Translations under genes and position numbers: made by a program | NCBI GenBank assembly: GCA_042217545.1 | Contig: JBDGSM010000015.1 | Coordinates: forward strand, 1-15,190 | DNA from: Candidatus Nanohalobium sp. | Lineage (GTDB): Archaea > Nanohalarchaeota > Nanosalinia > Nanosalinales > Nanosalinaceae | Length of the DNA: 15,190 nucleotides | Direction of reading: 5' to 3' | The notes under the pieces: generated by a model | The model's input: only the letters and a program-made list of their open reading frames with translations | Told to the model about the DNA's origin: nothing | The model's database searches: none | In this document: positions 1-15,190 of the stretch, in pieces | How positions within the stretch are numbered: position 1 is the stretch's first letter | Layout of the letters: every line of letters starts with the position of its first letter

Positions 1-55
1 GAACATCACCAAGATCGTCAAGAGGCTCGTTAAGCTTCTCTTCCTTACTCGACAT
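1..55 (-). CDS. 5' end of a gene running off the window (MSSKEEKLNEPLDDLGDV...), possibly a roadblock/LC7 (MglB-like) protein
   Basis: ATG at 55 preceded by AAAGGTGT; frame open to the window edge. The roadblock guess rests only on the helix pattern and the neighbouring MglA-like GTPase. Confidence 0.5.
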   Translation of the reverse strand, partial: MSSKEEKLNEPLDDLGDV

Positions 56-101
56 TGTCTACACCTTTAACTTCTCCTAACAGTTTTTTAAAGTACTCCA
101 T
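45..101 (-). CDS. Putative 18-aa micro-ORF MEYFKKLLGEVKGVDNVE
   Basis: SD AGGTGA directly after the upstream stop and 4 nt before ATG 101; its 3' end overlaps the next start at 55. Confidence 0.35.
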   Translation of the reverse strand: MEYFKKLLGEVKGVDNVE

Positions 102-111
102 TGTATCACCT

Positions 112-1281
112 TCAGGCATAATACCAGGAGTGCCTGGAAAGTATCTCTTCCATGAGGGTTTGAAGTGCTTCGTCAAGGCCTTCGTCGTGCTTTGCGTCGA
201 TTCCTACTGTCTTGATTCCAAGCTCGTCTTCGATCTCTTGAGGATCGAGAGCATCGTCCATGTTCTGGAAGTTTGCAAGGATGATGAACGGCAGGTCTTC
301 TGCCTCGAGATCCTTCTTCAGCTTTCTTACACGGTCGTAGTTAGGATCTCTTGAGTCCACTACGACGAAGCATCCGAAGATACTTCTTCCTAGGAAGTCA
401 AGCGCCCAGTCGAAACGTTTCTGACCAGGGGTACCGAACAGCTCGGCTTTCAAACCATTTCTCTCCACCTGTCCGTGGTCCAGTGAAACAGTGGTTCCCA
501 GTCGATCAACGGAAACGGCCTCCTGCGACATGTTCTGGACCGTGGTCGATTTACCGGCATCGTAAGGCCCTGTTACAAGCATCTTAGGCACGTACATCAT
601 CAGGCCTTCAGGCGTGATATCAAACGGAACCTTTGTGTCGATGTCGGGCTTCCTGACGTCTATGTATTTCAGTACGATTCCCGATCTTTCAAGGCCTTTT
701 AGGTGTATTACGTAGTCAAATATTTCTTTGAGTCTTTCGATGTCCTGACCGTCCCCTTCCTCGAATCCAAGGTTTGGAAGGAAGTAGTAGTTTACTGCCA
801 GAGTATCGTCTGCCACAGGACCTACTTCGTTGACGAAGTCCTCTACCTCATCCCACTGTCCTGCGAACGTGTCCAGGGAGTCCATCACATAGGTTGTACC
901 CCAGTCCTCGAGGTCTTTGAGGGCCTGTTTGGTCTTCTCCTTTGCCTCCTGTAGGTAGTCGGACCTGTCCTCTTTCAGATCTGTGTCGATCCTGTAGGCT
1001 TCCTCGGACGGCTTGTCAAGCGTCGAGGAGAAACCGTCTATTATCGCTGTATCTCCTTCAGCGCCCTCGGAATCGATCCTTTCTTTGATGTACTGCGGCA
1101 TCCTGTTGTTTACAAAGTAGACAAGATTGTCTCCTTCTCCAAGCCGGTAGTTAACCAGTGCAGAAGCAAACTTGGACTTGTCCACTGCCAGATCGGCAAG
1201 AAACAGAACGTTGGAGCCGTCTTCTACTCCTCCGTCCAGTGCCTCATTAAGTCTTTCCAGCGGCAGTTCTACCTTGGACAT
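112..1281 (-). CDS. Degenerate KaiC/RecA-like domain fused to a C-terminal MglA/CvnD-like small GTPase
   Basis: N-half: LNEALDGG..GSNVL, degenerate Walker A (ADLAVDKS), IIDGFS, YVMDSL, FDYVIHL. C-half: G1 GPYDAGKST, TTVSLDHG, FGTPGQKRF, G4-like ANFQN, G5-like DAK. Start ATG 1281 chosen from TATA spacing. Confidence 0.85.
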   Translation of the reverse strand: MSKVELPLERLNEALDGGVEDGSNVLFLADLAVDKSKFASALVNYRLGEGDNLVYFVNNRMPQYIKERIDSEGAEGDTAIIDGFSSTLDKPSEEAYRIDTDLKEDRSDYLQEAKEKTKQALKDLEDWGTTYVMDSLDTFAGQWDEVEDFVNEVGPVADDTLAVNYYFLPNLGFEEGDGQDIERLKEIFDYVIHLKGLERSGIVLKYIDVRKPDIDTKVPFDITPEGLMMYVPKMLVTGPYDAGKSTTVQNMSQEAVSVDRLGTTVSLDHGQVERNGLKAELFGTPGQKRFDWALDFLGRSIFGCFVVVDSRDPNYDRVRKLKKDLEAEDLPFIILANFQNMDDALDPQEIEDELGIKTVGIDAKHDEGLDEALQTLMEEILSRHSWYYA

Positions 1282-1303
1282 AATCAAAACTCATGTTCCC
1301 CGG

Positions 1304-1311
1304 TTTATAAA
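1304..1311 (-). promoter_or_regulatory. TATA box TTTATAAA for the KaiC-GTPase gene (likely leaderless mRNA)
   Basis: Consensus archaeal TATA box about 23 nt upstream of ATG 1281. Confidence 0.6.
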
Positions 1312-1418
1312 TCTACTTCAAAGTATTTGAAAAACCTTCCAACAACTTGAAAAGGCCTTCAGCAGGACAAAAACAGGTTTAACAGATCTTTGAGATCGAT
1401 AAAACTGTTTGAAGAAAT

Positions 1419-2111
1419 TTATCCGACGTTGATATCTCCTGAGTCGGTTACTTCGTAATCCATCCAGCCTCTACTTGTTTCAGTCTTGTCCATTCTCTGT
1501 ACGGAGATCTTCTGGTCGTCTCCATCCATCTTTGTCTTGATGACTCCGTCCGCTACGTGTTTTATGGTGTTGACTGTTTTATCATCGTGCATGCCGCCTT
1601 CTAGCGTGATAACGAAACATCCTCCCGAACTGGAGCTTTTTGCCCCGACTACCTGGAGGAATTTGACCGCGGACTTTGGATCTGTATAGAGCAGCAGTGT
1701 TGAGGCCGAGTGGATTGCCACACGTTTGGATTCGTTGCCCAGAGCGTTCAGGGCATCCGTAAATGTCATGTTCATCTGGTTAAGGTCTGAGAGGCCGTCA
1801 AGAGCGAACCTTTCGTCGCCGCCTCCTGCCTGCCAGGAATACCCGTCCACGAAGACGATCCTGTCATCGTATTCGGTGAAGTCCCATCCGTAGTACTGGG
1901 CATCGTCTTTTACGTCGTCAGGAGTTCCATCAAGTGTAACATACATTGATTCCTCTCCATTTTCAAGGCCCTGATACACGAACTTGTTAACCAGGGACTC
2001 CTTTGCAGTGCCGTCTGCACCCATTAAGATGATCGTGGAGTTTTCCGGGAAGCCTCCCTCAAGTGCATCGTCGAGGCCTTCGACTCCTGTGCTGACTCTA
2101 TTGTCGCCCAT
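1419..2111 (-). CDS. KaiC/RAD55-like RecA-superfamily protein, catalytically degenerate
   Basis: RVSTGVEGLDDALEGGFP start; Walker A GADGTAKE; Walker B VAIHS; VADGVI motif. Confidence 0.85.
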   Translation of the reverse strand: MGDNRVSTGVEGLDDALEGGFPENSTIILMGADGTAKESLVNKFVYQGLENGEESMYVTLDGTPDDVKDDAQYYGWDFTEYDDRIVFVDGYSWQAGGGDERFALDGLSDLNQMNMTFTDALNALGNESKRVAIHSASTLLLYTDPKSAVKFLQVVGAKSSSSGGCFVITLEGGMHDDKTVNTIKHVADGVIKTKMDGDDQKISVQRMDKTETSRGWMDYEVTDSGDINVG

Positions 2112-2213
2112 TATTGAGATACCTCTATACTGATATTCTGGCCAACTGTTTATAATATCTAACCTTCGGCGGAAAAACCAACTTTAATAGTTTGGACTGA
2201 CCATAGTATCAGT
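2112..2213. promoter_or_regulatory. Divergent promoter region
   Basis: TTTAATA at 2183-2189 (+), about 25 nt before ATG 2214; TTATAAA on the minus strand at 2149-2155; GAGGT SD-like site before ATG 2111. Confidence 0.55.
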
Positions 2214-2942
2214 ATGGTAGAAGTTCCGAGATGCAAGACCGGAATTCAAGGCCTTGACCAGATTCTGAAAGGCGGTATCCCCGAGGAGCATACTGTAGTG
2301 ATCAGCGGGACTTCAGGAGCCGGTAAGACGACTCTGACCACGCAGTTCCTTTATAATGGTGCCAAGAATCACGATGATAAAGGTATTTACTTCACGTTGG
2401 AGGAGCCTGCGAGGAATATCGTCGAGACCAGTAAAAACTTTGGTATGGATTTCGAGAACGATGAAGGTGTCGCAGGAAAGGTTAAGTTCCATGAAGAGCT
2501 GAACCTGATGCGTGAGGGCTCAGGAGGCGAAGTTTTCGAGCCCGACAGGTTTATAGAGGCCTTCAAGAGGCAGATCGAGGAGTTTGATCCTGATCGTGTC
2601 GTTCTTGACTCGATTACTAAGTTTGCGATGGTTTTCGACTCTTCGCCTTTGAGGAGGGAGAAAGTCTCGGAGATCGCCCAGTTCCTCAGGGAGCAGCAGT
2701 GTACAGCTGCTCTTCTGGCTGAGATACCTTATACAGGCGGTGAGAGGCAGGTTTCAAAGTACCAGATCGTGGAGTTCGTGGCTGACGGAGTCATCTTGCT
2801 GGGTAATGAGAGGACGGAGTCCTCCAGGACAAGGACGCTGGAAATCTTCAAGATGCGTAGAACAGATCACTCATCCGACATCCATCCGTTGAAGATCACG
2901 AGCAACGGTATAGTGACGTATCCAAACCAGACAGCTTTCTAG
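2214..2942 (+). CDS. Single-domain KaiC-like ATPase with intact motifs
   Basis: TGIQGLDQILKGGIP, Walker A GTSGAGKT, catalytic LEE, Walker B VVLDS, VADGVI, KMR. Confidence 0.9.
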   Translation: MVEVPRCKTGIQGLDQILKGGIPEEHTVVISGTSGAGKTTLTTQFLYNGAKNHDDKGIYFTLEEPARNIVETSKNFGMDFENDEGVAGKVKFHEELNLMREGSGGEVFEPDRFIEAFKRQIEEFDPDRVVLDSITKFAMVFDSSPLRREKVSEIAQFLREQQCTAALLAEIPYTGGERQVSKYQIVEFVADGVILLGNERTESSRTRTLEIFKMRRTDHSSDIHPLKITSNGIVTYPNQTAF

Positions 2943-3679
2943 GAGCCCGTGGATTCAAGGAGAGCACCTATCACGATACAGAGAGCGCCTATCCCAAACA
3001 GTTTTCCGAAATCCTTCCAGTGCGCCCAGTCAAAGTGCTCCCTGTATACAGCGGCCGACATAAGTGAACCCGAGACACCTGCCAGAATGAAACCGGTCAT
3101 CTCAAAAGTTGCGTGCGGAACATAAGCCAGCGGCGGCGCAGTACCTTTTGTACCGAGGAACGCAGCTGACAGACCGTCCGGAAGCTTGTGAAGAAGATTC
3201 GCCAGGAAGACTCCGAGTACGGAAGCGTTCCAGCTCAAGATAAAAGCCCCTGCAGAACCTGTCACGAACGAAACCAGAGTGATCGCCGCGAAGACACCGA
3301 TATTGTTCACCAGCAGGAATAGAAAGAAGTTAGGTGAAATAGCGGACCCAGAGATACCTGCTCTCAGAGCCTGTGCAGCGAAAAAGTCAGGCTTGAAGTA
3401 TCCAAGACCCAGGAAAGCAACTGCCTGGCCCAGGAAAAGTGCGAAATAACCTGCGATCTCAGGTATATGCGGCGCCCTATCCGCCTCATCGTCAAAGAAG
3501 AAACTTGTCAAAGGATACACAAGAGGAATAGCCGCGAAAATCACGATCAGCATATCGGCCTCCCGCGGATAAATCACCCCCGCGACAATGTAGGCTGCGA
3601 TCACCGAACAAACCCCGAGAAGAGCCAGCAACGGATAATTCCTGTGCTGCTCCTCACGCAGGATCAACTCCGGAAACAT
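2939..3679 (-). CDS. SpoIIM (DUF95)-like multi-pass membrane protein
   Basis: Several hydrophobic helices; NN...NASVLG...PHATFE pattern; stop overlaps the convergent KaiC stop (CTAG). Confidence 0.75.
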   Translation of the reverse strand: MFPELILREEQHRNYPLLALLGVCSVIAAYIVAGVIYPREADMLIVIFAAIPLVYPLTSFFFDDEADRAPHIPEIAGYFALFLGQAVAFLGLGYFKPDFFAAQALRAGISGSAISPNFFLFLLVNNIGVFAAITLVSFVTGSAGAFILSWNASVLGVFLANLLHKLPDGLSAAFLGTKGTAPPLAYVPHATFEMTGFILAGVSGSLMSAAVYREHFDWAHWKDFGKLFGIGALCIVIGALLESTGS

Positions 3680-3738
3680 AACAAGAAAGAAATTAGATAC
3701 AGTCCTTTATCAGGTTACAGGCCCCCCAGGAAAAACCC

Positions 3739-4848
3739 TCAGGGATTAATATCGAACTCGAAGTTCTCCTCGATATAGGCCTCGACCTCATCCTCAACGT
3801 CCTCACGCTTTCTCTGATGCTCTTTCAGAAACTCCTCCAGTCTATCCTTCGCGATCTGCTTCAATTCTCCTGAAAGCATCTCGCCGCTTTCATACTCCTC
3901 TCTGATCCTTGCCAGTTCTTCATCGTCCTCTACCAGGTGGTACGCCAGTAGTTCAAATACCATGTCCTCTTCGATATCCGCGCCTTTCTCCCTATGTTCC
4001 TCAAGAGAGTCCTGGCCGCCGGTCTTCGCCTGATCGATCTTCTTCTTAGCATCTTCGATACTGTCGGTCAACGCAATATAGCTCTTCGGATTACTGCTCG
4101 ACATCTTTCCGCCCTGAAGGCCTCTCATGAACTTGTTGTACGTTGAAGCAGGCTTGATGAAGTCCTGGTCCCTGTACTTGCTTGCGACGTCACGTGTCAA
4201 ACGGATATGAGGATCCTGGTCGACACCGACAGGCACTACAACAGGTTTAGGCCCTCCGTTCTCCGGAAACTGAGGCCTGAGAATATCCGCGTACTGAACC
4301 TGGGCTGCCGACATCTTTCCTGGTTCCGCGCTTCCGTAGGTTGCCTCCATCTCGTTCTGTGTAATATATCTTCCAAAAGTTGTAGCTCTCGCCAGGTGGT
4401 TGTTTCCCGCTTTAGACTGGAAGTAGAAATCTACGTTCTCCAGATCGATTCCGAGCGCTACATAGTTCTTCAGGTATTCCTCAACTACAAGTTCCCTGGC
4501 TTCTTCTAGCGACATGTCCCGCGTGTTGTAGGCCTCGATATCTGCTGCAGCTATAGTTACTTCTGCGCCCATCTCCTGGTACATCTTGATCTGGTCGACG
4601 ACGCATTTATGGCCGAAATGGAAGACTCCTGAAGGCATGATACCTGTCATCATCGCAAATTCTTCATCTTCCTCCTTCGCATCCAGGAAGTCGTCAAGGC
4701 CTCTGTGGCCGAAGATGATGCCTCTGCGGATGAACCTGTGATCCGGAAGTCTATCAGCTACTTCCGCGATCGGTTCGATTCCGAACTTCTCCATTTTCTC
4801 AGAGTAGTTTCCGACCTCTACATCGCCCCAGGGATCAATATCTGCCAT
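3739..4848 (-). CDS. trpS: Tryptophanyl-tRNA synthetase (archaeal type)
   Basis: DPW N-terminus, TGIMPSG..HFGH (HIGH), GVDQDPH, KMSSS. ATG 4848 is preceded by the SD GAGGTGA. Confidence 0.95.
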   Translation of the reverse strand: MADIDPWGDVEVGNYSEKMEKFGIEPIAEVADRLPDHRFIRRGIIFGHRGLDDFLDAKEEDEEFAMMTGIMPSGVFHFGHKCVVDQIKMYQEMGAEVTIAAADIEAYNTRDMSLEEARELVVEEYLKNYVALGIDLENVDFYFQSKAGNNHLARATTFGRYITQNEMEATYGSAEPGKMSAAQVQYADILRPQFPENGGPKPVVVPVGVDQDPHIRLTRDVASKYRDQDFIKPASTYNKFMRGLQGGKMSSSNPKSYIALTDSIEDAKKKIDQAKTGGQDSLEEHREKGADIEEDMVFELLAYHLVEDDEELARIREEYESGEMLSGELKQIAKDRLEEFLKEHQRKREDVEDEVEAYIEENFEFDINP

Positions 4849-4858
4849 ACTGAAAACT

Positions 4859-5629
4859 TCACCTCTCACCTTTTAATTCGTTTTCAGGTTTACGACCTCT
4901 GAAACCCAGGATCTCATCGTATCCATCCGTCGACATCAGAACCGGGTAAAAGGCCTCCTCCGCATTCAGTTCTTCATCCTCGTTCTCAGCGTACTTCTCA
5001 CCTTTCTCGACTTTCTCGAAGTTCTGGGCCAGGAACTCATAGTTTCCAGGCACAGCTTCGTACATCTCGAAGATCTCAGGCCTTTCCACAGGTTTCTCGC
5101 GGTCGATAGCGCCAAAGCAGGCCAGGAAGTTCAGTAATACTTCGTAGGCGTTTTCCTCAGCTTCCTCAGTGCCGACCTCGCCCACCTCAACAGAAACTGC
5201 GTCAAGATACTTCTCGACGCTGTCCTTATCAAGCGGGGCGACATCCACAGCTCTATCGACCCCGGGAGCGGTGACAAGATCTTCATCAACTGTATTGACG
5301 AGGCAGAAGGCCTCGTCGAACTCCGTCATGGAGTGTATAGTCAGCGATTTGAGGCCTTCAAGCTCCTCCATAAGTTTTGCGGCGAGTCTCTCCTCGTGGC
5401 TGTTGCTTTCAGGATCTCCGGGGAAGCAGCGGTTCAGATCAGTATCTATGAATCTTTCTCCCTGTTCCCTCGCTTCTTCGTTCGCCACTATGAACTTGAC
5501 AGGCTTCTCCAGCTTGAAATTGCCCTCCAGGAATCTTTCTACCGCTTTACTGCCGCAGACCTCGTCTCCGTGTACTGCTGCGACCACTGCTATCTCAGGT
5601 TCGCCAGGACCTTTCTCCACGACTCTCAA
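4859..5629 (-). CDS. Succinylglutamate desuccinylase/aspartoacylase (M14-like Zn hydrolase), paralogue 1
   Basis: HGDE, DLNRCFPG, IHS, SVEVG. TTG start with SD AGGAGGTGA overlaps the trpA stop. Confidence 0.85.
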   Translation of the reverse strand: MRVVEKGPGEPEIAVVAAVHGDEVCGSKAVERFLEGNFKLEKPVKFIVANEEAREQGERFIDTDLNRCFPGDPESNSHEERLAAKLMEELEGLKSLTIHSMTEFDEAFCLVNTVDEDLVTAPGVDRAVDVAPLDKDSVEKYLDAVSVEVGEVGTEEAEENAYEVLLNFLACFGAIDREKPVERPEIFEMYEAVPGNYEFLAQNFEKVEKGEKYAENEDEELNAEEAFYPVLMSTDGYDEILGFRGRKPENELKGER

Positions 5630-6390
5630 GACCTCTCACCTCCTACGGTTTCAGAGACCTCTGAAGCCAGTTCTTCGACTCCTTCAAGGCCTTCATCAGT
5701 GTATGCATCGATTATAGCGCTTCCCATGATGACGCCGTCCGCTCCTGCGTTCAGGGCTTTCTCTGCGTGTTCGGAGCTGGAGATCCCGAAACCTATGCAT
5801 CTTGGGACGTCGAGGCCTTCCGTTTTCTCCATCAGCTCCTCTGTCTTATCCGAGAAGCTGCTCCTTGCTCCTGTAGTTCCTTTGACTGCGACGATGTAGG
5901 CGAAGCCTTGGGTCAGCTCTCCTATCTCTTCTACACGTTCCTCTGGCGTGTTCTGTCCTATGAGGAAGATCTGGTTCACGTCCGTATCTAACTCGCCGAT
6001 CTCCTCCCCGTACATCTCAGGCGGCATGTCAGGAATGATGAGGCCGTTCACCCCTGCTTCTTCCGCAGCCTCAAAGAAGGCCTCGTATCCGTACCTCCTG
6101 ACTGTATTCGCATACGCAAGCAGAACAATGGGCGTGTCTGGGAACTCCGAGGCAACCTCCAGCACGTCGTCCGCAGTTATATCGTGTTCAAGGGCTTCCA
6201 TATCTGCTTCTGTTATCGTAGGGCCGTCAGCCATCGGATCGCTGAAAGGAACACCTAACTCGACGATATTAGCCCCGCTATCGACCAGAGTCTCTACTAT
6301 CTCCTTCGAGGTTTCTTTGTCCGGGTATCCTCCGACTGTGAAAGGCATGAAGGCCTCTCCATTTTCAAATACTTCTTCAATCGAAGTCAA
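5626..6390 (-). CDS. trpA: Tryptophan synthase alpha subunit
   Basis: [38 protein letters not shown] start with SD GGAGGTGG inside the trpB 3' end. Confidence 0.96.
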
Positions 6391-7531
6391 GGCCTTCCAC
6401 CTCCGCTACAGTATGCATATCCTTGTCTCCACGGCCTGAGAGGTTTACAAGGATCTTGTCGTGTTCATCCGCCAGTTCCTTTGCGAGGGCGACTGCGTGA
6501 GCAGATTCCAGTGCCGGTATGATGCCCTCGGTTTCTGATAGATCGGTGAAGGCCTCCATCGCTGCTTTGTCGTTCACTGCGAAGTAATCTGCTCGTTCCA
6601 TCTCGCTGAGGACGGAGTGTTGCGGTCCTACTCCCGGGTAGTCGAGGCCTGCGGAGACCGATTCTGCTTCCTCTATATTTCCTGAGTCGTCCTGCAGGAA
6701 GTAGGATTTGAATCCCTGGAAGATTCCGACCTCTCCCTGCGATATGCTGGCTGCGTTTCCTTCTTCGTTGCCTCCGGCCTCTGCTCCATACATCGCGACT
6801 TCTTCGTCTTCTACGAATTCGTGGAAGAGGCCTATAGCGTTAGATCCTCCTCCAACACATGCGACAAGTGCATCCGGAAGCTCATCTTCTCTTTCGAGGA
6901 ACTGTTCGCGGGCTTCCTCTCCTATGACCTGCTGGAAGTATCTCACTATCTCCGGGAATGGATCAGGGCCTACTACACTTCCTATCAGGTAATGCGTGTC
7001 TTCGGAGTTCGCGACGTAGTCCTGTATTGCTGCGTTGACCGCATCCTTCAGGGTTTTCGCGCCCTGGTCGACAGGCTTAACTTCCGCACCGCATTTCTCT
7101 ATCCTGAGTGCGTTCATCTTCTGTCTTTCCACGTCTTTCCTGCCCATGTAGATCTCTACCTCCATATCGAAGTAGGCACCGACCATCGCTGTTGCGATAC
7201 CGTGCTGCCCAGCTCCTGTCTCTGCGATGAGTCGTTCCTTTCCCATCTTCTTCGCTAGCAAGGCCTGACCCAATGTATTGTTGATCTTGTGGGCGCCGCC
7301 GTGCAGAAGATCCTCTCTCTTCAGGTAGATCTCTGCTCCGTATCTTTCTGAGAGGTTTTCGGCCCTGTAGACTGAGGTAGGCCTTCCTGCGAACTCTTTC
7401 AGGTGTTTCTCGAACTCTTCTCTGAATTCCTCGCTGTTTCTGGCTTCCTCGAACTCTTCTTCCAGTTCTTCGAGTACCGGTACGAGTAGTTCTGGTACGT
7501 ATTTTCCGCCGAACTCTGTCATCTGTTCCAT
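6377..7531 (-). CDS. trpB: Tryptophan synthase beta subunit (TrpB1 type)
   Basis: [19 protein letters not shown] (PLP Lys), [26 protein letters not shown] 7531 preferred because SD AGGTGA overlaps the upstream TAG; GTG 7543 is an alternative start. Confidence 0.97.
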
Positions 7532-7543
7532 CTTTCCCTTCAC

Positions 7544-7924
7544 CTAGAACTGGTACATCCCAGGGTTTTGTTCCTGTTGGTTTCCTTCCAGCACCTGTTC
7601 AGCTTTCTCCACGAGACCCAGGTTCGAGGCCTGATCCTCAGCCACGGAAGGGAAGTTCTCCGCGTAGAACTCGTTGATAGCTTCCTCAGCGTGCTCCATC
7701 GCGAGGTAGATCTCGGACTCCTGCTCGTCAAGCATCTCCTCGTTCAGTTCCAGGTCTATGAACTCCTCATTCAGAACACCGTCGTAAGGAGCGACTTCAA
7801 CCGTTCCTATCTCCTGGTCGAGGCCTTCGTGGTAGAGAGAAAACTCCTTTGCCCCTTGATACTTTGGGCTTAAAGCTGTACTGTTATCTAGAGGTTTTGC
7901 GTGTATGTTTCCAAAAGCGTCCAC
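7544..7924 (-). CDS. Unknown acidic, Trp-free protein; probably the +1-frame part of a 141-aa product starting at ATG 7970
   Basis: Halophile-like composition; abuts trpB; annotated start is a GTG lying inside the repeated cassette; frame is +1 relative to leader 7884-7970. Confidence 0.7.
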   Translation of the reverse strand: MDAFGNIHAKPLDNSTALSPKYQGAKEFSLYHEGLDQEIGTVEVAPYDGVLNEEFIDLELNEEMLDEQESEIYLAMEHAEEAINEFYAENFPSVAEDQASNLGLVEKAEQVLEGNQQEQNPGMYQF

Positions 7925-7970
7925 CCTTCTGCAGGGATTCGGTCGTAGCGTGTTGTGTGTCGTAGCTCAT
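7884..7970 (-). CDS. Leader ORF L1, 28 aa: MSYDTQHATTESLQKGGRFWKHTRKTSR
   Basis: First ATG after the BRE/TATA at 8005-8018; single Trp codon in TTT-TGG; motif shared with L2 and L3. Confidence 0.65.
   Translation of the reverse strand: MSYDTQHATTESLQKGGRFWKHTRKTSR
7905..7931 (-). repeat. 27-bp direct repeat, copy 1 (CAGAAGGGTGGACGCTTTTGGAAACAT)
   Basis: 26/27 identical to 8231-8257; core also present at 13011-13029 (+). Confidence 0.95.
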
Positions 7971-8004
7971 ATCTTTCACGTATCCCAATAATACGCAGGA
8001 AAAT

Positions 8005-8018
8005 TTTAAATACCTTTC
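8005..8018 (-). promoter_or_regulatory. BRE/TATA (GAAAGG-TATTTAAA) for the trp unit
   Basis: Consensus-like archaeal promoter about 35 nt upstream of ATG 7970. Confidence 0.6.
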
Positions 8019-8182
8019 AGGCCTCAACAGAGGCTATAAGCGGCATAGATAGCTCTAGAGGTTTTAATTCTGGCAGAAATTCCTGAAAAAGATGTAGGTA
8101 GGCCTTTCAGTTGGTCAGCCATGAGAAATTTTTCACTGAAGCGATCTGGAGATAGGTACGGCTCAGGTGATATGTCTTCGCA

Positions 8183-8263
8183 TCAGGCCTTGGAGCCTGC
8201 TGCTCCTGCATCTCTTCCATGCGGAGAGAGATGTTTCCAAAAACGTCCACCCTTCTGAGCCAT
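8183..8263 (-). CDS. Leader ORF L2, 26 aa: MAQKGGRFWKHLSPHGRDAGAAGSKA (+1 frame open to TGA ending at 8107)
   Basis: ATG places the repeat in the same frame as in L1; the only repeat mismatch (CGT/CGC) is synonymous. Confidence 0.5.
   Translation of the reverse strand: MAQKGGRFWKHLSPHGRDAGAAGSKA
8231..8257 (-). repeat. 27-bp direct repeat, copy 2 (CAGAAGGGTGGACGTTTTTGGAAACAT)
   Basis: 26/27 identical to 7905-7931. Confidence 0.95.
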
Positions 8264-8287
8264 AAAAAGTTAGTAGGGGGTGAACTG

Positions 8288-9049
8288 TTAAAATTCTTTC
8301 TTCTTCCCTTTGAACCCGATCATATCCTCATAACCATCGGTTGACATAAGGACCGGACAGAAACTTTCTGAGGCCTTTTTGACGTTTTCCCTGTTTTCGG
8401 CGTATTTCTCTCCTTTTTCGAGTGGTACGAAGTTCTCCGCCTTGAATTCGTAGTTTTCTCCTTTTGCTCTGTCGTAGACCTCGAAGACTTCTGGTTCCGA
8501 TCGATCGTATTTTTGATCTATTACTCCTTCAGCGGCGAGTAAGTTGAGCAGTATCTGGCAGGTCATCTGCGCTGATTGCGGGCTTGCGTCAGGTCCTGCC
8601 TCGACAGTGACGCCGTTGAGGTGGTTGATCATTCCTCCCTCCACGTAGGAGATCTCGACAAGGTTCTCCATGCAGGTATGTCTCGCCAGTTCGTATGTTT
8701 CCTCCGTAAGGCCTGAAACGATGGCGAAAGGAGTTTTCGGAGACTCAGAGGAATGGAAGTCTATTACTTTGAGGCCTTCAAGCTCCTCCAGAAGCCTTGC
8801 CGCCAATCTCTCCTCATGACTGTCACTATCCCCATCTCCCGGAAATGCATGGTTCAGATCTCTGTCTATGTAGCGTTCTCCTCTGTAGAAGGCTTTTTCG
8901 TTGGCAAGGATGAACTTTACCGGTTCGTTGAGGCCTATCGCTTCTCTCTTGAACCTTTCGAAGGCCTTGAGACCACAGGGTTCGTCTCCGTGGATACAGG
9001 CCACGATAGCTATTTCCGGCTCTCCCTGTCCCAGGACTTCTGTCTTCAT
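8288..9049 (-). CDS. Succinylglutamate desuccinylase/aspartoacylase-family hydrolase, paralogue 2
   Basis: HGDEPCG, DLNHAFPG, DFHS, TVEAG, PVLMSTDGY; alignable end to end with 4859-5629. ATG 9049 has SD CAGGTGAG. Confidence 0.88.
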   Translation of the reverse strand: MKTEVLGQGEPEIAIVACIHGDEPCGLKAFERFKREAIGLNEPVKFILANEKAFYRGERYIDRDLNHAFPGDGDSDSHEERLAARLLEELEGLKVIDFHSSESPKTPFAIVSGLTEETYELARHTCMENLVEISYVEGGMINHLNGVTVEAGPDASPQSAQMTCQILLNLLAAEGVIDQKYDRSEPEVFEVYDRAKGENYEFKAENFVPLEKGEKYAENRENVKKASESFCPVLMSTDGYEDMIGFKGKKKEF

Positions 9050-9144
9050 TTTCTCACCTGTTGAAGGCCTTTTCCTGGTTTTCGAGATGTTTCGAGGATG
9101 TGAAGTCGTTTTTGTGGTAGTTGGATGTTTGTTCACCTTGTAGT

Positions 9145-9170
9145 GCAGAGCTCAGGATAGTTGGCTCTGC
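9145..9170 (-). promoter_or_regulatory. Stem-loop directly after micropeptide A
   Basis: GCAGAGC/GCTCTGC 7-bp stem with a 12-nt loop; overlaps the palindrome GCTTCTAGAAGC (9169-9180). Confidence 0.45.
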
Positions 9171-9172
9171 TT

Positions 9173-9250
9173 CTAGAAGCTATAGAAATAGTAGAATCCT
9201 GTAAAATGTGAGAAACTCAAAACGAGCTGATATAGAACTGGACGAGTCAT
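9173..9250 (-). CDS. Aromatic-rich micropeptide A, 25 aa: MTRPVLYQLVLSFSHFTGFYYFYSF
   Basis: AAGGAGG upstream; ATGA overlap with the preceding small ORF; homologous to 11575-11643. Confidence 0.6.
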   Translation of the reverse strand: MTRPVLYQLVLSFSHFTGFYYFYSF

Positions 9251-9318
9251 AGTATATCTCGGGCCTCCTTGATCGCTTTCTCTTTACGTTCTGGATCCGA
9301 ATCCATTTTCCCGATCAT
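9247..9318 (-). CDS. Small ORF or gene remnant MIGKMDSDPERKEKAIKEARDIL
   Basis: Protein-like charged helix; its TGA overlaps the ATG of micropeptide A. Confidence 0.3.
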   Translation of the reverse strand: MIGKMDSDPERKEKAIKEARDIL

Positions 9319-9340
9319 TATATCGCCGTAGAAGGCCTTC

Positions 9341-10267
9341 CTACTGTTTCAGGTCTAGCTCTTCTCTGGCCAGTTCTACTGCTTCTTCATAGCTATTCAG
9401 GGCCTTCACCGTGTCCTTCGGTGAGTGATAGATGTCCAGTACCTCGTGGTACTCCGATGCCACGAACTTGACTTTGTCCTCGTAGCCCTCAGTATTCAGG
9501 ACTATAGCTTTCTCCACAATCTCAGGATTTTCTATGACTTTCTGGGAGTTTCTCCCCAGCGAATCTGCAAGGAAGATTTCTTCTGCTCCCTTTATCTGCT
9601 CGATGTATTCATCCTCGAACCTTCTGTAACCGTAGCAGTGGTACGGTTTTTCCTGTGATATTTCCTCAGCTCCAGCAAATACTACAAGGTTCTCCTCCAG
9701 GTCCAGTTCGTCCAGTAACTCAATAATGAGGCTGACCGTGAACCCATTGTCAATGAAGCCTCCCCAGGTGCTGTCGTAATGAGTCAAAATTATCCTGTCG
9801 GGATCCTCCTCGTTTCCTACAAGGATATTCCGGGATTCATGGCTGACCCATTCGACCTCGAGATAACCCTCGACTTCATCCGCTCTTAATACTTTTTCCA
9901 CGTCTTCGGGGCTGATGGCGACTGAAGGAGCCTCGTAGAAGTTCGGAACTGAAATTCCGTCCGCATACGGGTTAAAGTTGATGTTAGGCCTGTTCATAGA
10001 TCCCTGACCGTTCAAGATAGAGTTTACCAGGGCCTTGGACTCGATCTTTCCAGATTCAAGGCCTGAAGGCAGACAACGAATCTCTTCTCCGTCGGCTTCC
10101 AGACCCCAGTCCCTGAAATCCGGTACGAGTATCTGAAAGGCCTGAGTACTGTAATCATATTCAGATATCTCTTCCTCTATCAGTTCCGCTGCTTTTTTCT
10201 CGTCTTCGAGCTGTCTCGGGGCCAGATCCGCGAGCCTTGAGGCCCTCTGTACAACTTCTTCTTTCAT
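9341..10267 (-). CDS. M28-family Zn metallopeptidase
   Basis: THYDS, IDN, AEE, ADSLG and YHSPKD metal-ligand motifs. Confidence 0.85.
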   Translation of the reverse strand: MKEEVVQRASRLADLAPRQLEDEKKAAELIEEEISEYDYSTQAFQILVPDFRDWGLEADGEEIRCLPSGLESGKIESKALVNSILNGQGSMNRPNINFNPYADGISVPNFYEAPSVAISPEDVEKVLRADEVEGYLEVEWVSHESRNILVGNEEDPDRIILTHYDSTWGGFIDNGFTVSLIIELLDELDLEENLVVFAGAEEISQEKPYHCYGYRRFEDEYIEQIKGAEEIFLADSLGRNSQKVIENPEIVEKAIVLNTEGYEDKVKFVASEYHEVLDIYHSPKDTVKALNSYEEAVELAREELDLKQ

Positions 10268-10276
10268 AGTTTTTAT

Positions 10277-11413
10277 TCACCTCAGAGCCATGTTAAGGAT
10301 TTGCTCTGTGACGTCCTCGAAACTCTCGGACCTCAGATCAGCTGACTGGATCTCTTCCCTTTTCTGCTGTGAAGGGTAGAGATTGAGGACCATGCCGTTT
10401 TTCTTGAGGCTTGAAGAGCCCCCGAACCTTGTGTCGTTCAGTTCCTCCATCACATAGCTGGGAACTCTGGCGTGGTAATCATCCTCAGAAGATACATCTA
10501 TGAACGGGAAGCTTTCGAGGCCTTCCTGATGAGCCTGTCTCTCAAGCTCATCAGTATTCTCTGTCCTGAACTTTCCGTTGTCAAGGCCTCTGAGCATGTA
10601 ACCGACATCCTGATGAACTGCTGAGGGAAAGACCAGCGTTTCATAGTTGACCTCCGGAGGGAGTATACCCTCCTGTGAGGCCTCTTCCGTGGATAAAGTG
10701 ATGTCTCTGCGGTCGTCCAGCGATTCGTAGGTCTCTGTCCTCGGATCGTACTTCATTCCTACAATTTTGCCATCTGCGTCCTCGTATCCCAGGACTTCAG
10801 GCTCTTGTCCATGTTTAATCATCTGGTCTATCATGCTTCTCTGGATCTCTGTGAAGTCTCCTCTCGTCTGGACCAGAGGCGTCTCCAGGCTATCGTGGAG
10901 TTCTCTCAGGTTCGAGGCCTCGGCATCCGCTCCAAGCATCTCCTCTACGATCTGATCCGAGTTATCTCTCAAATTAACTTCGTGGGAACCGACGCTGTAA
11001 CCGTCCTGAATATCAGTCACCTGAGTAGACCAGAGGCCTTCCTCGGTAGAAACCACTGGCATCGCGTATCCTCTCTTCTCCGCGTTCCGCCCGTACATCT
11101 TATCTGTCAGAGGAGCACCTACGACGCTGTAATTTTCTATTTCTCCCTGTTCCTGCAGTTGATCACCTAACATACTTGCTACTTCCTGCATAGATATCTG
11201 CTCGACTGTCGAAGCCGGCTGCTGACGCGGGATAACGAAAGTGTAATCATCTTCAGCGTCCATCACCCCCGCATCCTCATAGGCCTCACGCAACCAATCT
11301 GCATCAACCTCTTCAAGGCCTATGTTATCGTAGTGCTGATCTATGAGAGCTTCTACATCTTCCTGTTTTGACTGTTCGTAGACCTGTTCGAACTCTGAGG
11401 AGTTTCTTATCAT
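10277..11413 (-). CDS. Hypothetical acidic protein, 378 aa
   Basis: Long ORF with halophilic composition, 9 nt from the M28 gene; no family recognised. Confidence 0.8.
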   Translation of the reverse strand: MIRNSSEFEQVYEQSKQEDVEALIDQHYDNIGLEEVDADWLREAYEDAGVMDAEDDYTFVIPRQQPASTVEQISMQEVASMLGDQLQEQGEIENYSVVGAPLTDKMYGRNAEKRGYAMPVVSTEEGLWSTQVTDIQDGYSVGSHEVNLRDNSDQIVEEMLGADAEASNLRELHDSLETPLVQTRGDFTEIQRSMIDQMIKHGQEPEVLGYEDADGKIVGMKYDPRTETYESLDDRRDITLSTEEASQEGILPPEVNYETLVFPSAVHQDVGYMLRGLDNGKFRTENTDELERQAHQEGLESFPFIDVSSEDDYHARVPSYVMEELNDTRFGGSSSLKKNGMVLNLYPSQQKREEIQSADLRSESFEDVTEQILNMALR

Positions 11414-11520
11414 GTATGATCAACTTGAAGACCTTTACGTATCAGAGTCTCTCTTGAAGATTTTTTGCATTGTTTTTGCGTACGTGATGCGTTGAAGGTA
11501 TAGTCTTGTGTGTTAAACAT
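11410..11520 (-). CDS. Small basic ORF, 36 aa: MFNTQDYTFNASRTQKQCKKSSRETLIRKGLQVDHT
   Basis: Strong SD CAGGTGA 5 nt before the ATG; ATGA overlap with the 378-aa gene, which has no clear SD of its own. Confidence 0.55.
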   Translation of the reverse strand: MFNTQDYTFNASRTQKQCKKSSRETLIRKGLQVDHT

Positions 11521-11574
11521 AGATATCACCTGTTAAGATTCGAAGCCAACCGTGGAAAACTTATGGTTCACTTC

Positions 11575-11643
11575 TCAGAACATAAAGCTATAGAAATAGC
11601 TGCCGCTAAACCAGAAACCTGTAGAATTCCGGAAACCGTTCAT
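11575..11643 (-). CDS. Aromatic-rich micropeptide B, 22 aa: MNGFRNSTGFWFSGSYFYSFMF
   Basis: First ATG after a BRE/TATA; 9 of 22 residues are F/Y/W; homologous to micropeptide A. Confidence 0.6.
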   Translation of the reverse strand: MNGFRNSTGFWFSGSYFYSFMF

Positions 11644-11685
11644 GTTCTCTGGCGCGGACACAGTAAACTATCCAGTGAGCAACTG

Positions 11686-11700
11686 TTTTTTAACTTTCGG
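11686..11700 (-). promoter_or_regulatory. BRE/TATA (CCGAAAG-TTAAAAAA)
   Basis: Consensus-like archaeal promoter about 43 nt upstream of ATG 11643. Confidence 0.55.
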
Positions 11701-11740
11701 TCTACTGACCTACAGAAGTAAGAAAAAGTGAATATTCGAT

Positions 11741-12910
11741 TTAGTTTTTCAAGGCCTCTACCGCTGCCAGTTTCTCCCCGCTCATATACCTTACGAAGGC
11801 TCCTCCGGCTATGGATACATGTGAGAAATCCTTGATTTCGTGGTCAAACCTGTGTACAAGCGAGGAAGTGTGTCCTCCTCCTATGACCGTGAAGGCGTCG
11901 TTCCCTGCCATCGCACCTACTACTGCTTTACTTCCGTTTTCATGTCCCTGGTCGAACGCTCCCATGGGGCCTTTCATCACGACTGAATCGGCGTCCTCTA
12001 TGGCTTTCACGTATTTTGCCTGGGTCTTCTCCCCGATATCCCAGGTCATCTCATCCTCCGGAACTTCTCCGACTTCGTAGTTGCCGGAACGGGTTCTGAC
12101 GTCCTCGGGGATCATGATCTTTTCGCCATGGTTTTCAAGCATCTCTTTCAGCTCCGAGGCCTTGGAGTCGAATCCTTTCTCTTCTATCCAGTTTTCCTTT
12201 TTTCCAAGGCTTTCTCCCTGTATTGTCAGCGCTAGTTCTCCCGGTATTCCTCCCAGGAGGACTTTGTTGACGTCTTCGATCATTTCCCCCATCATGCCAA
12301 TTATATCCGAGGGCTTCTCGCCTCCGAGAACCAGTAGGCCTTCGTCGAACTCGTCCCGCACTTTTCCACAGCTTTCAAGCTCTCTCTGCATGATAGGTCC
12401 TGCGTAGCTGTCGATAAGTTCGGTAAATCCTACCATGGAGCCATGGCTTCTGTGTGCAGCGGAGAATGCATCGTCGACGTAAACGTCGAAGTAACAGACC
12501 ATGTTCTGTACAAAGAAATCCTGTGAGTGTTTCTCCGGCGAGGCGTTCTGCAGTTCCTCTGAGAGAAATCTTATGTTTTCAAGCATGCAGAGGTCCCCGT
12601 TGCCCATTGAAGCTATAGCATCGCCGAGGTGGGGGCCGAAAAAGCTCTGTACAAAGTTGACGTCCTGACCCAGGGACTCGGAAAGAAGCTGTGCATGTTC
12701 CTCAAGTGAAAGAAAGTCCTTCCTTGCAGGCCTTCCCTGGTGTGCCACGATCATCGTCCTGGCACCTGCGTCACTGAGCTCCTTTATGGTTTCAAGGTAT
12801 CTCTTGAACCTGACTGTCTTCTGGGGCTCCCCGTCCTCTACAGGAAGATTTAGATCAGTCCTCAGGAGTACGTTTTTGCCCTCAAGTTCAGCATCTTCAA
12901 TAGTATTCAC
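11741..12910 (-). CDS. pgk: Phosphoglycerate kinase
   Basis: LRTDLNLP, AHQGRP, LENIRF, DAFSAAHR, GGGHT, HVSIAGGA. Likely start GTG 12910 (MNTIEDAELEGK), with TATA-like ATTAAAAA at about 12946-12953. Confidence 0.95.
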   Translation of the reverse strand: MNTIEDAELEGKNVLLRTDLNLPVEDGEPQKTVRFKRYLETIKELSDAGARTMIVAHQGRPARKDFLSLEEHAQLLSESLGQDVNFVQSFFGPHLGDAIASMGNGDLCMLENIRFLSEELQNASPEKHSQDFFVQNMVCYFDVYVDDAFSAAHRSHGSMVGFTELIDSYAGPIMQRELESCGKVRDEFDEGLLVLGGEKPSDIIGMMGEMIEDVNKVLLGGIPGELALTIQGESLGKKENWIEEKGFDSKASELKEMLENHGEKIMIPEDVRTRSGNYEVGEVPEDEMTWDIGEKTQAKYVKAIEDADSVVMKGPMGAFDQGHENGSKAVVGAMAGNDAFTVIGGGHTSSLVHRFDHEIKDFSHVSIAGGAFVRYMSGEKLAAVEALKN

Positions 12911-12999
12911 AGGCAACCACTGTAATACGATGTAATACTTCCAGGTTTTTAATGTTACCACAGAGGAAGAGCTTTTAACGTTCAAGGCCTCAAAACTTG

Positions 13000-13056
13000 A
13001 TGATACCAATGAAAGGTGGACGTTTTGGACTGCAGTCAAATGCAGTCGCACGGTAG
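13000..13056 (+). CDS. Leader ORF L3, 18 aa: MIPMKGGRFGLQSNAVAR
   Basis: TTTTAA at 12973-12978 fits a leaderless start at ATG 13000; shares KGGRF with L1 and L2. Confidence 0.5.
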   Translation: MIPMKGGRFGLQSNAVAR

Positions 13057-13067
13057 TATAACGAACC

Positions 13068-13129
13068 CCGAAACTTCTGTGAAGTTTCTCATGACCAGAA
13101 ACTCTGCGAGTTTCGGATTTTCAAAATCC
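13068..13129 (+). promoter_or_regulatory. Cluster of inverted repeats upstream of glyS, possible RNA switch
   Basis: GAAACTTC-TGT-GAAGTTTC (13070-13088), GAAACTC-TGC-GAGTTTC (13098-13114), GGATTT-TCA-AAATCC (13115-13129). Confidence 0.6.
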
Positions 13130-13171
13130 TCTAGTTCTGACTATAAAAATTTCCAGTTCGGTGCTTGATCT

Positions 13172-14896
13172 ATGGACAATCTTACTGAAAAGATAGCCGA
13201 GCTGTCGAAAAGGCGTGGTTTCTTCTTCCAGAGCAGCGAAGCTTATGGTGGCGTTTCAGGTTTCCAGACCTTCGGACCTGAAGGCGCAGAAGTCAAGAGA
13301 AAGATCGAAAACTCGTGGAGAGAAACTTTCTCCCGCTCACTCGGGCACAGAGAGATAGAAGCTCCGACAATCATGCCAGAGGAGGTTTTCAAGGCCTCAG
13401 GCCATCTGGATACGTTCGACGACATGATAATCGAGTGTCCGGAGTGCGAGAACTCTCATAGAGCCGATCACCTGGTAGAGGACAATACAGAGATCGAGGA
13501 AGCTGAATCTTTCTCACATGAACAGGTGGAGGCCTTGATCAAGGAGCACGACCTGGTCTGTCCGAGCTGCGGCGAGAGCCTCTCCGATGTACCGGTTGAG
13601 GATTTCAACCTGATGTTTGAGACCTCGATAGGTCCTGGAAGCGGCGAACCAGGCTATCTCAGGCCTGAAACTGCACAGGGAATCTTCGTGGAGTTCCCAC
13701 GGCTGAAAGAATACGCACGGAACCAGTTGCCTTTCGGTATCACCCAGATCGGAAAGGCCTACAGAAACGAGATAAGTCCGAGAAAAGGCCTTGTCCGTGT
13801 ACGTGAACTGACTCAGGCGGAGCTGGAGCATTTCATCGATCCTGAGGAGGACGAGCCTCCGATCGAGGATGTTGAACACGTGGAGGTCAAGCTGTACTCC
13901 CGTGAGGAACAGAAGGCTGAAGATGGAGAGGTAGTCAAGATAACGGTCAGAGAGGCCGTTGAAGACGAAGTCGTCGAGTCTGACTGGATCGCGTACTATC
14001 TAGGTATCGCGAAGCAGTGGTACGAGTCGATCGGCGTGGACATGGACCGGTTCAGGTTCAGGCAGCATCAGAACGACGAGCTTTCTCATTACGCCAGCGA
14101 TTGCTGGGATGCAGAGGCAGACACAAGCGCACCCGGTGCCCAGCCCGACTGGATCGAGATAACCGGTTTCGCCTACAGAGGCTGTTACGACCTCAAGAAG
14201 CACAATAAGTACTCCCGCGAGGACTATACTATCTTCAAGGAGTACGACGAGCCGAGGACAGTAGAGAAAAACACGGTCAGCCCAGACATGGGCTACTTAG
14301 GCCCTGAGTTCGGTGATAAAGCGGGCGAGATTAAAGAAAAGCTGGAGGAACTGGCAGAGGAGAATCCTGAGGCCTTTGAAGCCGACAAGGTCCTGGTCGA
14401 GGTCGATGGCGAGGAGTTCTCGATTCCGGAGGAGAAATGTAACTTTTCAGTCGACGAGGTTACTGAGAACGGTGAGCGCATTCTTCCTCAGGTTGTCGAG
14501 CCTTCGTTCGGTATCGACAGGATTGTCTACACGGTTCTGGCCCATGCTTTCGATGAGGACGAGGTGAACGGCGAGGAACGTACAGTTCTACGCCTGAATG
14601 AAGAGGTCGCACCGACTGAAGTAGCTGTCTTCCCTCTTATGGACAAGGAAGGCCTCGGCGAGAAAGCTCGTGAAGTAGCATCTATGCTGCGGAACGAAGG
14701 TTTCTCCGTCAAGTACGATGACACAGGCAACATCGGTAAGCGTTACAGGCGGCAGGACGAGGTCGGCACACCTGTCTGCGTAACGATTGATTACGAGACA
14801 CTGGAGGACGAGCCCGAGACCGTGACCGTCAGGGACAGGGATTCAACGGAACAGAAACGTGTAGAGATCGATGATCTAGCTGAGCGCCTGAGATAG
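13172..14896 (+). CDS. glyS: Glycyl-tRNA synthetase (alpha2, archaeal/eukaryotic type)
   Basis: KRRGFF, ASGH, YLRPETAQG, YRNEISPR, EPSFGIDR, IGKRYRRQDEVGTP anticodon-binding domain. Confidence 0.97.
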   Translation: MDNLTEKIAELSKRRGFFFQSSEAYGGVSGFQTFGPEGAEVKRKIENSWRETFSRSLGHREIEAPTIMPEEVFKASGHLDTFDDMIIECPECENSHRADHLVEDNTEIEEAESFSHEQVEALIKEHDLVCPSCGESLSDVPVEDFNLMFETSIGPGSGEPGYLRPETAQGIFVEFPRLKEYARNQLPFGITQIGKAYRNEISPRKGLVRVRELTQAELEHFIDPEEDEPPIEDVEHVEVKLYSREEQKAEDGEVVKITVREAVEDEVVESDWIAYYLGIAKQWYESIGVDMDRFRFRQHQNDELSHYASDCWDAEADTSAPGAQPDWIEITGFAYRGCYDLKKHNKYSREDYTIFKEYDEPRTVEKNTVSPDMGYLGPEFGDKAGEIKEKLEELAEENPEAFEADKVLVEVDGEEFSIPEEKCNFSVDEVTENGERILPQVVEPSFGIDRIVYTVLAHAFDEDEVNGEERTVLRLNEEVAPTEVAVFPLMDKEGLGEKAREVASMLRNEGFSVKYDDTGNIGKRYRRQDEVGTPVCVTIDYETLEDEPETVTVRDRDSTEQKRVEIDDLAERLR

Positions 14897-14905
14897 AGGC
14901 CTCAA

Positions 14906-14932
14906 TTCCTTTTCTTCTCTTTATCTTTCATT
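14906..14932 (+). terminator. Pyrimidine/T-rich tract after glyS, possible terminator
   Basis: TTCCTTTTCTTCTCTTTATCTTTCATT about 10 nt after the stop. Confidence 0.4.
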
Positions 14933-15007
14933 AACTGCTGGAAGGCCCTGCTTCACAGCATTTTTAATTTTTAGACAGGCCTAAACTTTTCCAGTGATTC
15001 GATCCAG

Positions 15008-15190
15008 ATGTCGATGAGAGAAGTTATAGAAGAGCTTGAACAGGGCTGTACGCGGGGACGTTACAGAGAAGAGATACTAGAATATGCGGAGGACGTTGAG
15101 GAGTACTTTGATTCTTTTGAGGACGCCGCCGAGTTTGTGAAGGCCTATGAGAGCGAGTATGATGTGAGGAATCCTAACTTTGACCCCGAG
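15008..15190 (+). CDS. Partial hypothetical acidic protein (MSMREVIEELEQG...)
   Basis: 61 open codons to the window end; acidic composition. Confidence 0.7.
   Translation, partial: MSMREVIEELEQGCTRGRYREEILEYAEDVEEYFDSFEDAAEFVKAYESEYDVRNPNFDPE

Follow-up and report, generated by a model that had tools for sequence, protein, structure and literature searches.

AGGCCT is a hyper-abundant, HIP1-like palindrome in the genome of a symbiotic, salt-loving archaeon

The palindrome AGGCCT is the commonest hexamer of the genome from which the window was taken (G000): it occurs 3699 times in 1.03 Mb, 15.2 times as often as composition predicts, and 58% of genomic GGCC fall within it. The excess is therefore genome-wide and not limited to the window, by which we mean the whole stretch of 15,190 nt that was analysed. 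The word overrides codon choice, has altered the proteome and toggles between related genera and inside one genus. No paper on the word came up in literature searches.

The window holds exactly 63 sites, from 176–181 through 15141–15146, or one per 241 bp, in line with the original prediction of about 63 copies, roughly one per 240 bp and some 15-fold in excess. The zero-order expectation is 3.63, and dinucleotide-preserving shuffles of the window (n = 200) averaged 3.87 copies (sd 1.98, maximum 10) with none reaching 63, an excess of 16–17-fold. The runner-up hexamer has 33 copies. Consecutive starts are separated by 31 bp at least and 1220 bp at most (2557 to 3777). Fifty-five sites lie inside 13 of the 14 long ORFs, where they are read as RP, [EK]A.. 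and xGL; every reading frame is used, as had been claimed, with 7, 23 and 25 sites in frames 0, 1 and 2. The remaining eight, outside long ORFs, start at 1353, 8019, 8100, 8185, 9333, 14897, 14977 and 15141. Seven sites had been named as non-genic: 1353, 8019, 8100, 9333 and 14977 are so, 9065 and 12985 fall within the longest ORFs, and 8185, 14897 and 15141 had been omitted. The sites are as follows.

176..15146, unstranded: whole array, 63 copies of AGGCCT (sequence count)
176..697: sites 176, 602 and 692, all frame 2 (xGL), in ORF 112-1287(-), small-GTPase-domain protein
1353..1358, unstranded: spacer site between ORFs 112-1287 and 1419-2111
2074..2079: frame-2 site in ORF 1419-2111(-), KaiC-like ATPase
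2249..2562: sites 2249 (frame 2) and 2557 (frame 1) in ORF 2214-2942(+), KaiC-like ATPase
3777..4702: sites 3777, 4118, 4273, 4530 and 4697 (frames 1, 2, 0, 1, 2) in ORF 3739-4869(-), class I Trp/Tyr-tRNA synthetase
4951..5357: sites 4951, 5078, 5308 and 5352 in ORF 4859-5629(-), AstE/AspA-like protein
5687..6356: sites 5687, 5813, 6078 and 6351 in ORF 5626-6390(-), tryptophan synthase alpha
6390..7384: sites 6390, 6550, 6645, 6828, 7261 and 7379 in ORF 6377-7543(-), PLP enzyme, probably tryptophan synthase beta
7627..7826: sites 7627 and 7821 in ORF 7544-7924(-), 126 aa, no Pfam family
8019..8024, unstranded: first site of spacer 7925-8287
8100..8105, unstranded: second site of the same spacer
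8185..8190, unstranded: third site of the same spacer
8371..9070: sites 8371, 8709, 8772, 8931, 8962 and 9065 in longest ORF 8288-9136(-), AstE/AspA-like
9333..9338, unstranded: spacer site between ORFs 8288-9136 and 9341-10267
9986..10143: sites 9986, 10059 and 10138 in ORF 9341-10267(-), 308 aa, no Pfam family
10518..11321: sites 10518, 10584, 10678, 10915, 11034, 11281 and 11316 in ORF 10277-11413(-), 378 aa, no Pfam family
11752..12990: sites 11752, 12157, 12336, 12728 and 12985 in longest ORF 11741-13051(-), phosphoglycerate kinase (PGK)
13392..14655: sites 13392, 13530, 13661, 13755, 13786, 14370 and 14650 in ORF 13172-14896(+), class II aminoacyl-tRNA synthetase
14897..14902, unstranded: site beginning at the first base past the stop codon of ORF 13172-14896
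14977..14982, unstranded: 3′ spacer site
15141..15146, unstranded: site close to the window end, outside the listed ORFs

Site 9065 may precede the real start of its ORF, and 12985 is probably upstream of the real PGK start, since that ORF encodes 436 aa and the database PGKs listed have 384–429 aa, most of them 386–392. Homologues of the 308-aa and 378-aa proteins were not found in the word-poor relative G021. Across the further word-rich genome G001, AGGCCT peaks directly 3′ of stop codons, the position occupied by site 14897. The extension towards GAAGGCCTTC, which had been thought frequent, is scarce (1 of 63 window sites, 52 of 3690 genome sites), and AAGGCCTT is seen at 10 of 63 window sites and 625 of 3699 genome sites. 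What is enriched is the bare hexamer, and no longer form of it.

Codon correction does not remove the excess: synonymous-codon shuffles gave 586±17 copies against 3054 observed, about 5 times fewer, and the word stands 4–6 times above such shuffles in each of the three frames. RP dipeptides are spelled AGG CCT in 562 of 788 cases, against 103 expected. In G000, the density in spacers (one per 262 bp) is close to that in genes (one per 287 bp), and the spacers of G001 carry 4.44 copies per kb, 27 times expectation.

The strength of the effect is best seen in slots, places where the protein sequence synonymously permits AGGCCT, and in their occupancy, the share of slots filled. About 70% of these synonymously accessible slots are filled overall (61–71% in G000, 68–78% in G001, and 73–83% and 53–64% in the word-rich G003 and G019), against 0–3% in G021. 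The slots themselves have also multiplied. Shared orthologues of G000 and G021 offer 147 against 75, 348 against 215 and 390 against 260, so that AGGCCT has increased the number of compatible peptides (RP, xGL, [EKQ]A[CFLSWY]) to 1.5–2 times that in G021; RP dipeptides stand at 1.45 of expectation and PR at 0.83.

New in the present analysis is an interference between AGGCCT sites below about 50 bp, observed in four genomes. For neighbouring slots separated by 6–12 bp, joint filling reaches 0.31 (G000), 0.40 (G001), 0.26 (G003) and 0.33 (G019) of the frequency expected under independence, and the ratio climbs to about 1 by 50 bp. A site thus loses most of its advantage when a second lies within this distance. 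Avoidance of hairpins could instead give rise to such a pattern, since a self-complementary word can base-pair with a second copy of itself.

Of the 70 genomes that represent the order, 12 proved word-rich and one weakly so, the other 57 being at background; the genus g2 is divided, with two rich genomes and four at background. Positions of the word are conserved among related rich genomes. In G021, the commonest word at orthologous positions is AGGACT, from which A-to-C transversions are needed to reach AGGCCT.

The original prediction linked the word to methylation, repair or chromosome organisation. A tie to repair or chromosome organisation may exist, but gene content did not bear out a methyltransferase link. 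Profile searches for PF00145 found nothing in G000, G001, G002, G003, G019 or G023. With PF01555 and PF02384, the only matches were a tRNA methylase (THUMP-UPF0020) in G000, HsdM-like genes in both G003 and G019, and in G019 also a gene resembling type III Mod. PF02086 and Vsr were each found in none of five genomes. The one type IIG-like gene of G001 was rejected as determinant, being missing from G000 and present in word-poor G021. A scan for (D/N/S)PP(Y/F/W) plus SAM motif I returned just housekeeping RNA or protein methylases and one small methylase, itself discarded because word-poor genomes also have it. None of the C5, N4/N6, D12 or Eco57I-type methylases tracks the trait. MutS was found in none of five genomes, and Elhai's MutS/MutL-based model is therefore inapplicable; NucS is present in rich and poor genomes alike. 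ComEC and DprA were likewise found in none of five genomes. Twelve candidates, genes that the rich genus has and G021 lacks, all failed phyletic tests, and neither the lineage-variable DNA-binding proteins PadR and AsnC nor an HhH Ogg-like glycosylase matches the trait in distribution. Of 217 genus-specific proteins scanned, about 130 have no Pfam family.

We tentatively favour molecular drive via a putative AGGCCT-specific DNA-handling protein, as in bacterial uptake sequences. A lineage-specific force would insert this DNA-level word at almost all tolerant positions, acting as molecular drive and not as ordinary selection exerted separately on some 4000 sites. The protein, probably dimeric, would favour the transmission of word-carrying alleles, either when genome copies undergo gene conversion or recombinational repair with each other or when DNA passes from cell to cell, and a single site per short tract may be sufficient. 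The genome-wide excess, the spacers, the codon control, the occupancy, the proteome effect, the interference, the uniformity, the patchiness and the lack of a tracking methylase all support this reading. A classical methyltransferase coupled to very-short-patch-type repair was rejected as the engine, as no methylase, Vsr or MutS tracks the trait and depletion of neighbouring words is not transition-specific. Counting against molecular drive are the failure to find a determinant gene among the 12 candidates, the failure to find ComEC and DprA in five genomes, and the possibility that hairpin avoidance could explain the interference; our literature searches found no documentation of DNA exchange in nanohaloarchaea. 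Furthermore, the strain-specific genes of G001 (3.25 copies per kb) are nearly as rich as its core genes (3.83), whereas uptake sequences are reported to be absent from recently acquired genes. As part of the uniformity that speaks for drive, G001 has poor stretches only at four low-GC islands (GC 0.41–0.45), mostly with strain-specific genes.

Rather less probable is that these are selected sites of an abundant dimeric DNA-binding protein serving nucleoid organisation, marking of own DNA, or loading of a replication or segregation factor. Selection would maintain about one site per 250 bp, extra sites in a footprint of some 30–50 bp being redundant. A 6-bp palindrome is a typical dimer site, and the interference in four genomes fits, as do the equal densities of genes and spacers despite their very different freedom, the near-Poisson or tighter spread over 5-kb windows (20.1±5.0 sites in G001, against a Poisson sd of 4.5) and the gaps, with those of 800–1500 bp at 0.68 of expectation and a CV of 0.95. 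However, a benefit per site of about 1/4000 of the function would be hard to maintain in small symbiont populations, harder still given amino-acid changes as a cost; sister species of the same genus manage without the word, and PadR and AsnC do not track it. We consider it unlikely that a HIP1-type orphan methyltransferase or other modification enzyme, from an unrecognised family or the haloarchaeal host, marks AGGCCT or GGCC, the word accumulating through a methyl-directed repair ratchet or a methyl-dependent function. The many proteins without a Pfam family leave room for such an enzyme, cognate orphan methylases are described alongside HIP1 and alternative HIPs (PMC4390886), and a nanohaloarchaeal symbiont has been proposed to have passed a methylase to its host (PMC11001535). 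Against this stand the methylase searches and motif scan, the failure to find MutS in five genomes, the occurrence of NucS in both rich and poor genomes, and the equal depletion of one-off words. These core-breaking neighbours are 13–32% rarer than in G021 after normalisation (transitions 0.78 and 0.82, transversions 0.68–0.87), with no deamination-repair signature. The same depletion is what a context-specific mutation or very-short-patch-like repair would offer in its favour, near-cognates being pushed to AGGCCT without function through correction of deaminated methyl-C by a T:G-specific enzyme, or through polymerase bias. The pair of M.MthTI, a GGCC methylase, and Mig.Mth, a T:G glycosylase, is known from archaea. 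This route is nonetheless highly improbable, since the depletion is not transition-specific, AGGACT requires transversions, Vsr was found in none of five genomes, the Ogg-like glycosylase does not track, and an independent per-site bias would not predict interference; the effect of E. coli Vsr is also far below 15–27-fold. It is hardly credible that the word simply follows from codon, codon-pair or amino-acid usage, or that it serves as a transcript signal at the RNA level. The maximum-order Markov ratio is just 1.11, a low value explained by the inflation of AGGCC and GGCCT by the word itself, and a palindrome yields the same RNA word from both strands, so strand symmetry by itself does not exclude RNA. 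Yet spacers are equally rich or richer, all three frames exceed the shuffles, the same peptides in G021 orthologues have almost no occupancy, and the rRNA-like region shows no excess (G001 has 4 sites there, G021 has 3).

Three known systems invite comparison. In Dcm/Vsr very-short-patch repair of E. coli, and with M.MthTI (GGCC) and the Mig.Mth T:G glycosylase of Methanothermobacter, a sequence-specific repair bias can enrich a methylated palindrome, and the latter pair shares the GGCC core of AGGCCT. Unlike these, the richest AGGCCT genomes yielded no C5 methylase or Vsr, neighbouring words lack transition-specific depletion, and the effect is an order of magnitude larger.

Bacterial uptake sequences (neisserial DUS, pasteurellacean USS) are commonly explained by molecular drive, an account that would fit AGGCCT and needs no methylase. 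As described, they too are lineage-specific, highly conserved words that accumulate in core genes and are poor in foreign islands; encodable peptides rise about two-fold (Findlay and Redfield 2009, PMC2817400), and DUS spacing fits the length of conversion fragments (Treangen et al. 2008, PMC2397512), just as spacing here appears tied to tract length. They differ in being 9–12 bp, non-palindromic and present at about 1 per kb, against a palindrome of 6 bp at 4 per kb, and in having bacterial hosts with known competence machinery and receptors, whereas ComEC and DprA were found in none of five genomes here and these archaea are not known to take up DNA.

The closest likeness is to HIP1 (GCGATCGC) and the alternative palindromes of cyanobacteria, such as GGCGCC in Calothrix PCC 7103 (Elhai 2015, PMC4390886; Xu et al. 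2018, PMC5861425). As reported there, these are also short palindromes at least 15 times above expectation (about 0.3–2.7 per kb for HIP1, 2–4.7 per kb for AGGCCT), occurring in every frame and also in spacers, unexplained by codon or peptide usage, conserved in place above control words, non-randomly spaced and variably present among close relatives. The label HIP1-like, given originally, is therefore fair for a word that is hyper-abundant, frame-independent, equally dense in spacers, beyond codon and amino-acid usage, place-conserved and patchy. AGGCCT differs in being an archaeal 6-mer with a GGCC core, HIP1 being cyanobacterial with a GATC core, and in its higher saturation and clearly remodelled proteome. 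HIP1 accompanies DmtA/DmtC, whereas no cognate methylase gene was found for AGGCCT and MutS was in none of five genomes. An uptake-sequence or Chi-like role has now been proposed for HIP1 (PMC13756078; bioRxiv 10.1101/2024.09.10.611283). AGGCCT may be regarded as the equivalent, in a tiny, salt-loving symbiotic archaeon, of what HIP1 is in cyanobacteria.

The window contains 63 copies of AGGCCT, one per 241 bp, more than of any other hexamer; the zero-order expectation is 3.63 copies, and in 200 dinucleotide-preserving shuffles of the window the count averaged 3.87 ± 1.98 and never exceeded 10. Fifty-five of the sites lie within 13 of the 14 long ORFs (7, 23 and 25 in frames 0, 1 and 2) and eight lie outside, and the genes concerned are ordinary housekeeping ones: a GTPase, two KaiC-like ATPases, Trp/Tyr-tRNA synthetase, trpA, a trpB-like gene, PGK, a class II tRNA synthetase and two AstE/AspA-like genes. 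The count, density and use of all frames given in the original prediction are correct. Its statement that the word is often extended towards GAAGGCCTTC does not hold, as this form is present at just one of the 63 window sites and at 52 of 3690 in the genome, where the flanks are only mildly biased (A at −1 in 41%, T at +6 in 42%). Several local features of the window are listed here.

Local features of the window
2563-3776: largest site-free gap, 1220 bp start to start (2557 to 3777), spanning the entire SpoIIM-like gene
2939-3679, minus strand: SpoIIM-like membrane protein gene, the sole site-less ORF among the 14 long ORFs
9341-11413, minus strand: two neighbouring genes (308 and 378 aa), neither assigned to a Pfam family nor matched by a homologue in G021, a word-poor relative; identity to G001, a word-rich relative, is 82% and 70%
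6366-6370, 7001-7061, 7157-7241, 7726-7790 and 9908-9917: dense patches of differences from contigs of two sequencing runs; 7726-7790 has 10 differences in 65 bp, 255 bases from a contig end

The two runs, both of salt lakes and from one study, contain the window as contigs only, which are otherwise identical to it and differ in these short dense patches. Recombination between strains over short tracts may have produced the patches, or they may be assembly bubbles close to contig ends. Summed over the contigs of each run, with those of other organisms included, the depth of the word is about 280–780. None of the 40 listed differences falls within a site, where about one is expected, a comparison without power, and 71 more are unlisted.

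Confinement of the enrichment to this stretch, or its loss on codon correction, would have refuted the original prediction, and neither is the case. The genome of the window (G000; 1,032,751 bases in 82 contigs, 92% complete, the window being contig C7) carries 3699 copies against 243 expected, a 15.2-fold excess that makes AGGCCT the commonest hexamer. PGK homologues of named origin assign this genome to the nanohaloarchaea. The next hexamers are the overlapping AAGGCC and GGCCTT, at half its count, and the runner-up palindrome reaches only 2.3-fold over expectation. Of 6377 occurrences of GGCC, 58% are within AGGCCT (TGGCCA, CGGCCG and GGGCCC number 106, 72 and 39). Density is even across the 12 contigs longer than 20 kb and, judged from a crude set of 1055 ORFs covering 85.5% of the genome, is one site per 287 bp in genes versus one per 262 bp elsewhere; the spacers of the complete relative G001 hold 4.44 sites per kb (O/E 27). 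Within-gene synonymous-codon shuffles of G000 yield 586 ± 17 sites versus 3054 observed, with a four- to sixfold excess in each frame (562, 1036 and 1456 in frames 0, 1 and 2, versus 132, 210 and 244), and codon-order shuffles yield 292 ± 17. The dipeptide RP is spelled AGG CCT in 562 of 788 cases, where codon usage predicts 103, and xGL tripeptides are spelled nnA GGC CTn in 1456 of 2407, where it predicts 163. The maximal-order Markov O/E of 1.11 is no argument against the excess, because the sub-words are themselves inflated by AGGCCT. The most conserved stretch that is not protein-like (85.6% identical), probably 23S rRNA, has four sites in G001 and three in G021. Taken together, the spacers, the synonymous shuffles and this rRNA-like stretch exclude, for practical purposes, a pure codon, peptide or RNA artefact.

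How far the word has penetrated coding sequence can be expressed through slots, the places where the protein permits AGGCCT synonymously: RP, [EKQ]A[CFLSWY], and xGL where a codon for x can end in A.

Percentage of slots occupied by AGGCCT in frames 0, 1 and 2
G000, genome of the window: 71, 61, 70
G001, word-rich relative: 76, 68, 78
G003, word-rich relative: 83, 73, 73
G019, word-rich relative: 53, 53, 64
G021, word-poor relative: 0, 3, 3

The slots themselves are also in surplus, numbering 147, 348 and 390 in G000 against 75, 215 and 260 in matched orthologues of G021 (1.5–2.0-fold), and the dipeptides RP, GL and KA have O/E values of 1.45, 1.31 and 1.35, compared with 0.83, 0.98 and 0.76 for the reversed pairs. 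The force responsible has therefore altered amino acids as well as codons. Sites of G000 are kept in place at 438 of 659 positions in G001, 203 of 512 in G003 and 181 of 558 in G019, against identities over all hexamer windows of 20, 11 and 12% for the same pairs; G021 keeps 8 of 575. For slots common to two genomes, the probability of a site in the second is 0.56–0.90 given a site in the first and already 0.25–0.71 given none, so that much of the positional conservation is saturation.

Neighbouring sites interfere with one another. The coefficient of variation of gaps between sites is 0.95, and in G000 the shortest gaps are strongly depleted.

Gaps between sites in G000, observed over expected
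below 10 bp: 0.09 (12 observed, 130 expected)
10-20 bp: 0.53
20-30 bp: 0.63
30-50 bp: 0.80
800-1500 bp: 0.68

Interference remains after conditioning on slots, which removes coding constraint as its source. Adjacent slots 6–12 bp apart are both filled at 0.31, 0.40, 0.26 and 0.33 of the frequency expected under independence in G000, G001, G003 and G019; in G003 five such pairs were observed, where the minimum in 200 permutations was 11. The ratio rises with distance, from 0.53–0.72 at 12–30 bp and 0.72–0.98 at 30–50 bp to 1.0–1.2 beyond 50 bp, and occupancy is higher in isolated slots than in crowded ones (0.71–0.80 versus 0.48–0.53 in G000 and G001). A per-site mutational bias does not predict such interference. 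Diminishing returns per short tract or footprint do predict it, as does the avoidance of hairpins between two self-complementary copies of the word.

On a larger scale, 5-kb windows of G001 contain 20.1 ± 5.0 sites (Poisson standard deviation 4.5). Sites are evenly distributed along its genes, with a dip in the first 20 bp of ORFs (47 versus about 95 per 20-bp bin) and a peak of 173 sites 0–20 bp past stop codons, of which site 14897 is the window's counterpart. Density per kb is 3.83 in core genes, 4.35 in genus-specific genes and 3.25 in those found only in G001. The poor stretches of this genome are four segments of low GC content (0.41–0.45), at 487–492, 803–808, 875–881 and 889–897 kb, and three of the four have several strain-specific genes.

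Low-GC islands of G001 with a type IIG-like restriction-methylase gene and runs of strain-specific genes (GC 0.41-0.44; 6-10 sites against 20-30 expected)
G001:C1:487001-492000
G001:C1:803001-808000
G001:C1:889001-897000

These three islands were probably acquired recently.

Among relatives the trait is patchy. Counts of AGGCCT in 70 genomes of the order, with the reversed word TCCGGA as control, divide them into 12 rich genomes, one weak and 57 at background (32–892 copies).

Copies of AGGCCT in rich and weak genomes, by genus
Rich, g1: G000 3699, G001 4489, G002 2691
Rich, g21: G022 3249, G047 2095, G048 1481, G049 2850
Rich, g18: G019 2478, G058 1803, G059 1554
Rich, g2: G003 4131, G023 3601
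Weak, g21: G046 762

The remaining four species of g2 (G060–G063) have 232–404 copies, which is background, and this split inside one genus indicates that the trait is labile. All 20 genomes from the four other families are at background, and a spread within genera at lower levels is seen between G018 and G051 of g17 (55 versus 497) and between G021 and G055 of g20 (97 versus 892). The poor G021 is on average slightly nearer to G001 than are the rich G003 and G019 (mean differences in identity of −2.4 points over 240 proteins and −1.8 over 234). A tree of five genomes from 29 orthologues (9872 aa) has the form ((G000,G001),(G003,G019),G021), with 100% support for both splits; being unrooted, it is silent on whether the rich genomes form a clade. 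Flank preference is specific to lineages (AAGGCCTT in g1, GAGGCCTC in G003), which fits a plain 6-mer read against differing codon backgrounds, and in G019 the half-words AGGCCN and NGGCCT also stand at about 3.3–3.5 times expectation. G021 strongly avoids GGCC (256 in 400 kb). Together with G017 it has among the lowest AGGCCT counts of the family (97 and 73), and both genomes encode C5 methylases some 340 aa long. This picture would be accounted for by a HaeIII-like restriction-modification system that recognises GGCC. A scan of IMG/VR for three AGGCCT at 70–100 bp spacing returned at least 122 stretches and has no bearing on viruses of these hosts. Among the matches listed, the top ones are tandem repeats, loci of at least 4 kb stay at or below 2.8 sites per kb, and only L224 (0.83 sites per kb) resembles any G001 protein, and that weakly, at about 33% identity. 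The viral loci L269, L292 and L295 carry tandem repeats with AGGCCT in the unit (for example 33 copies in 1402 bases), and such repeats have nothing to do with the genome-wide phenomenon.

The spectrum of words one change away from AGGCCT bears on how sites arise. Normalised to G021, those retaining GGCC are 3.8–13 times commoner in rich genomes, and in G021 itself they are avoided (O/E 0.19–0.46). Core-breaking neighbours are 13–32% rarer in rich genomes, and we found no signature of deamination repair in the spectrum relative to G021, transitions (0.78 and 0.82) being no more depleted than transversions (0.68–0.87). The commonest G021 sequence facing a G000 site is AGGACT (34 of 575), which requires an A-to-C change.

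The cognate methylase that a HIP1-like system calls for, and which the original prediction proposed to look for, did not emerge: matches to PF00145, PF01555, PF02384, PF02086 and Eco57I-type enzymes do not track the trait. PF00145 is present in 9 of 41 genomes, yet was not found in G000, G001, G002, G003, G019 or G023. PF01555 exceeds the cut-off in 10 of 41, the sole rich one being G019 with a 603-aa type III Mod-like frame (a weak match in G000 is a THUMP-UPF0020 tRNA methylase), and PF02384 has strong matches solely in HsdM-like genes of G003 and G019. None of five genomes has a match to PF02086, Vsr, MutS, ComEC (PF03772) or DprA (PF02481), and NucS occurs in G001, G003 and G019 and also in the poor G021. 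Methylase motif scans gave nothing new, and an outlier scan for proteins unusually alike among rich genomes gave metabolic genes and PadR only.

A subtraction of genes present in G000 and G001 and without a tblastn match in the complete genome of G021 left 211 genes of G000 and 229 of G001. Of the latter, 218 could be referenced in one locus and 217 were scanned against Pfam (a 3224-aa ORF at L149:8541-18215 was left out); about 130 had no Pfam family. Twelve candidate genes were profiled in sets of between 5 and 70 genomes, and the distribution of none of them agrees with that of the trait. The Toprim protein is present in most word-poor genomes too, g344 is in 38 of 41 genomes, g235 is in the poor G005, G007, G016 and G020, and the Methyltransf_25 gene g600 is in the poor G017, G005, G018, G024 and G007. 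The type IIG-like (Eco57I/MmeI-like) gene g457 of G001 is matched in G021 by a homologue of 56% identity and is missing from G000; the PadR gene g394 is in the poor G061 and missing from the rich G023; g668 is missing from G019, G058 and G022. The AsnC gene g151, g420, g841 and the SPEARE-adjacent gene g409 do not follow the trait across relatives, and the Ogg-HhH glycosylase is likewise unrelated to the trait. Outside these profiles stand an MPG glycosylase, an Ogt/ATL-like protein, EndoIV, an AAA_15 ATPase, a C2H2 protein and the roughly 130 Pfam-less proteins, and the subtraction is blind to a specificity change in a universal protein or to a factor supplied by the host.

Two observations on gene structure in G000 were made alongside. 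An RNA polymerase subunit B-like gene outside the window (G000:C67:12916-17883) is a single open frame of 1665 aa, and its alignment with the 1162-aa protein of G001 falls into two blocks (residues 1-939 and 911-1162 of the latter); the insertion of about 500 aa is probably an intein, and comparable long frames (1648–2162 aa) occur in G007, G017, G020, G011, G018, G028 and G032. At G000:C26:36492-37447, the gene corresponding to a 355-aa protein of G001, of unknown function, is broken into three frames and is probably a pseudogene.

Considering mechanism, the classical orphan-methylase and VSP-type repair models find support neither in gene content nor in the mutational signature: no C5 methylase was found in G000, G001, G002, G003, G019 or G023, and no Vsr in the five genomes searched. 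We lean tentatively towards molecular drive, in which alleles carrying the word would have an edge in gene conversion, in repair by recombination or in the transfer of DNA, in preference to selection that maintains a protein-binding site every 250 bp or so, which we regard as somewhat less likely. Selected binding would have to maintain around 4000 individually near-worthless sites, 70–80% of slots being filled even where amino acids had to change, in the small genomes of symbionts whose sister species manage without AGGCCT. Drive is preferred also because the syndrome resembles that described for the bacterial DNA uptake sequences (DUS/USS; PMC2817400, PMC2397512). An improbable form of drive would make AGGCCT the first archaeal signal of kin DNA, with exchange or import through machinery other than that of bacterial competence and a word-specific step favouring DNA that bears it. 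If so, the word would spread by drive, remodel the proteome and define communities of exchange, and its presence in four genera, and in two of the six species of one, would reflect horizontal spread of the reader gene.

The case shows that a force acting at the level of DNA can rewrite codon choice and roughly double certain peptides in a reduced symbiont proteome, which is relevant to codon models, dN/dS work and the binning of nanohaloarchaeal lineages. The system has practical merits: genomes of about 1 Mb with roughly 1000 genes, a plain 6-mer, extreme saturation, natural on/off contrasts within one family and even one genus, and existing nanohaloarchaeal co-cultures. Cultivated strains with published genomes and PacBio kinetics are described in PMC10266531 and PMC11001535. 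In combination these merits should bring the cause within reach of comparative genomics together with a single methylome and a single pull-down. The accessible parts of two nanohaloarchaeal methylome papers report GDGCHC methylation alone, from one strain. We found no description in the open-access literature of AGGCCT over-representation in nanohaloarchaea or any archaeon. New here are the census of the order with its split inside one genus, the dependence of interference on distance, seen in four genomes, the spectrum of neighbouring words after normalisation to a poor relative and the negative gene tests.

As a phenomenon, AGGCCT is a highly iterated palindrome: it is abundant, occupies all frames and spacers, is independent of codon usage, and is conserved in position and patchy among relatives. 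It constitutes an independent second case of the HIP type, in another domain of life. The role of HIP1 itself has been debated for three decades. An uptake-signal or Chi-like function is now proposed for it, according to the accessible parts of recent work (PMC13756078; bioRxiv 10.1101/2024.09.10.611283). AGGCCT differs from HIP1 in that no cognate methylase was found, as far as sequence can tell. For HIP1, spacing periodicity is reported at the 10–100 kb scale; for AGGCCT, the spacing features observed are short-range interference and the gap coefficient of variation of 0.95. In the DUS/USS syndrome, the peptides that the word can encode are about doubled, sites are highly conserved, foreign islands are poor in them, their spacing follows a tract length and no methylase takes part (PMC2817400, PMC2397512). 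AGGCCT resembles it in the near doubling of encodable peptides (slots 1.5–2.0-fold over G021), and the rarity of DUS/USS in recently acquired genes may be set beside the 3.25 sites per kb of G001-only genes versus 3.83 in the core. It differs in length, symmetry and density, and in that the competence genes ComEC and DprA were not found in the five genomes. AGGCCT would appear to work most like an uptake or recombination signal, yet it is no member of the DUS/USS class.

Follow-up and report, generated by a model that had tools for sequence, protein, structure and literature searches.

How a cell keeps the level of each tRNA ligase in step with demand is largely unknown in archaea, and we know of no cis-acting, amino-acid-specific control that has been described for an archaeal tRNA ligase gene. 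The question is raised by a 15,190-nucleotide stretch of DNA from Candidatus Nanohalobium sp. (contig JBDGSM010000015.1, here referred to as the window), in which the operon trpB-trpA-(AstE/AspA-like)-trpS (7531-3739, minus strand) is preceded by two overlapping reading frames, the first of which contains a single TGG codon. An earlier note, made from the sequence alone, had proposed that ribosomes slip into the +1 frame at this codon when Trp-tRNA is scarce and so carry translation into the operon. Here, we ask whether the leader has the features of such a sensor, whether it stands alone and which other explanations could account for it.

The genes of the operon are trpB (7531-6377), trpA (6390-5626) and trpS (4869-3739), assigned to the NCBIfam families TrpB, TrpA and TrpRS, with the AstE/AspA-like gene (5629-4859) between trpA and trpS; they and all features of the first leader, here called copy 1, lie on the minus strand. 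Upstream of trpB, a TATA-like ATTTAAAA (8011-8004) is found 33 nt ahead of an ATG (7970-7968), and ACGTGA (7981-7976), a short stretch that resembles a Shine-Dalgarno (SD) sequence and may act as one, lies 5 nt ahead of the same ATG; ACGTGA also precedes the orthologous leader ATG in two other loci (L004 and L007). The frame-0 leader ORF (7970-7884) comprises 28 codons, MSYDTQHATTESLQKGGRFWKHTRKTSR, and a TAA (7886-7884), and reads GGT GGA CGC TTT TGG at 7925-7911. This cassette can be divided into an SD-like GGTGGA (7925-7920), a CGC spacer that would occupy the E site (7919-7917), a TTT proposed as the slippery P-site codon (7916-7914, with TTT-T at 7916-7913) and a TGG proposed as the specifier, or hungry A-site, codon (7913-7911), which is the only Trp codon of the leader and is followed by the stop 8 codons further on. 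The +1-frame ORF (7924-7544) has 126 codons counted from a GTG at 7924 and ends with TAG (7546-7544); a ribosome shifting on TTT-T would enter it at GGA 7912 and translate 122 codons before this TAG. The promoter, the ATG, the cassette and the TAA listed in the earlier note were all recovered at these minus-strand positions, and a shift at TTT-T would yield the 141-residue product it had predicted (19+122 residues), without Trp. It was also right that the TAG overlaps the trpB SD, within TAGGTGA (7546-7540) and 8 nt ahead of the trpB ATG 7531, and that a GGTGG core recurs at the SD of trpA, whose TTG start at 6390 is preceded by GGAGGTGGA. A AAAACCTCTAGA element is located at 7898-7887 and repeated at 8065-8054 (minus strand), and related AAAACC(T)TCTAG elements are found in the leaders of other ligases.

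The ratio pN/pS is 0.22 for the +1 frame of copy 1 vs 2.07 and 1.12 for the remaining two frames, and the 126-codon ORF is under purifying selection; codons 2-15 of frame 0 give a pN of 0.49 and a pS of 0.65, and the leader peptide is not conserved. The +1-frame protein is acidic and Trp-free, has 12 homologues and matched no Pfam family, and its AF2 model is of moderate confidence (pLDDT 69.6). Its top Foldseek matches in the PDB are GNAT enzymes at a non-significant E of ~0.14, and a profile comparison with the GNAT protein encoded at the same position in relatives aligned the cassette-encoded first 12 residues only.

The leader does not stand alone. The 15-mer GGTGGACGYTTTTGG occurs twice in the window, at 7925-7911 and 8251-8237, and the second copy, which the earlier note overlooked, is found 326 nt upstream of the first (8257-8231). 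On the minus strand, copy 2 has its own TATA-like AATTTTAAC (8295-8287), which overlaps the stop of an upstream AstE-like gene and lies 23 nt ahead of ATG 8263, a frame-0 ORF (8263-8183) encoding MAQKGGRFWKHLSPHGRDAGAAGSKA with the cassette GGTGGACGTTTTTGG at 8251-8237, and a 47-codon +1-frame ORF (8250-8107) for a conserved small peptide ending ..YLQIASVKNFSW... Across 20 aligned +1 ORFs of this type, synonymous third-position changes are seen, and a Trp near the end is conserved. On the other strand of the window is a Gly-codon cassette, also overlooked previously: the glycine leader (13009-13168, plus strand) reads ATG AAA GGT GGA CGT TTT GGA at 13009-13029, has a frame-0 TAG at 13054-13056 and a +1 ORF (13016-13168, plus strand) that ends 3 nt short of the GlyRS ATG at 13172.

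In the phylum, the census covered motif-based searches and five ThrRS loci of divergent genomes. With at most one mismatch, the 15-mer GGTGGACGYTTTTGG gave 77 listed matches in 39 of 70 genomes, vs 15 for the reversed control, and the core GGTGGAYGYTTT followed by other codons is present in 55 of the 70. An in-frame upstream ATG accompanies 39 of 42 distinct TGG instances (30 loci) vs 24% of 20,000 random positions in the same loci, and it stands exactly 15 codons ahead of the GGT in 10 of the 42 (the copy-1 type) and exactly 4 codons ahead in 14 (the copy-2 type). Given the excess over the control matches and over the random positions, the cassette arrangement is far beyond chance. Looking among homologous loci for a conserved GGTGGA-NNN-TTT-TGG with a broken frame, as the earlier note had suggested, gave a positive result, and a stronger one than it required; its expectation that homologues would not be continuous ORFs holds for dozens of genomes and fails for the L004 orthologue, in which upstream +1-frame ATGs give a continuous ORF of 138 codons. 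An SD-like variant that lacks the GTG, GGAGGACGCTTT CGG in genome G000, sits within a long coding frame and was for this reason set aside as a chance match.

If the codon after the TTT acts as a sensor, it should agree with the genes that follow. The directly downstream tRNA ligase was cognate to this codon in 33 of 33 cases tested, with 0 mismatches, as a codon-specific sensor predicts; the first set contributed Ser 4, Tyr 4, Gly 5, Thr 4, Cys 2, Val 3 and Phe 2, the second Lys 2, and the third Val, Tyr, Lys and Gly from G000, Cys 2 and Trp 1. Motif matches without an in-frame ATG were left out of the codon-gene tally as chance occurrences (L044, the second motif of L056, L070, L075, L079, L010 and L035). 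Apart from genes directly adjoining, CAT/CAC (His) leaders head an operon with HisRS as its last gene, an ATT (Ile) leader precedes IlvA, and TGG leaders are found at the heads of TrpRS-ending operons or ahead of TrpE and TrpD-like genes; the TGG cassettes with named genes adjoin or lie near TrpRS or trp genes (window, L012, L016-L020, L013, L033 and L111-L113). Cassettes also occur in series: a GGRVL or GGCVL cassette comes after an Ile or Val cassette and is in frame with it, and a second His cassette lies within the +1 frame of the first. No codon-gene link was made for the AAA cassette ahead of endonuclease V (L053), the ATC cassette ahead of a distant helicase (L054), ATT cassettes ahead of unnamed proteins of 328-373 residues (L045, L048 and L062), a TTC cassette ahead of an unnamed protein (L063), GTA/GTG cassettes ahead of small unnamed ORFs (L071 and L125-L128), a TCA cassette ahead of a HerA-like protein (L074) and the GTT CTN cassettes of G000 (C16, C17 and C26).

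These observations bear on the explanation that nothing is regulated and that copy 1 reflects a gene in decay, an indel introduced by assembly or a fortuitous upstream ORF before an ordinary GTG-started gene. The source assembly is fragmented (82 contigs, 92% complete) and short ORFs commonly arise by chance, but 7500-8320 is covered without a gap by contigs of two public runs (X1 and X2), and the assembled contigs of four runs have no indel at either T-run, the T4 run having been the place where the earlier note thought an error might hide. An assembly indel does not account for the broken frame. The same frame structure in dozens of genomes and the consistent match of codon and ligase likewise speak against an absence of regulation, which we regard as extremely improbable.

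Which start codon serves the +1 frame is a more serious matter. TTTAA-type boxes end ~22-29 nt ahead of the leader ATG in most of 31 leaders (judged by eye), a distance that points to leaderless or near-leaderless mRNAs starting at the frame-0 AUG. In 28 of 29 ligase leaders, the +1-frame stop is positioned at -5 to +17 nt relative to the ligase start, with 12 of the 28 forming A/GTGA overlaps and the 29th leader being broken by Ns; the frame-0 stops fall 21-84 nt past the motif and the +2-frame stops are scattered. The cassette is separated from the ligase start by 80-190 nt, and the starts nearest the +1 stop, which were taken as the ligase starts, are ATG in 27 of 29. A conserved TATA-like element found ~22-35 nt ahead of many ligase ATGs (again by eye) suggests an independent promoter, so that coupling need not be the sole route of expression.

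The main alternative to frameshifting is that the +1 ORF simply starts at GTG 7924 and that the frame-0 ORF is a regulatory leader peptide, a pause at the specifier codon altering how accessible the GTG is, how stable the mRNA is or how far transcription reads through. No cassette lacks this GTG, and gene callers begin 10 of the 12 +1-ORF homologues there; a third His cassette lies directly past a stop and has no frame-0 ATG; +1-frame ATGs occur in L004 and in one protein cluster, which begins MVDAFG; and part of the motif variation leaves the +1-frame amino acid unchanged (GAC/GAT, which is R/C in frame 0, and GCT/GCG, which changes the frame-0 TTT to GTT). An ordinary GTG-initiated gene would be expected to have a normally spaced SD and start-codon turnover among its orthologues, but no SD was found ahead of GTG 7924 and ATG replaces the cassette GTG in 0 of the 77 matches listed. 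Set beside the 27 of 29 ligase starts that are ATG, this count suggests that the cassette GTG is kept constant by its place in the SD-like element. In addition, when the ribosome pauses on an mRNA beginning at about the AUG, its P site would be 8 nt beyond the GTG and both start codons would be covered; a shortage would thus lower ligase synthesis, the wrong direction for this alternative, which also leaves the minor-codon TTT/CTT and the fixed 3-nt spacer unexplained and gives two cassettes in the same frame no role. We therefore consider initiation at the GTG without frameshifting unlikely, albeit the strongest competitor, and a control exerted through the pause doubtful to the same degree.

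The sequence around the proposed shift site has the prfB-like geometry claimed for it in the earlier note, with a GGUGG that pairs with the 3' end of the genome's own 16S rRNA and lies 3 nt upstream of the TTT. The pairing involves (A/G)GGUGG and 3'-UCCACU-5' of the 16S 3' end (...GGAUCACCUCC, contig C58), and the cassette variants GGTGAA and GGTGGT maintain or improve it. From GGUG to the P site the spacing is 5 nt in the cassette, vs 7 nt for trpA and 9 nt for trpB, and the 3-nt spacer is invariant in all motif-pattern cassettes and also in two independently found ThrRS leaders, a divergent family that reads GGT GGA TGT/TAT CTT ACA. All 29 ligase-linked cassettes have TTT as their P-site codon, although TTT accounts for 21% of Phe codons in the genome of the window and TTC for 79%; CGC and CGT are minor Arg codons in this genome (7% and 12%). 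When the codon X that follows begins with A or G, a slipped tRNA(Phe) retains 2 of 3 pairs, and the GTT P-site variants pair worse. A tRNA scan of the assembly returned 18 tRNAs, with tRNA-Phe and tRNA-Trp not among them. For RF2 genes, the sections consulted of a review of frameshifting describe a conserved CUU_U shift site, UUU_U in a minority of species and an internal SD as the stimulator (PMC5009743).

The copy-1 leader RNA has a minimum free energy of -20.7 kcal/mol and a z-score of +1.49, that is, no stimulatory structure. Structure is also what would be looked for if the 12-mer and its codon were an untranslated RNA element, bound by tRNA in the manner of a T-box or by a protein, and the ORFs were by-products. 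The specifier logic is indeed like that of T-box leaders and conservation is seen at the nucleotide level; the Gly leader has a z-score of -2.3, and its hairpin, which starts within the specifier codon, varies in sequence between genomes while its pairing is kept (by eye). However, a search of 7400-8400 against Rfam at E values up to 10 returned nothing but a chance miRNA match, and at the gathering score no family, T-box included, was matched in the window or in nine leader loci. The unstructured copy-1 RNA, the absence of a common fold from leaders of just 80-190 nt, the conservation in phase of the frame-0 ATG and a +1 frame that runs open as far as the ligase start in 28 of 29 leaders further argue against an RNA element, and we consider it improbable.

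We favour frameshifting, which alone would raise ligase synthesis as charged tRNA falls, as all ligase controls known to us do. The leaders are probably hungry-codon +1 frameshift sensors coupled to the genes downstream, and copy 1 is likewise probably one case, that for tryptophan, of a family of translational sensor leaders found across the nanohaloarchaeal lineage. The family layout is an ATG near the expected transcript start followed by (N codons)-GGU GGA CGY UUU-X, with X cognate to the downstream genes. In the proposed model, when charged tRNA for X is plentiful, X would be decoded, frame 0 kept and translation terminated early, leaving the downstream start poorly served and the untranslated RNA perhaps also exposed to factor-dependent transcription termination. 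When it is scarce, the ribosome would wait, its A site empty and peptidyl-tRNA(Phe) on UUU, while the SD-like GGUGG, with a spacing 2-4 nt below that of real starts in the window, pairs with the 16S 3' end; this pairing would favour a +1 slip from UUU-U to U-UUU. The shifted ribosome would then translate the +1 ORF, which for copy 1 means 122 further codons of an acidic protein, and termination on the trpB SD and start would deliver translation to trpB, trpA and trpS. TrpRS and Trp synthase would in this way restore decoding of the codon that gates their own synthesis, as in the logic of RF2 (prfB) but on sense codons. On balance, though with slightly less assurance, we think that the 12-nt cassette (GGUGGA, YGY, UUU) makes any sense codon that follows it a sensor of charged tRNA through hungry-codon +1 frameshifting, in a T-box-like regulon that spans at least 11 amino acids and includes tandem OR gates (Ile/Val/Leu) and serial gates (His and Trp). 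Several observations count against frameshifting: the GTG that gene callers mostly use is found in every cassette, a slipped tRNA(Phe) would keep only 2 of 3 pairs for X beginning with A or G and fewer good pairs at GTT, many ligase genes may have a promoter of their own, the third His cassette would have to use GTG or reinitiation, motif variation is in part synonymous in the +1 frame, L004 and the MVDAFG cluster have +1-frame ATGs, the copy-1 RNA is unstructured, and cognate residues occur in the +1 ORFs, including the conserved Trp in copy 2, with no avoidance of the cognate amino acid seen in the Gly and Thr leaders.

Several known systems share part of this logic. In attenuation of the trpL and pheM type, which controls amino-acid operons and pheST, a leader ORF contains cognate control codons and the speed of the ribosome is the signal. 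A short leader ORF with a cognate control codon is likewise found upstream of the operon here, but there is one such codon (two in tandem cassettes) rather than a run, and the proposed output would be a change of frame and coupling. Terminator or antiterminator hairpins were not found in the copy-1 leader, which has no hairpin followed by a U-run, and no common terminator was seen among the other leaders, some of which do contain hairpins. The T-box of Gram-positive bacteria resembles the family in logic only, as a modular leader that is found ahead of many ligase and amino-acid genes and has a single specifier codon; it binds uncharged tRNA directly and is untranslated, whereas the codon here is in phase with an initiation codon. 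The prfB gene, in the sections consulted of the frameshifting review, has a short ORF in the zero frame, an internal SD-like sequence 3 nt ahead of (C/U)UU and a functional product in the +1 frame (PMC5009743). The feedback logic is analogous, but the gating codon is UGA in prfB and a sense codon here (TGG in copy 1), interchangeable among at least 11 amino acids; most +1 products here are not the regulated protein but bridge peptides, terminating where a separate gene starts, and the host is an archaeon with apparently leaderless mRNAs and no sequence homology to the prfB cassette. At the yeast Ty1, ABP140 and EST3 sites (CUU_AGG_C), P-site NUU slippage is similarly promoted by a slow sense codon in the A site for which the tRNA is scarce, as the same source describes (PMC5009743); the Ty1 site is, however, constitutive, depends on a rare tRNA rather than on amino-acid-specific charging and has neither an SD-like element nor a link to tRNA ligases. 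Antizyme, in the accounts consulted, also uses frameshift efficiency as the sensor and effector of a homeostatic loop (PMC5009743, PMC8211752), but it is eukaryotic, and polyamines act there at a stop codon with a 3' pseudoknot.

According to the part consulted of a 2021 review, only one programmed frameshift had been reported in Archaea, a -1 event (PMC8211752), and our literature search found no published description of codon-specific frameshift leaders of this kind or of a leader family in which codon and ligase match. Annotation is affected as well: it misses the leader ORFs, calls the +1 ORFs as hypothetical proteins that start at GTG, and gives cassette-fused proteins the wrong N-termini. 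Should the proposed mechanism hold, Archaea would gain their first regulatory +1 frameshift, amino-acid-specific frameshift sensors would be known for the first time as a natural family, and the feedback principle of RF2 would be widened from stop to sense codons. The cassette would then be a naturally programmable sensor, in which a single codon change leads to a different amino acid being sensed, and a dozen essential genes would have their control explained by one small module, in a lineage of ~1-Mb genomes. Even with the frameshift step wrong, the match between codon and ligase defines a regulatory leader family.

The trp operon of the window is headed, on the minus strand, by a leader (copy 1) in which a TATA-like box, ATTTAAAA (8011-8004), is followed by an ATG at 7970, 14 codons without conservation, the cassette GGT GGA CGC TTT TGG (7925-7911) and, 8 codons past it, the frame-0 stop TAA (7886-7884). 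In the +1 frame no stop interrupts the stretch between GTG 7924 and TAG 7546-7544, and this TAG overlaps the GGTGA Shine-Dalgarno (SD) of trpB (ATG 7531); the coordinates in the earlier note, which had read this arrangement as a candidate Trp-sensing +1 frameshift, were all right on the minus-strand sequence. TrpB, TrpA and TrpRS were named by NCBIfam in the downstream operon, and the gene separating trpA from trpS is AstE/AspA-like. Compared with its orthologue at L004, a locus from another genome, the +1 ORF has a pN/pS of 0.22, versus 2.07 and 1.12 for the other two frames of the same DNA, which argues that the +1 frame is translated and under selection. Contigs of two public runs span 7500-8320 without a gap, and no indel at the T-run was present in the assembled contigs of any of the 4 runs compared, so that the DNA itself carries the frame break. 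No stimulatory fold was predicted for the copy-1 RNA (z +1.49). Two AstE/AspA-like paralogues (4859-5629 and 8288-9136, minus strand) flank the Trp leader and operon, and PGK, the AstE-like gene and the pair of Trp leaders keep this order across genera; at 1419-2942 are two single-domain KaiC-like ATPase genes, of 230 and 242 residues, in divergent orientation.

A 27-nt repeat holding the cassette recurs upstream at 8257-8231 (minus strand), where copy 2 has an in-phase frame-0 ATG at 8263, four codons ahead of GGT, an early frame-0 stop at 8185-8183 and a +1 ORF at 8250-8107. In five related genomes, GGTGGACG[C/T]TTTTGG has a frame-0 ATG in 9 of 9 instances. The comparison of homologous loci suggested in the earlier note was positive, in that GGTGGA-NNN-TTT-TGG is conserved there with a broken frame: the TGG 15-mer (at most one mismatch) has at least 77 matches in 39 of 70 phylum genomes, versus 15 for a reversed control, and an in-frame ATG lies upstream in 39 of 42 distinct instances (30 loci), versus 24% of random control positions, standing 4 codons upstream in 14 of the 42 and 15 codons upstream in 10. 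Among the matches listed, most are paired, 250-330 nt apart. The copy-2 +1 ORF (8107-8250, minus strand; also L012-L038) encodes a conserved peptide, ..YLxISS(V/I)KNxSW, with 0-5 residues between this motif and the stop; the next leader ATG lies about 100-140 nt further on, so there is no obvious coupling, and the peptide may be a second Trp-dependent checkpoint, such as an arrest peptide. The 5' AUG region of copy 2 with GGUGG (8246-8264) is predicted to pair with ..AUCACCUGAGCCGU.. at 8153-8166 on the minus strand (fold z -1.8), a segment that resembles the 16S tail.

When the window's own genome (G000) was scanned for the 12-nt core, the same cassette, GGT GGA CGY TTT X, in which X is the specifier codon, was found ahead of other genes. 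Within the window, ATG AAA GGT GGA CGT TTT GGA (13009-13029, plus strand) lies just ahead of the GlyRS gene, and the 50-codon +1 ORF of the complete leader (13009-13168) ends 3 nt ahead of the GlyRS ATG at 13172. A hairpin starts inside the GGA codon of this leader; in other Gly leaders, judged by eye, the stem sequences differ and the pairing is kept. GGTGGAYGYTTT followed by NNH was found in 55 of 70 phylum genomes (150 matches listed and 15 unlisted, versus 19 in the control), and followed by VNG gave 10 further matches. The next large ORF was named by NCBIfam at 40 places with 42 motif instances, comprising all matches of seven genomes and a few rare codons. In these counts, which include related, non-independent genomes, X was cognate to the adjacent ligase in 33 of 33 cases, with 0 mismatches; for some other cassettes no link between X and the downstream gene was found. 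Directly downstream were SerRS for TCT/TCC (n=4), TyrRS for TAT/TAC (n=4, plus G000), GlyRS for GGA (n=5, plus G000), ThrRS for ACC (n=4), CysRS for TGT (n=4), ValRS for GTA (n=3, plus G000), PheRS alpha for TTC (n=2), LysRS for AAG (n=2, plus G000) and TrpRS for TGG (n=1, L012). The ACC leader of G000 lies at a contig end that cuts the next gene off after 10 codons, which give the same N-terminus as ThrRS at loci L043 and L050. An ATT leader precedes IlvA, CAT/CAC leaders stand at the head of an operon whose last gene is HisRS, and TGG leaders are either directly before TrpRS or head TrpRS-terminated operons with varied inserted genes (GNAT-M20-TrpRS; GCS2-like-AstE-TrpRS; in the window, 126-codon ORF-trpB-trpA-AstE-TrpRS); others lie ahead of TrpE or form a fusion with a TrpD-like gene. 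We take adjacent cognate ligases for nine amino acids, with His at operon distance, to exclude chance despite the non-independent genomes.

The leaders share a common anatomy. TTTAA-type boxes end about 22-29 nt upstream of the leader ATG in most of 31 leaders, copy 2 included (33 nt in copy 1), which matches the distance of about 22-29 nt from an archaeal TATA box to the transcript start, so the frame-0 AUG would be at or beside the 5' end. The typical peptide is M-K-G-G-(R/C)-F-X, followed by 4-20 residues without conservation. Past the cassette the +1 frame is open, and in 28 of 29 ligase leaders it stops -5 to +17 nt from the ligase start, 12 of these 28 stops overlapping it as A/GTGA; frame-0 stops come 21-84 nt past the motif and +2-frame stops are scattered. 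No avoidance of the cognate residue was seen in the +1 ORFs checked. In all 29 ligase-linked cassettes the P-site codon is TTT, yet TTC makes up 79% of Phe codons in the window's genome, in which CGY, the spacer, is rare among Arg codons; ThrRS leaders of a divergent family read ATG AAG GGT GGA TGT CTT ACA and ...GGA TAT CTT ACA, CUU being the shift codon of bacterial release factor 2 (RF2, prfB). In this genome the 16S rRNA ends in ...GGAUCACCUCC, whose UCACCU part can pair with (A/G)GGUGG, and GGUG lies 5 nt from the P site, versus 7 nt ahead of trpA and 9 nt ahead of trpB. At L115, from a divergent genome, ThrRS is preceded not by a cassette but by a 9-codon ORF that includes two Thr codons, MKMETLTLF. 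Leaders of different ligases repeatedly carry an AAAACC(T)TCTAG element (8054-8065 and 7887-7898, minus strand, in the window; L040-L077), usually preceding a TATA-like box 22-35 nt ahead of the ligase ATG; the conservation of this box ahead of many ligase ATGs suggests that there is an additional, independent promoter, and the two elements together may serve a leaderless ligase mRNA.

Since a GTG is invariant in the cassettes, the +1 ORF could instead be initiated there, as gene callers do for 10 of 12 homologues of the copy-1 +1 ORF. We take this as the main rival and the less likely reading. In its favour, L004 has +1-frame ATGs upstream, one protein cluster starts MVDAFG, some motif variants are synonymous when read in the +1 frame and one His cassette lacks frame-0 access; against it, no SD lies upstream of the GTG, and ATG replaces it in 0 of the 77 matches listed, versus ATG in 27 of 29 presumed ligase starts. 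On an mRNA starting at the AUG, moreover, pausing at X would leave the GTG hidden under the ribosome, so that expression would fall in shortage, the wrong direction, and both TTT/CTT and the fixed spacer would be unaccounted for. Frameshifting at the cassette is the reading that we hold, with moderate confidence, to be probable, and the cross-locus comparison lends it support. In sequence terms, a frame-0 leader carrying the cognate codon is translated, a translated +1 frame bridges it to the next gene, and SD-like and slippery features sit at a prfB-like spacing. Scarcity of charged tRNA for X would leave the A site empty, the SD-like element, paired too near the P site, would favour a +1 slip of peptidyl-tRNA(Phe), and the shifted ribosome would reach the next start codon, either through coupling or because it shields the transcript from termination; with ample charged tRNA, translation would terminate early in frame 0. 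At the trp locus the shifted product would be a 141-residue Trp-free protein ending on the trpB SD. The regulatory +1 frameshift logic would be that of RF2, applied here to sense codons; for the RF2 site, the review by Atkins et al. (PMC5009743) gives a conserved CUU_U stimulated by an internal SD, UUU_U occurring in a minority of species, and it treats hungry A-site codons as being of general importance to +1 shifting.

Some cassettes are arranged in tandem. Where an Ile or Val cassette is followed in one frame by a Val-Leu cassette, both open onto the same +1 frame and would act as an OR gate, which fits the frameshift logic. Such pairs with GG(R/C) GTT CTN, together with some GTT CTN cassettes that stand singly, occur among L045, L048, L062, L065, L125 and L126 and contigs C16, C17 and C26 of G000, and such leaders may mediate branched-chain amino-acid control; the downstream genes are mostly without a name. 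At L078 (1540-1990, minus strand) three His cassettes are in series (TTT CAT; GTT CAC; GGTGAACGT GTT CAT), of which the second can be read only after a +1 shift at the first, two shifts thus being needed, and the third directly follows a stop; downstream are an 80-residue ORF (AbrB-like by eye, with no NCBIfam match), a 285-residue ORF and HisRS.

A scan of one genome per species (185,579 species) for the exact Gly-leader 18-mer gave 31 loci, of which 15 are titled Nanohaloarchaea or Nanohalobium, 3 'uncultured archaeon' and 13 as bacteria, the last number being about that expected by chance (roughly 17 by our own estimate). Two of the 13 (L090, L100) lie on contigs from a single MAG titled Colwellia polaris, which are probably mis-binned or mislabelled. 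From this distribution the family looks confined to nanohaloarchaea. No Rfam family matched in the window or in 9 leader loci, a full-text literature search found no paper describing this family, and a 2021 review of archaeal recoding (PMC8211752) gives just one programmed -1 frameshift as reported in Archaea. What the earlier note saw at the trp locus is borne out and its interpretation gains support, and the finding is wider, pointing to a family of codon-programmable leaders rather than a single trp control.

Follow-up and report, generated by a model that had tools for sequence, protein, structure and literature searches.

The autoregulatory programmed +1 frameshift of bacterial prfB (release factor 2) is among the described systems closest to the leaders analysed here. 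According to the passages of a 2016 review that treat it, a short zero-frame ORF carries an SD-like stimulator a few bases upstream of a U-rich P-site codon, which can re-pair one base forward when a shortage of the regulated function slows decoding of the A-site codon; the +1 frame encodes the useful product or output, and the frameshift is sensor and effector at once (PMC5009743). In the same source, the parts on antizyme +1 frameshifting and on drug-induced frameshifting at erm likewise present a regulated frameshift as a sensor, and in the erm case the shift occurs within a leader ORF and controls the downstream gene, as is proposed here (PMC5009743). Hungry-codon frameshifting has been described in starved E. 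coli and at the yeast Ty1 site CUU-AGG-C, where a scarce aminoacyl-tRNA leaves the A site vacant and the P-site tRNA slips +1. In E. coli it is a starvation error, and the review, in the passages concerned, knows of no natural useful trans-frame products (PMC5009743). T-box riboswitches of Gram-positive bacteria are reusable leaders in which an exchangeable triplet reports whether one tRNA is charged, and which control the synthetase or biosynthesis genes that match it. In leader-peptide attenuation (trpL, hisL, ilv, and pheM before pheST), a translated mini-ORF in front of biosynthesis or synthetase genes contains codons for the regulated amino acid. As interpreted here, the leaders described below resemble each of these systems in the features named. 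No published description of such amino-acid-sensing leaders was found in the literature.

The cassette at the trp and glyS loci

The window, i.e., the whole stretch of 15,190 nucleotides from Candidatus Nanohalobium sp. that was analysed, contains three copies of AARGGTGGACGYTTT, at 7914-7928 and 8240-8254 on the minus strand and at 13012-13026 on the plus strand. Shuffled windows held 0.01 copies on average, and none of 200 shuffles reached three. L1 starts with the ATG at 7970-7968, contains AAG GGT GGA CGC TTT TGG and stops at 7886-7884 (minus strand); L2 starts at 8263-8261, contains AAG GGT GGA CGT TTT TGG and stops at 8185-8183 (minus strand); L3 starts at 13009-13011, contains AAA GGT GGA CGT TTT GGA and stops at 13054-13056 (plus strand). 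Re-reading the sequence agrees with an earlier sequence-only reading that each copy is framed by its own ATG and that the differences within KGGRF are synonymous (AAA/AAG, CGT/CGC). The downstream genes are also as claimed there, with L2 and L1 before trp genes and L3 before GlyRS. The idea that L3 could be a 'pre-shifted' copy of L2 is rejected, as GGA or GGG after TTT recurs across GlyRS leaders, at nine exact-motif and seven variant sites, and at 19 named Nanohaloarchaea GlyRS loci, some of whose genomes are shared with the other sets.

The features of the trp locus, all on the minus strand, are:

8288..8293, minus: TATA-like TTTTAA, putatively of the L2 transcript, overlapping the stop of the upstream AstE-like gene
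8183..8263, minus: L2 zero-frame leader ORF, 26 codons plus stop, with the cassette at 8254-8237 and the sensor TGG at 8239-8237
8107..8238, minus: L2 +1-frame ORF, 43 codons, with TGA at 8109-8107 and a T5 run after it at 8090-8086
8055..8065, minus: AAAACCTCTAG element, between L2 and the L1 promoter
8004..8012, minus: TATA-like TATTTAAAA, putatively of the L1 transcript
7884..7970, minus: L1 zero-frame leader ORF, 28 codons plus TAA, with the cassette at 7928-7911 and the sensor TGG at 7913-7911
7898-7888, minus: AAAACCTCTAG element inside the L1 ORF
7544..7912, minus: L1 +1-frame ORF, the body of a small acidic protein, whose stop abuts the trpB GTG at 7543
3739..7543, minus: regulated operon with trpB (6377-7543), trpA (5626-6390), an AstE/AspA-like deacylase (4859-5629) and TrpRS (3739-4869)

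L2 and L1 are followed by a 126-aa ORF, trpB, trpA, the AstE-like gene and TrpRS, and from trpB to TrpRS every neighbouring pair abuts or overlaps. The L2 +1 ORF ends in a conserved tail of the ..ISSVKNFSW.. type with a second Trp codon (8121-8119). Tails of this type are common to 9-10 first-of-tandem Trp leaders, and that of L2 may serve as a second-stage attenuator. In L1-type Trp leaders, the +1 frame runs on as an ORF of 126-471 aa. The L1 +1 product has homologues in genomes G012 and G024, and more distant ones in G013 and G004, with alignments that begin at the first residues past the shift site; the sole start codon that the L1 product itself has ahead of its conserved N-terminus is a GTG inside the cassette.

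The features of the glyS locus, all on the plus strand, are:

12973..12978, plus: TATA-like box TTTTAA, the putative promoter element of the L3 transcript, 31 nt before the leader ATG
13009..13056, plus: L3 zero-frame leader ORF, 15 codons plus TAG
13012..13029, plus: L3 cassette, with AAA, the SD-like GGTGG (13015-13019), a spacer, TTT (13024-13026) and the sensor GGA (13027-13029)
13028..13168, plus: L3 +1-frame ORF after TTT, open for 46 codons, with TGA at 13166-13168
13028..13129, plus: hairpins in the +1 ORF, at 13028-13047, as twins at 13070-13088 and 13098-13114, and at 13115-13129 with a T4 run
13123..13134, plus: conserved element AAAATCCTCTAG (family consensus YCAAAACCTTCTAG)
13142..13163, plus: TATA-like TATAAAAA (13142-13149), about 26 nt before the glyS ATG, and GGTG (13160-13163), 8 nt before it, both seen by eye
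13172..14896, plus: glyS, glycine--tRNA ligase (TIGR00389, E 3e-198), the target of L3

The position of the TATA-like box implies that the L3 mini-ORF is leaderless or nearly so. A conserved CA stands before leader ATGs. Comparable TTTAA/ATAAAA boxes were seen by eye about 30-37 nt before other leader ATGs. The +1 TGA of L3 sits 3 nt before the glyS ATG (in relative positions, +1 stop at 151 and gene at 157). The folding energy of the +1 ORF region is not exceptional (MFE -42.2 kcal/mol, z -1.25). Similar twin hairpins were noticed by eye in the GlyRS leaders of G001 and G003 and in the SerRS and TyrRS leaders of G019. Elements of the YCAAAACCTTCTAG type usually lie 37-58 nt before the +1 stop, in no fixed reading frame, and six of the 12 matches to this pattern in genome G000 are at leaders. 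The TATAAAAA box and the GGTG before glyS may mark either another basal promoter or an SD at which translation initiates internally.

Sensor codons and the +1 frame across relatives

The exact 12-mer of the cassette occurs at 98 sites among related Nanohaloarchaeota, in 28 of the 41 genomes, with a reversed-pattern control near zero, and phylum-wide in 44 of 70 genomes; related genomes are not independent in these counts. A single genome has up to nine exact copies, and copies recur at orthologous sites, in front of the same genes in different genera. Short ORFs with an in-frame ATG account for 92 of the 98 sites, and in about half of the sites the ATG directly precedes AAR. Because the survey was anchored on the exact 12-mer, conservation inside it is partly by construction; the unanchored looks were smaller. 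The codon after TTT fits the downstream gene in 65 of the 66 sites with a nameable amino-acid-specific gene, 26 of the 92 sites having no nameable target and standing outside this count. The match spans 11 amino acids (W, G, T, S, Y, V, C, K, F, H, I), and none of 100,000 shuffles reached 65 (maximum 23). The sole mismatch is an Ile codon before pheA in G022. In G000, variant cassettes also precede ValRS and LysRS. The motif scan of the genome and its relatives, with its short ORFs, and the agreement between the codon after KGGRF and the downstream synthetase or biosynthesis gene bear out the reusable cassette with an SD-like stimulator and a sensor codon that the sequence-only reading had proposed. 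Its observation is thereby confirmed and extends across the phylum, and its interpretation is supported.

Beyond that reading, the arrangement of the frames indicates that what the cassette most likely brings about is a +1 frameshift into a second, hidden reading frame that ends at the start codon of the gene. With gene starts taken as the longest ORF, 48 of 53 direct sites have a +1 frame that is open from TTT onward and reaches its stop between -16 and +20 nt relative to the gene start, 16 of these with an exact ATGA-type overlap; by the same measure, the -1 frame scores 3 of 53 and frame 0 none of 53. Another 19 named GlyRS loci have their +1 stop at 690-711, where the match begins at 701. 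In many cases, the +1 ORF and the gene start overlap by 5-19 nt. At all three IlvA sites and in most Ile, second-Val and first-Trp leaders, the +1 ORF stops 45-190 nt short of the gene, and Ile-type +1 ORFs end in Ile/Leu runs. A second cassette without ATG lies 58 nt downstream in the +1 frame in G014 and G017, and KGGCFW occurs in the +1 frame in G011. The cassette, its translation signals, the codon-gene match, the RNA-level conservation and this +1-frame geometry are directly observed. A TATA-like box also stands about 26 nt before many synthetase starts and may give rise to a leader-independent transcript.

Judging from these sequence features, each copy is probably a sensor of one charged tRNA that works by hungry-codon programmed +1 ribosomal frameshifting in a prfB-like layout; that the ribosome slips, that the SD-like element plays a part and that translation reinitiates is what we infer. 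The short ORF, which would stand at the 5' end of the transcript or close to it, would be read in frame 0 until UUU occupies the P site and the single sensor codon for amino acid X the A site, with the SD-like GGUGG/GGUGA four bases upstream able to pair with the 16S 3' end. With plentiful X-tRNA, X would be decoded and termination would follow 2-20 codons on, far from the gene. With scarce X-tRNA, the waiting ribosome would slip one base forward as tRNA-Phe re-pairs on UUN; a wyosine synthesis gene does not appear in these genomes (Wyosine_form domain in 0 of 5, with a control search positive in three archaea). The ribosome would then read the hidden +1 ORF, which may take three forms. It may finish at the X-tRNA synthetase start codon, in ATGA-type overlaps, and therefore termination-reinitiation is proposed to translate the synthetase while the RNA stays covered by ribosomes; it may be the first protein of the operon itself, as for L1 before trpBA-TrpRS; or it may be a longer leader ending in further X codons, as in L2 and the Ile/Val types. 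If this is true, low charged tRNA is coupled to the translation of the matching synthetase or operon. Some points count against a frameshift, the +1 ORFs that stop short of the gene and the TATA-like boxes before synthetase starts among them. Sensor codons starting with G, A or C leave tRNA-Phe only two of three pairs after +1 re-pairing, the SD-like element is some 4 nt more distant from the P-site codon than its prfB counterpart and closer to initiation geometry, and the +1 ORF might initiate independently at the cassette GTG.

A pause at the sensor codon in frame 0 could alone alter downstream expression, an explanation that is possible but rather unlikely. The pause might prevent or allow transcription termination and polarity, for which the L3 hairpins with their T4 run and the Ile/Leu-run ends of Ile-type +1 ORFs, reminiscent of classical attenuator peptides, could be cited. 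It might instead cover the GTG, which lies in the +1 frame inside the cassette at the start of the +1 ORF, and so silence an independently initiated +1 uORF that occludes the synthetase start, as the overlaps with gene starts would permit. The codon-gene match and the translated leader fit a pause equally well. However, in L1-type leaders the +1 ORF encodes the protein with which the Trp operon begins, and blocking its start in Trp shortage therefore opposes the need. No SD stands at a usable distance from the GTG, which is itself 7 to >40 nt away from the 5' end, 13 SerRS leaders contain no conserved alternative helices, and a pause leaves unexplained the invariant rare UUU before the sensor codon and the ATG-less second cassettes in the +1 frame.

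Constraint on RNA and on peptide

The conserved signal appears to be mainly RNA (GGUGR, 4 nt, UUU), more than the peptide KGGRF. TTT (21% of Phe codons), GGT (18% of Gly) and CGY (19% of Arg) are all fixed in the cassette, and the sensor codons are ordinary ones. The 16S 3' end reads ...GGAUCACCUCCA and forms duplexes of -7.3 to -9.1 kcal/mol with the SD-like element (-7.3 kcal/mol for L3). The GlyRS variants KGGCF, KGECF, KGGYF, KGEYF and NGECF all keep GGTG[GA]...TTT. Of the two elements that the sequence-only reading had offered, an SD-like stimulator and a stalling peptide, only the RNA signal is therefore retained, as residues vary while GGTG...TTT stays. The Lys codon (27 AAA and 63 AAG among 91) keeps both synonyms, which suggests some constraint at the peptide or tRNA level.

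That KGGRF is a ribosome arrest peptide like TnaC, SecM or ErmCL, acting in the peptidyl-transferase centre with elongation dependent on the incoming aminoacyl-tRNA or the free amino acid, is very improbable. The peptide is identical in the three window copies, K being kept with both synonyms and R with CGT/CGC, but GlyRS leaders show non-conservative changes of R to C/Y, G to E and K to N/T, and the codons kept are rare ones although AGR, GGA/GGC and TTC would encode the same peptide. In MK-type leaders, the nascent chain has only six residues when the sensor codon is reached and is too short to extend to the exit-tunnel constriction, and an arrest peptide gives the +1 ORF no role. Least probable of all is a motif not read by ribosomes (a DNA operator, T-box-like specifier RNA, mobile repeat or transcriptional slippage on the T run), for although base-level conservation is strong, a second conserved element, CAAAACCTTCTAG, holds a palindromic CTAG as a possible operator, and a T4-T5 run adjoins the triplet, there are the ATGs and early in-frame stops, variation with a three-base period, orthologous rather than random positions, no Rfam match including T-box even at E up to 1, no conserved structure or RNA switch in the 13 SerRS leaders, and a T3-T5 run that is too short for known polymerase slippage, which would not read the triplet either.

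Comparison with known systems

The preferred frameshift reading departs from prfB in several respects. There the A-site codon is UGA and the regulated function release factor, whereas here a sense codon would report charged tRNA, and the cassette is modular, serving at least 11 amino acids across relatives. Most +1 ORFs here make no functional protein and end on the start codon of a separate gene, and the setting is archaeal and near-leaderless, with the SD-like element more distant from the P site. Ty1 uses a rare tRNA to set a ratio, whereas the sensor codons here match the regulated gene. The signals at antizyme and erm are polyamines or antibiotics, without codon-gene modularity. Leader-peptide attenuation differs from these leaders, which have a single sensor codon and would be read out through a second reading frame; no conserved terminator or antiterminator was found in the 13 SerRS leaders. 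The T-box binds tRNA directly, as a structured RNA that is not translated, and here the triplet would be read by the translating ribosome. The biological role of the cassette would be the same, in line with the earlier suggestion that it could do in an archaeon the job of T-boxes and attenuators.

Leader copies in the window and in related genomes

Three copies of AARGGTGGACGYTTT are present in the 15.2-kb window, each with its own in-frame ATG.

7914-7928 (-): L1, Trp leader before the trp operon
8240-8254 (-): L2, Trp leader before the trp operon
13012-13026 (+): L3, Gly leader before glyS, the gene of glycyl-tRNA synthetase (GlyRS)

Shuffled windows contain a mean of 0.01 copies, and at least three copies were found in none of 200 shuffles. 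All base differences within K-G-G-R-F are synonymous; the bases, the ATGs and the synonymous differences are as the sequence-only reading had described them for three K-G-G-R-F-X leaders. On the minus strand, the order is L2, L1, an ORF of 126 aa, trpB, trpA, an AstE/AspA-like deacylase gene and the gene of TrpRS; neighbours in this series all abut or overlap. On the plus strand, L3 is located upstream of the GlyRS gene and is divergent from pgk. The pgk ORF listed from 13051 carries an N-terminal extension without homology; its true start is probably near 12907-12913, and therefore L3 would be intergenic. The window's own genome (1.03 Mb, 82 contigs, 49% G+C) belongs to the Nanohaloarchaeota, and its GlyRS protein is 77-86% identical to those of named relatives, e.g., Nanohaloarchaea archaeon SG9 and Candidatus Nanosalina sp. 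VS9-1. No tRNA genes were found in the window.

Two other features of the window were recorded. Between its TATA-like box and its start, pgk has a conserved GTAATAC-N3-GTATTAC (12922-12945, +). GTAATAC forms a direct repeat in the window and an inverted one in several relatives, and lies upstream of pgk in six extracted loci (L112, L117, L118, L123, L125, and L126); a role as an operator, or as a hairpin at the 5' end of pgk, is possible. Two divergent genes for KaiC-family ATPases (1419-2111, -, and 2214-2942, +) adjoin a small GTPase-like gene (112-1287) and a gene for a SpoIIM-like membrane protein (2939-3679).

The window's own genome has six copies of the exact 12-mer GGTGGACGYTTT. The 12-mer was also found in 28 of 41 relatives and 22 of 24 same-family genomes, with the reversed pattern almost absent from this survey, and in 44 of 70 genomes from the whole phylum. 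All 98 exact matches of the first survey, that of the 41 relatives, constitute the site set. Most of them (92/98) have an in-frame ATG and sit in an ORF that does not exceed 50 codons. Five sites have no in-frame ATG (G009 contig C8 14576, G014 C22 17587, G017 C1 272235, G019 320612, and G034 C2), two of them being the second cassettes of tandems, and one exact match (G005 C2) falls within a long ORF; none of these six is a stand-alone leader ORF. In about half of 91 aligned sites the ATG immediately precedes the AAR codon, with a conserved CA before it. TATA-like boxes were seen by eye about 30-37 nt upstream in the printed sequences, so the mini-ORFs would be leaderless or near-leaderless. 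Frame 0 closes 21-90 nt past the motif start in all 91 of the 92 sites that are not cut by a contig end, one site being cut. The GGAGGGCGTTTT GAA match on contig C24, antisense to a coding sequence, looks like chance.

Sensor codons and downstream genes

The cassette consists of an SD-like box, a 4-nt spacer, TTT, and the codon directly after it, the sensor codon. Downstream ORFs were named by NCBIfam. An amino-acid-specific gene follows 66 of 92 sites, and the sensor codon matches it at 65 of these; the sole mismatch is in G022, where an Ile codon precedes pheA. The codon-gene pairing reached a maximum of 23 matches among 100,000 shuffles. The genomes surveyed are related and not independent, yet the match holds in each of 11 amino acids. 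At the remaining 26 sites the contig ends, or the downstream gene belongs to no known family.

Table. Sensor codons and the genes that follow them at the matching sites.
Sensor; downstream gene; sites
Gly; GlyRS; 9
Ser; SerRS; 14
Thr; ThrRS; 7
Tyr; TyrRS; 6
Val; ValRS; 6
Cys; CysRS; 4
Lys; LysRS; 1
Phe; PheRS alpha and beta; 1
His; operon ending in HisRS; 1
Ile; threonine deaminase IlvA; 3
Trp; TrpRS and/or trpBA operons; 13

The 65 matches across relatives support the early suggestion of a reusable cassette with a sensor codon matched to its gene. The accompanying caveat, that L3 could be a pre-shifted copy of L2, was discarded, as a Gly codon precedes GlyRS at 9 exact sites. The leaders are very probably amino-acid-specific sensors read by the ribosome.

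Looser searches of the window's own genome added a ValRS leader (GGTGGCCGTTTT GTA), a LysRS leader (GGTGGATGTTTT AAG), and a leader of the branched-chain type. The SerRS leader of this genome opens with ATGAAAGGTG, followed by a masked stretch with N runs at 5991-6090 of the extracted locus L001 (contig C26), which hides the sensor codon; N runs also break the TyrRS gene of the same contig (L001 3247-3300 or beyond). The sensor codons are ordinary ones in this genome, GGA representing 39% of Gly, TAC 80% of Tyr, ATC 53% of Ile, and AAG 56% of Lys codons.

Pfam and NCBIfam returned nothing for the small acidic ORF of 126 aa or for most of the unknown targets. Proteins of 376 aa follow Ile sensors (L073:1621-2751 and L070:879-2009) and one of 365 aa follows a Phe sensor (L074:672-1769), all without a Pfam or NCBIfam family; their sensor codons predict a role in the supply of Ile or Phe, respectively. 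Operons behind Trp sensors repeatedly hold M20 (ArgE/DapE-type) or AstE/AspA-type deacylases together with small acidic proteins, at 4859-5629 and 8288-9136 (-) in the window and at L049, L057, L064, L067, and L070 in relatives. A GCS2-like ligase (G001) and a GNAT-like protein (G005) were also found in such operons. These proteins may constitute a salvage route freeing tryptophan from acylated forms or peptides.

The +1 frame and a proposed mechanism

Conservation of the peptide alone was rejected, since rare codons are fixed and residues vary (R/C/Y, G/E, K/N/T) while the bases are kept. In the window's own genome TTT represents 21% of Phe, GGT 18% of Gly, and CGT plus CGC 19% of Arg codons, and all are fixed in the cassette. 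Among 12 same-family genomes without the exact motif, the GlyRS gene has a variant leader in seven (GGTGGATGYTTT, GGTGAATGTTTT, and GGTGGCTACTTT, with GGA or GGG always next) and no leader in five. Examination of 76 named GlyRS loci revealed GGTG[GA]A[CT][GA][TC]TTT GGA in 19 of 21 Nanohaloarchaea-type loci, encoding KGGRF, KGGCF, KGECF, KGGYF, or KGEYF, and the cassette in none of the 55 loci labelled Halobacteria. The invariant core comprises GGTG, one purine (G or A), a stretch of four bases, TTT, and the sensor codon. At its 3' end, the 16S rRNA reads ...GGAUCACCUCCA, which forms a duplex of -7.3 to -9.1 kcal/mol with GGUGG/GGUGA, 4 nt from UUU. The Lys codon is kept with both synonyms (AAA at 27 and AAG at 63 of 91 sites), which SD pairing cannot explain. 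A record labelled as a Colwellia MAG (L141) holds a GlyRS of 84% identity with the cassette NGECF-G; for this contig the label looks wrong, because the GlyRS is of the Nanohaloarchaea type. Two records labelled Halorientalis (L153 and L154) were grouped with it.

The +1 frame, which a ribosome would enter one base into the sensor codon, stays open. It was followed at 53 direct sites, where the first gene is a synthetase gene, ilvA, or trpB and its start is taken as that of the longest ORF. The +1 stop falls -16 to +20 nt from the gene start in 48 of them, with an exact ATGA or GTGA overlap in 16; the same test gave 3/53 for the -1 frame and 0/53 for frame 0. A -1 frameshift was rejected, as that frame closes early. 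The five exceptions are CysRS in G032, ValRS in G012, and three IlvA sites, and the first two look like mis-set starts, judging from where the family profiles begin. For L3, this frame is open from position 13028 and closes with TGA at 13166-13168, which leaves 3 nt to the ATG of glyS. In L1-type leaders the +1 frame is the downstream protein itself (126 aa in the window, 242 aa in G019, and 471 aa in G001), and the only possible own start upstream of the conserved N-terminus is a GTG inside the cassette. The alignment of the +1 products from the window's own genome, G012, and G024 starts with the first residues past the junction. The second cassette of G014 and G017, which has no ATG, lies 58 nt downstream in the +1 frame of the first, and a KGGCFW cassette occupies the +1 frame in G011.

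The mechanism is probably a +1 frameshift at a hungry codon, coupled to the downstream start. When the tRNA of the sensor amino acid is scarce, the ribosome would wait with UUU in the P site, slip by +1, and translate the hidden ORF. The stop on or adjoining the start codon of the synthetase would allow reinitiation, and an RNA kept covered by ribosomes would, from general knowledge, avoid polarity. Full re-pairing in the +1 frame would be possible with sensors that have an initial U (W, Y, S, C, and F); the other sensors (G, V, T, I, K, and H) place UUG, UUA, or UUC in the +1 frame, with two of three pairs. Modification of tRNA-Phe at position 37 holds the reading frame. In these organisms tRNA-Phe is predicted probably to lack it, because the wyosine-synthesis domain PF08608 was found in none of five genomes (four complete), in a search whose control detected it in three other archaea.

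Several leaders deviate from this arrangement. The +1 ORFs of Ile, second-Val, and first-of-tandem Trp leaders (L2 in the window) stop 45-190 nt before the next gene and carry at their ends Ile/Leu runs, V-K-V-A-V-H-V-H, or a conserved ..ISSVKNFSW.. tail; a T5 run follows L2 at 8090-8086. These ORFs look like a second, attenuator-like stage. Several Ile/Val leaders (L073, L070, L090, L086, L054, and contig C26 46013 of the window's own genome) show, after GGRF-I, another motif in frame 0, K-G-G-R-V-L-Q, in which Val and Leu codons follow GGR, and have +1 ORFs ending in Ile/Leu runs. The Ile/Val leaders suggest that branched-chain amino acids are sensed in combination.

A second conserved element, YCAAAACCTTCTAG, precedes most gene starts by 37-58 nt and also occurs right after L1. 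Its reading frame is not fixed, and therefore it is not a peptide signal. A TURBS-like tether was rejected, the pairing of CAAAACCTTCTAG with 16S rRNA giving -10.8 versus a shuffled mean of -10.9 kcal/mol. Many synthetase starts are preceded by a TATA-like box at about 26 nt and GGTG at about 8 nt, which may give a basal transcript that does not depend on the leader, or internal initiation led by an SD. Outside the window, contig C8 of the same genome (-, ~2730-2330) carries a cassette-like leader without TTT (ATG AAA GGT GGA TAC GAT CAT...). Next come the AAAATCTTCTAG element and a second AAGGGTGGA; the GTG of the latter looks like the start codon of a small AbrB/SpoVT-like protein.

We lean, if only slightly, towards a broader reading, in which one portable cassette of SD-like box, UUU, and swappable sense codon serves the Nanohaloarchaeota as a general, ribosome-read gauge of tRNA charging. 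The +1 frameshift would then drive translation of matching synthetases, supply operons, and genes of unknown function assignable by their sensor codons, with tandems acting cooperatively.

Comparison with known systems

We know of no account of how archaea match synthetase levels to tRNA charging. The concrete model, with its many natural variants, makes this question testable. If true, it would provide an archaeal counterpart of the bacterial T-box regulon and the first natural regulatory use of frameshifting at a hungry sense codon. Sensor codons label downstream genes by amino acid, e.g., the M20/AstE-type deacylases and small acidic proteins of Trp units. L1-type genes would have no start of their own, and automatic gene callers would mis-start them at the cassette-internal GTG. 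The small modular cassette could also serve synthetic biology as an amino-acid-specific translational switch.

A literature search that largely stopped short of subscription journals yielded no description of the cassette and no example of an archaeon controlling its synthetase genes through a leader peptide. Passages of an archaeal recoding review mention SD-like stimulators and cite papers on hungry codons, with nothing on synthetase leaders (PMC8211752).

T-boxes are bacterial and untranslated, with a Stem I and specifier loop, whereas the cassette triplet is part of an ORF with an ATG start at 92 of 98 sites. The T-box covariance model had no match in the window at E up to 1, and an Rfam scan at the same limit gave two spurious matches only. 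Ribosome arrest peptides (TnaC, SecM, and ErmCL) act through a conserved nascent peptide, unlike the cassette, whose residues vary with the bases kept. Leader-peptide attenuators have several regulatory codons, while the cassette has one in frame 0, and runs appear only in Ile and second-Val +1 ORFs. An attenuator structure was rejected: RNAalifold found no conserved terminator or antiterminator helices in 13 of 14 SerRS leaders (-1.55 kcal/mol, four pairs, none compensatory), and the fold of L3 is not exceptional (z -1.25). The lack of a conserved RNA switch in the SerRS leaders fits a purely translational device.

Frameshifting serves as both sensor and effector in prfB, antizyme, and erm leaders, and for hungry-codon frameshifting with useful trans-frame products "no examples are known", according to passages of PMC5009743. 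In Ty1 the A-site codon is read by a rare tRNA, whereas the sensor codons of the cassette are ordinary. The prfB gene shares the layout of a short frame-0 ORF, an SD-like box, a U-rich P-site codon, a function-dependent A-site codon, and a +1 output. In the cassette, the distance between the SD-like box and the P site exceeds that in prfB by about 4 nt, and the A-site codon, which in prfB is the stop UGA read by the gene's own product, is a sense codon (W/G/T/S/Y/V/I/C/K/F/H).

Follow-up and report, generated by a model that had tools for sequence, protein, structure and literature searches.

A 15,190-nt stretch of DNA from Candidatus Nanohalobium, a salt-loving symbiotic archaeon, carries two micro-ORFs rich in Phe and Tyr, here termed A and B, and raises the question of whether these are leader peptides read by the ribosome, products in their own right, or incidental frames within a conserved RNA or promoter. 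The whole of this stretch is referred to as the window. On comparison of sequences, the best reading treats A and B as copies of the same portable leader cassette at the 5' end of nanohaloarchaeal operons, and it is tentatively suggested, with a probability of a little over one in three (about 0.37), that the cassette may serve as a translated, cis-acting leader peptide reporting the supply of aromatic aminoacyl-tRNA. This would be a ribosome-read control switch in an archaeon; to our knowledge, such leader switches have so far been described for bacteria. Taken overall, the first-pass annotation, which proposed Phe/Tyr-sensing leaders, is partly supported.

Two homologous micro-ORFs

Both frames lie on the minus strand, which the first-pass annotation had left unstated. 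sORF1-A (9173-9250) has 25 codons and encodes MTRPVLYQLVLSFSHFTGFYYFYSF, with its core, TAC TAT TTC TAT AGC TTC, at 9176-9193. B had been read from an ATG (11575-11643, MNGFRNSTGFWFSGSYFYSFMF); alignment with orthologues makes GTG 11661, rather than ATG 11643, the most likely start and gives sORF1-B (11575-11661) 28 codons and the sequence MSAPENMNGFRNSTGFWFSGSYFYSFMF. By direct count, the nine aromatic and zero acidic residues reported for each peptide are correct for A and for the ATG version of B, while the GTG-start form of B contains one Glu. The claim that the two are related is confirmed, with A and B homologous and evolving as reading frames: T-G-F is common to both with a synonymous GGA/GGT difference, and the indel between them is, as claimed, 12 nt and in frame. 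That the differences are synonymous holds for GGA/GGT and for TTC/TTT at the next Phe codon, but not for a Tyr/Trp change (TAC/TGG) that had been missed, and two extra codons ahead of the stop in B had also been overlooked. The YFYS stretch is nucleotide-identical between A and B.

Within the window, two exact copies of the 15-mer CTATTTCTATAGCTT are present against an expectation of 0.01, and two copies were seen in 0 of 200 shuffles. Across the 1.03-Mb genome it matches only the A and B sites at one mismatch or fewer, but a backwards control pattern also has two matches at this threshold, so that the genome count is not by itself evidence. Aromatic-rich tails are not rare per se, given that 74 of 45,825 stop-to-stop frames have at least six aromatics in their last 12 residues. 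For the micro-ORFs the peptide profile gives 26.9 and 25.9 bits, against 11.2 bits for the best frame of the genome that is not a member. Two further features were observed at A: a 12-nt perfect palindrome, GCTTCTAGAAGC (9169-9180), which covers the stop codon and is found in A only, and a 23-codon charged ORF (9247-9318, minus), the TGA stop of which overlaps the ATG of sORF1-A.

Spread and anatomy of the cassette

Eleven copies of the cassette were identified, from nine of 50 genomes of the nanohaloarchaeal family (seven genera) and one metagenome contig, with none found in 20 genomes of sister families. The source genome (G000) holds both A and B and eight related genomes also hold the cassette. 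Orthologues of B, with 23-28 codons, occupy the same place in G001, G056, G015, G065 and contig L038. A peptide profile built from eight cassettes and run as six-frame searches over whole genomes found three more, in G058 (E 2e-4), G020 (0.012) and G022 (0.005), and all three also show the remaining features of the cassette, about which the profile carries no information. Start, frame and stop are kept in all 11 copies and the palindrome CTAT-TTCT-ATAG is not kept in the orthologues, which is the opposite of the pattern (inverted repeat kept, frames or starts lost) that had been named as pointing to an operator or RNA hairpin. The cassette follows the order of TATA-like box, ORF, a helix (P1) within the ORF, a hairpin (P3), Shine-Dalgarno (SD) site and A/C-rich spacer; the ORF has 21-28 codons and its conservation is confined to the tail S-Y-F-Y-x-F. 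In B, this tail is AGC TAT TTC TAT AGC TTT ATG TTC (S-Y-F-Y-S-F-M-F; 11578-11601, minus), and its core codons are present in all 11 cassettes.

Upstream of B lies a BRE/TATA-like box, CCGAAAG TTAAAAAA (11686-11700, minus), the 8-mer of which ends 24 nt before the GTG and which recurs at equal distance in G001 and G056. An A/T-rich 8-mer (at least 7/8) ends 19-27 nt before the start in nine of the ten cassettes with upstream DNA. Within this genome, such 8-mers peak 20-25 nt before the ATG of 534 long ORFs, with 26% at 23 nt versus a background of about 5%. A TATA-like box at 19-27 nt would be the signature of leaderless genes in this genome, which suggests that the short ORF is leaderless in B and its orthologues. 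sORF1-A has a GGAGG (9264-9268, minus) 13 nt upstream of its ATG and only a weak TATA-like box (6/8 A/T), 32 nt upstream.

P1 pairs the 5' end of the ORF with its middle in nine of the 11 cassettes, with energies from -11.7 to -21.4 kcal/mol that 0-10 of 200 shuffles reach in these nine. In B, the 5' strand (11645-11661, minus), start codon included, pairs with the codons for F-W-F-S-G-S (11598-11618, minus) in a duplex of -18.4 kcal/mol, an energy reached by 10 of 200 shuffles. The pairing sequences covary between lineages (GCGCCAGA/UCUGG..GCG, GGCUGUUG/CAACAGCC and GCUCCAG/CUGGAGC); A lacks P1, and in G020 the helix is weak. P3 is found in ten of the 11 cassettes, has 6-11 bp, begins 0-5 nt past the stop and ends 5-12 nt ahead of an AGGTG that stands at the SD position in all 11. 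It shows compensatory changes, for example GAAGUGAAC/GUUCACUUC versus AAGCAGACCG/CGGUUUGCUU, and is individually significant (at most 10 of 200 shuffles) in only six of ten cassettes tested. P3 of B (11542-11574, minus; 9 bp, -11.4 kcal/mol) directly follows the stop and has a 4-nt loop deletion in the contig of a related strain. The 7-bp hairpin (GCAGAGC/GCTCTGC) reported 3' of A is present and becomes, in the minimum free energy fold, a P3 of 9 bp with a bulge (9145-9170, minus; -13.1 kcal/mol) that begins 2 nt after the stop.

The SD site of B, AACAGGTGAT (11525-11534, minus), follows P3 by 10 nt and leads into an A/C-rich spacer (11410-11520, minus) that coincides with a putative ORF, sORF2-B, of 36 codons from ATG 11520 (beginning MFNTQDYT), the TGA stop of which overlaps the ATG of the next gene. 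In A, an SD-like AAGGTGA (AGGTG within 9134-9138) and the spacer together span 9050-9138 (minus; A 45%, C 29%, G 13%), and the spacer is open in two frames, one running from GTG 9136 in frame with the following gene and the other ending in a TGA that overlaps ATG 9049. Spacer G content is 8-22% across the 11 cassettes. The SD site lies outside the hairpin in ten of 11 cassettes, no U-tract follows P3, and no conserved alternative pairing of an antiterminator or anti-sequestor kind (P1 strands or tail with the SD site or main start) was found, most cassettes doing no better than shuffles. A leaderless ORF conserved in its aromatic tail only, a hairpin after the stop and then an SD site is an architecture that, on these comparisons, is supported as that of a regulatory leader.

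Genes behind the cassette

The first gene behind B (10277-11413, minus) encodes a 378-aa protein of a nanohaloarchaea-only family, with 17 homologues and 14 representatives among 1.84 billion proteins. It has no match to Pfam, NCBIfam or PDB sequences, and its model (AF2 pLDDT 93.2; structural matches 4wbd_A, Z 12.6, and 1irx_B, Z 10.8) predicts a BshC/class I LysRS-like fold. The second (9341-10267, minus) encodes a 308-aa M28-fold, peptidase-like protein with no Pfam match (structure TM 0.86 to PA/M28 clusters, feature score 0.96). Behind A is an AstE/AspA-like Zn hydrolase gene (8288-9049, minus; PF24827, 1.9e-13) with an SD site of its own, ACAGGTGAG, and best relatives in G020 at 55-60% identity. 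The statement that the micropeptides stand upstream of hydrolase genes thus applies to A, but to B only indirectly, where the first gene is no recognisable hydrolase and the M28-fold gene comes second. The rest of the A operon (3739-7924, minus; TIGR00263 2.2e-171, TIGR00262 3.1e-69, TrpRS models, PF00291) comprises a 126-aa unknown (7544-7924), trpB (6377-7543), trpA (5626-6390), a second AstE-like gene (4859-5629) and trpS (3739-4869), all on the minus strand.

Across the cassettes the first downstream gene belongs to the 378-aa family in six, to a 430-aa family in two, and is a 394-aa protein, a GCS2 gene or an AstE-like gene in one each. In four strings of genes, those of G000 (A), G015, G001 and G020, trpS and/or trpBA follow further downstream. 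The cassette-led operons encode amino-acid ligase-like and peptidase-like proteins, and genes for the salvage and charging of Trp (trpBA, trpS). By contrast, the operon for the last steps towards Phe and Tyr in this genome, which surrounds the PDT gene on C26 and has chorismate mutase, aminotransferase and dehydrogenase labels read from translations, is leaderless and has no aromatic short ORF. Chorismate synthase was not found in the genome (92% complete), and the shikimate route therefore looks incomplete.

How the cassette may be read

If the cassette is a leader for aromatic tRNA supply, selection on the ORF would act on the last codons only (Ser-Tyr-Phe-Tyr-x-Phe), mostly with the rare TAT codon, while the N-terminal half would be shaped by P1, start codon included in the helix, and P3 would be set between the stop codon and the SD site of the next frame. 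Core Tyr codons are 15 TAT versus 4 TAC, with TAT making up only 21% of Tyr codons in long ORFs of the source genome. A pioneer ribosome would load on the nascent 5' AUG ahead of P1 formation and its speed over the Tyr and Phe codons would read out the supply of charged aromatic tRNA; held in the tail it would cover this U-rich segment together with the 3' strand of P1, and at the stop codon it would melt P3. Its position may then set downstream expression either by controlling whether the termination factor FttA/aCPSF1 can reach the exposed U-rich tail or by gating re-initiation at the SD site 26-44 nt behind the stop. FttA/aCPSF1, which this genome encodes, is described in the cited accounts as using U-tracts (PMC8716108, PMC7515710). 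Several points count against a leader for aromatic supply, among them the lack of such a leader at the PDT operon: the fixed order S-Y-F-Y-x-F exceeds the needs of a codon counter, classical genes of Phe/Tyr supply are missing from the controlled set, and the tail has no conserved Trp codons, though the trp genes are the aromatic link.

Bacterial leaders of the pheL/trpL type are transcription attenuators, and the cassette resembles them in its short leader ORF ending in a run of aromatic codons, in the conservation of the regulatory codons only and in the hairpin after the stop codon. It differs in having neither a U-tract terminator nor an antiterminator alternative, in its probably leaderless mRNA from an archaeal promoter and in targets that are not Phe/Tyr biosynthesis genes; termination in archaea, moreover, proceeds via oligo-U and FttA, not by hairpin terminators. 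Given these absences from the cassettes, attenuation of the kind described for pheL (PMC3082878), to which the first-pass annotation had appealed, is unsupported. The mycobacterial polycysteine attenuators, or 'Cys ribulon' (Canestrari et al., bioRxiv 10.1101/834739), share with the cassette, as that report describes them, a leaderless short ORF as first cistron of a polycistronic mRNA, a codon cluster for one amino-acid class, the use of one kind of leader on several unrelated operons and RNA structure that separates the short ORF from the following ribosome-binding site. The cassette, in contrast, belongs to an archaeon of a DPANN lineage, has aromatic codons in a fixed order and a further helix in which the 5' AUG is paired, leaves the SD site out of its post-stop hairpin in ten of 11 copies with no duplex found that sequesters the ribosome-binding site, and precedes ligase-like, peptidase-like and Trp-salvage genes.

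The coding evidence would serve a functional micropeptide equally well, although such a role appears unlikely. The short ORF would then be the first gene of its operon, and the 21-28-residue product would act in trans or serve the ligase-like and peptidase-like enzymes encoded next to it as substrate or scaffold, a proposal that takes in both the carboxypeptidase-substrate idea of the first-pass annotation and a C-terminal amino-acid-scaffold scheme. Two kinds of carboxylate-amine/aaRS-like ligases (GCS2; BshC/LysRS-like fold) and two metallopeptidase-fold kinds (M28, AstE/AspA) lie downstream and could extend or trim a peptide C-terminus. However, there is no constant enzyme partner, with five different first genes, and the N-terminal half is unconserved as peptide and covaries as RNA, which together weaken the enzyme-substrate idea. 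The rare codons, a tight stop-P3-SD packing typical of leaders and the absence of a signal sequence or transmembrane segment, as read off the sequences, also speak against a micropeptide. None of seven cassette peptides looked up is present in a 15-billion-protein collection, which shows only a lack of annotation.

By analogy, S-Y-F-Y-x-F might instead act in the exit tunnel as a nascent-chain arrest peptide, whether or not a small-molecule ligand takes part, and halt translation on or close to the stop codon; the parked ribosome would keep P3 open and shield the RNA from the termination factor, turning the downstream operon on. This is distinctly unlikely as an account of the cassette, but would fit the focus of conservation on the last six to eight residues by the stop, in fixed order with the remainder free, the start of P3 within the footprint of a terminating ribosome, targets of a catabolic or ligase type in place of biosynthetic ones, and the presence of FttA. 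Exact spacing is required by the known termination-arrest peptides, whereas the distance from motif to stop here is 0 residues in four cassettes, one in one and two in six, and all three stop codons are in use (four TGA, four TAA, three TAG). The preference for rare TAT, furthermore, is explained by decoding speed and not by peptide chemistry. The published analogues are the bacterial metabolite-sensing arrest peptides TnaC (PMC8429421, PMC8450073) and SpeFL (bioRxiv 10.1101/604074), which, as described there, likewise have a conserved C-terminal motif adjoining the stop codon, catabolic-type genes downstream and a factor-dependent terminator, plausible for the cassette with FttA in the place of Rho; the cassette departs from them in its variable spacing and choice of stop, and in having no known ligand and no definable rut-like site.

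It is improbable, more so than either of these alternatives, that the element is untranslated and its frame incidental, be it an RNA motif of two helices around a single-stranded U-rich stretch bound by a protein such as Lsm/SmAP or FttA, or an embedded promoter. The core nucleotides are highly conserved at third positions too (AGC 9/11, TTC 9/11, TAT 9/11), which fits constraint at the nucleotide level, P1 and P3 covary, and conservation of the exact 15-mer is higher between A and B of a single genome than among B orthologues. The U-rich tail is unpaired in eight of ten cassettes when the short ORF is folded alone; the first codons of the B tail fall inside a local AGCTAT/ATAGCT helix, and long-range pairs appear once the whole leader is folded, neither of which is conserved. 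Frame +1 is also stop-free in six of 11 cassettes, so that the openness of a frame alone is weak evidence. Nevertheless, an ATG or GTG stands in all 11 cassettes at the box distance at which the protein genes of this genome start, the stop always lies 0-5 nt before P3, and no Rfam family matches. Variation in the core, AGC TAT TTC TAT NNN TTY, is limited to one whole codon (S/N/W/R/Y) amid conserved ones, and G015, with TAC TTT TAC, carries three consecutive synonymous changes. The promoter version, in which TTTCTATAGCTTTATG is the TATA box of the downstream genes, would have transcription begin within P3 and gives no account of P1, P3 or the upstream TATA box, and the G015 tail (TACTTTTACTGGTTC) makes a poor TATA box.

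Two micro-ORFs and their relatives

The locus lies in a genome (G000) of 1.03 Mb in 82 contigs that is 92% complete, the window being its contig C7, and the proteome is acidic (D+E 20.5% vs K+R 11.1% over 315 long ORFs). Judged from one protein family only, the nearest named relatives are the Nanohaloarchaea Nanosalina J07AB43, SG9 and Ca. Nanohalococcus occultus. The first-pass annotation had described two homologous Phe/Tyr-rich micropeptides upstream of hydrolase genes; that description stands, with the corrections that one Tyr/Trp replacement separates them, that B has two extra codons and that both lie on the minus strand. Micro-ORF A (9173-9250, minus) encodes MTRPVLYQLVLSFSHFTGFYYFYSF and micro-ORF B (11575-11643, minus) encodes MNGFRNSTGFWFSGSYFYSFMF, each given here, as are all short-ORF products below, up to its stop codon. 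Aligned with its orthologues, B starts at the GTG at 11661 and has 28 codons, as do the two nearest of them. An exact 15-mer common to A and B has two matches in the window against 0.01 expected, and none of 200 shuffles gave two; genome-wide, with at most one mismatch, A and B are its sole two matches, a count that a backwards control pattern also reached. Rfam, searched with the whole window at E up to 1, returned two chance-level matches, both outside the micro-ORFs.

All genes of the locus are read from the minus strand. Upstream of B lies a phosphoglycerate kinase (PGK) gene (13051-11741), and directly behind B a gene for a 378-aa protein (11413-10277); a 308-aa protein of M28 peptidase fold (10267-9341) precedes A, and an AstE/AspA-like gene (9049-8288) stands directly behind A. 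A 126-aa ORF (7544-7924), with no Pfam or NCBIfam match, separates the latter from trpB, which is followed by trpA, a second AstE-like gene and trpS.

A search with the A-region DNA found no match in 41 genomes beyond the window itself. Given that intergenic DNA is too diverged for such comparison, the search was routed through neighbouring proteins and then through a peptide profile. Six of 41 relatives have the 378-aa protein, and with an E-value cut-off of 1e-10 it occurs in 7 of the family's 50 genomes. A homologous short ORF stands at the corresponding upstream position before each of its close homologues (47-79% identity): MVAPERSMDFRISTAFWFSGSYFSSFTF in genome G056, MVARGLHNSENTLKALGFSDSFFYNFMF in G001, MLQNLVSKAAFDFSLSWSYFYWF in G015, MLQKFSIEDFKLDFSWSFYYRFFF in G065 and MAVGREFNAQRRVSEGNSRFYSFMF in metagenome contig L038, the metagenome scan with the 378-aa alignment having yielded two loci, one identical to G056. 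A scan of AstE-like loci added MFDCQKMRSLFFSGSFSYFYYFM in G021. The profile built from these eight peptides (A, B, G056, G001, G015, G065, L038 and G021) scored B at 51.9 bits, A at 26.9 and the next frame at 11.2 in the six-frame translation of G000, A and B being members of the training set. Whole-genome profile searches then gave three new copies, MAVGIGFNAQRHIHSGNSRFYSFTF in G058 (E 2e-4), MVNSCKSNIFRFIDSFSYFYYF in G022 (E 0.005) and MLNQRSDNFRFVFSGSYFYNF in G020 (E 0.012), each accompanied by a promoter box, a post-stop hairpin or equivalent and a Shine-Dalgarno (SD) sequence. As none of these elements is encoded in the peptide profile, their presence provides independent support.

In total, the cassette (promoter box, short ORF, helices P1 and P3, SD and spacer) is found 11 times: nine of the 50 family genomes, from 7 genera, have it, as does one metagenome contig, amounting to about seven independent lineages. 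Start, frame, stop and position of the short ORF are kept in all 11 copies. Plain chance or an artefact of ORF calling was rejected in view of the independent recovery of cassettes in the whole-genome profile searches. No profile match was accepted in 20 genomes from other families of the class; weak matches in G054, G016, G064 and G029 proved spurious on inspection, and those at G000:C47 (E 0.32) and G001:539768 (E 0.43) were left out of the count. Seven of the peptides were looked up in a collection of 15 billion proteins, and none was present.

A descriptor scan of G000 for an aromatic tail, a hairpin and an SD gave 15 matches, 13 besides A and B. Three of these 13 were inspected, on contigs C9, C68 and C73, two being antisense to genes and one lying upstream of a tRNA. 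In the stretch upstream of the tRNA gene (G000:C68:7700-7771, plus strand), TTCTACAGGCTACTTTTTCTATAC resembles the TTCTACAGGTTTCT...TTTCTATAG of B, and a 16-codon frame ends in NSTGYFFYTDLTYS; the likeness is possibly due to chance. Among contigs of four DNA runs, strain variation comprises a 4-nt deletion in the P3 loop of B and a synonymous third-position change in its codon 3. A contig of run X3, from a related strain, agrees with the window across both genes behind B but departs from it at 9331, and thus has no cassette A. A low-depth contig of 213 nt from run X2 covers the tail and hairpin of A (window 9120-9233) with 10 differences and one gap.

Architecture of the leader

An A/T-rich 8-mer (at least 7 of 8 positions) ends 19-27 nt before the start codon in nine of the ten cassettes with upstream DNA, and 23-25 nt before it in seven. 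In G000, such boxes before 534 long ORFs peak at 23 nt (26%), compared with about 5% at 35-70 nt. The distance in the cassettes coincides with this genome-wide peak, and the short ORFs are therefore placed like the leaderless genes of G000. Copy A departs from this pattern, with a weak box (6 of 8 A/T, 32 nt upstream), a GGAGG 13 nt upstream and an ATG that overlaps the TGA stop of a 23-codon ORF, an arrangement in which A is probably read from a longer transcript. That highly charged ORF (9247-9318, minus; MIGKMDSDPERKEKAIKEARDIL) could represent either a coupling ORF or the remnant of a gene.

Within the short ORF of nine of 11 cassettes, the opening 18 nt, which take in the start codon, are paired with a segment ending 11-23 nt before the stop. 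This helix, P1, is missing from A and weak in G020; in the nine its energy is -11.7 to -21.4 kcal/mol, equalled or bettered in 0-10 of 200 shuffles. P1 sequences differ from lineage to lineage, and it is this pairing with lineage-specific sequences that accounts for the unrelated N-terminal halves of the peptides, which vary among copies. When the short ORF is folded alone, its last 15-25 nt are unpaired in eight of ten cassettes. A local helix over the first core codons (AGCTAT/ATAGCT) in B and in G056 is not kept in the other orthologues, and folds of the whole leader add long-range pairs that are not conserved.

The sole conserved part of the ORF is its tail, AGC TAT TTC TAT NNN TTY (S-Y-F-Y-x-F), followed by the stop after 0 residues in four copies, 1 in one and 2 in six, with all three stop codons in use. 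Within this core a single complete codon is free (S, N, W, R or Y). Tyrosine is encoded by TAT in 15 of 19 core codons, as against 21% of Tyr in the long ORFs of G000, and the six core codons include three to five for Tyr, Phe or Trp in all 11 copies (four in A, three in B), further aromatic codons standing before or after the core in most. The G015 core reads TAC TTT TAC, three synonymous changes in a row.

Behind the stop, hairpin P3 (6-11 bp, -5.9 to -16.2 kcal/mol) is present in ten of 11 cassettes, where it begins 0-5 nt past the stop codon and ends 5-12 nt before AGGTG. Its arms vary between lineages with compensatory changes, and it is singly better than shuffles (at most 10 of 200) in six of ten cassettes tested. 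In G020, by contrast, it is the ORF's own 5' end that pairs with the post-stop segment (-12.8 kcal/mol, a value that none of 200 shuffles reached). Because the hairpin arms stayed unaligned when the leaders were aligned with MAFFT, helices were compared by script. A perfect 12-nt palindrome, GCTTCTAGAAGC (window 9169-9180), is centred on the stop of A and overlaps the first bases of its P3; none occurs in B or the orthologues.

The SD that follows P3 is strong (AACAGGTGAT and variants) and gives way to an A/C-rich, G-poor spacer (G 8-22%) of 48-113 nt. In most copies this spacer is open in the frame whose stop overlaps the start of the main gene (ATGA and similar). The spacer lies on the minus strand at 11410-11520 behind B and at 9050-9138 behind A, and is seen also at loci L034, L005, L038, L046, L006, L035, L039 and L047; the open frame, sORF2, reads MFNTQDYTFNAS... 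in B and MSNTQDYTFDAS... in G056, and would need ATC as its start in G015, G020, G021 and G065. Given that G-poor sequence has few stops anyway, openness is a weak sign of translation, and the spacer may serve as a coupling ORF or be no more than leader RNA without structure.

Possible working of the cassette and its alternatives

This combination of features is best read, tentatively, as the signature of a cis-acting leader peptide and not of a protein product. This follows from the leaderless placement, from conservation limited to a rare-codon Tyr/Phe run behind an N-terminal half dictated by the RNA, from the tight packing of stop, hairpin and SD, and from portability: leaders of the same kind stand before unrelated operons, G000 alone having two copies, and the first genes of the 11 copies are of five different kinds. 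A more specific reading, tentative and given a probability of roughly 0.3, is that the cassette is a ribosome-read sensor of this DPANN symbiont, an archaeal 'ribulon', in which P1 would lock the 5' AUG and the position of the pioneer ribosome on the U-rich Tyr/Phe tail would set the co-transcriptional expression of ligase-like, peptidase-like and Trp-salvage operons. P1 would limit translation of the short ORF to ribosomes loaded during RNA synthesis, and since it would lock the AUG thereafter, only the pioneer ribosome could read the leaderless peptide. By its pace over the Tyr/Phe codons, that ribosome would report the supply of aromatic aminoacyl-tRNA: a ribosome at the stop codon would melt P3, and one stalled earlier would cover the U-rich tail together with the 3' strand of P1. 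The read-out could be access of the archaeal termination factor FttA/aCPSF1 to naked U-rich RNA or, as a second option, re-initiation at the SD behind P3. FttA/aCPSF1 is encoded in G000, and its dependence on U-tracts is reported in PMC8716108 and PMC7515710.

Several observations count against this reading. The third codon positions of the core are strongly conserved and the residue order is fixed. To these are added the lack of a conserved alternative pairing in the searches described below and of a U-run behind P3. Furthermore, there is no aromatic short ORF at the prephenate dehydratase (PDT) operon of G000 (G000:C26:46077-49500, minus; PF00800, 2.8e-52), which is leaderless, with an TTAAATTA box 22 nt before its ATG. 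From the translations, PDT apart, that operon reads as chorismate mutase, PDT, aminotransferase and an NAD-binding dehydrogenase-like protein. Chorismate synthase (PF01264) was not found in the 92%-complete G000. The cassette gene strings do include trpBA and trpS, but their first genes are ligase-like or peptidase-like.

Leader-peptide control is textbook matter for bacteria. Like trpL and pheL, the cassette ORF has a cluster of codons for the amino acids that would be sensed (Tyr/Phe/Trp); unlike them, it shows neither a hairpin-plus-U-tract terminator nor mutually exclusive antiterminator pairing. In none of the ten copies with P3 does a U-run follow it, the longest stretch being TTTT in G058, and RNAduplex searches for simple duplexes of the first 18 nt, the P1 strands or the tail with the SD region or the main start gave no conserved alternative pairing, and none better than shuffles in most copies. 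The closest described system (bioRxiv 10.1101/834739) is that of the mycobacterial polycysteine attenuators, which are leaderless short ORFs. The likeness lies in the same leader kind serving several unrelated operons; the short ORF may also begin at the 5' end of the transcript, to judge by the box position in nine of ten copies, into which A does not fit. The difference is that P3 ends ahead of AGGTG and that no duplex between tail and SD, which would sequester the next ribosome-binding site, was found; a helix including the SD occurs in G020 only. Taken together, the cassette would resemble a leader-peptide switch, yet it appears to lack the terminator and antiterminator by which the bacterial families are recognised.

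Among other explanations, a functional micropeptide or an enzyme substrate is unlikely, although it fares best of these. Were the peptide a RiPP or scaffold precursor, against this stand the want of a constant dedicated modifying enzyme among the copies and the variable N-terminal half, which has no conserved recognition sequence. An arrest peptide of the TnaC or SpeFL kind is slightly less likely; the conserved C-terminal motif is a point of likeness, but its distance from the stop is not fixed (0, 1 or 2 residues). Least likely of the three is an untranslated RNA or promoter element, against which stand a frame kept from start to stop throughout and the synonymous run in G015, the conserved third positions being in its favour.

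If the sensor reading is true, archaea would have leader-peptide attenuation, here coupled to their own termination machinery and to the salvage of nutrients from a host, not to biosynthesis, and archaeal ribosomes would serve as metabolite gauges. Full-text searches gave no leader-peptide description for Nanohaloarchaea, and broader ones no archaeal leader-peptide attenuator among the matches listed. Under the sensor reading, the cassette would bear on transcription-translation coupling and FttA-dependent termination, both current open topics, would help to explain how amino-acid salvage is tuned in a host-dependent archaeon whose genome has only 1 Mb, and would unite nanohaloarchaea-only genes (the BshC/LysRS-like 378-aa family and the 430-aa and 394-aa proteins) in one co-regulated group. 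Even if the peptide is a product instead of a sensor, it would represent a conserved, unannotated gene family. Cultured relatives exist, which makes the prediction testable.

Genes behind the cassette

The first gene belongs to the 378-aa family in six copies and to a 430-aa family in G021 and G058; in G022 its product is a 394-aa protein, in G020 a GCS2 carboxylate-amine ligase and in A the AstE-like protein. Sequence comparison identified no family shared among these first genes, and hhalign gave no significant match between the 378-aa family and the 430-aa or 394-aa proteins, with a faint RQ..TVE likeness in the 394-aa protein only. Sequence searches of Pfam, NCBIfam and PDB gave no match for the 378-aa family, and Protein Atlas gave nothing; its 17 homologues are nanohaloarchaea-like sequences only, with 14 representatives among 1.84 billion proteins, and the top database match of the G015 member is named Candidatus Nanohalococcus occultus. 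Its AF2 model reached pLDDT 93.2 and pTM 0.91 with a widened alignment, which also held the 430-aa and 394-aa proteins despite no detected sequence homology to the family, and 47.7 with 18 close sequences. The model matches BshC (4wbd, Foldseek E 7.9e-5; 4wbd_A, Z 12.6, rmsd 4.8, 303 residues aligned) and class I LysRS (1irx_B, Z 10.8, rmsd 4.1, 252 residues aligned), the next match having Z 5.1. The protein is thus confidently predicted to have a Rossmann-type, BshC/class I aminoacyl-tRNA-synthetase-like fold of ligase type, a fold likeness that is no proof of function. Its gene adjoins that of the M28-fold protein and, in relatives, that of the GCS2 ligase.

Seven cassettes lie directly behind the PGK gene despite differing downstream genes, and the locus takes the form of a variable string, PGK - [378 aa - M28] - [GCS2] - AstE-like - [trpBA] - trpS. 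G015 has the whole string from short ORF to trpS with gaps of at most 22 nt. The operon of G020 runs short ORF - GCS2 - AstE-like, with trpA further on in the same contig, and it looks like the source type of A, given that the AstE-like protein behind A is closest to that of G020 (55-60%) and that both peptides end in YFY[SN]F. Region A is missing from G001 and from the run X3 relative. In the window, trpB (TIGR00263, 2.2e-171) and trpA (TIGR00262, 3.1e-69) occupy 5626-7543 on the minus strand, between two AstE/AspA-like paralogues and beside trpS. trpA was found in only 6 of the 50 family genomes, and this gene content suggests that some nanohaloarchaea may salvage Trp from indole or indole-glycerol-phosphate.

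Distant homologues of the 378-aa protein (27-31% identity) at three loci, L010 (G004:C57), L036 (G051:C81) and L008 (G040:C12), are each preceded by a different leaderless short ORF. Two of these, MRPQTTLNSQSKGEYFIEGDCFFQGGRVLELAN and MSSMDVSGPQKGERFIVPGRFFYSQGGCVLASFAWF, are related to one another, and the one in G040 is hydrophobic. Each locus also has a CA-rich ORF (MTQHHTTPPY..., MTPQHRNTTH... and MTRHNTTTPRY...) whose stop overlaps the main start, and the build of the leader may predate the aromatic motif.
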